Positions 1 through 64,000 of a DNA stretch of 64,000 nucleotides are shown here, piece by piece. The notes beneath the pieces are model-generated. The model was not told the origin of the DNA. It did no database searches and worked only from the letters and a program-made list of their open reading frames with translations. Position numbers and translations under genes: made by a program. The stretch lies in the NCBI GenBank assembly GCA_051294905.1, contig CM119373.1, forward strand, positions 9,486,001-9,550,000, read 5' to 3'. Within the stretch, counting starts at the first letter, position 1. Every line of letters starts with the position of its first letter. This DNA is from Botryllus schlosseri (taxonomy: Eukaryota).

Positions 1-443
1 TAGAGATGTTCTTTTGGTATATTTGGAAAATTCTTTTGGCCGAAATTCATTATCTCCTCTAACATGTACATGTACATAACCGCAAGGTGGATTATCTAAC
101 AGATCTTTTCCAATGGCAGAATTTATGGCCTTTGATTGTTCCGCATCAATCTTGAGCGGATGAGTCAAGATTGAGCTTTTCACTGGGCATGTTCTAATAA
201 ATCTAGGGGCGGGTTTATGCGAAACAAACAAAGATCGTAAATTCTGCCATTGGCAAACATCTGACATCAAACATCACTTGGATTTAAGAAGTCCGCTTAA
301 ATCATCATGCCGAGCACTACCTGTAATTGTTGCTTGCTGAAAAATCTCTGAATCATGCACTCGACAGTTGTCGGCTGTCGCTAGGATTCAAATCAGCTAA
401 TGCTATATGACTGAATGATATTGTAAGGTGTGTTTATCTGCAG

Positions 444-537
444 GAGACTCGTCACGTAGACATCGGTACTGGAGTATTCTGTGGTGGAGCACTGCTATCC
501 ACGAAGCATGTGATCACTGCGGCTCATTGTTTCGGCA
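444..537 (+). CDS. Gene A exon, His57 motif
   Basis: ctgcag|GAG...GGC A|gtaggt; ETRHVDIGTGVFCGGALLSTKHVITAAHCFG. Confidence 0.93.
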
Positions 538-3500
538 GTAGGTGCTATCATTCTATTTCCTCATTTGTCTTAACCTAGTGTATGGACTTTCTGGCAGTTG
601 TGAGGACAATGACCTGATTAAGAATTGGAACGCTTGATTAAGAATTGATTAAGAACCCCGAGCGCTTGACTTATTGATGAAGTTCGATATCAGGAAGTGT
701 TAATTCAAAACAAAACTCGTATCGAAAGTGGGGTAAAACAGTTACCGTATCTTTGGATGCGGAAAGGAGCACACTGTTTACAGATCGGAAAATTATGTTG
801 TTTTGACTAAAAAAGTTGATTTTCCCATCTCGACTCCCAGATGACCCACTTTATAATGATACCGCCGTAGTGTTGACTGAACAAACTCCCAAAAACCTCT
901 GGAACATCCGCATTCCCGGTTTGGGGTCATTTAAGGCGTTTTTGAGTTGTACCTGTACATTAGCCTGGCTATCGATGCTATAAATGGGGGTTGAATTTCA
1001 GTTTCTTGTGTCTTGCTTATCGCCAGCAGGCTGCGCAGCCCCAGACTGAAGCTTTCCAACGGCATCGAGCGATACTAGTGCTACAAATTTCTCTCATAAC
1101 TGGGAATACAGTTAGACTCATTCTATTAAACTATGTGTATTATCTATTTAAATATTTTATTTGTGTTTTTTGACGGGTTTATCCATATTAAAATTAAGAC
1201 ACCTAGTGTGAATATATCCTATCAACGTAATTTCAAGTTGAATGAATCTACCCGAATATATTTTACTATATGTAGATTTTCAAAATAGTCTTGGCCCCTT
1301 GGAGCTTGCTCCCAACATTCGGGGGTTTTCGGTGTGACAGTTAAGTCCGCAGAGCTGTCCATCACTACAATTTCACTAAAACATTTTCAAATGTCTTCAG
1401 AGGTATCAATCAGAGAGACAATGGTGTACGTCGGAAAGTATGTAGCGGACGCCAATGTAATAGCAAGGAGGCAACAGTCGTCTGGCATCAAAAGCATTGT
1501 CGTTCATGAAGATTACGTTCCGTCGAGCTTACATGCTGATTTCGCGATACTTACAATGAAATCCGAGTTCTATTTCTCGGCGTTTGTGAAGGTGGGATAC
1601 TGGTAATGCTCTTAGTCGAAATTTATTTGGCCACGAAAACGCTATAGGCAATTCTGCCCGGCATTTAGGAATAGGAATAGGTCGTAATGTATTTTTGTCC
1701 TTGATGTTTTTGCGGCATACACACCGACGAATGATATACACATTACACACACACACACGATCTGTGCATGCATACAATGAGTGTTTGATATGCATATGAT
1801 GCTGGACAAGGAAGGCATTATAAGTCTTTCATTACCTCTCCATGCTATCCCGGAATACCGATCGCCATGTTGGGAAGCCACAGATGCAAGATTTACAGCA
1901 TGTCTTTGGTGAGACCCGGCCTCGGATCGAACCCATGACCTAATACTGATCAAGAAACTGGACGCTCCTCAATCACGCTATCTTGTCATTTCCAATTCCG
2001 CTGCAGTCCTAGTTCCTGGTACCACCACGGCGGTACACGCCGTTGCCATGGATAACTATGTGGCGGGTGTAACCATGAAGGGGCTACAGCAGTGGTTCCC
2101 AAACTTTTTGCCACATCTCGTTGTTTCCAAGTAGTGTCTCTCGGTTACGCCTTTTATTTCAGTAAAAACGGAAAAAAACATGATCACATACGCATTAAAG
2201 TGGAAATGACAATAAAATTTTGGTTGCACTTGTGATGGAACAGGAAGAAGACGTCCAAAAGTTTTCGTGAAAACAGCGTTTCAAAAAATGAAGCGTTTCG
2301 TAAATCAATGTGCTCTTCTTCTGCAAACGATTGCTTGATTTTTGGTTTTTAATTGGATTGGCTACCCTCCTATATTTGTTTACAGCAAATCGTGAGTTTC
2401 GAAGTGCAAGTTGAATTCCAGACAATGCGCTCATGATTTGCGACACGATTCCTTGTTCATGAGTCGAATTGAAACGAATCAAAAGTATTTTATCCAGACA
2501 CAACAGCACAATTATGGCGTGGATATTACCCTATTCACTGGCAATGTCTGATGGGTTTAATGGACATGGTCTCATGTGCTTATTTATCAGCATTGCAAGT
2601 CGCATTATGCTTGTCTGGGTGCCTTATCTTCAATATTATACAGTGTTCTTCCAAAATCTCAGTAATACTCGCAGCACGCATTGGAATCTGTTACGGCACA
2701 CAGTTTGGGAATCACAGGGTTGCAGCTTGCAGGGTATTATATATTGTCTTTGAGAAGGAGTCACGATTCAGGGAAGTTGATTGAAGTAACTACAGAAACT
2801 CCTTGCCTTATGACTGATTTTAATTCTCAGCTGGGGCTCTAATTTTGTCTTTCAGCCCGTCTGTCTTGCTGATCCTCAAGATAAGAACGACGACATAACA
2901 CCGCGTTCTGTACCAGGAAGACCGACCAAATACGGTGTCGTGTATGGCTGGGGGCTCACAGAGGGCGGTGCAGAAGCAAAGCAGATGCGCGAAGTAAGTC
3001 ACTTATCCGCAGATGTGGTCAGTCGCGAAGTACGCTAGTTTATTGGTTTGATAGACTTGTACTGTGTACAGGGGCTGCCCTTTTTTCGCTTATTGTCTAT
3101 GGAAAGTGTTTTTTCGATGCAATTTTTGTCACTGTAGTGATCTAGGCCTCTTTTGACAACCAAATCTGATAAGAATCGATACAAAAACCTGAAGGTATGA
3201 TTTTTGTTCGTTTTATGCGATCAACAACGATTACTACAGTGTAGTGTGCAGGTGTAACCCATTTATCACACGCAGGTACAGCGTTTTCAATGTGTTGTCT
3301 TATTTTTATGGGTTTAACTCATCTCAAAGAAATGGGTCAAAACTTTTTTGTTATCTGAGTAAGGAGTATCATGGAGAAAATGTATTTATTCGATAAATTG
3401 GAAAATTGTCGATTTTTCACTGTGATAAACCCATAGGGGCAGACCCCTCACTTATACACAAGAACGGACCTTTTAATCAGCATCTTAAGATAAATTGACC

Positions 3501-6500
3501 ATCAAATTTTCAAGTTGATCGTGTGATTACTGCTCCCTCAAAAGGATTCATGCCTTTCAAGGTATGAAAAACCGAAGTTTCTAGAAATAAAAGACATTTT
3601 AATTTCTTAACATGTAAATGTCTCAGTACTACTCTGAAAACGTCAGTTTCAACACCGCTTGTGCACTAAAACGGCCCAGCAGAATAGGTTTTCCTTTTCC
3701 TTTCCAGTCATCAATTTACCTAGACCGTGCGTTGCCTATTTGGCTAATAACACAATAATCGGACAGGTGGCAGACATTATGCCTCGGGACAGATGGCAGC
3801 AAATGAAAACATACCTACATTTCAATGATAGTATAATACAGGCAAAGATTTTTAAATTCGGTCAGTGCCGGTGATTAATGATCTACTTTCCAATTTTCAA
3901 AATTTTGACGGACAGTGAGTAATATAGCCAGTTTCATTCATGCCACAACCTTAGTTAGTGTGTATCCAATAGATGGGCGGGTACGATTCTCACATATTTA
4001 GCGACATCACGGTCAAAATTAAGCCTAAAAATCCAATGATTTGACGAACTTGGACCAAGACGGGGCTCATGCACTTTCGGTCTCAAAACCGATTTTCTCC
4101 GCAAGGCCGCAGCAGTGAGTTTGGTCCGAAAGCCCCACAGGTCAGTCGATTAGTCGGCCCGTCTCCAGAATACAAATTAGGTACCGGTTCGTCAAATTTG
4201 TGATACATAGGCAAGGCATATCCAATCCTTTAAAGATGCAGGAAAATTAAAAATGACATCTGATAGAACAAATATCAACAAAAAATGATTTTTGAAAGTT
4301 TTCCATTTCGAGGGGTAGCCTATCCCCTAGCCTAGAGCATGACTATGAAACGATCAATTGATTTTCCGCTTAATTTGGACAAAAGTCAGCTGACAAAAGT
4401 GTTCGGATTAAGCGGAGTCTACTTGTAGTAGTAACAATGCCATAAATTCCGAGAATTTCTAAAGTTATAACTTATTACCGCAATTCCTTTATTATGTCAT
4501 GGATATTATATATATATATATATCATCGATTGTGCTTCATCGTCCGATATTTATATAGCGATGCAAGTCTATCGATAACTTCATTTTACTTCACAAAATC
4601 TTAGTAGTTTGACTTCAAAAATGTTGAAAAAGAAGTCGACACACTATAAAAAATAGCCACTTATGCCATGATCAGTGATCACTAAATGATAAATAATTTC
4701 AAACGTTCAGGCCATCATTCCAATCATAAAATCGAAGCAGTGTGAACGCCATTACCAGAAAGGCGCAATCACCAACCTCATGTTCTGTGCGGGCGGCGGA
4801 AAACACGGAGATGCCTGCAAGGGAGATTCCGGCGGTCCGTTTACTTTGTGGAGGTATACTATTTGCGATCGGATTTCATGCATCTATAGTCTGTATCTAT
4901 TTGTAGCCGCAGTAGTTCAATTGTCACGCCCATTGGTCTAATACAGTGCTTTTCAACCTTCTTGAGCTTCATTCGCACTTTTTTTGTGAAAGAAATTTCA
5001 TTCGCACAAAATAACCGAAAATTGTTATACAAAAAAGAGCAGAAAATACAACATTTATTCGTTCAGATGTTCAACGAATTGGCTATACTATGTATAGGCT
5101 ATCTTAAGCTAGCAAGTGTCTCATTAAAAAGGCCACTATTTTCGCTCGTTTTGATTCACTAAAAACCTTCTCGGCCAAACAAGTTGTTGGGTTTTTTACA
5201 AGAACGTCTACTAAAGTGCTTGTATGGCCAGGTCTTAAAATGTGTTCTGAACTCCTATCCCAAATACAACGTATTTTTCACGAGTGAGAAACACTTGCTG
5301 GAAGAAATCGTTTTGAGAGCTGACAAAAAGATGTAGGAGGCGCCAGTATGCCGAAAGGGTGAAAAATCCACTTGTTTGCGTTGAGGCCTTTTCCATATGT
5401 CTTGGAAAATAAGGTCCAAACGATCAAAGAAAGTAGGCACTTCAGAGCTCGCTACCTCATGATACGTTGGTCCAACTTTTTTTTTCGATTTCCCATTTTC
5501 TGTCTCGCGAGTATGTGGGAAAAGCAAATAAATTCACGATACTGTGTGTTCTGCTCTTTAGCTCAATCTAACTTGGGAATTCATAACAGTTTGATAACGA
5601 GCAGCATTTTAGCCTACCACCAAAATCTGAGTTTTTGTGGCATTTCGCGACCTGAGCCTCACCCACGAAAATAAATCTATTTTTAATATTACAGTATAGT
5701 AGACTATGCTATGATTTTACGGACATGTATGACTTACAGAACGCGCATACCACAATTATATCCAACAAAGCTCTACAAAATATGTTTGACGCGCGCGATT
5801 TCAAATAAGGGTGAATTAAATTCCTCTGCGTGACGCAGTTGTACTACTATCTACTCAGATTGCAAGAACGGGACTATTGCGTGCCGACAACGGAGCATAT
5901 CCATATCGAATGGTTTGGCCATCCAGCATCGGTCATTTTTGGCCAAAGTTTTGTCGACGCTTATGTTTTGGCACCGCATTTTATCAGCAGTGTGTTGGCC
6001 AAAACTTTACGTCTTCATGTGACCCGATGCAGAAGGGGTTGGCCTCTAAATGAATGAGTCACATAGACCTGAAATCGCTCGTTGCTTATCCCTAGTCCCT
6101 ACACTAGTTCGTCTCAACGGTCTTGGACCATGATTTCCAGAAAAAAAACTGTAGGTCAAATCTTATCATGAATTCTCTCAATAAAGCCATATTTTCTGCT
6201 TGTCTCGCTCATTGGCTACAGTGCGCAACCGTGACCTCATAAATTTGTAAAAACTATCGCAGGATTTTTTGCAATAAATTCGACAAATATTACATAGATA
6301 CAGGTAGGTCTGGCACCGCGTCGACCCAAAATTATAGCCTTTGCGGTCCATACTTTAATAACCCTTGAAGGGGTAAAATTTGCGTTACAGTAACTTGCAA
6401 ATGTGAGTCTGTAATGATGGTATTTACTACTATCCTCGTGCCTCGCACATATCGAACAGTTATTACGAAAGTATGATGACTGTTTACCGAAAGAAAGCAG

Positions 6501-9250
6501 AAAGTCAATTAGACGTCATTTTTTCAGCCTGTCGCAGGCTCAGACGGACTGCTTGTATGTCTGCCACTACACAAACTTGCATGCCAGGCTTTTGGTTACG
6601 TAATAATTATAGTGCGAAAATATTAATTCACTACGGCTTGCGATAGCTACGATTAGTCGCGCGTAATAAGTTAAACAAGTTTTTACAATTGCGTCGCAAC
6701 AACACAAGTTACACTGCCCTTGAATTTCCTATTAGGTTTATTTATTATTCCAGGTCAGAAAAATTAACAAATATTTTTCACGATTTTCATTCGCACTCAT
6801 CCGGGATTTACATTCGCACTATTCGCACCACCTTCGTCATTCGCACTCATCCGGGATTTTCATTCGCACCATTCGCACCACCTTCGTCATTCGCACTGCA
6901 ATTTTTTTCATTCGCACAAGTGCGAACCGTCACACAGGTTGAAAAGCACTGGTCTAATAGACTGGTGGGTCTGGTTCGATTCAAGCTTGCTGTCCTCAGC
7001 CACGGAAGCGCAACTGCAGTAAGGGCATCCCAGTTGCACCCGGATGGGCATCAGAAGTGAAGCTTCGGCCAAGTCAGCACAAATATGCTGTGACCCTATA
7101 TACCCCTGTGCCGAATCGGAGCTGAACTTGTCTGCCCTTACTTACAGAGTGTGAAATCGGTTTTCCTTACTACCGACTCTAGTCATTTACGATATGCCGA
7201 CTCTGATTCCAACTCCAGAAACTTAAGACCGGGGGTTCTCGAACAGTGGCCGCAGGAGAATTTTGAGGGGGCTACAGAGCTATTTGTAAAGCTGTAGAAT
7301 TAGTGTAAGTTTAGGTATACTTGTTATGTTATTCGCTCAAAAATATATTCACATTATCGAACTATACGTCGGCCACATAAAGATTCTCATCCAACTGAGA
7401 TTAGACGTATTGGCACGTAAGGAGTCACAATGTACAAATCGAAAATGCGAGGGGGAAGCGACGGTACAATATAAAACTTTTTAACGGCTCTTTTTAATAA
7501 CTTCTAAAAACATTTGGTTTTATTATATAGTTGTTGGAATCGGAGTCAGGCGCACTTTAACAATCTACGACGCCAGCCAGCATATATTTTCCCGAACTCT
7601 GAATCCAAAGGGTGTTAGAAAATTTCTATCACGCCAACTCCATCCAGAGATAATTTAATGAAACTCCGACTCCGACTTTACGGCCCCGTTTGCTTGGAAT
7701 TTAGTTTCGATTATGGTTCTTGCATATGTCTTCACTGTTCATATCTCATCGCTAGTGAGGACTAAAGAAAGTCCGTATTTTGGGTCACGAAAATATGGTA
7801 ACCCTATGCCACGGGTGGAAAACTTTTTAGCTGGCTTCGGCTATATGGAAATAGCATTCCACGGGGCAAGAATTAGCTGATATGAATGAGCGTATTGCCT
7901 TGACGTGCAATGACCCAGACACTGCCAAGACCAAGTCGATTCCCCACATGATCAAGCATTACAAGGACGTAGTTTCCAGCAAGTACCGTGTTTAGCTAAC
8001 CCCAATATCGATTCTTTAGCCGTCGCTGAGAAGTGTTGTCAGGTATCGTGCTCGCTTATAGTTAAAATCAGAATGAAAGTGATGATAATGATATTTTTTG
8101 TTGTATTTGTATTTCTTTATTAAGATATTATTTCTATTGTTGTAACCATGCCCGACGCCTATGTTGGAGAGCTCAGTGTTGTACTGGTGTAAAGTTATAA
8201 AGACGTGGTGGTTAATCTGTGTGGCCTATTTTATCTCGATGTTGAATTCGTGCGGCCTGTACGAAATTTGAAAAGTGGCCCGCGACCCGTAATGAGTTGG
8301 CGACCCCTGGTCTATAATATTGGTTATTGTATATATCGCTAATAAATTTCTCTTCTTCTTTCAATCCACGTGATCAGATATATTGGTAAAGCTGATCGAG
8401 GGTGGTAGTACCTTCAGATAGCAAGCGAAATACCATTCCGCGTCTATGGACAATGGACAATAAACAATTGACATATATGTATTGAGGGTTTCGTACAACA
8501 TGCAGTGCCCATTTTCGGACAAGGTTTTATTTGCTAACACACTTCGCGAAGTTGCATGTTGGCTGAAACTTCTGAAATCTTGGTTTATCGTGGGGCGATA
8601 ATGGCCGGCGCTGAAATGTCTAATAAAAATATTGATGCGTATATTATTCCTTGAGGCACTACCACTACCCATATTAAAAAGAGACACCTGCTTGCCTTAA
8701 ATCGCGCAATGCGCGAATAAACTTCCGAAGTTGTAGGTAACCCCCTGTTATTTATGTTGATCTGCGAAATAATTTTGGGCCCCCGTCGAGCTTGGCTTGG
8801 CTTGGGGTGCGGCAGTTACGGCCCTGGTAAGTATAAAACTTATCATTATCATGTTGAAATATATATTAAGAAAAAGTTTAATCGAGTTGCCACAGTAATT
8901 AGTACGCATTTTATCACTAGTATACCAACATTTCTTGAGGCTTTCGCAGGCCGCACAAAACGGTCTTGCGAGCCGTAGTTGGCCAACGTAGTTTATCAAA
9001 TTGTTATTACTTGACTATGCCACTACACCACTCTAGTCACAAAAACCCAGCAGTAATTTTATAGGTTGTTGCAAATTTAACGCTATTACCTATTTCTAGC
9101 AAAAGAAAAAACAGATGGTTCGTTGGCGGCCTGGTGTCGAAGGGGCAAATGTGCAAGGGAGGACAACAAGGCACAAAACCCGGCGTGTATGCCAAACTAG
9201 GAAGGGGTGTGAGGAAGTGGATTTATCAGATCACCGAAATTGAAATGTAA
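444..9250 (+). CDS. Gene A: 3' part of a trypsin-like (S1A) serine protease, spliced; 5' exons not seen in the window
   Basis: Exons 444-537, 1401-1591, 2856-2993, 4711-4853, 9100-9250 have AG/GT boundaries and compatible phases (717 nt = 238 aa + TAA). Motifs: CGGALLSTKHVITAAHC (His57), HADFAIL (Asp102), PVCL (Cys122), VYGWG, DACKGDSGGP (Asp189/Ser195), GLVSKG, PGVYA. Confidence 0.95.
1401..1591 (+). CDS. Gene A exon, Asp102 motif
   Basis: ttcag|AG...AAG|gtggga; VSIRETMVYVGKY...VHEDYVPSSLHADFAILTMKSEFYFSAFVK (inside track ORF 1334..1606). Confidence 0.93.
2856..2993 (+). CDS. Gene A exon, PVCL...GWG
   Basis: ctttcag|CCC...GAA|gtaagt; PVCLADPQDKNDDITPRSVPGRPTKYGVVYGWGLTEGGAEAKQMRE. Confidence 0.93.
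4711..4853 (+). CDS. Gene A exon, Ser195 motif
   Basis: gttcag|GCC...TGG AG|gtatac; AIIPIIKSKQCERHYQKGAITNLMFCAGGGKHGDACKGDSGGPFTLW. Confidence 0.95.
4944..6951. mobile_element. Non-autonomous hAT (Buster/Charlie-type) element, 2008 bp, in the last intron of gene A
   Basis: 16-bp TIR CAGTGCTTTTCAACCT; 8-bp TSD GTCTAATA (4936-4943, 6952-6959); ATTCGCAC subterminal repeats; no transposase ORF. Confidence 0.93.
9100..9250 (+). CDS. Gene A terminal coding exon
   Basis: tttctag|C AAA...ATG TAA; KRKNRWFVGGLVSKGQMCKGGQQGTKPGVYAKLGRGVRKWIYQITEIEM*. Confidence 0.93.
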
Positions 9251-9319
9251 ATCCTTAAAAATACACGCAATCACGCATGCGGTGTTTTGTCAATGTGTTT
9301 TCAATCACGAATGAATATG

Positions 9320-9325
9320 AATAAA
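9320..9325 (+). terminator. Candidate polyadenylation signal of gene A
   Basis: AATAAA about 70 nt after the TAA stop. Confidence 0.45.
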
Positions 9326-11420
9326 TGGGATGGCTTGACGGCTATTTGAACGATTCGCGGAACATTAGTATTCTGATCAAACAGTTACTTGGACTTCGTT
9401 AGTGTGTGTAATAGCGTTCAGAAGCTACTACTCGATTGTGCTACATGAGAGGTGTACATGATTAGGAGCTTTGTTTCAGACCGTACAGGAATGCGTTTTT
9501 TCCGAAATGGGATTGGGTCTGGTACTCTGGATTCATATGATTTTCCCGAGTTTCGAATCAGGACATAATTATGAATCTTTAATTCAGAAAAGTGTCTGTA
9601 TTAGTTTAGCTCGATACTTTTATTGGAGTTGGACACCGTAATTTAGATATCCGTGCTGTCTCTAACAAATTATTATCGATGACAGGCCATATAGATGCTC
9701 AGCCTTGAGCTCGATTCATGCGAATCAAGATCGGTATTGAGAGAGCATACGAGTCACGGAAATAGGGTTGCATTTAAAACAATTTTTTTTTCGAAGTTGT
9801 ATAATTATGCCATAACTGTGTAAATACTTTCCAAAACACATGTTGTATGAGCCTACGGACGACTACCACCCTATATAGCCAACGAATGCGATATGGGAAG
9901 GTTGGAACTCTCAAAATAGTTGGTTCAGCAGCTAGACTTATAGTAGCCTACGTCAAATGAGCTATATTTACCCTATGTTTTCATTTGTGAATGTCAGTCC
10001 ACTATGACGTCAAAATTGTATATTCGTGATGTCATGGCTTTACAATTTTTTTTTAACCGGACTGCGGTGAATTGCCCCGTAGGCTAATGCACCACGTGGT
10101 CACGAGAAAGCATTTCCCTTATAATGGTTATGATACTGCAGCAGTGACGATGTAACTTCATGACGATTACAGATCTAGGAAGAAAATGTATTTAATCAGG
10201 CGTGGCTCAATCTGAATTATGATTGTGGGCCGGACCTTTTGATTACTCGCGGCTTGACCAGTCAATGCTACCTCAGAAGTCAGAATCATTTTAATGTTTC
10301 AGTGACACACCTCATCAAGTCTATTACAATGAGATAAATAGCCTAATCGTTAAAGGTCTAGTCTAGCAAACTGTTTTTGTAAGCGACGAAATTAATAAAG
10401 ACACAATATAGATTGGCCACCACTGACACCACTGAAACAGTGGCTCTTGACCCGTGGATCACAATAATATAGCCTAAGTTCATTCTGCTATTATATGCTT
10501 CCTTTGTTTTAATCGTGATGGGCTGTGATGAGAGAAATAGAATAGATATCCCTGTACTCTATAAATGTATTTACTGAATATTCTGACGCGTTAGTCGTAG
10601 GCTATCGATTGCTTTTTCGCTAAGCAAATACAGCCAACCTTTGGCTATTTTTCTGTCTGCTGTCTGGCATATAGGGTAGAGTTGCCATACGTCCGGAATT
10701 TCCCGGACATGTCCGGAATTTCACTGTTCAAACTAGCGTCCGGGAGGAATTTCTAAAATATGCCAAATGTCCGGAATTTTGAAGGCTTGACGTAGGCTCA
10801 TAATTTTTTCGTTAACTAACATGAAAACTTTATTTTTGGGAATATTTATGCTGATGCATGATATTTTTCTTCGCGTTGCGCGCGATTTACCATCACACCT
10901 AATGATTTTTATATGGGGACTACCACCCTCACAAAAAGTGCCATAAAATGTAAATAAAACAACCTTCATTTATTGGAATAAGCCTAATTGTAATCGCAAT
11001 TATGGGAGAGCGGTATATTCCTGGAGATCGTTAAGGCCGTTTAAATGTTTTATTCAGTTATATATAGTGGTTCCAAACTTGGCGGTCGTTTGCCTTCATT
11101 CTGGGGTTCGCGAATATGTTGAACGTAATCAGCTTTCAAAATAGCCCGTGAGTATAAGTCTGGGCAAAAGGTGCTGACTTCTTTTAGTAATCAGCTCGTC
11201 AAATTTTGATCCGGGCCACGGAACATTTTCAAATTGGTGATGGAGTCGCTAGCATGAAAGGTTGGAAACCACGGGATGTGGGGTGGTTATAACTCTCCGT
11301 GGTGCGCACCACCATAAGGCTGATAAACAATCTTATCGGTGGGACCTGGGACGTGAACATGACGTAACAATGTACGATTACGCTCACTGTATTTTCGAAC
11401 TCATCATCCTCCACCAGCTC

Positions 11421-12212
11421 CAGGGTTGCCAGACATCTTTTGCGAAAAAGGGCCAAACAGCGCCGGAAAAACGGCCAAATTGTTCAATAACGTCAATAAC
11501 GTTGCAACATTACCCATAGACACCTGGAATTCCAGTTTTATATTGTTGATACTGTTGTAGGACACCAAATCCACTACCTGCAACTATACACTGGATCCAA
11601 CTACAATAACTGCTTCATTATTTCAAGCCTTTTCCGACTGAATATAAAATCGTAAAATAAAACTTTTTGTGCTATATGAGAGTGATTAAATTTTATGAAT
11701 TTTAATTAAACATTGAGAGAATAGTTTCTTTACATTTGAAACTTATCCAACTTATATACCTAATTTTTACGTTTTTCACCAAAAAAACTCTGCGGTTATA
11801 TGTTGCATTCTTTTCTTTGAAATTTCTGTCAATCATTAAGTACTATAAGGGTGCTCTTCTTCAGACTTTTTCTGCTACATAGCTTCCATCTATGTTCGAT
11901 GCTTTTTCGTCCACCTGTTCACAAATCTGTATTTACAATCCCAACACAGTCTACATTATACAAAAACAAATCGAAATCTTCTACAGTGTTTCCACTCGAA
12001 TCTTTGACATTGGCATATACATTGTCAGCTCAATTTGCGAGATAGATTTATTTGAATACGTAGTTTGACGGTATGTCTCAACTGCTTCCAAAAAGGACCA
12101 AAAATTGAAAATAGAGGGCCAAGGGGCCAAACTATTATTTTGGGGCCAACTGTCTCTAAAAAGGGCCAAATTTAACGAATTTGGCCCCGAAAGGGCCAAT
12201 CTGGCAACCCTG
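11421..12212. mobile_element. hAT (Tip100-like ends) MITE, 792 bp
   Basis: TIR CAGGGTTGCCAG; TSD ACCAGCTC on both sides; AAAGGGCCAA subterminal repeats. Confidence 0.9.
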
Positions 12213-12746
12213 ACCAGCTCTACCGCTAACTCTGATCATGTGGGCGGAGAGTATAGTAATTAGTAACTATATAGTAATATATGGAACAGTCAATATTATT
12301 GACAAGATTCATTCAAAAAATTTAGAGACCAGATGCATATAGCAACCAGATTCATATAGCGAGCCTCCCCCGAAATTGCATCTAATACCCTATGGTGGGC
12401 TCAAAATCATTGTTTATTTGGGTGGAAAGGGGCTGAAAATGTGGTTTTAGTCCTGGTTACACAGCCACATACTCCTGAACTGGATCGTGACCACCTCTGG
12501 TCTATAAGCAAAGCATTCCTAGTGTAACGTCATAACTCATTTTGAAATCCTCTAGTGGGCGCTAAAGAGTGTTCGAAATTTGTGTCACAGAAATATGGTA
12601 ACCCTAATATAGGGTCGATTCTGAGTTTGCATAATAATAGGGAACGAATTAGAATTTTTGTTATTAAAATCAAATCACAACGCACAGGCATTTGATACAT
12701 GGAAATTTGGACATAAATGTCTTAACTGTATAGTGTATATCCATAC

Positions 12747-13166
12747 TAGAGGTCGACCGATATTGATTTTTACAGGCCGATACCGATACCGATATTTCGA
12801 CGCTCACAAGGCCGATAACCGATATCATAGGCCGATATTAATATGGAAGGAGCAGAGAACTATTTCGCCAAAAATATTATATATTAGGCAAGGTGGCACT
12901 TGTTCATGCCACAGAAAGGTGAACAACAAACGAGAAAACTGAAATCGAAAAGACTTATTGCTTAATTGTGAACATTCGTTGAAATTTGGGATAACCCGAA
13001 AATCAAAACATGATACAGAATTGCAGATCAGTTCAGAAAAGGTAGATTGTAGTTAGATATAAAATATCGGTCGCGATATCGGCCTACATTGGCCGATACC
13101 GATATTCGAGAAAGTTCGAAATATCGGCGCCGATAATCGGCCAAGCCGATAATCGGTCGACCTCTA
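12747..13166. mobile_element. hAT (Ac-type) MITE, 420 bp
   Basis: TIR TAGAGGTCGACCGAT; TSD ATCCATAC; CCGATA subterminal repeats. Confidence 0.92.
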
Positions 13167-13259
13167 ATCCATACCATCGTTAATTGTTGAATGCAAAACT
13201 AAATAAATATTTCAGGCTAAAACAGTTCGCGTATAAAATCATTAAAAACGGGATGTTTT

Positions 13260-13945
13260 GCGGGATTTTCTTTTGTACTCTACATCAACATCCCGCATTA
13301 AGGCCCGAACATAATCTCACATCATGCTTTCACAATATTGCCCTTGGTATCTCCTTTCGAAATATTTTATGTCTTGGCGCAATCGCTCCCCTTGTTCTTT
13401 TGAATAAGCTCCCATACTCGTCCAAGGGAGCATAAAGCATAGTTTTACGGACATTTTGCACCTCATGTTTCCATACGACTTAAACAAATTGGCAACAAGT
13501 TCGGCACAGTTATTTTCCTTATTATTGCTCAAGAACCCATTCACCACATCTGCAAAGCTATCCCAAGCGTTCTTTTCAACATCATTAAGCATTTGGATAA
13601 AATCACTCGACTTGAGAATCTTTTTTAAATTTGTGGGTCAATAAATACATAAGCTTTCACTTTAACTTCTGACAGTTTATGAAACAAGTTCTGGAGAAAC
13701 TTTAATGCGTCACCACCTTTATCCAATGCTATCACGAATTGCTTTATAAGGCCAAGTTTTATGTGAAGGTGAGGCTTAAACACTGTGTTTGGGTTAATCA
13801 ACCGAGTTTGCTTTTCTACAACAACAAATTCGTTTTGTTTTGACCATATTTGCTTTTTGTAAGTGTTCTGTGGTAGCCCTACTATCCCAAAGGCAAAGAT
13901 GCCAAGGATACTTGGTGAGCTCTTCTCCCTTTGCATACCCATCAA
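13260..13945 (-). pseudogene. Degenerate DNA transposase C-terminal half (CMC/Chapaev-like by inference)
   Basis: Frameshifted pieces HLHIKLGLIKQFVIALDK, AWDSFADVVNGFLSN, MGAYSKEQGERLRQDIKYFERRYQG, MM*DYVRALMRD...YKRKS match a recognisable transposase C-terminus; subfamily assignment is from memory; termini not found. Confidence 0.7.
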
Positions 13946-14822
13946 AAACGCTATAATTTTTAAGTCCCCAGTTACTTCCCAGTTACAATAAAAAATATTA
14001 AAAAATTGTCAATTGCAAATCATAAAATATCAAAACCTCAAAAATCAACCCTGCAAACAGAAATATCTATAAAATGGCAAATATTGCAGGGTATATTAAC
14101 ATTTAAAAGTGGTTCTTTAACCATATTTTTGATTTATTTTCTCAAAAATAGTGCGATTCTAGAATTTCATTCTCTAAACCACAAAAACAAAGTTTATACG
14201 GAATAAAGTTGATTTTTGACACTTTGGTTCTAAGCAATAAGGAAAAATTGAATAGAACCTTGGAATAAAAAAAATGTTAGATTGTGTTATTAACGTGGGT
14301 TATGAGAAGAAATTCTTCTTACCGCTACTGACATTAATTGGAAGTGGTCATTTGATTGATAAAATAGACTGGATGACTCGTTAAAGCCACGACCTAAAAT
14401 CTTGAAAAACGTGTCTGACAATAGATATACAACTGCGGCAATGAAGCAATACAATATTTAATGGTTTAACGTGATCAGCAATCCCATCGAATGTACAGCT
14501 AAAGTATCATATATCGTGCGAGCTGCATGATGTGTGCCGGTTTTGGCTTAAATCAACTTCCCCACGTTTATGCCCGTGACGTCACCCACCACAGGTATTC
14601 ATTGCATATCATTGCAAACGGTCTCTGTATCAATAATAACGTATTACAATTTAACTTATTGGCTTGTAATTAGTTATTTTGCGTTAGTGTCAAGATCCGT
14701 TTTGCCATTTTGAAAGCTGACGTTGACGATTGGCCGACAATGGCTGCGTAGGCGTAACCCAGCTGTATACCACATGAAAATATATGTTCACAAAGTGTAC
14801 TTAAACAGTTTACAGGTGTCGA

Positions 14823-14824
14823 GT

Positions 14825-14850
<26 letters not shown>
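14823..14850. repeat. (GA)n microsatellite
   Basis: gagagagaga run. Confidence 0.85.
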
Positions 14851-14857
<7 letters not shown>

Positions 14858-15534
14858 ATTTATTCGTCCAACCGTAAAGAAAACAACATTGGCGCTTGAA
14901 ATAATAACAATAAACTTAACGGTGTAGGACAGGGTGTGATCGCGATTTGACTCTGGGTATAGAGGGCCAACTGGACAGATCACACCCTGCAATCAGCATT
15001 CAACAATTGGATATATTATTTACAAATTTGGTGGCAATTGGTTGGGGTTGATAAATGCAGCATAGCATAAAATGTCCCTGATGCTTTTTACACCAACACT
15101 TATGGGACATTCTTGTTTATGAATGACTAGAGAACCCTAACATAAAACTCACTTGAATTCCGCGACAACGTAATTTTAGTATACGCAAACATTCCTAATC
15201 ACTTGAACCTATTAACGAAGTTATACGCGGCACGAATATTCGGCTAATATTTCAATTCATTAGTCGCAAAATTGGCATGCAAGCAGCCCCAGGGCAAAGT
15301 TCAATTTGAAGATGTCGGTGTGATCAGATAATTCTTTGTAACAACACGAGTACTGTCATGATATGAGAGAATGTTTTGCTACTGTTATGCCATTTAGTAC
15401 GGTTCAAGATGCCGAAGAAAGTTGAGCATTTCACGGCTAGATTTTGTAATGTAAGCGTCGTTGACGCCACTTTATATAGGTAGAGTCCTATTACAAGAAC
15501 GATTTTTCTGAATAAGTTTAACCATTCAACGATC

Positions 15535-15646
15535 ATGATGGTGAACGTTATTCATCTCGTAGCAGTGATCCACATAGTTGTGACCGAGGCAGAGTTAGCC
15601 ACGGCAGCGACTGACCATTTGGGTCTGGGTGAAATTGGAGGATCCG
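15535..15646 (+). CDS. Gene B exon 1, signal peptide
   Basis: MMVNVIHLVAVIHIVVTEAELATAATDHLGLGEIGGS then G|gtaaga; hydrophobic N-terminus; phase 1 matches the next exon. Confidence 0.7.
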
Positions 15647-18600
15647 GTAAGAATATATGCTTCACTGAAAGTAAATTTGACGTAATCATACCGTTAACGA
15701 AAATCATGTAGCCTATATTTAGCCGATTCGCCGATTCGATGTTGCGTAGGATCTGAATCAGGTAGCCTATACGCCCATTTCAGGCCGCAACTGCCTATGG
15801 GTAAAAATGTCTCAAACACATCACCCCTTATAGATAGAGAAATCCTATATCCCAGGTGTGCTGCGGATCTGCTCTCATGTAGGTTACCACTCAATAAATT
15901 CCAAAAAAGAATTACACGTAGGCTAAACAGAGCCCACTGCGCCCCTCTAATATTTTCCCATGAGAATTGGTGTATTCTACTCATTTTCACTCTTTGAGAA
16001 GGTGTGAAATCACAATTTGGTACCTGGATTGCCGTTTACCTGATGAACACTTCACGCTGTGGTGGAAATTTGATAAATACACCTAATTTCCACTTACTGG
16101 TTTTACAGTAGTCCTGTAATTTCAGGAGCAGAGCTCAGCCTCTCTGTTTGGGAAGGAATGCCGACTTGGTGGAGACCTTGGGGACCGTGGGGCGCATGTA
16201 GCGGATCCTGCAATATTGGTACGCAAATGCGACGAAGAGCATGCTGGTATGGAATAGATAACCGCAGGTGATATCATCAACATTTACCGCGATAACGCAC
16301 GCTCAAGGGAGTTTCGTGCAGTTCGGGGTCAAGCAGTCCGTCCACGAATGCGCGTCAGGGTGCGACTAACCCATTGGGCGTAGGAACCGGATGTTTTGGA
16401 TTCTTGGCGCAGGTCAAGGTAATGAATGAATTCCATATCACCTGTGTAATTTTTTATCGACCACTCCACTCCAGTGCTTACTTTTAGTGCTGCACTTGGA
16501 AAAACCGATTCGCGCAGATGCTATGTAGATTCGTTATCTGTATGGACAGAAGTATTCATATTTGTAAAATCTATATATATTATAGTATTTGAAGCCAACA
16601 TGGTTATGGCACTGTCAGCATTGTGTGTCCTGGAGTTGAATCAAAACTAGAATCAGCAATGTTAAGAACAGAGCACTGCTCAGAAATTCAAATCTCCATC
16701 CTGTTCTAACAATCGGGACAGCCGACTTTCATCCCTAGAAAATTGGTTATTAAGGTTGACCAGCTCATGAGATCTCGCCTATGTTTCTGACGCGTGTACG
16801 ACACCATCAAACCAATGGTTGGTTGGTTTTAAATAAACATATACATTATTGCCTTATCCTCCCAAGATAATTAAATGACAATATTGCGTTTTGCTTTATC
16901 ATACCAATTGTACATCATGCGGCCCGCAAATGGATTAAGATGTTGAATGCGGCCTGCGAGTTGAAAACTTTTCTCACGCCTGTTTTAGATGATGTAACAC
17001 GACTAAACGCGATTTTATGAGTTCCATGTTTTGGAGAAAAAGCATAGAAGCTATAATTTACGTTGAGAAATATACCTTTTAGTGGAAAGAAAAAAAGTAT
17101 CTCACTGCTAAACATAAATCCTTACAATTGATACTCGATTTGGATCTGAGTACTCGAAACATTGTGCTCAGTCCTAATTACTACATTAGCAGGTTAACCC
17201 AAGTTGATGACGAAGTTCTTCGAGTTTCTCGTAGTACTCAAGCAGGCTTGAACTACTAACAATACTTGCGCAAGTAATAATCGCTATAGACTCCTACCTC
17301 CACTTCTACTTGACCGCTTTTCAGGCAAAACAGCTCAATTTTAGACTTTGGATTTTATGAAGTATACTGTAGTTTGATGTCTGTTTGCAACACCTTTAGA
17401 AGTGAAAGAGTAACACCAATTAAGTAGCCTACATAAGCCCCAGTATTACATCAGTGAAAACATAATGAAAATTAGGCAAAACGTATTTAAATACAAACTG
17501 GACTCGACCATAGCAATGAGCAGTCAGTATTCCAAATCAATCTATAGGTTTAGGTAAGGTTTACATATACTATACCTTACAGGGCTGTTCTTTACCGGCT
17601 TGTGTTGCAACTTCGATACCACGGTCTCCATGGTCAGAATGGTCTGCCTGCAATGCACCGTGCGGGGCTTCTGGTGAACAATTTAGGACACGGCAATGCC
17701 ATGGTCCTGCTGCGGAATGCACGGGAGAAACGTTCCAGAGGAAAGTTTGTCGCACCAGTCCATGTCGTAAGCTATCAATTTTACTTGCATATACTTGGGC
17801 ACATCTGATACGCGATGGTTCAGCAAAGCAAGAGACTATCACGAAAAATCAGGAGACATTTTATGGGGTACTATATTGGCTTTAATATATCATTAGACGA
17901 GGACTGTAACTTACTACACGATTGTTTATTAACTTTTTAAGCGCCCGTACCCTTTGCAATTTTATGAAATTGTTTTCATACTCCTATCTACAATGACCGC
18001 CTGAAGTAGCATAACATAATCTATTTTAATAGGAATCATATAATCAAATCAATCAAATAACTTCGCTCCTACTAGTTTGGTTAGATTTCTTTTGTATCGT
18101 TTTTGTAGAATCCTTAACAATTTCATGGAGTCGACAGTGAAATTTGATATATATTATTTTTTTACTTAATTCAAAAATTCCAATTCTCTCTGCATTTCAA
18201 TTCTCTCTAATCAGTGAATCCCCGGAATCCGAGAGAAAGAATTATTTTTGAACAATCCTAATAATGCGATATAACAAGACTGACATTATAGGACGGTATT
18301 TACTCGGTATATAGAGTCGAATACTTGTTTGCGATAGTCAGAGCAACCAGCAAGGCGCTGTTGGAAGCAACAGGAGTTAAACGCGTCTTTATTTTTAGCA
18401 ACCAATCCTTGTACCGGAGTGTCATGCGCGCAAAACATGGCGTGTAATAATGGTGCTTGCGTATGTCTCCAAGGATTCAAGCCGGCTTCAAGCGGTACAG
18501 GATGCGTTGAACTAGGCCCAGGTGCGAATCGATGGGTTAATATAAAGCCCATTTACATGGTCAAGTCGTCTTGAAGCCAAGTCGTCTTGGAGTGACGTCA

Positions 18601-21600
18601 TGAGACGGCTTGCCAAAGTGATCGAGTTTACATGGTCATGTTTATCGCAGCTCGAGTGATACACAGCACTTCGGGATTCAGCTCGGGAATATGCTACGGC
18701 AGTTGGGATATCCAGAAATACTTCAACACAATTCTAAAATTACCAAATACACCATGTATATATTCTTTCTGATAGTGAGTTGTGCAAGTTATATTGTCGG
18801 CTGTACTCGCTTCATAAGTTGTGACGCTGAACAAATAAGACCACGTGCATATTAGAAAAGCAGTATCATGCATCGATAGAGCTTTCATATTCATCCAGTT
18901 GAAATACGTGCCGGTTTCGTGAAATATGAACATGAAATGTTGGTATGTTGCTGTAGTCTGGATTCGTTTTCAAGTACCGGTAATGTTCAAGCCGTCTCCA
19001 AGCGACTCTGCGGAACGGATTGAGCTCAAGACGGATTGAAGCCGTTTGCCTTTTTCTCTTTTTCAAAAACGAGAGAGTCGGATTGACGAGTCAGCTTCGA
19101 AGCTGACCCAAACGTCCATGTAAATGGGCTTATAGATAGCTATTGAGTTTGCATGTTCACGGCATGTCTGTAGTCACAAATTGCAGTATCAAGAATATAG
19201 TATTAATACTGTCATGATGGCGGAGTTGAAGTCCAATAGCTTGCTAACTTGCCATTCCTTTCAGAATACGTTTGGGGCACATGGTCATCTTCAGGTTGCA
19301 GTCAATCCTGCGGCGGCGGTACCATCACCTTCTCGCGGCCTTGTATGGACGACACTGGCCAAACTATTTCAGAGTCATTTTGCCCAGGCGGATCTTCGAA
19401 AAGTTCTACGTTATTGAGTTGCAATACTATGAGATGCCCACCAGGTAAAATCGATTTGACGTATAAAACTGCCGATATATTGAACAGTTTCTGTGGTGAT
19501 TCGTATAGTCTTTTGTATTCAAGCCATCGTGCATCATGTAATCATTGCTTTTTTAATCATTAGTTTCCAATTCCTCTGTTACTTAAATCGCTACTGTTAC
19601 TGTTACTGTTGTATTTGACGCCGAGATTTAAGTTAGTAAAAGCCAACGAAACAAGAGTCTTCTGTTTACTGGTACGACAATGTTACTAACTTAAATTCTA
19701 TTTCGCTGCTTGGAGAAAGATCGCCTGTAGTAATGTCTGGAGAGAAGTATATTAAAGTTCCAACGTTGGACGTGTTACCAGACTCTGCAGATAGTGTGAA
19801 GATATTCTCTCATTGGGAGCGGGTGTTGAAGAGTTTAATCGAAGCTATAACTGCTCCTTCAACTGATGTAAACAAGCTCGCCATATTGTCAGGTTATTTA
19901 TCACCTGAAGTCTTCTCATTTATTGAAGTAATTGATGATTACGATGCTGCTATCACCGAGCTGCAGTCCCTTTACAAAAAGAAGAAAAACGAAGTCTACG
20001 CCCGACATCTGCTAGCAACTGCAACGCAAGAGGTTGGAGTTGACGTGTCAGAATTTTCTAGAAAACTGATGGCGTTGTCTAAAGATTGTAACTTCTTGGC
20101 CGTAAATGCTCAAAAGCATAAAGAGGAAGCTGTAAGAGACGCTTTCATCACTGGGCTGAGGTCCCCAGCAATTCGACAGAGATTACTGGAATGCGATGAA
20201 CTAACCGGGCAATTCCCTGCACAGACAACCGATGTTCCCACCACTACCTCTTCAAATCTCTTGAAATTTAGTACACGCACAGATGAGCTAATTCCAAACA
20301 GGATGAACTTTATTTCATGAAAATTGGACTTTTGGGTCGAAAGTTACGTCACTTTGAAAATTGACAATTTTCTGCTCAGTGCGGGTCTGCAATTACAGGT
20401 TTTATCAATGCAATATTCAAGAAGGTGTAGCTAGATGTTAGACGACAGTTGAGATACGGCACTTGGATTTATTTGAAGCTTGTCTGATCGTCTATATTTC
20501 CAAGTGAAATTTAATGCCCTTTAGGTTAGGGTCGAAGGTTAAATTGAGGGGGAATTTGGTCAATGGTCTAAAATCAGTCAGGCGTTACACGATTTAGACT
20601 GCGGATTGCTCAAAAACATATTAAAATAATTTGGAAAATAGGATCTTAAATGAAAATTTGCTTCAAGAAGACTTCGTTCATAGCTGTTTGATTTTGGCTT
20701 TTGGACCGTAAAGTGATGAAATTGCAGTTTCAAGAGCACACTTCATTTTCACATGGAAATGCTGTAGTAGTAGTGTGTTTTCGGACATCTATTCTGGGGT
20801 GCGTGTGGACATCATGTCTGGCGTGTGTTAGGACAGTGTTGTCACTCGCTGACATAGTATCTGGGATCTGTTTGTGTTGCGCCAGACATGACTCAGACCT
20901 GATATCTGCGTACTTATTTTATCCGGACATGCTCCGGAGCTGATACCTGCCCACCAAATACCCCCAGACATGGTCCGAACCGGATATATGCGCGCTTAAT
21001 GGTCACAGATATGCGTCAGACGTGATACCCGTGTCCTAAACGACGCGTTTTTGCTGATATCTGCGATAGCTGGGTATAACCACAGTAGTGGTGGCTGAGT
21101 ATATCCACATTCACAGTGGAGATAGCTGAATACATCCAAAGCTATCACTACTGTAGTTATACTCAGCTATCACTGCTGTAGATATACCCAGCTATCGCAG
21201 ATATCAGCAAAAACCGCAAATATAGAGGTCATATATAGACCAAATGTCGTTTAGGACGTGGGTATCACGTCTGACGCATGTATGTGTCCATTAAGCGCGC
21301 AGATATCAGGTCCGGACTATGCCTGGGGGTATTTGGTGCGCAGGTATCAGCTACGACACATGTCCAGATTAAAATAGTGGGCAGGTATCAGGTCTGAGGC
21401 ATGTTTGGCGTATCACAAACATATTCCAGACACGATGTCCGAGTAGCAAACACAGTCTGGACACACCCCAGGCATGATGTCCGAACACCTTCCAGACACG
21501 ATGTCCGAATGACAACACAGTCCGAGCTCACCCCGATACGATGTCCGCGTTGCAAAACAGTCAGAACACACCCGAGCCATAATATCTGCGGTGAGCTCGG

Positions 21601-24600
21601 ACTGTGTTGTCATTCGGACACATACATGCATAACGGACACATACATGCATAATGGACACATACATGCGTCAGACGTGATACCCATGTCCTAAACGACATT
21701 TGGCCTATATATGACCTCTATATTTGCGGTTTTTGCTGATATCTGCTATAGCTGGGTATATCTACAGCAGTGATAGCTGAGTATACCCACAGTAGTGATA
21801 GCTTTGGATGTACTCAGCTATCTCTACTGTGAATGTTAATATACTCAGCTACCACTACTGTGGATATACCCAGCTATCGCAGATATCAGCAAAACCGCGT
21901 CGTTTAGGACGCGGGTATCACGTCTGTCGCATATATGTGTCCATTAAGCGCGCATATATCCGGTTCGGACCATGCCTGGGGTTATTTAGTGGGCAGGTAT
22001 CAGCTCCGGAGCATGTCCGGATAAAATTAGTGCACAGATATCAGGTCTGAGTCATGTCTGGCGCAACACAAACATATCCCAGATACTTTGTCAGAGTGAC
22101 ATCACAGTCCTAACACACGCCCGGCATGGTGTCTGAACACCCCCCTCATACACGATGTCCGAGGGACAAAACAGTCCGAACTCGCCCCAGACACGATGTT
22201 CGAATGGCAACACAGTCCTAACAGACCCAAGACGTGATGTCGGAACACACCCCAGACATGATGTCCACACGCACCCCAGAATAGATGTCCGAAAACACCC
22301 TACTACTACAGCATTTCCATGTGAAAATGAAGTGTGCTCTAGAAACTGCAATTTCATCACTTTACGGTCTAAAAGCCAAAATCAAACAGCTATGAACGAA
22401 GTCTTCTTGAAGCAAACTTTCATTTAAGATCCTATTTTCCAAAATATTTTAATATGTTTTTGAGCAATCCGCAGTCTAAATCGTGTAACGCCTGACTGAT
22501 TTTAGACCATTGACGAAATTCACCCTCAATTTAACCTTTGACCCTAACCTACAGAGCATTAAATTTCACTAGAAAATATAGACGATCAGACAAGCTTCAA
22601 ATAAATCCAAGTGCCGTATCTCAACTGTCGTCTATCATCTAGCTCCACCTTCTTGAATATTGCATTGATAAAACCTGAAAGTGCAGACTCGAAATGAGCA
22701 GAAAATTGTCAATTTCCAAAGTGACGTAACTTTTGACCCCAAAGTCCAATTTTCATGACATAAAGTTCATCCTGTTTGGAATTAGCTCATCTGTGCGTGT
22801 ACCAAATTTAACAAGATTTGAAGAGGTAGTGGTGGGAGCATCGGTTGTCTGTGCAGGGAATTGCCCGCAAAAAGCCTTCCAGACTGCGGACACGTTAGAA
22901 AGAGCCCAATTGTTCGCCAGCTCGTACAATGTCAACCCCCCTTCGTCTGATACCATCGCTTCTGCGGAAATCGCCGCAGTTCGGAAAAGCGATCCTGAAC
23001 ACGGAACAGATTTTACTGCGGCTGTAGAAAAGCCCGGAGCACCGAGATTACTGCGCAAATGCCTCTTCTGCGGCGGATCTCATGTGGCAGACAAGCGCGT
23101 TTGTCCTGCAAAGGACGTCGAATGCCTGAAATGCGGAAGAAAGGGGCATTTTGCAAAGGTATGTCGATCCCCTCGTTCATATGACATCCGAGCAACCGCC
23201 AGCATGCTTCTAGCAGGAGTTCCAAATTGTCTCTGGCGTGCCTCATGCACAGCTAAAATTCATAAATTACTTGTGGGCGTTCTATTAGACTCGGGCTCTT
23301 TCGAAAATTATATGGACGAGTCGGTAGCCATTAAACTAGGATTTTTGCCACGAGGTCAGTCCACTACTATATCACTCGCGTCCAAGACAGCGACGGCCGA
23401 AGTTTCCGGCACATTTACTGTTTCTTTCGAAATGCTATCTCGAAACTATGTGGGTGTCACATTCGGGGTGGTTAAGGATTTGTGCGCTGATGTAATTCTT
23501 GGTCATGATTTCATGAAGAAGCACAAGAAAGTCATTTTCGAGTTTGACGGAAACGAAGAACCGCTGACAATACAAAGTCGATCGTGCGCTTTGTCCCCTG
23601 CTAAGGCAGAGCCTCTTCAGCTATTTCGGTTCCTAGATTCCAATTGCAAGCCTATCGTCACCCCATCAAGAAATTATAGTCGCGAAGATCAATCGTTCAT
23701 CAAGGACGAAGTTAATCGCTTACTCGAAGGAGGAATAATTGAGCCTTCTCGTTCTCCTTGGCGTGCTCAAGTATTGGTTACGAAGGTTTCCAGGCACAAG
23801 AAAAGACTTGTCATTGATTATTCGCAAACCGTAAACAGGTATACTCCGCTTGACGCGTATCCCTTGCCAAAAATTGAAACTATCGTAAATGAAGTGTCGA
23901 AAGGTAAAGTATATTCGACTATTGATTTGAAGTCTGCTTATCACCAAGTCCCGCTATCTTCATCTGACAAGCCGTTTACCGCTTTTGAAGCTTGCGGCTC
24001 CCTTTATCAGTTTTGCAGATTGCCTTTCGGTATCACCAATGGAGTGGCTGCTTTCCAACGTTTTATCGATTCGTTCATCGACGACTACAGTTTGAAAGGG
24101 ACTCTGGCTTACTTGGACAACATCACTATATTCGGCAAAGATGCCGCGGAACACGACGAGAGACTTCAAGCTTTCCTCAAAGCCGCATCCGATTGTCGAC
24201 TAACGTTGAACGAGAACAAATCCGTCTATAACGTGAGTGAATTGCGTCTATTGGGTCATCTGGTGTCGCACGGATCCATTAAACCCGACCCAGATCATCT
24301 GAAACCATTGATTGAGTTGCCACCCCCTAAATCGGATAGAGAGATGAAAAGGATCTTGGGTATGTTCGCATATTATTCAAAGTGGATTCCATGCTTTTCT
24401 GATAAAATCAAACCAATGCTTAGCAATTCAGTTTTTCCACTGACTGGGCCTGCCCTGACCTCATTCAATGTTCTGAAGGAAGACTTGATAAACGCCTCCC
24501 TTTGTTGTATTGACGAATCTGAACCGTTTGAAATTGAATGTGATGCGTCCAACAACGCTATTGCTGCTATTCTCAGTCAGCGAGGTAGACCTGTGGCATT

Positions 24601-27600
24601 TGGCTCGCGAACATTTGCTAAAAGTGAACTAAATTATCCTGAGTCGAGCATGATACACATTGGCAACAACTGAGCTTCAGAAGAAAAAAAAAAAAATAAA
24701 TTATCCTGCTGTTGAAAAAGAAGCAGCCGCAATCATGCATGCTATATGAAAGTGGAGGTACCTTTTACATGGTCGGAAATTCCGATTGATAACTGACCAA
24801 AAAGCCCTGTCGTTCATTTTTCAGAAAAAGCATCGCAGTAAAATAAAAAACACTAAATTGACACTGTGGAAGCTGGAACTTAGTGTTTTCGACTACGAGA
24901 TTGTTCACAGACCAGGAGTAGAAAATATTGCGCCTGACACTATCTCTCGGATTTGCAGTCTAACGGCTTTGTCCACAGATTTACGCGAACTTCACAACAT
25001 TTTAGGATATCCGGGCATCCGTAGGTTGAGTCATTCTGTTAAATCTAAAAACCTACCCTATTCAATGGAAGACGTCAAAAAGATTTGTGGTAGCTGTAGA
25101 CAATGCTCCGAATTGAAGCCTAGATTTTTCAACAACAACGAGCATCATAAACTTGTCAGAGCCACTCGCCCATGGGAGCGCATCAGCATGGACTTCAAAG
25201 GCCCCGTGGCTGGGAGAAACAGGTTTTTATTGATTGTTGTGGATGAATACAGTCGGTTTCCTTTCGTGTTTCCATGTCGTGATATGTCTACTCCAACCGT
25301 GATGCGCAACTTGAAGACGCTGTTTTCGCTCGTAGGAGTTCCCGAATATATCCATAGCGATAGAGGAAGTTCTTTTATCTCCAGAGATTTGATCACGTTT
25401 TTAACCAAACGTGGTGTCGCTACTAGCAGGTCTACTCCGTATCATCCTACTGGTAATTCTCAGTGTGAACGCATTAACCAAACGATTTGGAGAACAATCA
25501 AATTGATTCTTGCTACGGAGCGGCTGCCGGAATCTGCGTGGGAAATGGTGTTGAATGATGCGCTACATAGCGTGCGATCGCTGCTTTGTACAGCTACTAA
25601 CGCAACACCACATGAACGATTTTTTGGTTTTCCTAGACGCTCGATGATTGGACCCTCGATTCCTGATTGGCTACTTTTCGCCGACTCTGTGCTGTTGCGA
25701 CGTTTCCATCGATCTTCGAAGTCTGAACCGCTTTGCGACCCGGTCGAGCTGCTTGATGTGAATCCTAAGTACGCGTTAATACGCCACGAAGATGGAAGAG
25801 AGTTCACCGTGTCCGTGAGAGACTTGGCTCCGAACCCTACCACCGTCGATGTGGAGGGACCGGAAGCGAGAGCCGATACGTCAAGGACTGAAATGATTCC
25901 GACGTCGAATGATCGTGCCGACGCGTCGGATGATAAAGAGCCCGAGAATGAGACGTCGTTATTAAACGACAATTCGTCGGATACGCCAATGCCGCGTCGA
26001 TCTAATAGGGTTAGAAAGTGTCCGGAATGGTACGGCGACCGCGTAAAGTGATTTTGATGTGATAATGTGCCAATTTTGTGTTCAATTTTATTTGGTGGGG
26101 GAGATTGTGGTGATTCGTATAGTCTTTTGTATTCAAGCCATCGTGCATCATGTAATCATTGCTTTTTTAATCATTAGTTTCCAATTCCTCTGTTACTTAA
26201 ATCGCTACTGTTACTGTTACTGTTGTATTTGACGCCGAGATTTAAGTTAGTAAAAGCCAACGAAACAAGAGTCTTCTGTTTACTGGTACGACAGTCTCAT
26301 ATCAGATTCAATAGACTCCACCATCCCCATATATTTATACACACAATGTGTTATTGAAGGCATTCACTTTTACTAGGAAATGTTAGTGCATTTCAGGAAG
26401 AATACAGCCTATAAATAATATCGTCACAGCCTCACAGTCTTATTACGAAATAAGAGGTGGTATCTATTGTGTTTTTGTGAGCCCATCTAAATCTATTGAA
26501 GGGATGGTGAACTTATCCAGTCGAATGTTAGGTGAATTCAATATCGGCAGACTTAATGTCTGTAGACTATTCGATCCAAGCGCAAGGTCACAGTACGATT
26601 CCTGAAGCGCCGAGTCGAGTCAAGTCATTTTCGCAAAGTGACTCGAGTCAAGTCAAGTCATACGAAAAAGTTGGCCCAAGTCATCCCAACACTGGTAGTC
26701 CATGAACTGGAGCTCCATAAATATCAAATATATAAGTGTAATATATTAATCGGATCGGCTAAGAAGTAGACACTGACTGGCGGTTGATTTCTGCTACATG
26801 TGACGATGTAGGCGTTGTATTATTTATCTCAATATGTTCAATTGTTAATTCATGCATGTCGATCACTTTATTCAGTGGTTTCGGATTGCAAGAATACGAT
26901 GCTTGACCTCGTATTTCTAATCGACGGAAGTGCTTCCATCGAGGAAAAGGAGTTCCAGCAAGTCTTGCAGTGGATCCTGCAATTGGTGGATGAGCTACAG
27001 CCTGCGCTAGCGGGGGCAGAGACGAAACCACGGATTGTGATAGTGCAATATTCCAGCAACGTTCGAATTGAACTGGAACAAACGATACAAGAGTCCTCTG
27101 AAGAAATAAAGCTATCCGTGGACGCTATTAAACAACTTGACTTCGGAGAACATGCATATCGCGCGCTGAGATTCATCAACAGTGAAGTAGTCACCAGGAC
27201 TAGGCCAGGTTCCGACAAGATCCTGATCACAGTTACTGACGGACTATCAACCGTTAACTACGACGCAGACGCCGTCAATCGCACCAGAAGTAATTTTGAG
27301 ATCATGCTTGCGATCGGCGTGGGGAATCAAGTTGATGACTATCAGCTTCAGGATCTTTCTCATAATACCGAACCTATCCTGATCAATTCTTTTGATTCTC
27401 TCACCAATATCACGGAATTGGTGGCGGAAAGGGCTTGTTCTTCAGTATCCGAAGGTAATTATCGATCTCTTGTACATGTGGTGGTGGCCTACTTGAACTG
27501 ATATATGTTTACAGNNNNNNNNNNNNNNNNNNNNNNNNNNNNNNNNNNNNNNNNNNNNNNNNNNNNNNNNNNNNNNNNNNNNNNNNNNNNNNNNNNNNNN

Positions 27601-30600
27601 NNNNNNNNNNNNNNNNNNNNNNNNNNNNNNNNNNNNNNNNNNNNNNNNNNNNNNNNNNTTAACCGGCTAAGAGTATGAGCACAATTTGCTGCGCTTGTTT
27701 TTGATACGACAGTATTTTTTTAAACTGGAGCTCACACGAACCGCAGGGGTTTGCCGAGTCAGTTATAGAGGTGAAATGGAGGTCAGCACATATATAACCG
27801 GCATTAGGAATCGTGCGAGCCACTGAAAGGGTCTGGTTCGTGTGAACACGAACCTTTTTGAAATGTTCTGTGACTTATTTTGTGTTGATTTAAATTTACA
27901 TAATAATGTTGGGTCGCCCGCGAGCTTTGTATATTTTAAAAACGTCTGTTTTACTTTTTGCAAAAACATGGTTATGTCGTGTCAGATCGAAATATGTCGT
28001 GCGCGTCAAATCATTTGGCCTGCCATGAAATATGATCTCTCGTGCCACAAATGGCAAGCGTGCCCAGGGTTGCCTACCGCTGTTGTACACGATACCTGAC
28101 GACGACTCAGGTCACAATGCCACAATGCTGAAGTACATGCTTACTTTTTAAACTTCACCAAATGTATAAGTGGAACATTGGAACAATGAAATGTAATTTT
28201 AATGACAGTAAAATCGATATCTTGCGTCGCTTTGCCAACAATTTCCACGAGGACTTACAAGGGAAAATAAATTTATGCCTTAATGGTCTAGACCAGTGCT
28301 CTTCAACCTTCATTCGTCGTGGTACAGTATCATTTTAACGTTTACTCAAATCTCGTACACCCTTGACACAGATTCCGTAGTAAGCCTAATTCATGGGGGT
28401 TCAACATTTTTTGCAATTCACGCCCATATTTCGATTACACATATAGCGTAGGGCCGCATCTTAGCGGAGAGTCATCATGAGCCATCATAGTGTACACTTG
28501 AAAATTAGATACTGGGAATTTGGCACCGCAGAGAGCCCGTGTGGTGTTCCGTGTCATCACTGATTTCTTGAGATATACCTTGCGTATTAAAGTTTCTAAG
28601 TGCAGAAGCTGAACACCCCCGCAGGCTTACTGCACCAAAATCACGAGTATAAATGTTAGGAGAAGACGAAAAGTAATTGGGACTCGTTTTTCAGTCGTGC
28701 AGAGCGCGAAAAAATTTTCATCCTCGTGAAAGAATTTCTTCGATAATGTTGGTAGTTTCACATATTACTGCCCAATATTTATCCATTTTCAGCCTACGCT
28801 ATCAGATTAACCGGCAGAGCTTATGCATGTCTTTGAAAACATTGGGCACAAAATTAGTGATGATGCGAATCCGGTTTTTATGAACCACTTTGCTGCATGA
28901 TGTTATTTCTTGACCTCTCATCAGGTTTGTCGGTATAGTCAAAATTTATTGTAATCACCCAAACGTACCACAAAAACCTTCATTCGTGAGACGACACGAC
29001 TCCAACTTGGTATTACTTTATTGTGGGCATTATTTTCCTCTGCGGTTCGCATTCGTACGGTGCATTCAGATTTCAAGGACACTAGTATATTAAAAACGAA
29101 AAATCCAAGTCATCATGAATCGCGATGAGCGTGAAGAATATTTTGGAGTTGAATTAATATCTCTCAAAAATATGCGCCAAGCACTTCATTAATTCAAATT
29201 GCATATTTACGGCCAACATTATTTGATTAGGTGTACACGGTCGCATAATTATTGTTTTACGACTGCATGCTGCCGTATGGCCGCATGCTGTCTACCCCTG
29301 GCCTAATCGACATAAAGATGAGCAAGGCTGCAACGTATAGGAAATGCTAAAAACTAATCAGGGCGCGGGGTTACGTGATCACGATCTACAACAGTGACTC
29401 TCATGTCGACCCCTGAGACTCTCTGGCTGCGCATTTGCAATTATGTACGCTGCGCTATTTACATGCATCTCGCAAGAGGTACTTATTCAAAATTGCTGAG
29501 CTATCGCAGCGGCTTCCTCAAGAATCATTATTAGGCAGATATCGAAAGCCGAGCAAATGTTCAATGTTAAACAAAATTTTGTGCGGCCCGTCAAAGAATC
29601 GAGAAGCGTTATAAAAATATTGGGATAATTAGTAGTAAAATTCGAATTAATGCCACGACTTGAGTAAAATTTTTATTTCTATATTTCGTCATGATATTGG
29701 TTATAAGGGTGGTAAGGTGGAAAAAAAGTCAGCAGGATTTATAAAATGTTCGAGACCATAGGCTAGTAAATAATAAGTAATAAGGGCCGCTCCCCACATA
29801 TGATCGGTTAGAGTTGACTTTATCAGATTACAGGTCTATTATGGCATTCATTAATTGTCTCTGTACGGTCGCGGAATTTCAAAAAAAGGATATTTGGGTG
29901 TCCTAAGAAGACATTATTGATTTCTTGAAAAAGGAGGATGGTACCATATGGTAACCCTAAGCAACATATTGTATTAGATTGTTGATCGAAGAAAATTCAT
30001 TATTCACTCAAAATATGGTCCTTGACCCAAGGCAAACCAGGCTCCCTTTTTGTGTTACACTTTGATTTAATATTATGGGATGCTCAATTCATCGATAATT
30101 CAGATGCAGATGTATATGAAACGTGTTTTTGCTTTGTGTTAAAGGTATGAGTTATTTGTATGGACTAAAATCTGCAGTAAGAGACTATTGTTTCGTTACG
30201 TTACTATACCAAATTGATGCGATATTGCTACTATTGCTACTCGCGAAATGCCTTATGTTTTGATACAGCATCACCATGTAGCAGTAGTCCTTGCCGAAAT
30301 GATGGCAGATGCATCGTCATCGAACAAAATACAGACTACTCATGCGAATGTCCCACTGGCTACGGGTGAGACCCTCTATAATGATTTTCCATTTCATTTA
30401 GATAGTATGTGTTTTCTGCGATTTATTCTGACGATTTTAATTTTCTCACAATTTGTTTTGTTTTGAATAAAATATACATGACGTGAAATCAATTCTGTCA
30501 AGCGCAAAACTCTAGGAATATTTTTATCAATAACTTCTCAACTCATTTAGTGATAAAGACTGCAGCAAGGTCGTTTTCCGACTGCTCAAAGAAATCGATC

Positions 30601-33600
30601 CCAATACCGAAGCCATCCACTTGAAATGCGTCTTTCCAGAAGCTATCAAAAGTCAGGTTACGTGGCGTCATAACAAATTAGAAGTGGACCGGGTATGTTA
30701 TCACCTAATCGTGTAATATTTGCGAAATGCTACGATCGCAACTGAAAAGCTACACATTTCAATGAATTGCAGACTACTAATTCAATCGCCTACGATCAGT
30801 ACGAAAGAAATTGTGTCATGTTAAAGTTAATAGTATTATATTTCAGTATGTTAACTGATGTGTCAATTAGAGCGGTGGTTTAATGCGGTGCTTTGTGAGG
30901 TAGCATTGCAAGCTTTACGCCAGACACTTCCGGCAATGCGTAGTATTTTGAACGTCAAGTCACAAATTTTAGGAGTTGTTGAGTTAGCACTGATTTATCA
31001 AGAATATTTGTTCAAAAACGGCGATTATGAGGTTAACTCACTAGCACTTCACAGTTCTAATTATTGAGAGTAACGATCTGGTAGGCTAAGAGACAGGGAA
31101 CCGAGATAATTCAGAATCCTATGAGATTCCCAAGTAGGCCTACATTGAACAATGGAAGATCATATCGGGAAATTATAGATATACGTCGTTCAGTTTGGAT
31201 TCACCTCGGTAACTGCACTTCAAACTTATTTGGTCAGGAGCAATGATCCTTCTAATTTTTTACTAGTCTGCTCGCACTCACCAACTCCCTGCGCGATCCC
31301 TTGGACAATAGTGCGTAACGACTAAAAAAAGGTCATCACTTCGGCTTTCTTGTGCGCGGCACACGTTTTCCTGTGCGCGGCGACTTTGAAAGCATAGTGC
31401 GCGGCCGCGGGAACAGTGTTCAGGAGTACTGTGTGCCTAATAGGACATGGCCTATGCGTATAAGGCCACTAGTTTAAAAGTAGAACGTTAAAAGAAAGAA
31501 ATAGATTTTGTGCAGTGATCAAATTGAACTGCATGTTGCGGTGATTCGTTGCGGTGATTCGTTCAGGTGTATTCGCCTGGAAGGCGGTTATCTATGCCAA
31601 AGTATCGAGCTGGGACATAGAACTGTTTGGTGGTGTTGTGAACGTGGCCCTTGCTTTATCCCATAAGTCATCGACCTAGATCTCGTGACATTATCCATGT
31701 CGATAATGACATCTCCGAATTTGAGACGGCTATTGTCGGGTCTCCATCCGACACTGCATATTGGTCTAAAACACATCCGTTAAGACTGAAAGTTGATTTC
31801 AATTGAACACATCGAGGGAAATTGGGCTGCTGTTTGTCTATCTATTCATTTCTGGAGTAGGCCAATTGAGTCTATATGTGACCGTAGGTTAAGTACATAG
31901 CGACCGATAAAAAATAATGATATTTAGTATTTGTCTACAACAGTGGTTCTCAACCGGGGGTCCGCGAAGCATATTCAGGGGGTCCGCGAGGCCTCTAAAT
32001 TTGCAACATGATGTAGGCCTATTACCTAATTTTCTAGGCTAGGTAGATAATAGGGCAGTTTGCCTCCATAACTGCTAAAACTTCAGGACTTGCATAAACA
32101 GAATAGCCGTCTTAGATGAAATATCCCATACCAGTGGTTCTTAACCGGGGGTGCGCGAGCCCTCTAATGTTGCAAAATGACTGGTTACCAATTTGGAACT
32201 TTTTTTAAAATTTGGGAAATCACGAGGCAGTTTCGCTTCAAAATTGCTAAAGCTTCATGGCTCTCATCAATGCAATGGCCGTATGAGATGAAATATCCTA
32301 CCATGTAAACTAACTTTCTTTGCCAATAGCATACTAATACAAACATATTGCGGTTTAGAGATGCTTTGTTGAGGTTTGATGAACATTGTGTTTTGCAAAA
32401 ACGGGGATTAAACCCACGTCACGGAATCCATTTTTTCCTGTGATATACATGTAGCATCCTTGCTCTGTAATACTGTCCCAAACATCAGTGGTATTATCGT
32501 TGCGTCGTGCTTTCACTTGCTTTTTTGTAACCAGCCGCTTCGGCGGTCGGATACTTGATCATGTCTCTGCAACAGTTGCGAAATCGTGAGTGAACCACTG
32601 TATTCCATAATATCTTGAAAATGAGCTGATAGACAGAAACGACTAGTCTGAACGTGATAACTTCATTGGAATCTGTTTTTCAATTTTGGTAGCAAATACG
32701 TTTTGATCACACGCAAAAGTGTCGTCGGAAACGACAGGTGGTAATGTTACATTCGCCGCCACCTATACCATTTTAGAAGTGGATTTTCCGCACTCATTCA
32801 TATCAAATTGAAATGCGTGAATTTTCTAGACACTACCACACAATTTAAGAAATGTAACTGCAGAATTCGCTTCAAATATATAAAAGTCCGGTCATTTTAT
32901 TGCTGTTTATCACATGCCTATAGTTGATATTTGCACAAGACAGATGCCGATCGCACGATAATTGAGCTAAATTTGAACTAAAACTTGAGGGGGTCCGCGG
33001 GGGTCCGTGACGGTTCAAAAAGGGTCCGCGAAGAAAAAAGGTCGAGAACCACTGGTCTACAATATTGCTGTTGGTAAATTGTACAGTAGGTAGATATCAT
33101 ATAAGGTTAAAGGACAATTTCAGATGAAATTGATGCCATTTTGAAATATCGACTGGCATATTCCAAAACTACAATACTATTATCATGATTCCCGGAGTCT
33201 GTAATATATCGAGAGCAGATCCTCTACCCGACTGGGAGTCTATGACGAAAGGTTTATGATATCCGATTTCAGACTGAACATTGGGTTAAGTTTGAAGATG
33301 GTGAACGCCAATTGACAATTGAAAGACCTCGCTTCACAAACTCGGGCGAATTCTCTTGCCAGATTACAGATGAAGGAGTCGAGAGACACGCCACGCTACT
33401 TGTAAAGATAGATGCAACAGCAGAATCAGGTAAGCATATAAAATTTTACCCACGCAATATTGTTCGTCAGTGATGTAATTAAAATGAGGTGGCCTACACA
33501 ACCACGATATAGAAATTTTACCTGCATTTAGCAGGAAAAGCTTTGTGTAACGAAATAAGTATTAGCCCAAATTTACCATTGTATGTTATAGTTTCTTCAC

Positions 33601-36600
33601 TCCAAAACTTTCCATCTTGTATATGGAAAGTGATGTAGCCTACCACAGTGGATCTCCACCTTTTCGGCTTCCGTGTTGGTGAAATTTTGAAAAGAATGTT
33701 GCTGGTCGACGAACCCTCTAAAATCGTAATCAACCGACATCCAATTAGAACAAGAGTATGCAACTCCTAAGCAAATAATGAAAACTTAGACTTATAGACA
33801 TTTCAATGGGTATTTTGCATTTTGCAACGGGGATGTAAATTGTATTGTATTGGCAAGAAACTGAGGCAGCTGAGAATCACTGATGTAGCATTTATACTGT
33901 TAAAATCCGTTTTTAACACTACGTGCAGCGAAATTAGATTTTCTGAAAGTCCGCGACGATGACCGAAATGGTAATCTGGTCCCTGATAGAATACCAGAGG
34001 GTATAATCCCATTGAGAAGAAGTGTAATATCCTAATTCTGGTCCGTTTTGCTGCAGTCATAATGTCTGCTGACAGTGATGAACGCATTCATAAATAAGGT
34101 TGCGAAAATCCAGCGGAAATGTTTCTCACTGTATTAAAATATGAAAAACAAGTGGTTGCCTGAAGAGAGAGCACAATTTATTGCATTGACGGCCCCAAAC
34201 CGGGACAAATGGATAAGGATGCGGACGGAAGGATATCCCACGGCAAAGCTATAATGCTGGTCGGTATACATACACCTGCCTCAGTGACGTGGGGTGCAAT
34301 GAGGCAGGTGAGGCAGTGCCTCACCTGTCAGCAGCGTGAGTAAGTGAAAATTGTGAATACTCTCGATTGGTCGATGATATTATTGATATTTTACATCGAT
34401 GTTCATAAATAACTAAATTTGAACGTTTTTTCACCCAACATCACCAATTTGCATAATTAATATACAAAAATACAGCGCGAAAAGAGAAGTGAAGCACAGG
34501 TGAGGCAGGGGTAGGTCGTGCATCATCTGCGACAATGCAATTCATCATATAGATAGCTCGGAATTCATAATAACTGGTATCAATCAAATGCTTTGGTCAC
34601 ACTGATTCCGAAAATCCAAATATTAACAGTGTCAGAGGACCAGAACCCCTGTAAAATCGCCAATGAAGGTGACGTTCGGCTTTATGGCAGACAATGCCAT
34701 CGCAGAGATACGATAGCCAGGTGCGGCACACACGAATCTGCCTCATGCATGCTACTATTCGCTAACAATTTGAGAATCGCAGAACAGTGAAACGCGCTTT
34801 CGATTTCGTAATCCAACAGCCTTGTAGGAATTATATAGTAGCGACGGCCAATGCGTAATGCGGAGCAAATATATTCTCTTACTTATGTAGCTGTTATGTA
34901 TTTTCCATCCTTAGCTACGTTAAATTGAGGTATGTGATAGCTACTTGCAAAGGGTGCATTGTCGTTGTTTGTGGCCTTTATGCTGTGTTCGACTGCAATA
35001 CCTATTATAACCCCTAATTTTAGTATGTGATAGCTATACTTATGTTATGTTTTTGATCTTGTTTGAACAATAACTCAATACGACGAGGTTGCAATATGAA
35101 ATCCGTATATTATACAGCAGAATAACTTAAGACAGGCGACACGATCCAGAGTGCAGTTAAAAGAAAGACCACGAGACAACAGAACACAGGGTATAAATAC
35201 GAAACGATTGGCGGTAATTACTAATCCCAGACAAATAAGAGACAAACGATACCAACGTAAAATGCACGAACATAACAACTTATACATAGCCTGCGTTGTC
35301 GTTGTTTGTTGTCAGTGGTGCCACTCCTAGTGTTTTTACACTAGATCTATTAGTGTATTTTGACTTGACCGAGCGTCCTAGTGTATTATTTTCTTCCGAA
35401 ATTCGGCAAATCTAGTGTCTTATGTTACTGAAAAAATATTTGTACATGAGGATGCCATTTTATTGTGCTTCGAATAATTTATACCGTTACTTGAAGAGAT
35501 AGTAATTATTATCCGTCTCGACTTGCCCATTTAGCACAATAGCGACCAGTCCTACATACATATATTGTAGAATGTGGAATTGCAACGGCTATCAGCGTGC
35601 AAAAAAAGCTCTCTATACCCGTTGCTGTTATTCACATGTTGGATCTCTTTATCAGGTACGTTACGTGCGTGCGTGTTTGTTTGTTTGTTTGTGTGTGTGT
35701 GTGTGTGTGGGGGGGGTCCGTGCCTCACCAGCCATGAACCTCACCGCACGTCACTGACCTGCGTATAGGTATACCAACCCATACACCTACAAAACAAAGT
35801 ATAATGATCAAGGAACAAGTACTTTAGCATGAATAATAAATTAGTGAAGTATCGGCTTAACGTAAGAGGCATCAAGTGGATTGAGCAGGCACAACTTGAA
35901 CTATGACTTCAAGTAAAGCACTCAGTGACATGGCAATTTTGGTTTATTGTGATAATAATTTAGGTATCTTTTTTTACAGCTTGTGGAGAGAGTCCTGGTT
36001 TGAGCAAACGCATGATAAATGCAAAAATAAAAGATGGTCAAATTACAAAACTAGGAGAGGCTCCTTTTGTTGCCATGTTGCACAAGGTTCGTATAGATTA
36101 CTCTGTGCGCTGTTAATTTCGAAATCAATGCTTTCGGGCCGATGTATGTGTGACGCAAGATAGACCTATTACTGTTCAACTGCGCATATCAAGTATGTGT
36201 TTCGAGCAGGACACGAAGGTCTGAGCATTAGAACAAAGTCCGAAAGTAAACGGTAATCTGTGAAAACGCTATTCTCTAAAATATTTCAAAAGTAAAGAGA
36301 CTGTCTCGGCTTGAAAATCAATTGGATTAGAATGGTAGGCGGGCTAAACTGAAATTCTTGTGTAAGTAATGGACAAGTGTAAGAATCTCATTTGTGTTCT
36401 CGCAGTATGCAAAGATACTCTTGAACTGATCTGGAGATTGAAGTCGCATGGTAGAATAAGCAGTGTCTGTAGAATGTAGGTAGGTAGCAGTGTTGGGATC
36501 AAGTCATACCTTCGAGTCATTGCAGATTTTGACTGGAGTCAAGTCAAGTCACTCGTTTTTTGGAGGTGACTCGAGTCAAGTCGTGATAAGTCAAGTCAAG

Positions 36601-39600
36601 TCACGAGTCAAGTCACAATTCAAGTCAAATTGAATTTTCGACGTATGAGTGATGATTCAAAGTCAATACATTTTGCTAGCTGTGTGAAAGACGGAATAAT
36701 TAATCATTTATCCTAATCAAATAACGAATATCTAGTTAATTATACATGCAAAAAGACGGCGTATCCTTCACGCACGCGTATAACTGCTAATAAAGTACGC
36801 GAGAAACTGTACAGCTACATACTACAGTTAGTTCTTATCAGCCAAAATATAGGACCTAATACGAAGCTTCGAGAAGTTGAAACAAATTGATATGGTACAA
36901 TACCCTACACTACCCATCTACACATCCGTGAGAATATTATAGCACACAATATATTCGTTCGATTTAAATCATACAAGAGGATTGGTGAATATGAGCACTG
37001 GGCAACGTAAGCATTGACTCGTCTAAGAAACAGAGACACATTGTTATTTAGATTAATTTTATACTTTGCGGTCCATGTATTTGTGATCTAACAATTGAGG
37101 AACCTTGTAACGTACAATCAGTGAATGACTGGTTGTTCTCACAAGTGACACCGGCGTATCTCGAACAATCCGAACATACACAAGAGACAGCGATTTATTC
37201 GACACCGCTTACTTAATGACTTGAAATTGACTCGTAAAGTTTGCTCAGAGTCACGATTCAATGCACATTTTTAAAGCTCCGACTCAAGTCAAGTCAAGTC
37301 ATACGAAAAAGTTGACTCGAGTCTAACTTGAGTCAAGTCATGACTCAAGTCATCCCAACACTGGTAGGTAGTCACATTACAAGGGGTCAACTTTTGATGG
37401 AATCATCAGAGCACAGACGACAACATGTGTGTTCGTTTGGATGCTTCTGGCTTTCGCTTGAGAGCACTTGTTCGCACGTTGTGCAAGGTCCATGCTTTGA
37501 CCACGTATTGTTTTAAAGTTTTGCAATTCATACAGGAGATCAAAAAAACAAATCTTGGCTCAGGAGTATTCTGCGGTGGAGCTCTCATCACTACGAGACA
37601 TGTGATCACAGCAGCCCACTGCTTCCAAAGTAGGTGATGTCAGTTGAATTTTCTATTTACTAAGATGTAGATAGCTTGACTCAGGACGCAGTTTAAATAA
37701 CTTCAATTAGATAGCATGCAGTCATACTTATCAACCCCGTCGTGCTACAGTATACAACACAATACCATCGGTGATTCTGTTCTTTTCATTCGCGCAAGAC
37801 TGAATGTCCAATATGTGATAAACGGCTCACAATGCGATATACTGAACAGATAGAAAGTTATTGAAAGGATTATGACTGGCCAACCATTCTAACATCAACA
37901 TTATGGGCCACATATATGTGTTCGGTATACCACAAACTTTCAAGAGTATACTTATGTCTTTCGACATGCGGAGATTATTCATTGGTACGTTCCACAGCTG
38001 TAACAGCGATGTGTTGCGAGTTCGAGTCCGACTGATGTTGACCCTAGAATCCCCAACTAAGTCGGAGGTTTATCCAGGCTCGTCATCCTTATGTCATAAA
38101 CGCTTGCGCCTGTAGTCGGGTTTGACTCTTAGCTTTTTGTAAAAACAGTCCCGTAAAACCATTGTGACGCACACATAAAGTAGACCAGTGGTTCTCAACC
38201 TTTTTTGCTTCGCGGACCCCCTTTTGACCGTCACGGACCCTCGCGGACCCCCTCAAGTTTTAGTTCAATTTTAGCTCTATTATGGTGCAAACTTCATCTG
38301 TCTTGTGCAAATATGAACTGTAAGGCTTGTGATAGACAGCAAAATAACAATTTTTCTTGAAGATAACATCATACTATTTATGTAGAAATTGGCGGACTTC
38401 TATTATTTCAAAGCTAATTCTGCTGCTGTATTACTTGAAGTACGTGGTCGTGTATTGAAAATTCGCGTCTTCGTTTTGATATGAACGAGGAGTGCCGAAA
38501 ACCATTTCCGCAAAGATAGATGGAAGCTAATGCAATATTAACGCATAACGCTTACGGCGATACTTTTGGTGTGATTGCAACATTTATGGCAGCAAAATGA
38601 AGAAACAAATATTTTATGAACATATCACGTCCAGCATCTAGTGCAGGGACGGGCAACATACGGACCGCGGGCCGGATTCGGCCCGCAGAGAGTTTCTACC
38701 GTAAAAGTGAAATCCTAATCTAAAAGTCTAAACAAATTTTATGCTCCAAAGAATGGATCCACGTTTTCCAACCAGAGAAAGACTGTCATGAAACGACTTG
38801 TTCTGTTCGGGTTTACATATATATTCACGAGCAAACATTTTCGACCATGAACAACTGAACATTAACAAGACAAGGCTGCATACTAATATAACTGGTGATA
38901 TGACTTTCAGGGTTGGAGCGTAATGCTTTGATAGCAACGAAACATTCCTTGTTCATACAAAATCAGCCTTGTCGATAGGGCATCCGCAATAAGAATGCAC
39001 CAAATCTGATAGCCGAGCTTTAACAGCAGGTATATCATTGTCCGATTTATGACGAGTGTCAGCCGAAAATATTCGGGTCCATTTCAATATGAATACATTA
39101 TTCAATTGTATATTAAAGTTCCGTACCTCCAAGAAGCTGTTCCTTGCATTGGGACAAATTATGGAAATACTTCCGAAATTTTTATTTCAAACGGCTGTTC
39201 ACTAATTTGATGAGACTGACAACGTCAAATCGAGAAGGTTTCACAGACATTACGATTTTTTCTACAAACCGCAACAAAACGTCTCTAAACAGAAATATGT
39301 TTGTGTCAGCAGGTTATTGGAAAATTGGCAATGAAAATGAGTTTCCATACTACGATAGTCCATGTCAGACGATTATTATGATGATATGAGTCATGAGGTT
39401 TTAGCAGTTGTGGTGCGAAACTGCCTCAAGCTTTCTCAAATTAAAACATAAAATAAAAATTAGGTTATCAACTATTTAAAAAAATTAGAGGTCTCGCGGA
39501 CCCCCTTGAAATTGCTTCGCGGACCCCTAGGGGGACCCCTAGGTTGAGAGCCGCTGAAGTAGACCATGAACTTTCTAATACGACACCATGCGGAAACATA

Positions 39601-42600
39601 CGTTCTAAACTTCTCTAAACCAATAAAAATGATAGGATTTACTTCTCCAATTAAAAGACAAGCGTCCAAATATTTTCATTGTGGAAATGAGATATAAAAT
39701 TCTAACATATTTCTGGACCGGCAGGCACCTTTCCACGGACCGGCACTTGAGAAGCACCCTTATAAGCCCCTCTAAGGGTTGAAACAACTGTTGCATTGTG
39801 CCTTCTATCCAATGCAACACGTAGAGTCGTAGACAAACGCATTTGCGGTGGCGTGAGCGACTCGGTAAACATATCTGATTATTTGTTTGTATTGTGATAT
39901 TTATGGGGATTTGCGACTACAATGGTCATTTATACGAGGCCCATATTCTGTATTGGGATTCCATATCTGCCGATTTGTGACACGAACTAGATTTTTATAA
40001 GACACGGCCCGACTCCAACCCGTAACCTATTGATTGGTGTTACAGCTGTGGATCATACCACCACGCTATCTCGCCACTTTGGACTGAGGTCAACATTTTG
40101 TCACAATTAAGGTTTTTAAAGTCTAAAAATGTCAAAATTTCGATTTTTTAAGTCAAAGTCTTCCGTTCGTTAGGTTAAAAAATCGCCTACTTATCATGAA
40201 TTCAAACCGATTTTGTGGGGAGACCGGGGACAATTGTAACACTTTTTGTATTTTCCAACATTACGCGTTTTTCTCGTGGAAATTTCACTTCCAAAGTTTT
40301 ATATAAAGAAGCTAACAACTCGATAGTTGATACAAAAACTAAATTGGAACTCAATCAATTCTGGGTCGCAAAAATCGCTGCTCAAATGTTACAATCGCCC
40401 CGTACCCAGGGGCAATTGTACCACCTTTGCGGGGCAATTGTAACAGTGTTATTTATAACTAAACACAAACGAAATGAACAACGAAAACGGAAGCACAAAT
40501 TGTAATATTGCATGAAACTAAAGCAAGAGACGTTTGAACGCTTCCAGGCTACGCCCCATCGCATTTATGGCATCTGAATGCAATATCATCCTTCGTGTCT
40601 TGTTCAAGCTTAAAGTGTACAAGAGGCACATTCATTTCATCATCTCCCTACACATATTCGGCCTCTTCTACCAAGGTTCTGTTGTTCAACGTGCATAATG
40701 GGTTGATCATTCGGTCACCTGCGAAGGTGCGAAACCGACCTGGCTAACATATCTTGGTTGAATGGGCCGATGATAGTATAGCAAAACGAGGAGGCAACAT
40801 TGTGTGGCGTAAAAGCTATAATGGTATTCTTCTGTGCTGTACAAAATTAAAATAAATTGTTCACATCAAATATCAAAATGTAAGTGGGCCATGATCAAAG
40901 TCAGAGGACGAGAATTCAGTCATGACCATTGCAGTTCGACACACCAAAAGTCGATCAACATGAGAAAGGGTGGTTGAATCACGAAAATAACCTAACCGTC
41001 AGATTCACATCACCACTATTGTATGGCCGTTTCGACAGATGATCATGTTAGAATTGGTATCGCAAGGTAGTATCTGTTCTGGTGAACTTCTGGCTGTTGC
41101 GAGATTATTCTGCAGTAGATGAATGGTAATACCAACATATGAACAAAGACATTCAGAATTGATAACATATTGTAACGGGGCAAAAGTAACAGAGTGTTAC
41201 GATTGCCCCTGACACGCTCGACCGCATGATTAGTGTCTCAGTATAGTACCTTCCCGGCGATGCAAGTCCTATTCTTTTCATCATCACGGTAGACTATAGT
41301 AACATTGTTCCAGCTACAAATATTACGTTGTAACTACTGGAGGTACTATTCGTCTAGACAAATTATACCAGACCAGAAAAACTTTACTCAAGGGTCAAAA
41401 ATTTCGTTTTTTGCAAATTATTCCGGGGTTTCGCATCGTAGCTCAACGTAACTCCAGGTATAATAGGAGAGATAACTACTGCATGCGCACTTAAAATATC
41501 AAGCTGATTTCTCCATCCTACTAGCGGTGAGGTCGATTGTTACATTTGCCCCTAGTTAGATTTGTCCCCGGTCTCCCCTACTACAAAGGTTAGCACATTT
41601 TCACTATAAAGTCACATTGCAGTAACGATTTTCTACGTGTCTCGCTCATTGGCGATAGTACTCAACACAATGACTTAGAAGGCAATTCAACAAATATTAC
41701 ATACATATTCAAATTAAAAGTATCGCGCTGATGCCGTCGCGACGTAAAATTATACCCTTCGCGACCCTTGTTTGGGTCGCCACCCATACTTTGAGAGCCC
41801 CTCCTATATATGTGTTACTTCATTGGTACTGAGACACCATACTGGCGTCAGAGTTTACAGTCCAGTAACATAGAGATCTTATCTATGTATCAACTATTCT
41901 TGACCGTTGTCACCAAGTCGCACCAAAAGAGCTGATGCATATCTGCTTCCGTAGGTATCTCACCAAAGGAAACAGCGGTATACGTGGGAAAGTATGTGGC
42001 GGATGTCGGTGAAAGAGAAAGGATGCAGCAGTCATCTATTGCCAAAAGCGTGTTCGTGCATCCAGATTACATTCCGGAGACCCTGCATGCTGACTATGCG
42101 ATACTTACCATCGAAAACGAATTTTATTTTTCTTCATTTGTAAAGGTGTGAACACTGAACATGAGATTTCCGTCGTTTGTAACTACTAGGCCCTGCAACT
42201 GTTATGGTCAGCTCGCTTCGAATCACTTTTACCAATTGTTAATGCGTGGCAGACAACCCATGGTGCGTGACTGAGTAGCATGCCAAGTAAACCAGTCCTA
42301 TCTAGATACATATTAAGCGCAGATTTTGACCCGACTCAAATTGTGATACCCGAAAATGTTGAAATCCTTGTCATTGTTCATTAAGGCTTGATTGAGTTGT
42401 TGTTATGTTATTGCTAATGGCGATTCAACTACATCGGTCATTTTACACCGGGGATGTATCCTGTATCATTATTCCATAACGGAAAACTTTTAGCACTACC
42501 CATGCACTTTCTTATTAGGATTTCGTAAGACACTGCGTATGCGGATCTCATGAAGATGAGGAGCCCATACACCCCCGCAATCTATAGGCTAATATATACC

Positions 42601-45600
42601 AGTGTTGGGATCAAGTCACTGCCTTCGAGTCACAAGTCATCTCGACTCAATTCACAAGTTGACTCGAGTCAAGTCAATAGATTTTCGAAGGTGACTCGAG
42701 TCAACTCAAGTCTTTCAAATTATGCAGGGTCATAGTTATCAGCCAAAATACAGTATGGAATACCAAACCGCAAATAGGTGAAAAAATTGATACAATGCAA
42801 TACACTAGGCATCACCAACACATTCATGATATACCATTTAGACCTGCTATATGGTTCATGAGTAATATAAACGTATAAAAATATTCGTTCGATTTAAATC
42901 ATACAAGAGTGTTATATGAAACTCGGCAGTGGGAGAAGTTTATAAATAAGAGATACTTTGCTATTAGATTAATGTACGACTAGTTTACGACGACGTAAGC
43001 TGTAAGACAGTGGTTCTCAACCTTTTTGCCTTCGCGGACCACTTTTGGACCACCACGGACCCCTACGGTTCCCTCAAGTTTTCGTTTAAAATTAGTTCAA
43101 TTATCGAGCTACCGCCACCTGTCTCATGCAAATATTGATAGTAGGCTAGTGATTAACAGCCACAAAAGGACTTTTCTTGCCCGACCGAGATCGACTCCAG
43201 AATTCCTACTTAAGTGCTGATGGTTATCTAAGGCTAAGCTCCTCCTCGCCATCCAACCCACGTAGGCGGTGTCTCACAGAAAGCCTAGACGTGTCTCGGG
43301 CTATAAATCGGTAGATTAGGAATAAAAATAAGGAATATCGGACAGGTGTAAATGACCATAGTAGTCCACAAACACCATGATACCACAAACAAAAAACAAC
43401 TTTTTTGAAGATAACATCACACCAGATTTAGAAATTGGGTAGACTTTCATTCTTTCTAAAAGAATTTTGCAGCTGCATTCATTTTCTTGAAAATCCGCGT
43501 CTTCGGTTGGATATGAACGGGGGTCGAAAATCCATTTCTACAAAGATATAATGGTGGCGAATGTAATAGGCTATTAACGGGTAACGCTTCGGACGACAGA
43601 TTTTGGTGTGAGTTTTTAATGAACATATCTCGTCCAGCCTAGTCATTTTCATCTAGCATCTAATCCTGAAGTTATTTAGTGGTTATACAACAAGAGAAAA
43701 TGGATTTCGTGGCGTGGTTTCAATTAGTTCTTTGGGACTCCAAATCCAAAATACTATCTTCAACATTTCATTTTTCCTCGAACCCTAAAATCGTCTCCAA
43801 ACATGAACATGTTTTGCATCGGCAGGCTATTGGTAATTTGACAATTAAAATGAGTTTGCACAGTCGAATATGTCATCTCAGACGACCATTTCAATGATGT
43901 GAGTCCTAAAGTTTTAGCGAATATGAAGCGAAACTGTCGCATGCTTTTCCTAATTATAAAAAAACATCATAAAAATTAAGTTTTCAGGCACTTCACAAAT
44001 GTAGAGGCTTCGCGGACCCTCTGAAAATGCTTCGCGGACCCCCGGTTGAGAACCACTGCTGTAAGATGATCACTGCGTTTGCGGTCTTTAATTATGACAT
44101 AACAATGGCGGCTCAGTGAAACACAAAATAATTGAGCGATTGGTTGCATGCTCTCAGAAATCACATCAGCGTATCGTTACAATCCAAACTTATACAAGAT
44201 ACAGCAATTTAGCCGACAACGATTACTTGGTGACTTGAAATTGGCTCATAAGTTTTGCTTGGAGTCACGAGTTAATCCACAATTCTGAAACGTCGAGTTA
44301 AGTCAAGTCAAGTGATTTCTGCAAAGTGACTCGAGTCAAGTCATGTCATACCAACAATTTGACTCGAGTCTGACGTGAGTCAAGTCATGACTCGAGTCAT
44401 CTCATCACTGATATATCCTGCCGTCGACCTCGAAGACGGAACCAGCTTGTGCACCATACCACTACCAAACTCGTCCCTATAGTTCCGTTGTCAAATTGGT
44501 CGTTTCTTTTCTCTTCAAGAGATTCTTTTATTCATTACAAAATTGATACTTCAACTGTCAATGCTTACCGCAAAATATGTTGTAAGAGAGATAAAAATAA
44601 AACCAACTTGAATATTTCAACTATTCCCGTTACTTTGGTCAGTTAGTCGTCTTTGTGAAAGAATGATGTAAGAGAGAAATGTTAGGTAATTCAGTACAAT
44701 AGTTATCACCATAATTAGTTGCATGCAAATATATTTTTCAACGTCTAGTCACAAACCATGGAGGATTGAGAAACCGTGATCCTCACAATGCGCCTATCTA
44801 TAAAGCGGGTATCATATAGGGATGGTGTGAACCTCTGAAAGGTTCTGGTTCGTGTGAACGCGAACCTTTTTGAAAGGTTCTGTGTGAACACGAACGTGAA
44901 CCTCATGACGTCACGTGACGTCATATTACTAATTCCAACCCTATCTTTCAATGAAGTGATAGCCTATATTAATGTACAGTTGTACACGATACATAGCGAC
45001 GACTCGGGCCACATCATTCCACAATGCCGAAGTATGTTGGCGTTTTAAACGTCGCTAAATGTATCAATCAATCAATCAATCAGGTTTATTAATATTTTCA
45101 TCGTTTCAAAACATCACAAGACTGCGATACAATGAAAAGATAGGAAGGTGTCGAAACAACTTGGAGTAGCCTTTGAGATCAGACACCCACCTCAGCCTAG
45201 GCGAAGTAAAGAAGAGGCATGCACACTGAATGAAAAGTAATGCAGAGAATATAAGACGCAAGCGACAAAATGGGGTGGCATGTGGCGGAGGGCGAGGTCG
45301 ATGTTAGGTCGTGGTCCGGTAATCCTGAAGACTGGCTAGTATTGATTTAGAAGAAATTGCTTGTATTTCGACTTGAATGCGGACATGCTCGACGACTGTC
45401 GGATAGTCGGCGAGATGCTGTTCCACAATTGGGGTCCGGCATACTCGATAGAGCAATGCGTTTTCTTGTATTCAGTCCTGATCATATGGTAGTTGTTCTT
45501 CGTTGACGCGCGTGTGCTGTACTTGTGCGCTTTTATCTCCGAGGTGAAGTAGTCCTTGAAATCTGAGGGACATTGACCGCAATGGAACTGATACATAAAC

Positions 45601-46710
45601 TTGGCAATTTCTAGCTTCCTCATATCTTCTAAGTTTAGAACACCAAATCTTTTGAGAAGCGATTTATCAGTTGCACAACTGAGGCAATCAAAGAATATGA
45701 TACTCCTATAAAATCAATGTCTTCCGTCGCTTTGCCAACAATTTCGATGAGGAGTTACCAGGGAATATAAGCTTACGCCTTAACGGTCTAGGCCAGACCG
45801 GATAATGTATTCGGCGTCTGAGTATCGCTACATTGATATTAGGCTGAGTGTAAAACGGGTTTCTATACTTGCTACCGATATTACCCCATTAACAAGTTAT
45901 ACCGCAGTAGCCAACACCTCAATCACAAAGGTTTGGTTTTAATGATGCAGTAAAGATATGAAGTCAAGATTGACCCCGTACGCCTGCTTGATTTTTTTGC
46001 ATCAGAAAACGATATCAATCTCATTGATTGGTTGAATAAGCATCATTCGCTGACTATGTATTTCGCTCAAGACGTTGTGTGATTGCGGGTCAAACTCACA
46101 GCAGAGAGTCACTAAATATTCATAAACGGAAAGCTGGATATTTCGAGCAAACTTTTGTAACAAAGCAAGTAAAACTTTCGAGATTGTCAAGGTGCATGCT
46201 CGTTTAGTGTTGATTTTTAATGCTGCCAGCGCCATGCATAGAGTGGCCCGCAGTTGAAATGCAATAATTTTCAACCAAAGATGTTATAATGAAGTGAAAA
46301 TTGTAATATATGAAAAAGGTTCACAGTGCAGAACCTACCAAGGTTCTGTTGTGAACGCGAACCTCTAAATTTCCGAGGTTCACACACAGAACGCAAACGT
46401 GAACCTCACGTTCACACCATCCCTAGATGATTCGGCCCGGCTCAACCGAATGCTATTTGCATTTGAGGAATAATCGGCGCATCACTAATATCTTTACTTC
46501 ACATCGATTAACTTTGCGGCAAATCAAATAGTTTTTAGGCGTTTTCTATTACAAACATATATTTTATTCTTTTAGCCGATATGCATTGCTAAACCTGATA
46601 ATCGCAACGACGAAATTACGCCAGACTCTCCTCCTGGGAAGACAAAGTATGGCGTTGTCTACGGCTGGGGTATCACGAATAACGGCTTTGGAGCCGATCA
46701 GCTGCGTGAC
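15535..46710 (+). CDS. Gene B: secreted modular serine protease SP-TSP1-TSP1-EGF-TSP1-vWA-EGF-Ig-trypsin (3' exons not in window)
   Basis: 14 exons with compatible phases, 2319 nt = 773 codons with no stop: 15535-15646, 16126-16246, 16322-16418, 17583-17766, 18399-18521, 19265-19444, 26876-27454, 30269-30365, 30551-30692, 33273-33429, 35980-36086, 37536-37629, 41955-42145, 46576-46710. Confidence 0.88.
16126..16418 (+). CDS. Gene B exons 2-3, first TSP1 repeat (short intron 16247-16321, exact sites uncertain)
   Basis: WRPWGPWGACSGSCNIGTQMRRRAC ... GVGTGCFGFLAQVK|gtaatg, continued by GCSLPAC in the next exon. Confidence 0.8.
17583..17766 (+). CDS. Gene B exon, second TSP1 repeat
   Basis: ttacag|GGC...TGT C|gtaagc; SPWSEWSACNAPCGASGEQFRTRQCHGPAAECTGETFQRKVCRTSPC. 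Confidence 0.92.
18399..18521 (+). CDS. Gene B exon, EGF-like domain 1
   Basis: ttttag|CA...CCA G|gtgcga; NPCTGVSCAQNMACNNGACVCLQGFKPASSGTGC (6 Cys). Confidence 0.88.
18545..19131. mobile_element. PIF/Harbinger-like MITE, 587 bp
   Basis: TIR AAGCCCATTTACATGG; 3-bp TSD ATA (18542-18544, 19132-19134). Confidence 0.75.
19265..19444 (+). CDS. Gene B exon, third TSP1 repeat
   Basis: tttcag|AA...CCA G|gtaaaa; YVWGTWSSSGCSQSCGGGTITFSRPCMDD...FCPGG...SCNTMRCPP. Confidence 0.92.
19492..19679 (+). repeat. 5' LTR
   Basis: TGTGGTGATT...GGTACGACA; identical by eye to 26106-26293. Confidence 0.96.
19683..19696 (+). promoter_or_regulatory. Candidate self-priming primer-binding site
   Basis: TTACTAACTTAAAT is the exact reverse complement of LTR bases 19626-19639; no TGG-initiated tRNA PBS follows the LTR. 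Confidence 0.7.
19733..20207 (+). pseudogene. gag: gag N-terminal part (interrupted by the foldback element)
   Basis: MSGEKYIK...VRDAFITGLRSPAIRQRLLECDELT; the tail of the track ORF runs into the inserted TIR. Confidence 0.9.
20208..22865. mobile_element. Non-autonomous foldback DNA element, 2658 bp, nested in gag
   Basis: Ends GGCAATTCCCTGCACAGACAACCGATG are inverted; arms stay reverse-complementary for about 1.1 kb; modular internal repeats; central 31-bp perfect hairpin; no transposase ORF. Confidence 0.9.
22866..24641 (+). pseudogene. pol: gag C-terminus (CCHC knuckles), protease, RT and start of RNase H
   Basis: CLFCGGSH...CPA...CLKCGRKGHFAKVC; LLDSGS; IDLKSAYHQ; LPFG; YLDN; ECDASN (track ORF 22733..24673). 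Confidence 0.93.
24642..24696 (+). mobile_element. 55-bp 5'-truncated non-LTR retro-insert with poly(A) tail
   Basis: AGTCGAGCATG...TTCAGAAG followed by an A-run, flanked by 12-bp TSD TAAATTATCCTG (24630-24641, 24697-24708). Confidence 0.85.
24709..26051 (+). pseudogene. pol: RNase H C-terminus and integrase
   Basis: AVEKEAAAIMHAI*KWRYLLHGRKFRLITDQK (TGA at 24747-24749); integrase LHNILGYPG, CGSCRQC, DFKGP, VDEYSRF, SDRGSSF, GNSQCER; no chromodomain. Confidence 0.93.
26094..26104 (+). other. Polypurine tract
   Basis: GGTGGGGGAGA just before the 3' LTR. Confidence 0.85.
26106..26293 (+). repeat. 3' LTR
   Basis: Same sequence as the 5' LTR. Confidence 0.96.
26876..27454 (+). CDS. Gene B exon, von Willebrand factor A domain
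   Basis: ttcag|TG...GAA G|gtaatt; LDLVFLIDGSASI (DxSxS), VIVQYS, LITVTDG, LAIGVG. Confidence 0.94.
27515..27658. other. Assembly gap (144 N)
   Basis: Run of n. Confidence 1.
30269..30365 (+). CDS. Gene B exon, EGF-like domain 2
   Basis: gatacag|CA...TAC GG|gtgaga; SPCSSSPCRNDGRCIVIEQNTDYSCECPTGYG (last Cys in the next exon). Confidence 0.92.
30551..30692 (+). CDS. Gene B exon, end of EGF and first half of Ig domain
   Basis: tttag|T GAT...CGG|gtatgt; DKDCSK...IHLKCVFPEAIKSQVTWRHNKLEVDR. Confidence 0.88.
31941..33054. mobile_element. Non-autonomous hAT (Buster-type) element, 1114 bp; same family as 38186-39556 and 43008-44058
   Basis: TIR CAGTGGTTCTC; TSD GTCTACAA; GGGTCCGCG subterminal motifs; duplicated left end near 32133. 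Confidence 0.92.
33273..33429 (+). CDS. Gene B exon, second half of Ig domain
   Basis: tttcag|ACT...TCA G|gtaagc; QLTIERPRFTNSGEFSCQITDEGVERHATLLV. Confidence 0.9.
35980..36086 (+). CDS. Gene B exon, zymogen activation segment
   Basis: tttacag|CT...AAG|gttcgt; CGESPGLSKRMINAKIKDGQITKLGEAPFVAMLHK; phases 1 and 0 link the Ig and His exons. Confidence 0.85.
36488..37363. mobile_element. hAT (Ac-type) MITE, 876 bp, with GACTCGAGTCAAGTCA subterminal repeats
   Basis: TIR CAGTGTTGGGAT; TSD GTAGGTAG; related copy at 42600-44410 and a right-end fragment near 26600-26695. Confidence 0.92.
37536..37629 (+). CDS. Gene B exon, His57 motif
   Basis: atacag|GAG...CAA A|gtaggt; EIKKTNLGSGVFCGGALITTRHVITAAHCFQ; 94 nt as in gene A. 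Confidence 0.94.
38186..39556. mobile_element. Non-autonomous hAT (Buster-type) element with nested fragments, 1371 bp
   Basis: CAGTGGTTCTCAACC ... GGTTGAGAGCCGCTG; TSD AAGTAGAC. Confidence 0.88.
39846..40077 (-). mobile_element. Possible tRNA-derived SINE
   Basis: Minus strand has A-box-like TAGCGTGGTGG and B-box-like GGGTTGGAGTC 36 nt apart; 3' boundary is approximate. Confidence 0.4.
40215..41581. mobile_element. Non-autonomous TIR element, about 1.37 kb, superfamily unresolved
   Basis: Inverted GGGGAGACCGGGGACAA at both ends; GGGGCAA...GTAAC subterminal motifs; TSD not clear. Confidence 0.75.
41955..42145 (+). CDS. Gene B exon, Asp102 motif
   Basis: ccgtag|GT...AAG|gtgtga; ISPKETAVYVGKY...VHPDYIPETLHADYAILTIENEFYFSSFVK; 191 nt as in gene A. 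Confidence 0.94.
42600..44410. mobile_element. hAT MITE (36488 family) hosting a nested Buster-type element
   Basis: CAGTGTTGGGAT ... CTCATCACTG; TSD ATATATAC/ATATATCC. Confidence 0.82.
43008..44058. mobile_element. Non-autonomous hAT (Buster-type) element, 1051 bp, nested
   Basis: TIR CAGTGGTTCTCAACC; TSD CTGTAAGA. Confidence 0.92.
44817..46425. mobile_element. hAT-like element hosting a LINE fragment; partial related copy near 27830-28290
   Basis: TIR TAGGGATGGTGTGAAC; GTGAAC subterminal repeats; flanking 8-mers do not match, so no TSD support. Confidence 0.7.
45063..45700 (-). mobile_element. 5'-truncated CR1/L2-type LINE (ORF2 C-terminus, 3' UTR, (GATT)n tail)
   Basis: Track ORF 45336..45623 ends SIEYAGPQLWNSISPTIRQSSSMSAFKSKYKQFLL, a typical CR1/L2 ORF2 end; tail ATCAATCAATCA on the + strand. 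Confidence 0.85.
46576..46710 (+). CDS. Gene B exon, PICI...GWG (last exon found)
   Basis: ttttag|CCG...GAC|gtatgt; PICIAKPDNRNDEITPDSPPGKTKYGVVYGWGITNNGFGADQLRD. Confidence 0.94.
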
Positions 46711-48682
46711 GTATGTTATAATTTACTGTTCCTTCGTTTTGAGTTAAATCAATGCATCGTGGCTTATTTCTGCGCACTCCCCCCCTTATACGAACGTTTT
46801 TTTCATCGTCATTTCGCTTAATCGCCAATCCACTTTGGCGTTCTGTCATGATGATGACGGGATTTTTAATTACCTAATCATGTCACCGTGACTTGATACT
46901 AAAATTATGGCGGGGAGTAAGTTTAGATCAGCGCAAACACAGATTGCAGTGTTACAATTTCAATCCGCAAGTGTAAGAGAAACAAGCGGTATCAAAAGAT
47001 GCAATACGCTATGGGCATGCATATATTGAAAATCTGCTAGTACTTCACGGGTATTTGCCACCGATTAGTAATGTTGTTTACTACTCTGGCATTGTCCTGG
47101 ACGTCGATCTGCCATAACGGAGCCCCCCGCCATTTCAAGAAAACCATGAATGGAATTCCGTCATGTCGCCTGTATAGGCAGCGCGCAGTATCCTACGTCT
47201 TCGATATATTGTGATTCTATTACATGTCGGTAAATGTCTAATTGTGATTGAGGATATATTTGATATCATCATTTAGGTGTTTATATATGTATTGTCATTT
47301 GTAAGTTACATGTTGATGTGATTTAAACAAGAATAGCTAAATCAATGAATCTGTATATTTAAAAGCTCACTGTTCTGACGAATATCGGTAAATGCGGATA
47401 TTCGACCTATTTTTGAAACAGGCTCGCCTGGTGTAGACTATTGCGTCTGAAAAGTACTGTTCACTGTAAAAAATAATGATGGGTGTACCCATTGTCTAGA
47501 CCTGGTCCCACCTGAGTCATGTCGACATGGAAAATGTCCATGACAACTTGTCGACATCCATGTAGACCTGTTGACATCCATGTTCCTACCCATGTCCTAA
47601 TAATGATTAAAATTGACCTTTCACCTCGACCAATGTAAACATAATCTGTGGTTAGATGTATTTGGCTGTATTTGACATCTGGAATGTTTGCAAGAAAATC
47701 TGCGACAAAGTTCCATGAACTTGCTGACGGTGGCGCAAACTTGATATTCAAACCCCAATATGACGCCAATGCATATGATGGAAACACATTATTCCAGCGA
47801 CAGATTCCCCATCGAAAAGGATTGTCCACTTTTTCTGAAGAGTATCGAACTTCATCGTCGGGCAGACATTCTTCGGATCCTATATTGAATATGAACGTCA
47901 TTACCATTCATGCAATATTCAATAAGGCACACGAGTTGATAGAATATATATCAATAGTCTCCAAGGTAGTTTAAAGTTGTATTCATCACAGCCAGTTAAG
48001 ATGACAAAAATCAATTTGCACCTCATTACATTAATTGACCTAGTCTACGAATTGGCTCGGTATATCCAAAATCTACTTCTTGACAATATCAAGTATGCAC
48101 CGTATTTCATTCCTTTACCTATGCATCACTATACTATTTGATGCTACGATTATCCAATTTTTATTAAATGCATGAACTAATCCAAGGACTGGCAGTACAT
48201 CCAGGATTTGAATGCTCGTATGTTGGTGGCGGAGTTCAACATTGGTGATTGCGACCCGGCCAAAGGTTGTTTGTATATTTTCTGGGAATTCCGAAAACAG
48301 AATACTCACTTTTTGAAATCCGCAAGTAAAATTAAACTAGGACTAATCAATCACCTTCTAGAATTCAAAACTAGAATTGAAACTAAAACTACTCAATTTC
48401 CAAAAACCACAAATATAACTATAACTTATTTACAACTATATCTAAAACTTTTAAAAATTCGATAGAACCAGTACTAACAACCTATTAAAATCAGGAACTT
48501 ACAAACTAAATCACAACTAACAATATCAGTGGTTTTTGACTGTTTTTCCCCGAAAGCAATGGCGCATGACACTAAACTCACATGGTTTGTAGTAGGGCTG
48601 GGCAAAATGATTCGAGCACTCGAATCTGATGTGAGTAGAGTATTATTATTATTATTGTAGTATTGTCGTGGGGTATTATTAG

Positions 48683-49196
48683 TAGGGCTGGGCAGTGAGC
48701 ATAATGATTCGATTACTCGAATCTGAATCGAGTAATAATTTTAATGATTCGAGTCGAGTAGTAAAAGACCATTTTTTCGAGTACTAAAATTATACACGCT
48801 TCTCGCTACTCAAAGTTATTTTATCAACTAGAATTGTGGTTTCGATACTATTTTCCATTGTGGAAGCCGTGAAACTTTGATTGACCTATCGGAGCATACG
48901 AAACATATAGTACAAAGCTACGACCGTTACAGGAAAAACATTTCCGAAGTCATGATCCTCCCCCAACATTGCAAGAAAATGCAATGAAATCGGTAGGGTC
49001 GAAAAATACCCAAGTATTTTTAATGGGATAGATAAGGCATTACATTCGCTGTGGTGGGACAAAATGTACATATTTTAACTTTGACATATTAGATTTTGTT
49101 GTGACGTCAAAATTAGTGATACTCGAATACTCGACTCGAAGCATAATACGTGATTCAGAATCGAATCGCTCAGGCACTCGATTTTGCCCAGCCCTA
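48683..49196. mobile_element. hAT (Ac-type) MITE, 514 bp; extra left-end fragment at 48593
   Basis: TIR TAGGGCTGGGCA; TSD ATTATTAG; ACTCGA/TTCGA subterminal repeats. Confidence 0.9.
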
Positions 49197-50390
49197 ATTA
49201 TTAGGAAACCCGTTTTGGCCATTATCAAGAACTCACCTTATTCACAATCAGGAAGCTGTCAAAGCGTTCATTGCAAATGGTGGGGATGACGACCATCCAG
49301 TCCATTGTCTGACCACCTGAATGAGAAGTGCCAGAAATCAGCTCAAGAGAAACACTTCGGGAAAAAAAAAACTTTTTTAAAATTAAATGAATGCAGTTAC
49401 TGTTTGTGTAGTGTGAACTGCAAACATATGTGTGGCAAAAACTACGCAAATTTCAACATCGCCTTAGGGACCAGACAGTTTTTAAAATCCGCAACTTGAA
49501 ATACCCTATTTTTATATATCCTACCAAGAAGTAATGACCTTTAAAATCCCCAACGAACTCAGCCCTGGGCAAAGTGTGGCCCGCTATTTGAACAGTACGC
49601 GTGTCCGTTCAAAACATAAAACCTACTTTTGAATATTGCTGCGTGGAATAAAACCACGAGCTGGGTGAACTGAGCTGGAACGGAACTTGATTTACTTTGG
49701 AGCCTGCTGAATGACATATCGCGATTACACAGCCTTCCATATAGTTTGGTTCAAACCATACCTGCCATTGTCACATTACGCATTACGCGGTCTGTGCTTC
49801 GTATTCTTTCGTGATAGGCTACGTTTTGCATTACCTATGATTTCGTAAAACAAGTTAATCAGTGCTGCTCGTTTTTACTATGAGACCTCATCATCCGTAA
49901 AGGATAAACAGGCCTATCATAAAAAGAACGTCAAAAGCTGAAATGCAAAAAGGTATGGATCACTAACCACAGGGCCGCAACTGCCGCACACCAGACGCCT
50001 CAAATGAAGGGGGCCCCGAGCTAGAAGGACTAAAAATTATTATGTAAATAGACATAAATTATATAATTTATGAAATTTCATTCAAAATGTCTTCCCTCGA
50101 TTTATCGTGACTAGATGTCTTGATAGTAATATGGGTACCCCTCTACCCGCAAAACAGCTAATTTATAGAGATCAGCATTTCAACGTCGGTTGTTAGCGCG
50201 TCATGACACACCAAGACATTGACGTTTCGGCTAACATGCGACTCTGCGAAGTGTGCTGCGAAAAAGCTCCACGGCGAGGAAACCTTGACCAAAAGTACCG
50301 CAACATGTTGGCCTAAACCGCTATATATATGTCGATTTCACCAAGTCGCAACTGTTTGGATAGAAGCGATCAAGACAATAAGCTTTGTAG

Positions 50391-50584
50391 CAATGTTCCC
50401 TCTAAGCTGCGCACGTACGCAAATGCGCAGTGCTGATACGGTCTCTGCGCATAGAAAATTTAAGTTGCGCACAAATATTCCGAAGTGATGACCTATTTTT
50501 TAGTCGTAACGCAATGTTTTCCAAGGGTCTGCGCAGTGAGTTGGTGAGTGTGCGCAGAATTGTGAAAAATTAGAGGGAACATTG
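50391..50584. mobile_element. hAT MITE, 194 bp
   Basis: TIR CAATGTTCCCTCTAA; TSD CTTTGTAG. Confidence 0.92.
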
Positions 50585-52812
50585 CTTTGTAGTATCCCAA
50601 ATTCCTTTTACTGTCTTAATATAAAAACCTGGACTAAAGAGAATTCAAAATGTATCATGTTTAACATTATTTTAAATTATGAGGGAGAATAAATGTGATG
50701 ACATGCTTTTCAGTTATTGAGCGCCTACTACATTTTTACGTGCACAACTGCGGAGCTGGAACAAGAATTACTCACTACCCGAAATCCGTAACTAAAACTA
50801 GAACTAATCATTTTTCACAATCCGCAACTAGGACTACTCAACAGATACTGACCGTCAACTAACTAACTTTGTAAAAGTCTGTTACTTACCCATAACTTTT
50901 TGTACTTCTATCAGAATTTCTTGCGGTTGCAGGAGACTGAGTGCAGAGCTCCAAGTCTTCCAAAATCTTCGAGGTCAAGTCAACTTCCATACAGGCTTGA
51001 TTCAGCCAACATATTTTCATTTCTTCCAAAATCTGAACATTGTGACAGATTTACATCATAGCTAATTAATTAAGTTAGTCTACAGTAGCCTTCAGTACTA
51101 TCAGTAGTCTCAATCTAAGCACGAGTCGGGATTGTGGTCGAGGATATGTCACAACTATCGCAAATCATTTCACCAACATATATAGTTTGTTTTGTAATAT
51201 CCTAGCATTCTGCAAAATGAACTCTTTGCGGATTTGTTGCCAAGTCGCAGGTTGACTCGATAATGGCAATGTTGTGTTTGAAACCACTGCGTTATACCTA
51301 CCAAGTGACGAAGTGAGCACGGGTAAAAACTGGGTACATCTCCAATCTCCATCAGTACTCTTGTTGATATTCCCTTTGCGACACTGTCACGGCGTGATTT
51401 GAAAGTTCTTCTCATTCTATCTTGCAGCATCTCTTCATCTGGCACCCTCTTTTTCCACTCTGCTCTTATTTCCTTTTGATGCTCGTCGGCGCTAAGTTTG
51501 TCTTCGGAAAGGTAGATGTGTTGAATTTGCAAACAGCTTTCTCTGCACAATAATAGAAGAGTGACGATAATACTTGGCTTAGCCATGGACATATCTCTTC
51601 AGCACAAAAATAGCAACGTGCTTGTAAGAAATCGATTCCAAGGTTGAAATTGAAGGGGCACCACTCAAAATATGATGTGGTCTCTCAAGAAATTATCCAT
51701 AAAAAACTCCAATTATCGTAAATCCAATTACCCTGAATATATAATTATTTTACTGCATTTTGATTTAATACAGTGTTCAGTATAACGAGTAGATTTAATT
51801 TCCTAACTTGATAACACGACTAAGCCGTTTTTTTATCTGGACACTACAGTGAAAATGTGACGTTAGTCAAAATAACCCCATGGGTTATCACCAAAACCAG
51901 AGACAATTTGAAAAAACCAAGGTCATATTCGGAATCATTGTCCTTCGTAACTCCGAAAGGACTCTTCCAATATGTGTTAAGGGTGTAATCCCAGTATAGT
52001 AGCCTACCAATTCATGTGTGGTAATAATTACTTACTTTCATCGTCAAGATTAGTCGTATTACTGCTTTATCTTGCACGAGGCAAATGCTTCTTCGTAATA
52101 TAGAAGTTGAATATACTGTCCCCGATATTACTCCAAAAATACAGTTCTCACAGTTTCAGCTATCTCAGATCTGTGATCCACTGTAATCACTCGTTTATGA
52201 TCTCCATAAGTCACCAGCAGCCTCATTTTCAATGTCACAAATATCACAGGAGTAATAATACAAACAACTGCAGTAGGCGTATGTATATATCTGTAAAATA
52301 CAAAGTTACATCAGTTCCATATGTTTCTAGGGTTTTCAAATCTTGAATCATCAAAGGCTCGAGCATAGCATGATATCCCATATTTTTCACAGCTGAAGTT
52401 TTTTCAATCACCTCATAGGATGAATATTCCTCCAGTTGGATAAATACTTCACTTCAACATTGCCCAGTACGGTACAAAATAAAAGCAAGTGAGCTTGTGT
52501 AACGTCTAGAACGCCTAACGCATTACCAACTTCCACATGATCTACAACTACATACAAATGGATACGCAGTAAACTTTGATCACTATTTGTAGCCGTTCGG
52601 CAGTTCTCGCCATATATCTGACTTAATACGGCTAAGTTGCTTCATATGTTCGACTATACCCAGTAACGCATTGCAGATTCGGCGGATATATTACAACGAA
52701 GGCAGGCACAATAAATACATCAATACTTACAATCCAATCCAATCCAATCCAATGCTTAATACAGCAACAAGCCATAAACTTTGCAACTTTGACAAAGACA
52801 ACCAAAGGGGCC

Positions 52813-53138
52813 TGGCTGCCCATCCAATAAGTCGCTGCTGAAGAGATTCGGCGTCCTAAACATAGAAGATATGCGGAAACTAGAAATCGCCAAGTTTATG
52901 TATAAGTTTCACTGCGGTCGTTGCCCCGAATATTTCAATGACTTCTTTACCTCTGAATCAAAAGCGCACAAGTACAACACACGCGCGTCCACGTCGTCCA
53001 AATATCATATGATCGACCGAAAAGATCATCGCTCCATCAAATATGCCGGACCTGATGTGTGGAACAGTATCCCGCCGGCCATCCGACAGTCGACGAGCAT
53101 GTCCAGTGTCCACATTCAAGTCGAAATACAAGGAATTA
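52813..53138 (+). mobile_element. CR1/L2-type LINE fragment, left half (split by the CACTA element)
   Basis: KSLLKRFGVLNIEDMRKLEIAKFMY...KYAGPDVWNSIPPAIRQS; homologous to 45063-45700. Confidence 0.85.
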
Positions 53139-53452
53139 CCCAGCAAACACTAGTACAGGCCAGGAATGTAGAAAGGCCGTTTTTATTAGGGCGTGTCGGG
53201 AATGTAAAAAGACCCTGCCTTGTCGACTCGTTTCAACGTACTTCTAACGCTCTGCAAGACCGTATTAAATAGATCTTTTCAACGTACTTGTAACGCTCTG
53301 CAAGACCGTATTAAATAGATCTTTTCAACGTACTTTAAACACTCTGCAAGTGCCGGTTTATTACGGCGTGGCGAGCATGTAAAAATACCCTGCCTTGTCG
53401 ACTGCACAACGGTACATAATCCCTCGTTCCAACGTAATTCTTTGCTCCGCAG

Positions 53453-53851
53453 CAGAGATGAGCATGGATTAGGATTAGGTTTTGAAAAAACAGGATTTGT
53501 GAAATTTTGGCGGATTCGGATTGGATTTGACATTTTTTTCTGAACGGATTAGGATTTGGATTTATCTATTTTCTGGGAGATTGAAATGTCGTGTGGCGAA
53601 TGGCGACAAACTTTATTCGGATCAGTTATTAATGTACTTATGGTTACTAGGTTATCTTGAATCAAGTGAATCGTTGGTTGTGAAAGAAAATTTTCGAATC
53701 CCTCCATTGCATAAAATAATTTTTTTTCTGAATTTCCAGTTGGAATCGGATTAGGATTGGACATGGACTTGAATATGAAAAAGTTATGGATTAGGATTTG
53801 GAGGTTCGGATTTGGATTAGGATATAGAAATTTCAAATCCGCTCATCTCTG
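53453..53851. mobile_element. hAT MITE with GGATT repeats, 399 bp
   Basis: TIR CAGAGATGAGC; TSD CTCCGCAG/CTGCGCAG. Confidence 0.88.
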
Positions 53852-53982
53852 CTGCGCAGGACTGTCAGCACTAGCGGCATAACTGATCTCGGGAACACAT
53901 AAATCACAGCTTTATATGGCTCTTATTGAATATAATACGAAAAAACTTCCAAAACAATAAATTTTCATGTCAGCTTAAAAAC

Positions 53983-54243
53983 GGTTGCCCGACATATGAG
54001 CATGCGACACAATGGAAAACGACAGTTCAGAATGGAACACATCAGCATGCGTCACTTCAGCATGCGACTGTATAACCCAAAAACGTACCCTAACCCGAAA
54101 CATAGCCTAACCTAACCTAACCCTAACCCAACCCTAAATCCAACCCTAACCTACCCCTAACCCGTAATTTAACCCACATGCTCATGTGCCGCATGCCGAA
54201 GTCTCGCATGCTGTAATGTCGCATGCTCATATGTCCACGGACC
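53983..54243. mobile_element. MULE-like MITE, 261 bp, with internal (CCTAA)n
   Basis: 26-bp imperfect TIR GGT.....GACATATGAGCATGCGAC; 9-bp TSD CTTAAAAAC. Confidence 0.8.
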
Positions 54244-54244
54244 C

Positions 54245-57200
54245 TTAAAAACACATCACTTCTTCGTCTTGATCGTCGTCTGACGATAAGGTGTTATTTC
54301 TTTTTCTTTTTTTAGCAACCTCCTGTAAAGACAGAAATATCGATTAGCTGTCGCATTAATTCAAATCCAGGGCATAGCAATTTTTTGAGGAGAGGGCAGA
54401 AAAATGGTTGATGGGGAAATGTGAAGATATGAAGAAAAAAATAGAGTGAAAAAACTGTGGTCTTAGGCTCGTAACTGGGTGATTAACACAACTTCAACGG
54501 TGATCTTTTTACCCACAGACATACCGTTATGGAAGATCAGTGCTCCTCTACTTCCGCGCAAAGCACATTTTTTTAAGATAATGGTCAATAATATTGATAC
54601 TTTCACTGATCCGTGGGCAATGGGCACCCAACAGGATGGATCGAAAGCCCCACGTCATTGCCATGTAGGCACACCGTGTATCTCTTGCGGCACTAAGCGC
54701 AAAAAAAACAGACATCACACAAATAGATATACAATTCTGTACATCATGCGTACTATTTACGTCTATTTATATTTTTATCGAGAGGCGGGTACTCAACGAT
54801 AAAAAAATACCGAAACTAAATGCGACACTGTAAAGCCCACAAAACCTGTAAAACTAGCAGGGTTTTGCGGGTGGCACACATAACAATACCAACAAAAGCA
54901 AGGCATATTCAGGTAATGTGTGTATGTTTTACAATATCATTCCTTCATGGTAAAAGTGTTTTGGTCTTCTAATTATACCTTTATCCATTGTTTTGTCACC
55001 GATTGGAAAACTCCGAGTGCCAAAATTTCTGACTTGATGTACCAAGACTATAAAGACACTCTAGCACAGTGGTTCTCAACCTTTTTGAACTCGCGGACCG
55101 GTAAAATTTCAAAAAATAGTCTGCGGACTGGTGGACATTTAAAAATTGAATAAACCCGAAATGCAACTACGATAAAAGCATGCAACCATGTTTTGCAAGA
55201 TTGCTGCTAGAGAGTGATATTTTGAGGGTTTTATTTGTGTTCATGACGGCATTCATGGAAATCTGCAGTAGTGTGTCTAAGGCCATGGATTAACCGACTA
55301 CATCAGGGGTTTTAACCTTTATATGGTCGCGACCTCAAGACACCTAATTCCGATTCGAAAATGTTCCGTTTGGCGTGCTGACTACAAAAAATGTAATAGT
55401 GCAGAAAAAGTAATTATGCAATTATGGACGTGTCAATCTCCTTCTCCGTCCAAGACTATAGCAATATATCGTTGTTTTGGAACGATTTCTATCGATATCG
55501 AAGTGAAGTTCCGGTAGTCGAGTAATGCTGCGTGAAATTCTGCGTCGCGCGAAGAGCAGACAACAATCTATAAGTTGCTCGGCCGCGCTCAGCGACTTTG
55601 TTTGTTCTGTTAACTCAGTGGTTCTCAAACTTTTTCGAAAACATCACGAAACGGTCCCTTGGCAATCTTTTGTATGACTCACGGTCCCTTACCAAATTAA
55701 CACAGAACACCCAAAAACGGTGGTCTTGGTCGTCATAGGGCGATCAACTTAATTTCTGGGGAAAGAATTCCTCCGACCCCGCTTACCGAGCCGAATTTGC
55801 TAACGGCATACGCGAGACTTAATGATTTTTTTCTATCGGCTTAGTAAGCACCAACCAGCGGTATGAAAATCAGATTACAGTTATTTTGTTTTCGCGTGAA
55901 TCGCGAAGTTTTCTACGAGTAAATTTTGTCAATATTACAGTAATTAATTTGATGTTGTTATTTCGTGTCCCCAGGTAATGATTGTGGCTACTCAAATATT
56001 ATTGGAGTCGCTCACACGTACCCGACAAAACTGAAGGAAAATCATTTTTAAATTCTCATTTTAACACTGAAAGTATTGTTTTCCTCCGCGGGTCGCATTT
56101 GTACCGCGTGCGGCTTGGATTAGGACTAGTCGGTGACGACTATTCCGGTGCCTGAACACATCAATATCGAAGTTTCCGGCCAACATACCGCCAGTGATGT
56201 GATCTTTTTGCCAGCGCACTTCTCGTGAAGTCGCGTATTGGCCAAAACGCTCTATGTCTTGGTGTGTCCTGGCGAGGAAACGGTCAACGCCGCAATGCTG
56301 ATAATGCAGCCGCTCTTTACGTGTCCCTAGATTGAAGTATTTCAAAGGCCTTAAGCGATGCTCTCATAATTGAGAATGCAGGAAGATTCTTCAGATTTCA
56401 ATTCTGTAAATTCATGCGTATTTTGTTCCGGGGCGGTTATACGCGCAATTAAATCGAGAAATACATATAGTTCAGTATTATACACATTCAGTATTAAAGG
56501 TGATATGTTGCTTGTTTCGTCAATTAAAAAGCCTTCAACTTATTGTATTTTGCAATTGAAGTTTTAAATTACAAAATGTCTGTCGGACCGGCGGTTGAGA
56601 ACCACTGCTCTAGCAAACAATCTCAATTCCCAATGATTTGCTGGTTTTGCGTACAGATATTTGGGTTCCTTTCATCAATAATTATCCATTCCATGATTTC
56701 TTGGGGCCATGAATCCCTATTTGGAATCGAATACCGAGACAATGGTCTCACAATTACATCGTCGACATAGCCGACATACTCGACATATGTCTGCGACATC
56801 TGTCACACAGTCGACTTATAGCTGCAACAAAGTCCAAATAGCTCCGACATATCTGTTACATAGTCGACATAGCCGATATAGCCGCTACATAGCTGCGACA
56901 TAGTCGATATAGCCGACATGCACAAAATAGACGGACCCCTATAATAGTGCTTCAGCGTACACCGTACGGCGTACATACATAAAAATCCTACCTTCCATCG
57001 GCATCCCCCTTTCTGACTTGGGAAGTGCCGCAGTGCTTCCCCGATAACATGAATGTAATCTTTTTCATTTGCCCCAACGTGAATCCTTTTGCAAGCTCCT
57101 AAAATGATTTTTGGAAGCGTTGACATCAAAAATGTTAAATTATAACATCAACTCTTTTGGCTTACGACAAAGGCAAACTACCAGAATGCCTATTAGGGCT

Positions 57201-59713
57201 CTTCAAAAATGATTTACGGTTTGGTAAACCGCCTATGACATCTTACCGAGGAAGATCCTATCGTAAAACACCAGAACGTCTTGTTAACCAAATTGCTATA
57301 CGACATATAAAACACATTCTATATAAACCATGACAAGGAATCTGGTGGATCCATTCGCGGAAGCCAGTTCAATTCCAGCCAGTAACCGCTTTGCTACAGG
57401 AAAAGTAAGTTTCTATTTATTATATAAAAATAAATAATAAAAAATTTGAAAATTTTCTGTTCACCGCATGAAAGTGTTAGGCTGTCTATAGAAACGATGC
57501 TCACCAAATTTGGTTCAATTCTAACCAGTGGAAGCGGAGTTATTGCCGTCGAAAAATTTGGATTTTAATAAAATAGTATTTACGGTGAGCACAACTATAA
57601 TAAATAAACAAAGAATCGGTCACCGTAAATACTATTTTATTCAAATCCAAATTTTTCCACGGCAGCATTATCATGAATGTCCCTTACTATATATGATCTT
57701 GTTTAAATTGAGGTTGATAAAAGCGTCTTTCCCGTTCTTTCCAACTCTGCTATATTGACTCCAGACACCAGCACAGGCGACTTTCTTCATCATGGTTCTT
57801 GCCGACTGTCCAATACTGTCGCCGCCTACGGTACTGAGTGCAAATAGCTGAAGTGTCAATATAGGAACAGAATTAGTCGACCGTTCATGACCTTCCGCGT
57901 TCAGAGAACAGTTGTATCTTAGCATCTTTGCGATAGATGCTAAAACAGTGGTTCCCAACGTGGGCGAATTGGCGGTCTAGGGTGGCGAAAATGGACAAAG
58001 GATGCGACAGGGGGCGAAAATAGCGAAGGGGGCGATAGGTGGGCAATTACGCGTCAAAACGGCTGACCTTTTTTTTAGTCAACCCATGGAAATTTAGTTG
58101 CAAAAGTGTCAAATTCGACATCGAGCCGAAAAGTTGACCTTTTTTTTAGTCAACCGGCCGGTGATTACAGTTTGTATGCCCATTATTCGGTACACAAAAT
58201 TTGGGGGTGACGATCGGTGTTGAGCTTGAAAAGGGGGCGATGGGTCGAAAAAGGTTGGGAACCACTGTGCTAAAAATGATCCAAGTATTACGATCGACAA
58301 CTTTGACTAACTGAATTTCTAAAAATAATAAAACACATTCAACATACCACATCTCTTGCAAAGGCTGTGTTTTCATGCAGTCTGTCATCGAATTTCTTTA
58401 AATCGTGTTTTGTGGCGAGTGGCTCTGGTATTACATCTTCTAGGATCAGTTCCGTTCTCTTTTTATCACTTTTCCCTCTCAAGCTCTGCCTAATCTCCAT
58501 CACGATAGGCTCTAGTGTCTCCAATGTCGCCTTCATTTGTTGCATGGTATCAACTGAAATCCAAGATCAATGATATCTGCTTGACCCGGTTGAAATCAAC
58601 TGAGTATCTCAGAAATACATACTGATCGTAGCAGATGCCATACTGTCTCCGCCAAATGAATAAGAATCGGGCTTTCGTGAACCGTGACTGGTACAAAAAC
58701 AATATTTTTCAAATGTTTGAAAATGTGATTATTTTCCTGTAACAAGCGTGAATAATGCAATAGTAAATTACATTTCAACGATGTTTGTGGAAAGCCTGTC
58801 TGCAAGGTCCCGTCAAATATGGCCTACGGTAATTGGAAATTATACATTGAATATCCCTATTATTGATGCTGCGGCCCGCGGCGTCATAAAAAAACTAGGA
58901 AATTGGCCCGCGAGCACATTTGAGTTTGAGACCTGTGGTTTAGTGTTATCACACTCACAATATACACTCACCAATCTGAGCAATCACAGTGGTATGATCG
59001 TCACCAGAAGACGTCTTCGGATTCGTGTTTGGTGACTCTTTAGTGGATTGAGTACGCAGTGTCGAGCTTTCCTCATCTATTGCAAGAGTTATTTTTTTAA
59101 TTTCCGTTAGAATGTTGTGAATGGCTATTTTACGAACCAACAGATAGGAAGCTCCCATTGGAAACAAAATAAAAGTTACTAATCAATTATTTCAAAACTG
59201 GTTAAAATAACTAGCAGTTAATCAATGTTTGTGCATACCGTAGGATGATTCCTCTGACAATTCAGAGAATTTTTTTGGCGGCGGTCTTTCTCTCACGTTT
59301 TCAGTTTCTGAGGAAGCCGATTCCACGTTACTAGTATATTCTGATCTCGATAATCTTTGCAGTGCAACTTGCCAGTCCTCTGAAGATATTTTACAAGTTT
59401 TGAGTCTTGAAATTACATGAAACATTTCTCTGACCAAACCTGTTTCGTCTCCTAATATCTTGATGATATACAATGGCCAAGTGTTGTCCAGCTTGGGAGG
59501 CACCCCTTTCCTAGCGCGCTCCGTTGCGTTCTTTCGCGGAAAATAGCAGTGCAGCTTTTCCTGAATTCACAATACATCATGTTAGTTTAACTTCACATGT
59601 CATCAGAACACAATGACTGAACATACATCAATTACCACTTTCCAGGTGGTATGGATAATTGCACATGAGCGGCTTTTTGTGAATTCAGCAATGGCATAGG
59701 AAGTTTGAGTCAT
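54245..59713 (-). CDS. CACTA accessory (TnpA-like, DUF4806-like) spliced gene
   Basis: Exons 59713-59639 (MTQTSYAIAEFT..IIHTTW); from 59560 (CYFPRK..WPLYIIKILG, 60-nt intron, DWQVALQRLSRSEYTS) to 59239; 59124-58972; 58553 to about 58347; 57847-57688 (LSTVGG..RTMMKK..YSRVGKNGKDAF); 57098 to about 56991 (GEALRHFPSQKGG); 54322-54245 (EVAKKRKR...CF*). The exon near 58620-58740 is unresolved. Confidence 0.68.
55067..56607. mobile_element. Non-autonomous hAT (Buster-type) element, 1541 bp
   Basis: TIR CAGTGGTTCTCAACC; TSD CTCTAGCA. Confidence 0.92.
56755..56920. repeat. Degenerate tandem GTCGACATAGCC-like repeats (transposon subterminal remnant)
   Basis: Several copies of CGACATA/GTCGACATAG. Confidence 0.65.
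57946..58267. mobile_element. hAT (Buster-type) MITE, 322 bp, intronic
   Basis: TIR CAGTGGTTCCCAAC; TSD TGCTAAAA. Confidence 0.92.
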
Positions 59714-60066
59714 TGCATGTGCTTTTTCCTATACACCTATGAAACATGTGTTCATTAAAATATTATTAGGAAATACAAAAGCAGTCACAAAAACATAATT
59801 TTCCGCACGAAAAGCCAAAATACGGTATCATTTTACAAGATATTTATGGCGAGGAGTGAGCCGCGCTATAAGTCGACAGGTACGGAATCATAAGTAGCGA
59901 CCTGAGGTAAAATGACCAGAAGTCAAACCACAATGAACACCACAAACAAACAATTATCTTCAAAGCCTATGTCACATCTACAGCCTATGACGCACGCCGT
60001 AAACATTGAGGCACATGAATTTAGCTCCTACTTGAAAGCAGAAAAACAAGTGTTAAACCGTTCATA

Positions 60067-61223
60067 TCAACTCAAACTGCTGGAAAGTTCATGTAAAATA
60101 GCTAAAAAAATAATCTTATTGTGACCATATTCTATCAATATGGCCCTGCTAGCCAAATTTTCAGGGCTAACATGAACAAGCTTGCTGCGTTTTGTTTCAA
60201 CAATTACACCGCCGATCAGTTTAGAGGAGCATGGTGCCAAGAAAAGTGGACTCGGTGATGGAAAAATACGGCACAACAACCGTTGCTCATGATTTTTGCC
60301 CAAAATTTCTTTAACTTCTGCACATGAGCCGTCTTTTAGTATGTATGCATTATCAGGCCTCCGCTTGGATAATGAATCTTGACTAGGAAAAATGTCACTG
60401 TTGTCTTTGAATTTCATTTCGCTATAGCGCTTAACGATTTGAGTTAAGGGACTTTTGCCAGACCTAACAAGCTTTTTTAACTCTCCCAAGTAGTTCTCAA
60501 ATTTAAAAGCGGAACAGGTTTCTAGGCCGTTGAAGGCATTTGCATCCTTTGCCAGATGAAGGAGCATATGAACATTGTAAACGACGAACCAAGCACCATA
60601 CAATTTATTACACAGCAGAGAATGGGCCAAAGTGTGACTTTCGAGCTTTTGAACAATGGGATCCCATCTATATTTAGTGCCAATTTTAAAGTATCTGTTG
60701 AATCTGTTGCACTTGCTGGAAAGCTATTTATTACCTTCTTCAGTTCTTTATGTAAACCGAGATTGTAATACTGCATTGACGATTTGTAATCAAGATCCAC
60801 ACTTCTGAGACTTGATTGCAATGTTCTTGCGGTTTTTGGCAAGTCCTTGAGAGCATCATTATTTCCTTTGAAATCCCTCATCAGACGAAGCAGTCGATCA
60901 GTAGATTTTTGAGTAATGTTACATTCAGATGTCCAAACCGCCAGTCTGTTTCTGAAAAGTAGTCCTTGATCTTCGTCGTCTGACATGTCATCAGCTTCGT
61001 CATCCGTGGATGATTGAGGAAGTGATTCGTCGGACTCCCTCATAGGTACTATAAAGCTTTCATTCGAACAACCTTCAGTACATTCTGGAGCAAAAGCATC
61101 TTCGTTAATGCTGTCCCCGGAACTATAGTCAGATCTTAACTGCACCGGGTCTGTCCCGGCTAACCGTTTAGCCTTTAGCCATTCCCTCTGATAATCTCTA
61201 CGCTTTTGTCGTTTTTCCGACAT
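60067..61223 (-). pseudogene. CACTA/EnSpm transposase with the central catalytic region deleted
   Basis: N-part ends LALNIDGIPLFKSSKVTLWPIL and is joined out of frame near 60605 to the C-part VYNVHMLLHL...SAFKFENYLGELKKLVRSGKSPLTQI. Confidence 0.88.
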
Positions 61224-61595
61224 GGATTAAAATAATAAATGACAGAGGTTTTCACACTTTATACTATATCACTGCACTCTATGCTGTAGGTGAAAAAATA
61301 ATGACCATTATTCTCAATCGTGCGATAATCTTGTAATGGTACTCATTTCATAAATCATAATCTTGTCACTGGATTAGGGGTAGAATTGCACTCAAATTTC
61401 AAAATTTGCTCACTTAAGAATATAGAGGTGCAATCACCGCCAAGATGAAAATATGATAAAACTTGATAAAAAATCAGGATACCAGTATCAAGAAAGGTAA
61501 CCTACAGATATGTTCTACAGATATATCTATGTGACTTTCACCTATAGAAAATTCCAGCATAAATAATATTCTGATAATGATAAATGCATGCATAT

Positions 61596-62021
61596 CAGAG
61601 ATGAGCACGGATTAGGATTAGGTTTTGAAAAAACAGGATTTGTGAAATTTTGTCGGATTTGGATTGGATTTGGATTAGACATTTTTTTCAGAACGGATTA
61701 GGATTTGGATTGGATTGACGTATTTTCTGAGAGATTGAAATGTCGTGTGGCGAATGGCGACAAACTTTATTCAGATCAGTTATTAATGTACTTATGGTTA
61801 CTAGGTTATCTTGAATCAAGTGAATCGTTGGTTGTGAAAGAAAATTTTCAAATCATTCCATTGCATAAATTAGTTTTTTTCTGAATTTCCAGTTTGAATC
61901 GGATTAGGATTGGACATGGACTTGAATATGAAAAAGTTATGGATTAGGTTTTGGATTTGGATTTGAAGCTTCGGATTTGGATTGGATTAGGACATAGAAA
62001 TTTCAAATCCGCTCATCTCTG
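61596..62021. mobile_element. hAT MITE with GGATT repeats, 426 bp (same family as 53453-53851)
   Basis: TIR CAGAGATGAGC; perfect TSD ATGCATAT. Confidence 0.92.
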
Positions 62022-62387
62022 ATGCATATGTATGAAGCGGAATGAACAACTGCATAATTCTAGCTGTCTAATTTCACCAAACTATAGCGAAATGTCAGTA
62101 CCGTGATCTTATTCTATTCAAATTTGGAAGAAACTATGTAGTTCTAATTCTATTGTATTGGATTATAATCTGGAAAAGCTGAAAGTTTTCTAGTTCTACG
62201 GTACAACTCTGGTGTGAAGGAGTCAAGCAGCTCTAGACGTCATATACTACAGGTAATTCGAAATACCCCCTAAGCTACATGCTGCTGTACATACATAGCT
62301 TTTGCCCGCTACCTCTCTCAGTCACAAAGCCTATCTTTACGGCATTTACCATAGAGAAATGCAGAATCTGTTGAAGAGCGCCCGCGC

Positions 62388-62733
62388 CACAATTTTTCTC
62401 CAGCACCCGAACTTTTTAGTAATTCAACAACCAATCAGAAGCCAGTAGTCTGCGAATCATCTCTCACCGAGCTGTATCAGTATGACGTAACAACACTAGC
62501 GATCACAATTCCTTTCCAGCACCCGAACTTTTTAGTAATTCAACAACCAATCAGAAGCCAGCAGTCCGCGAATCATCTCTCACCGAGCTGTATCAGCGTG
62601 ACGTAACAACACTGGCGATCACAATTCCTTTCCAGCACCCGAACTTTTTAGTAATTCAACAACAAATCAGAAGCTAGCGGTCCGCGAATCATCTCCCACC
62701 AAACTGTATCAGTATGACGTAACAACACTAGCG
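62388..62733. repeat. 3 x 116-bp tandem repeat carrying CCAAT and CRE-like motifs
   Basis: CAGCACCCGAAC at 62401, 62517, 62633; AACCAATCAG in units 1-2 (AACAAATCAG in unit 3); TGACGTAA in all three. Confidence 0.92.
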
Positions 62734-63223
62734 TTTACAATCCATGCTCATTGTGCATGCGCAATGTGCATACAAGAGTTTTGAAATAGCGAATATAAAT
62801 CAGAAAAAAAATTGATCGACAGACCAACCCCACGAATGTACAGTGTAAAACGGTGACATCCTCACGCAATAAAAAAAAACTGCATATTGACGTTTTATAT
62901 TGGATTTGCGAATCCATCGCATGACATTGAACAACACCGGATAGGAATTCGCTTCTTCATGGAATGTAAACCGAAGACCATCTTTTCTACGTATTTTATA
63001 CATAACCATGAGCAATAGAAAATTGGCCTGATTAATATACCTACGGGATATAACGGAAGCCTACCGCATGAGATGGAACAGCACTGCGTGGGAATTAATT
63101 CAAATGCATATAACTAGAGGACCATCCTTTCTACGTGATTTAGACATACCCCCGAGACATAGAAAATCGGAACCTAATCGAGATGATCCCGGATGATCCT
63201 CTTACGGTTTTGTGTTTGCTGGG

Positions 63224-63520
63224 TACTACTTAATAAATACAGTCCATCCTCTAGATTACCGGACCACGACTGACCTATCGATCTCGCTTCCCATGACATG
63301 CCGCCCTATTTCTTGTCGCATTCTTCTTCTATACTATCTTCTTTACTTTCATTCAGTGTGCATGCCTCCTCTTTACATCGCCTAGGCCAAGGTGGGTGTC
63401 AGATTCCATAGACTACTCCTTGTCGCTTCGACATCTTCCTGTCTTTTCATTGTATCGCATTCTTGTGATGTATTGAACTGATAAAATTGCTAATAAACCA
63501 ATGATGAATGATGATGATGA
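63224..63520 (+). mobile_element. CR1/L2-type LINE fragment, right half (3' UTR and (ATG)n tail)
   Basis: Continues the fragment ending at 53138; GATTACCGGACCACGAC and CGCCTAGGC shared with the 45063-45700 copy. Confidence 0.85.
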
Positions 63521-63944
63521 CAACCCATGAAATGACCAACTTCCTCTTTTTTCCAATCCTTTTGAATTGAACGCTACACCGTACGCATGACTGGTCTTGT
63601 AACCAGATAATCCGGAGTCATTATGGCTCCGTTACCGAACGGCTGTGTTTGCGTGCGATGATGTTCCTATTTTCGAATCACGATGTTTGTGTATTGCAAT
63701 ATATCCTGTGAGGATGTAACGATGTTTACTTGTCACTCGGCTGTAATAGCGTTATAGTGGAATGGTAAAGCGTCCTGCTTCTGCTTCTTAATCGGTAGGT
63801 CATATGGTCAATTCGCGGCCATGTCAGATAAAAGACTGGTATCCGCGGCTATCAGGCTCAACGTTCATCGTTCAGGGATAGCATGGTTATCGCATCTCAA
63901 TCATCAAAGCATCTCAATGGTGCAAACGAGAATAAGACTGATAT

Positions 63945-64000
63945 ATATCTCTCTCTTCCACTCTCTCTCTCTCTCTCTCTCTCTCCTCCACTCCCCTCTC
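63945..64000. repeat. (CT)n microsatellite
   Basis: ctctctctct run reaching the window end. Confidence 0.85.

Follow-up and report, generated by a model that had tools for sequence, protein, structure and literature searches.

To our knowledge, complement factor B/C2 is the only well-known family whose members unite a vWA domain with an S1 protease in a single secreted chain. Its members are defined by the architecture CCP(1-7)-VWA-Tryp_SPc (PMC11312191). Mosaic S1A zymogens such as plasma kallikrein/factor XI, enteropeptidase and neurotrypsin carry N-terminal binding modules on phase-1 exons, pair a linker Cys with Cys122 and are activated by cleavage before an N-terminal Ile. Secreted adhesive matrix proteins of the coadhesin/hemicentin-like type (P0083 and P0085) combine TSP1 repeats with vWA domains, and the TSP1 metalloproteases (ADAMTS, and the tunicate astacins with TSP1, 'Tast') are secreted and use these repeats as anchors on their matrix or egg-coat substrates.

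Here we describe a locus that resembles each of these systems in part. Within a 64,000-nucleotide stretch of Botryllus schlosseri DNA (the window), positions 15535-46710 (copy 2) probably cover exons 1 to 14 of a real protein-coding gene whose predicted product is a secreted mosaic S1A zymogen; of two paralogues arranged head to tail, it is the downstream one. The layout of the family would be signal peptide, two TSP1 repeats, EGF, TSP1, collagen-type vWA, EGF, Ig and a chymotrypsin/trypsin-type (S1A) protease. The phase-1 exons of the N-terminal modules, the linker Cys and the predicted activation site of copy 2 are those of a mosaic S1A zymogen, and the upstream copy 1 adds the triad, the Asp189 pocket, the histidine-loop disulfide and a TCN Ser codon. 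Copy 2 differs from the known zymogens in its module set (TSP1 x3, EGF x2, collagen-type vWA and Ig, in an order found in no retrieved protein), in a predicted post-activation N-terminus of IKDG instead of IVGG, and in the absence of a Ser exon within the window. Unlike copy 2, proteins of the P0083/P0085 type contain several vWA domains each and lack the Ig-protease tail. The TSP1-anchored-protease design would be shared with ADAMTS and 'Tast'; these, however, are zinc metalloproteases, not serine proteases, and in ADAMTS the TSP1 repeats lie C-terminal to the catalytic domain.

Table 1. Exons of the two copies and other features of the locus, in window positions
Feature	Positions	Strand	Description
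Copy 1 His exon	444..537	+	94 nt, equal to copy 2
Copy 1 Asp102 exon	1401..1591	+	191 nt, equal to copy 2
Copy 1 Cys122-GWG exon	2856..2993	+	Cys122 to GWG strand
Copy 1 catalytic Ser exon	4711..4853	+	GDSGGP, Ser codon TCC, Asp189; Trypsin 6.4e-10
Copy 1 last exon	9100..9250	+	Stop codon; AATAAA at 9320
Copy 2 exon 1	15535..15646	+	ATG and hydrophobic signal-peptide-like stretch; phase-1 donor CCG|GTAAGA; no Pfam match
Copy 2 exon 2	16126..16267	+	N-terminal half of TSP1 repeat 1 (WxxW, CSGSC, RRR layer); TSP_1 7.6e-6, profile 2-24/49
Copy 2 exon 3	16337..16412	+	Putative central part of TSP1 repeat 1; enumeration gave it as the phase 2 to 0 bridge
Copy 2 exon 4	17583..17766	+	Last two Cys of TSP1 repeat 1 and whole TSP1 repeat 2; TSP_1 2.2e-10, profile 1-49/49
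Copy 2 exon 5	18399..18521	+	Six-Cys EGF-like module, phase 1-1; EGF Cys pattern
Copy 2 exon 6	19265..19444	+	TSP1 repeat 3, phase 1-1; TSP1_ADAMTS 3e-5, profile 2-55/55
Ty3/Gypsy-type LTR retrotransposon	19492..26293	+	In intron 6; begins 48 nt past the exon 6 donor
Copy 2 exon 7	26876..27454	+	Whole vWA domain in one phase 1-1 exon; VWA 8.5e-24, profile 1-171/174
Assembly gap	27515..27658	.	144 N in intron 7 (2.8 kb), 60 nt past the exon 7 donor
Copy 2 exon 8	30269..30365	+	EGF module 2, first five Cys; EGF 1.1e-7; donor CGG|GTGAGA, phase 2
Copy 2 exon 9	30551..30692	+	Last Cys of EGF 2 and first half of Ig (LKC...W); frame and phase fit; no Pfam match alone
Copy 2 exon 10	33273..33429	+	Second half of Ig (I-set-like); I-set 1.8e-3, profile 44-90/90
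Copy 2 exon 11	35980..36086	+	Linker Cys, predicted activation site (Lys then IKDG), start of protease domain; no Pfam match alone
Copy 2 exon 12	37536..37629	+	Histidine loop with catalytic His (TAAHC); Trypsin 9.1e-7; 64% identical to copy 1
Copy 2 exon 13	41955..42145	+	Catalytic Asp region (ADYAIL); Trypsin 6.4e-5; 64% identical to copy 1, 73% at DNA level
Copy 2 exon 14	46576..46710	+	Cys122 (PIC) to GWG strand; donor GAC|GTATGT, no stop; last exon found

Gene model and N-terminal modules of copy 2

An independent reconstruction of the copy 2 model, in which stop-free segments were joined by splice-site score and tracked frame, gave the same numbers as the initial annotation: 14 exons on the plus strand, separated by introns that are all GT-AG, form a frame of 2319 nt or 773 codons with 0 stops (Table 1). 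The intron phases, in order, are 1,2,0,1,1,1,1,2,0,1,0,1,0. The introns had been described as mostly phase 1; this phase accounts for 7 of the 13 (54%), of which six fall at module boundaries and the seventh (37629/41955) lies within the protease domain. The modules on symmetric phase 1-1 exons are consistent with assembly by exon shuffling. The proposed module order, TSP1-TSP1-EGF-TSP1-vWA-EGF-Ig-trypsin, was recovered exon by exon with Pfam and PDB, except that the first TSP1 repeat is half-verified and the trypsin domain extends over its first ~60% only.

Nine exons of copy 2 each match the expected extracellular families on their own in Pfam, and no extracellular module was found in the ten intronic ORFs used as controls. 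By reading, the Cys patterns of the modules are all intact. The modules all lie on the same strand in compatible phases, and the exon at 15535 is the only ATG exon in 9300-47000 (9.3-47 kb) in which a signal-peptide-like hydrophobic 10-mer is combined with a good phase-1 donor. These features speak for the earlier proposal that the N-terminal modules and the protease belong to one gene, and a single secreted mosaic protease gene at 15535-46710 is the most economical reading of the sequence. The exons would then be joined in one transcript, and its product would be secreted.

The characteristic features of TSP1 (PF00090), i.e. WxxW, the Arg layer and six Cys, are present, with full-profile cover for repeats 2 and 3 and cover of the N-terminal half only for repeat 1. 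Exon 3 is the weakest exon of the model. Its boundaries are ambiguous (acceptor 16322 or 16337, donor 16412 or 16418, with the same frame throughout) and the Pfam search gave it no support, so the first TSP1 repeat is only half-verified. Exon 4 is bounded by the acceptor CCTTACAG|G and the donor GTAAGC, and exon 5 has weak Pfam matches to EB, cEGF and EGF_Teneurin.

The vWA and Ig exons, the assembly gap and the introns

In exon 7, DGSAS (DxSxS) and the Asp of TVTDG are present and the MIDAS Thr motif is replaced by GEHAY; eight of the nine aligned vWA relatives have GT.TY at this position, a difference in sequence from which metal binding cannot be read. The best 60 matches of the exon among solved structures are collagen VI, PTMP1, integrin I domains and VWF A domains, with no factor B or C2 among them. 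Its nearest database relatives are collagen-type, namely Ciona 'matrilin-1-like' (collagen-vWA-Kunitz-vWA) and Styela 'collagen alpha-1(XXVIII)-like'. Judged from these matches, the vWA of copy 2 is of the collagen VI/XXVIII-matrilin type. It is 32-45% identical to the vWA domains of collagen XXVIII, collagen VI and matrilin, with common motifs around DGSxSI, VQ[YF]S and KILIT.TDG. In contrast to copy 2, none of these collagens and matrix oligomers contains a protease. In copy 2 the MIDAS Thr motif is replaced.

The exon 7 donor reads AAG|GTAATT, and the intron that follows contains the assembly gap. As the exon ends on both sides are phase 1, the VWA profile is nearly complete and the next EGF exon begins at its first Cys, the frame is independent of the gap, inside which an extra symmetric exon may be hidden. 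Across exons 9 and 10, the I-set core Cys...Trp...(D/N)xGxYxC is found as LKC...W and NSGEFSC, respectively. The I-set score of exon 10 is below the Pfam cut-off, and the PDB matches of the Ig exon are Ig-superfamily chains only (titin, IgG Fc, VEGFR2 and NCAM, best 5e-5).

Transposons fill the introns of copy 2, as the initial annotation had noted in calling the gene hidden among them, and these introns are generally 3-5 times longer than those of copy 1. The Ty3/Gypsy element lies in sense orientation, with TG...CA ends, 188-bp LTRs that are 100% identical, and ORFs for zf-CCHC, aspartyl protease, RVT_1, RNase H and rve. Intron 6, now 7.4 kb, measured about 0.6 kb before this recent insertion.

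Protease exons and the upstream paralogue

Exon 11 was read directly from the sequence, using a by-eye alignment to the pattern IVGG...PW...L. In this reading, the zymogen site appears as CGES...NAK followed by IKDG...PF..ML, with PIC in exon 14. The S1A (PF00089) catalytic His57 and the Cys42-Cys58 loop are present in both copies, with FCGGAL upstream of TAAHC and Trypsin scores for the His exon of 9.1e-7 (copy 2) and 1.6e-6 (copy 1). Catalytic Asp102 is likewise found in both: the exon that matches the Trypsin profile at 47-105 reads ADYAIL in copy 2, where copy 1 has ADFAIL. The copy 2 domain ends after the GWG strand and its frame ends at a donor without a stop codon, a point absent from the initial annotation. 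No exon with the catalytic Ser (Ser195) and no C-terminal exon of copy 2 was found in 46711-64000 (17.3 kb) on either strand, nor a polyA signal near exon 14. Copy 2, which the initial annotation described without noting that its catalytic Ser is missing, is therefore 3'-incomplete or truncated within the window: either the absent exons follow past 64000, behind an intron that transposons have swollen to >17 kb, or the gene has lost them.

Copy 1 lies head-to-tail upstream, at 444-9250, and is 62% identical with the same intron positions. It has the complete His/Asp/Ser triad, Asp189, a stop codon and AATAAA. In the PDB its Ser exon is best matched by plasma kallikrein, FXI, trypsin and thrombin, a generic likeness. 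At the DNA level the two copies align in their exons only, the introns being unalignable, and dN/dS between them is 0.16 at a dS of about 1.7 (139 codons), which shows purifying selection between the copies. They are old paralogues. The N-terminal half of copy 1 lies outside the window, and the comparison covers the protease exons. What had been called a tandem array is thus a diverged tandem paralogue upstream of copy 2, i.e. two copies only, one of them cut by the window edge.

For a zymogen of this layout, the N-terminal adhesive modules would let the enzyme bind ligands in the extracellular matrix, on cell surfaces or among glycans, and an upstream trypsin-like enzyme would cut after the Lys before IKDG. 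The freed Ile would then insert and form the active site, while a disulfide between the linker Cys and Cys122 would keep the catalytic chain tethered. Asp189, a residue seen in copy 1, would confer Arg/Lys specificity.

It is possible, though in our view somewhat unlikely, that copy 2 is instead a truncated or decaying duplicate that lost its 3' end by transposon-mediated rearrangement and is now either a pseudogene or an adhesion protein that is protease-like but non-catalytic, with copy 1 as the enzymatic member. Such decay would fit the 17.3 kb without a Ser195 or last exon, which in copy 1 follow their predecessors within 1.7 and 4.2 kb, as well as the lost MIDAS Thr motif, the unusual activation sequence IKDG, the absence of a polyA signal near exon 14 and the element with identical LTRs 48 nt from a donor. 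However, not one of the 14 exons is broken by a stop or a frameshift, the splice sites are still canonical, no structural Cys is missing, and the donor that follows exon 14 is retained at the codon position of its copy 1 counterpart. Since the introns of copy 2 are long and full of repeats, an intron of >17 kb after exon 14 is not absurd. The dN/dS value speaks for long-term constraint, but cannot date a recent loss.

We consider it highly unlikely that the model merges at least two neighbouring genes, one for a matrix protein with TSP1, EGF and vWA modules and another for a protease with or without the Ig domain. TSP1+vWA proteins without a protease do exist, as P0083 and P0085 illustrate, and the junctions are predicted from sequence, with introns of 2.5-7.4 kb between the parts. 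Yet no second signal-peptide-like start exon of compatible phase is found in 15.7-47 kb, and a secreted protein cannot start at the EGF2, Ig or activation-peptide exons, since these lack a Met and open in phase 1 or 2. Moreover, neither the vWA exon nor the Ig exons are followed by a stop or a terminal exon, the junction phases all match, and the 7.4 kb intron owes most of its length to the LTR insertion.

Relation to complement proteases and to other families

The absence of CCP modules, stated in the initial annotation, is borne out by the lack of a Sushi match in any exon. Pfam and Cys-pattern searches of exons and introns found no CCP, CUB or LDLa module, and a lone CCP pattern match at 27869-28063 has no Pfam support. 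The complement-like reading offered at the same time fails on this lack of modules, on the EGF and Ig modules that split the vWA from the protease, and on the collagen/matrilin type of the vWA. That copy 2 is a divergent member of factor B/C2 (or MASP), i.e. a C3-convertase-type protease, is accordingly extremely unlikely. The predicted chain does carry a vWA and an S1 protease as Bf/C2 do, and TSP1 repeats are known from properdin and C6-C9. However, factor B/C2 is built as CCP-CCP-CCP-vWA-SP, and copy 2 has neither the CCPs N-terminal to the vWA nor the adjacency of vWA and protease; the CUB-EGF-CUB-CCP-CCP set of MASP/C1r/C1s is likewise absent. The locus also has a canonical activation site and histidine-loop disulfide, both in copy 2, and a TCC Ser codon in copy 1, features that separate it from the Bf/C2 and MASP-2/C1r/C1s lineages. 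By analogy, copy 2 may be a functional counterpart of factor B/C2, in which a metal-dependent ligand-binding domain steers a protease, rather than a family member.

A chance alignment of open segments with no gene, conceivable in that the exons were picked by eye from stop-free segments and exons 1, 3, 9 and 11 have no Pfam match alone, is practically refuted by the nine independent family matches, the paralogue with its exact intron positions and unalignable introns, the dN/dS of 0.16 and the negative control ORFs.

The architecture had not been recognised initially, and searches agree: database searches with parts of the predicted protein returned no protein with the same module architecture, and no description of the same module order was found in the literature searched. 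We regard it as quite unlikely, albeit worth stating, that the locus represents a new lineage-restricted (probably tunicate) family of vWA mosaic serine proteases independent of factor B/C2, in which a trypsin-type protease gained a collagen-XXVIII-type vWA exon and TSP1/EGF/Ig exons by shuffling to give a convergent 'ligand-gated' protease. Novel module combinations are common in invertebrate deuterostome genomes; for this reason, and because the model is a prediction without its catalytic end, a specialist should be only moderately surprised.

If the reading as a new family is true, such a 'ligand-gated' protease could have its place in a humoral cascade, for clotting or opsonisation, or in the remodelling of tunic and matrix. 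If transcribed as modelled, the gene would be a second, independent coupling of vWA to an S1 protease in animals and a textbook case of exon shuffling, with modules on symmetric phase 1-1 exons and a vWA from a collagen-type donor. Such proteases in invertebrate chordates would be candidates for haemolymph cascades or matrix/tunic processing, and bear on how the complement and coagulation proteases of vertebrates were assembled.

Gene model of the mosaic protease

We rebuilt the downstream mosaic protease gene (copy 2) by listing the stop-free segments of all frames, scoring GT/AG sites round the candidates and joining exons by frame bookkeeping. The 14 exons of the initial annotation were reproduced exactly at 15535-46710 on the forward strand, with GT-AG borders throughout and one frame of 2319 nt (773 codons, 0 stops). 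The intron phases are 1,2,0,1,1,1,1,2,0,1,0,1,0. Phase-1 introns had been described as prevailing, and 7 of the 13 are of this phase; six lie at module boundaries (signal/TSP1, TSP1/EGF, EGF/TSP1, TSP1/vWA, vWA/EGF and Ig/protease), whereas the seventh falls inside the protease domain.

Searched exon by exon, Pfam recognised TSP_1 (7.6e-6 and 2.2e-10), TSP1_ADAMTS (3e-5), VWA (8.5e-24, profile positions 1-171 of 174), EGF (1.1e-7), I-set (1.8e-3) and Trypsin (9.1e-7 and 6.4e-5), and all PDB matches of the second Ig exon were Ig-superfamily chains. Of ten control ORFs taken from introns, none showed an extracellular module in Pfam. Motif screens found no TSP1, EGF, CCP, LDLa or CUB modules beyond the modelled ones, and regex and Pfam screens of introns found no CCP, LDLa, CUB or SRCR modules. 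The weakest part of the model is exon 3 (16337-16412), where acceptors 16322 and 16337 and donors 16412 and 16418 leave the frame identical in every combination; as its support consists of frame and splice signals, TSP1 repeat 1 is only half-verified.

Could the N-terminal modules and the protease belong to separate, merged genes? The ATG at 15535 is the only start in 9.3-47 kb that combines a hydrophobic stretch with a good phase-1 donor. The other match of this screen, at 30248, was rejected as a start exon, since it overlaps the EGF2 exon in another frame and does not suit the phase of the exon that follows. The EGF2, Ig and activation-peptide exons begin in phase 1 or 2 and lack a Met, no terminal exon was found after the vWA or Ig exons, and all junction phases are compatible. 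A single predicted transcription unit is the economical reading.

The window has a G+C content of about 40% and is eukaryotic DNA; an Rfam scan of its whole length matched nothing. Its sole N run (144 N, 27515-27658) begins 60 nt past the vWA exon end at 27454 (donor AAG/GTAATT), and the next exon starts at 30269. Because the vWA exon ends and the EGF2 exon starts in phase 1, and both domains are whole at the junction, the frame is independent of the gap and of its real length. The run may conceal an additional symmetric exon.

The upstream paralogue and the 3' end of copy 2

The upstream paralogue (copy 1) encodes 238 residues, including TAAHC, ADFAIL, GDSGGP (Ser codon TCC), Asp189 and the Cys168-182 and Cys191-220 pairs, followed by a stop at 9248-9250 and an AATAAA at 9320. 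In the PDB, its catalytic exon shows a generic likeness to plasma kallikrein, factor XI, trypsin and thrombin, and the Asp102 exon gave marginal matches only. Two exons have the same length in both copies (94 and 191 nt), another measures 138 nt in copy 1 and 135 nt in copy 2, and the copies are 62% identical over 141 residues. At the DNA level, two shared exons alone align (73-75%) and the introns are unalignable. With a dN/dS of 0.16 and a dS of about 1.7 (Nei-Gojobori, 139 codons), the pair stems from an ancient duplication and has been kept under purifying selection, so that chance ORFs are ruled out. The mosaic protease gene family is real, and the tandem array proposed for it comes down to two genes with 6.3 kb between them, the window edge cutting through one.

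The 773-codon frame of copy 2 terminates at a splice donor (GAC/GTATGT) and not at a stop. Its protease domain breaks off behind the GWG strand and includes His57, Asp102 and Cys122. Permissive tblastn with the copy 1 exons and a motif regex found nothing credible for the GDSGGP (Ser195) exon or the C-terminal exon in 46711-64000 on either strand, and the closest AATAAA is about 900 nt from the end of the model. The absent exons may lie beyond 64000: the introns of copy 2 are 3-5 times longer than those of copy 1 and rich in dispersed repeats, and the donor that follows exon 14 has been conserved. We consider copy 2 to be probably a mosaic protease gene that is intact, or was so until recently. 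That it is instead a truncated or decaying duplicate, as the missing catalytic end would allow, is the less likely of these two readings. Merged genes, a complement relative and chance together take up the small remainder.

Transposons and repeats

The exons had been described as hidden among transposons, and this is borne out: an LTR retrotransposon occupies the intron before the vWA exon, and repeats run throughout the copy 2 introns. The coordinates of the features are collected in the table.

Paralogue, transposable elements and tandem repeats in the window
Feature	Position	Strand	Remarks
Copy 1, 3' half	444-9250	+	five GT-AG exons
Tandem repeat	6787-6897		50-bp unit, 2.2 copies
Ty3/Gypsy-type LTR retrotransposon	19492-26293	+ (sense)	6.8 kb; 188-bp LTRs 100% identical, TG...CA ends
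Unclassified repeat family	45339-45713; 52793-53269; 63226-63512	-; +; 	78-79% identical at DNA level
Tandem repeat	53231-53350		46-bp unit, 2.6 copies
Two overlapping ORFs, different frames	60070-61226	-	218 and 234 aa; one with weak DUF4218 (transposase-associated) match
Tandem repeat	62388-62741		116-bp unit, 3.1 copies, 92% matches

The retrotransposon begins 48 nt past the exon 6 donor. Its gag-pol ORFs are long and open (647 and 433 aa) and encode zf-CCHC, aspartyl protease, RT, RNase H and integrase domains. The insertion appears very recent; it might be polymorphic or influence splicing. As this element with its identical LTRs makes up most of the 7.4 kb intron, the intron measured about 0.6 kb until recently. 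The best named relatives of its pol are from Styela clava (49-52%) and Ciona intestinalis (57% over 63% coverage), with cnidarian and mollusc matches slightly lower. Together with the Ciona origin of the nearest named vWA relative, this makes a tunicate source of the window probable. Inside the element, a 630-bp segment occurs twice in inverted orientation (20206-20835 and 22238-22867, 95% identity), with more short repeats, inverted and tandem, on its flanks at 20.8-22.3 kb; this indicates that the gag-proximal region has undergone an internal palindromic rearrangement.

Two of the three copies of the unclassified family (45339-45713 and 52793-53269) share a C-terminal ORF that is conserved (LLKRFGVLN...KAHKY.TRAS...) and matches nothing in Pfam; the family probably consists of 3' ends from a non-LTR element. 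The overlapping ORFs look like a frameshifted DNA-transposon remnant; one frame of the 116-bp array is open, yet it is merely repeat sequence. Beyond the last exon found, a dispersed repeat of some 400 bp occurs twice in direct orientation (53453-53855 and 61596-62025, 89% identity). Together with other repeat pairs at 31-45 kb, it shows that most of the intron sequence and 3' flank of copy 2 derives from transposons.

Relatives of the vWA domain and the complement question

An exhaustive HMMER search of 1.84 billion representative proteins with the vWA exon returned no match above 45% identity, and multi-vWA collagens dominate the list. The best single-domain matches are ORFs on unannotated contigs, 36-45% identical, and a collagen-helix and vWA fragment; the top one (database protein P0116, 45%) lies on a 1.6 kb Logan contig. 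The nearest named relative is a Ciona 'matrilin-1-like' protein (collagen-vWA-Kunitz-vWA). A stepping-stone search with Ciona collagen-like vWA as query added a Styela 'collagen alpha-1(XXVIII)-like' protein and, within a length window of 382-1214 aa, retrieved only collagen XXVIII/VI-like proteins, with no protease. In the PDB, the best matches are collagen VI chains, mussel PTMP1, integrin I domains and VWF A domains, with no factor B or C2 among the best 60. Among the best 150 vWA matches, none has a trypsin domain and two carry TSP1 repeats. Copy 2 retains DxSxS and the TDG Asp. At the MIDAS loop (27180-27200) it reads GEHAY where 8 of 9 aligned relatives read GT.TY, and its metal site may differ accordingly.

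Two ENA contigs with the closest vWA ORFs on long contigs (L001 and L002, 2.8 and 1.4 Mb in length, from metagenome assemblies) were rejected as orthologous loci, as their flanks hold more vWA exons and lack TSP1, Ig and protease exons. Their prokaryote-style ORF calls cover eukaryote-style split vWA genes, and the contigs are evidently host or eukaryote DNA.

The module order, which the initial annotation did not recognise, was likewise absent from our exon-wise database searches, and the literature searched held no description of a TSP1, vWA, Ig and trypsin protein. An ORF-level search with the Asp102 exon gave no candidate with enough common 5-residue words, and, apart from the Ciona pol match at 57% over 63% coverage, no database protein exceeded 55% identity to the sequences tested. 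Since the queries were single exons rather than the spliced 773-residue protein, this absence is suggestive only, pointing to an architecture that is unusual and, as far as searched, undescribed.

The initial annotation was thus largely right; copy 2 lacks its catalytic end in the window, however, and the complement-like character does not hold. Neither the CCP modules that define Bf/C2 nor the CUB/CCP set of MASP is present, and, in contrast to Bf/C2, the vWA is of collagen type and not next to the protease. A canonical activation site, histidine loop and TCN serine codon separate S1 proteases from Bf/C2 and MASP-2/C1r/C1s. Taken over the pair, the mosaic protease has all three (the serine codon in copy 1), which places it outside those groups; judged from its sequence, it is not a member of the Bf/C2 or MASP family.

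The mosaic protease would be a secreted zymogen, localised by TSP1, EGF, vWA and Ig modules that could bind matrix, glycan or cell-surface ligands. A cut after Lys, ahead of IKDG, would free an N-terminal Ile and allow the active site to form, and the chains would stay joined through a pairing of Cys122 with a linker Cys ahead of the activation site. Arg/Lys specificity is predicted from Asp189 in copy 1. A ligand-binding vWA steering a protease may work analogously to Bf/C2, and what is new is the way in which common modules are combined with an ordinary S1 protease.

What the first reader, a model, noticed from the sequence alone, without database searches (positions are those of the whole stretch)
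19626..19696. Gypsy element without a tRNA PBS but with a perfect 14-bp self-complementary PBS: likely self-priming outside chromoviruses
Seen: 3 nt after the LTR end, TTACTAACTTAAAT (19683-19696) is the exact reverse complement of ATTTAAGTTAGTAA (19626-19639) inside the LTR, and there is no TGG-initiated PBS. Known: S. pombe Tf1 and the Tf1/sushi chromovirus group prime reverse transcription by folding the transcript 5' end onto the PBS and cleaving it with RNase H. This element has no chromodomain and has a Mag-like double CCHC gag. Inference: tRNA-independent priming in a different Gypsy lineage, with transcription predicted to start at about 19626.
Basis: partly seen in the sequence, partly recalled or inferred. 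Interest (0 to 1): 0.8.

Follow-up and report, generated by a model that had tools for sequence, protein, structure and literature searches.

The report
Self-priming LTR retrotransposon clade in animals
This broken Gypsy-type retrotransposon, like its relatives in at least five animal phyla, has no tRNA primer site; instead the site pairs with a piece of its own LTR that ends in the poly(A) signal, so it most likely primes reverse transcription with its own RNA.

Summary
The 14-nt stretch at 19683-19696 is the exact reverse complement of 19626-19639 in the 188-nt LTR, and no TGG-type site follows the LTR.

The pairing is a trait of the whole clade:
- 37 of 53 related loci that hold the LTR/leader junction have an exact stem of at least 11 nt at the same place.
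- I found 33 different arm sequences. In 29 of them the 3' arm starts exactly 1 nt after the LTR-terminal CA.
- The named hosts are tunicates, a cnidarian, a mussel, a sea cucumber and a spider.
- Ten of 13 stem pairs show compensatory changes, 99% of cells are paired, and G.U pairs are almost absent.
- The 5' arm nearly always ends in the poly(A) hexamer.
- gag usually starts within 30 nt of the 3' arm, which leaves no room for another primer site.
- None of the relatives checked has a chromodomain.

Best reading: Tf1-like self-priming in a non-chromoviral Gypsy clade, probably Cigr-1-like, with a primer that ends at the poly(A) signal.

Not shown here: the transcription start, the cleavage, and the placement in a tree. 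This copy is dead: it has a nested insertion, one frameshift and one stop.

The parts
19492..26293 (+). Whole LTR retrotransposon, 6802 bp including a 2662-bp nested insertion
   Evidence: Direct repeats found; domain order
19487..19491 (.). Left copy of the 5-bp target-site duplication; it matches 26294-26298 at 4 of 5 positions
   Evidence: Relatives have perfect 5-bp duplications
19492..19679 (+). 5' LTR, 188 nt, TG...CA
   Evidence: 100% identical to the 3' LTR
19626..19641 (+). 5' arm, the proposed self-primer. 19626-19639 pair exactly; the homologous register runs to 19641
19635..19640 (+). Poly(A)-signal-like hexamer AGTAAA at the 3' end of the 5' arm
   Evidence: In relatives the same position holds ATTAAA, AATAAA, GATAAA, TTTAAA or GTTAAA
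19642..19673 (+). Rest of R plus U5, with a short inner stem (19642-19645 with 19670-19673)
   Evidence: fold. An RCCT/GCCA motif follows the hexamer in 25 of 33 families, and a stem of at least 4 bp is modestly enriched. Weak evidence
19681..19696 (+). Self-complementary primer-binding site (3' arm). 19683-19696 pair exactly; there is one mismatch at 19682
19733..26051 (+). gag-pol coding region, broken: one nested insertion in gag, one frameshift and one in-frame stop in pol
   Evidence: counts only
20206..22867 (.). Nested non-coding foldback-like insertion with 630-nt inverted arms, 95% complementary
23060..23164 (+). Two Cys-His motifs of gag nucleocapsid; the first is non-canonical, the second is CX2CX4HX4C
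   Evidence: translation; invariant Cys and His columns
23252..23512 (+). Aspartic protease domain
23759..24259 (+). Reverse transcriptase domain (RVT_1)
   Evidence: The nearest solved structure is Ty3 RT
24458..24643 (+). RNase H-like domain, partial match
24981..25448 (+). Integrase zinc-binding domain and catalytic core; no chromodomain follows
26094..26105 (+). Polypurine tract directly upstream of the 3' LTR
26106..26293 (+). 3' LTR; it holds a second copy of the primer arm at 26240-26255

Best explanation
The element belongs to a widespread animal clade of small (about 4 kb) Ty3/Gypsy retrotransposons without a chromodomain. These elements do not use a tRNA to start reverse transcription.

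Proposed mechanism (inferred):
- A 11-18-nt segment of the element's own RNA, lying in the LTR and ending at or 1 nt past the poly(A) hexamer, pairs with the primer-binding site. That site begins 1 nt after the LTR.
- The element's RNase H cuts the RNA at the 3' end of the paired segment, as in Tf1 of fission yeast. The cut leaves a 3'-OH, from which minus-strand DNA is made across U5 and the rest of R.
- The plus strand copies the primer back into the primer-binding site in each cycle. The two arms therefore stay perfectly complementary while they drift between families.
- The same duplex probably hides the poly(A) signal in the 5' copy of R. The signal stays free at the 3' end, where no primer-binding site follows.

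Shown here: the pairing, its position, its conservation and its covariation.
Inferred: the cleavage, the identity of the primer, cis versus trans supply, the start of transcription, and the effect on the poly(A) signal.
For: Position:
- In 29 of 33 distinct families the 3' arm begins exactly 1 nt after the LTR-terminal CA. The priming site is what defines the U5 end of an LTR (established knowledge of reverse transcription), so this is where a real PBS must sit.

Frequency against controls:
- 37 of 53 loci holding the junction have an exact stem of at least 11 nt at that place, and several more have it with one mismatch.
- In the set defined by LTR pairs, 20 of 33 have at least 11 nt of complement in the first 30 nt after the LTR, against 2 of 165 control windows.

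Covariation:
- RNAalifold predicts 13 pairs, 10 of them with changes on both sides.
- 99.0% of cells are paired; the covariation score is 0.699 against 0.153 in shuffles (0 of 500 reach it). Slid registers give 24-50% paired.
- An arm paired with another family's PBS gives on average 6.8 of 12 pairs, against 11.9 with its own.

Templated copying:
- Only 2 of 286 cells are G.U. This fits templated copying better than selection on an RNA fold.

No alternative site:
- No leader begins with TGG.
- The gag ATG lies within 30 nt of the arm in 19 of 27 families.

Breadth:
- The architecture is present in Styela clava, Ciona intestinalis, Xenia sp., Mytilus edulis, Apostichopus japonicus and Trichonephila clavipes.
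- A relative with only 35% identity still has an 11-nt arm.

Precedent:
- In Tf1 the first 11 nt pair with the PBS and RNase H cuts between nt 11 and 12 (PMC7175516, PMC4600332).
Against: - There is no direct evidence for cleavage or priming.
- The transcription start is unknown. No TATA box lies within 110 nt upstream of the hexamer in 28 families, and none of the contigs fetched was a recognisable full-length transcript.
- If transcription started downstream of the arm, only the 3' copy of the arm would be in the RNA.
- After cleavage the R segment left for the first strand transfer would be short, roughly 10-25 nt (inferred).
- The families used for the covariation counts were picked by having a stem, so the first 11 pairs hold partly by construction. 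The positional and control counts do not share that bias.
- In this copy the pair next to the would-be primer 3' end is mismatched.
Confidence: 0.75

Rival explanations
1. The stem is only a regulatory RNA structure. It hides the poly(A) signal in the 5' copy of R so that transcripts read through, and priming is done by something else.
For: - The 5' arm ends in a poly(A)-type hexamer in about 28 of 33 families.
- The partner strand exists only downstream of the 5' LTR.
- Occlusion of a 5' poly(A) signal by a hairpin is known from retroviruses (my own knowledge).
Against: - The 3' arm sits where the primer must anneal, 1 nt after CA in 29 of 33 families.
- There is no TGG site, and there is usually no room for another site before the gag ATG.
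- G.U pairs, which an RNA fold would tolerate, are nearly absent.
- Occlusion fits well as a second function of the same duplex, but not as the only one.
Confidence: 0.12
2. The primer-binding site pairs with a host tRNA, a tRNA half or another host RNA, and the match to the LTR is incidental.
For: - tRNA halves prime some Ty1/copia lineages (PMC6317226).
- Host tRNAs could not be scanned here: there are none in the window and only one dubious tRNA call in 46 related loci.
Against: - The 33 families have different site sequences, and each matches its own LTR. A conserved host RNA cannot explain that.
- No site starts with TGG.
Confidence: 0.02
3. The primer arm is supplied in trans, or from the 3' copy of R, and not by fold-back of the 5' end of the same molecule.
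For: - The arm lies upstream of the poly(A) hexamer's cleavage zone, so it is necessarily present near the 3' end of every transcript (sequence logic).
- The 5' end of the transcript is unmapped.
Against: - Nothing in the sequence argues against it. It is a variant of the main explanation, not a contradiction.
- The Tf1 precedent uses the 5' end (PMC7175516).
Confidence: 0.1
4. The inverted repeat is a chance match in AT-rich sequence.
For: The arms are AT-rich.
Against: - Shuffles of the window give 0.09 matches expected against 3 found.
- Control windows give 2 of 165.
- The stem is conserved in position across phyla.
Confidence: 0.01

Closest known systems
Tf1, Tf2 and Tj1 of fission yeasts, and the Tf1/sushi group of chromoviruses
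   Same: - No tRNA site.
- The PBS next to the 5' LTR is complementary to a segment of the element's own LTR-derived RNA.
- The arm is short: 11 nt in Tf1, 11-18 nt here.
- A possible second stem lies beside the duplex, as with the U5-IR-like stem of Tf1 (PMC7175516, PMC4600332).
   Different: - There is no chromodomain.
- The hosts are animals of many phyla.
- The primer arm ends in the poly(A) hexamer, a link I did not find described for Tf1 in the papers read.
- Whether the arm is the very 5' end of the RNA is unknown here.
Predicted self-primers in plants: Tcn1-clade chromoviruses and the Ty1/copia TAR lineage (Houba, Osr-1)
   Same: Self-priming is predicted from sequence alone. TAR shows that the idea already extends outside chromoviruses (PMC6317226).
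   Different: Different superfamily or lineage, and different hosts. That paper reports no link to the poly(A) signal.
Cigr-1 of Ciona intestinalis and the Cigr-1 clade (also reported in molluscs)
   Same: - Small Gypsy elements of tunicates and molluscs (PMC6238403).
- The Ciona relative found here has LTRs of about 246 nt.
- Full-length relatives encode one gag-pol protein of about 1200-1280 aa.
- From memory, these figures match the published Cigr-1 figures.
   Different: Identity with the reference Cigr-1 was not tested, because its sequence and its paper were not available. I found no statement about its priming.
Steamer and Steamer-like elements of bivalves (Mag family only from my memory)
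   Same: Small size, short LTRs of about 180 nt, a single gag-pol ORF, and marine invertebrate hosts.
   Different: They carry a TGG-type site: tRNA-Leu in Steamer elements, tRNA-Asn reported for MchSLE1 (PMC8905726, PMC11046912). The clade described here has none.
Conserved Hairpin Site of GalEa (Ty1/copia) elements and bivalve TRIMs
   Same: Animal LTR elements without a conventional PBS, in which an inverted repeat was proposed to act in priming (PMC6934838).
   Different: The GalEa hairpin arms show a regular mismatch between them; in biv-TRIM the inverted repeats lie in the inner domain. No model was established for them. Here one arm is in the LTR and the other is the PBS.

Membership tests
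Ty3/Gypsy (Metaviridae) LTR retrotransposon | LTRs with TG...CA ends, and a short target-site duplication | tested here: met
   Identical 188-nt LTRs. The 5-bp duplication matches at 4 of 5 positions and is perfect in relatives.
Ty3/Gypsy (Metaviridae) LTR retrotransposon | pol domain order protease, RT, RNase H, integrase | tested here: met
   Pfam hits lie in that order. The nearest solved structure is Ty3 RT, E = 6e-38.
Tf1/sushi self-priming group | PBS next to the 5' LTR that is complementary to the element's own LTR-derived RNA, and not to a tRNA | tested here: met
Tf1/sushi self-priming group | The complementary segment is the first bases of the transcript | not testable with these tools
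   No transcript ends are available. There is no TATA box upstream, and the contigs fetched are not transcripts.
Tf1/sushi self-priming group | RNase H cleavage of the duplex makes the primer | not testable with these tools
   This is a biochemical property. The only indirect sign is the near absence of G.U pairs.
Tf1/sushi self-priming group | Chromodomain at the integrase C-terminus (chromovirus) | tested here: not met
   No Chromo hit in this element, in 8 full-length relatives, or in the precomputed Pfam lists of 120 relatives.
Tf1/sushi self-priming group | Placement inside the group in an RT/RH/IN tree | not tested
   No named reference sequences could be fetched with these tools.
Mag lineage | Placement with Mag, SURL and Steamer in an RT/RH/IN tree | not tested
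   No reference sequences were available. Steamer elements use a TGG tRNA-Leu site (PMC8905726), unlike this clade.
   Two Cys-His motifs are present but only the second is canonical. Pfam zf-CCHC was not reported for this copy at E <= 0.01. The feature is not specific to Mag.
Cigr-1 clade | Close relationship to the Ciona intestinalis reference element | tested here: inconclusive
   A C. intestinalis relative (49% identity in PR-RT-RH) has the same architecture and LTRs of about 246 nt. The reference itself was not compared.

The most novel reading that the evidence does not exclude
An ancient, pan-metazoan Gypsy clade without a chromodomain replaced tRNA priming by self-priming, independently of Tf1/sushi. 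Its primer is the stretch of R that ends in the poly(A) hexamer. One duplex would then do two jobs: start reverse transcription, and silence the promoter-proximal poly(A) signal. Templated copying of the primer into the PBS would explain the perfect co-change of the two arms without any need for compensatory mutations.
Probability: 0.35. Interest if true: 0.75.

Novelty: new variant of a known kind. Interest (0 to 1): 0.62.

Why it matters
- Self-priming has been shown experimentally only for fission-yeast elements and is usually treated as a hallmark of the Tf1/sushi chromoviruses. A second, large animal clade with the same solution would show that tRNA-independent priming is common in animals and either arose more than once or is much older than thought.
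- The tie between the primer and the poly(A) signal suggests how a very compact element, with an LTR of about 150-300 nt and a leader of about 20-50 nt, packs promoter, poly(A) site, R, U5 and primer into one stretch.
- Practically, annotation pipelines that look for tRNA-type primer sites will miss or downgrade this clade.
- Host defences that work through tRNA-derived small RNAs directed at primer sites (PMC7472051) would not see it.

Tried and rejected
- **Transcription start from assemblies.** I looked for contigs of about 4 kb that might be transcripts, starting and ending in R. The terminal repeats of 123-127 nt turned out to be assembler overlaps. One Logan contig was partial, and for another no DNA was held.
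- **TATA box upstream of the arm.** None in 28 families, so there is no promoter-based estimate of the start.
- **Host tRNA scan.** No tRNA gene in the window and only one dubious call in 46 related loci. The tRNA hypothesis was rejected on covariation instead.
- **Rfam scan of 19400-19800.** No family matched.
- **Second stem inside the loop.** Only modestly enriched over shuffled loops: 28 of 33 against 52% for at least 4 bp. I keep it as a weak lead.
- **Literature.** Ten searches found no description of self-priming in this clade. The original Cigr-1 paper and the 1997 survey of self-primers are not held, so prior description cannot be excluded.
- **Formal tree with Mag, Cigr-1, Tf1 and sushi references.** No way to fetch named references, so not done.
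- **A more distant relative (L090).** Its LTR end could not be defined, so it is uninformative.
- **Pieris locus (L089).** No LTR pair was found.

Full report
**1. What is in the window**

A direct repeat of 188 nt (19492-19679 and 26106-26293, 100% identical, TG...CA) bounds an LTR retrotransposon on the + strand.
- A purine-rich tract abuts the 3' LTR.
- The 5-bp flanks match at 4 of 5 positions.
- Pfam finds protease, reverse transcriptase, RNase H-like domain, integrase zinc domain and integrase core, in that order, and no chromodomain.
- The nearest solved structure is the Ty3 reverse transcriptase.

The copy is dead despite its identical LTRs.
- gag carries one nested, non-coding foldback-like insertion (20206-22867, 630-nt inverted arms).
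- Against four full-length relatives, pol shows one frameshift and one in-frame stop (counts only).
- The element lies in an intron just after a host exon that encodes a thrombospondin type-1 repeat.

**2.

- 19683-19696 is the exact reverse complement of 19626-19639.
- With up to 1 mismatch allowed, 3 matches are found in the window against 0.09 expected, and no shuffle reaches that number.
- The leader RNA folds around this stem (-17.6 kcal/mol, z = -3).
- No TGG starts the leader. The nearby TGG is inside the LTR.

**3. Relatives**

The PR-RT-RH piece finds relatives at 41-57% identity but no close copy.
- The best named ones are from the tunicate Styela clava.
- Others are from Ciona, a soft coral, mussels, a sea cucumber, spiders, crustaceans, insects and a nematode.
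- Full-length relatives encode a single gag-pol protein of about 1190-1280 aa without a chromodomain.

I fetched 80 metagenome loci and loci from named genomes.

**4. The pairing is a clade trait**

- In the Styela copy the 15 nt that begin 1 nt after the LTR are the exact complement of an LTR segment at the homologous place. Three positions differ from the window on both arms.
- Across loci with clear LTR pairs, 20 of 33 have at least 11 nt of exact complement to the LTR in the first 30 nt after it, against 2 of 165 control windows.
- Scanning upstream of the RT match without using LTR calls, 37 of 53 loci that contain the junction have an exact stem of at least 11 nt at the expected place. 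Several more have it with one mismatch.
- I counted 33 distinct arm sequences. Arms are 11-18 nt (median 15) and loops 21-66 nt (median 46). In 29 of 33 the 3' arm starts exactly 1 nt after the terminal CA.
- The same layout is present in Ciona intestinalis, Xenia sp., Mytilus edulis, Apostichopus japonicus and Trichonephila clavipes, and in a relative of only 35% identity.

**5. Covariation**

- On 22 families RNAalifold predicts a 13-pair stem, 10 pairs with changes on both sides.
- 99.0% of cells pair. The covariation score is 0.699 against 0.153 in shuffles (0 of 500). Sliding the register gives 24-50% paired.
- An arm tested against the PBS of another family gives on average 6.8 of 12 pairs, against 11.9 with its own.
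- Caveat: these families were chosen because they have a stem, so part of the pairing holds by construction. The positional and control counts in section 4 do not share that bias.

**6. New points**

- The 5' arm ends in a poly(A)-type hexamer: ATTAAA, AATAAA, GATAAA, TTTAAA or GTTAAA, and AGTAAA in the window. The pairing ends at or 1 nt past it.
- G.U pairs are almost absent, 2 of 286 cells.
- The gag ATG follows the arm within 30 nt in 19 of 27 families and within 10 nt in 12. No second primer site fits.
- An RCCT/GCCA motif follows the hexamer in 25 of 33 families and often pairs with a downstream AGGT-like stretch. The enrichment is modest.

**7. Mechanism**

The site where the primer's 3' end anneals fixes the U5 end of the LTR (established knowledge). 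A stem arm that begins 1 nt after CA in nearly all families is therefore the PBS. Its sequence follows the element's own LTR and not a host RNA.

I infer Tf1-like self-priming: the arm pairs with the PBS and RNase H cuts after the hexamer (precedent in PMC7175516 and PMC4600332).

Because plus-strand strong-stop DNA copies the primer, each cycle rewrites the PBS from the arm. That explains the perfect Watson-Crick co-change and the scarcity of G.U pairs.

The duplex would also hide the 5' poly(A) signal (inferred).

The one mismatch in this copy (19640 against 19682) is then a change in this copy or an unresolved heteroduplex.

**8. What is not shown**

- The transcription start: there is no TATA box and there are no transcript contigs.
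- The cleavage.
- Whether the arm acts in cis or in trans.
- The tree position.

**9. Comparison with what is known**

- Self-priming is established for Tf1 and is proposed for Tf1/sushi elements from fungi to vertebrates (PMC4600332).
- It has been predicted for plant Tcn1 chromoviruses and for the Ty1/copia TAR lineage (PMC6317226). 'Outside chromoviruses' is therefore not wholly new.
- Steamer elements of bivalves use a TGG tRNA-Leu site (PMC8905726).
- The closer lead is the Cigr-1 clade of Ciona and molluscs (PMC6238403).
- In ten searches I found no paper that describes self-priming or the poly(A) link in this clade. Two key older papers are not held.

Noticed in passing
window 20206-22867: Non-coding foldback-like element nested in gag. 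Its outer inverted arms are 630 nt and 95% complementary, with further inner inverted and direct repeats. There is no other copy in the window.
   Followed up: partly
window 19249-19460: Host exon encoding a thrombospondin type-1 repeat (Pfam TSP1_ADAMTS) that ends at a GT donor. The LTR element sits about 35 nt into the following intron, on the same strand.
   Followed up: partly
window 19642-19673; the loops of L001, L006, L047, L057, L079 and L083: A conserved RCCT/GCCA motif lies directly 3' of the poly(A) hexamer and often pairs with a downstream AGGT-like stretch. It may be a U5-IR-like stem or part of the poly(A) site. The enrichment over shuffled loops is modest.
   Followed up: partly
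window 19487-19491 and 26294-26298: The target-site duplication is imperfect (4 of 5) although the LTRs are identical. Relatives in Styela and Ciona have perfect 5-bp duplications.
   Followed up: no
window 19579-19589: A second, shorter + strand stretch inside the LTR resembles the PBS arm. It could pair with the 5' arm within the LTR. I did not examine this in relatives.
   Followed up: no
L013, L018, L031 (contig ends): Exact terminal repeats of 123-127 nt at both contig ends are assembler overlaps of looped assemblies, not LTRs. They can mislead LTR calling in metagenome contigs.
   Followed up: yes
L010, L029, L059: The repeat between the two element ends runs past the LTR into the PBS arm, so the LTR end was called too far. 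The cause was not examined; it may be tandem elements or a duplicated junction.
   Followed up: no
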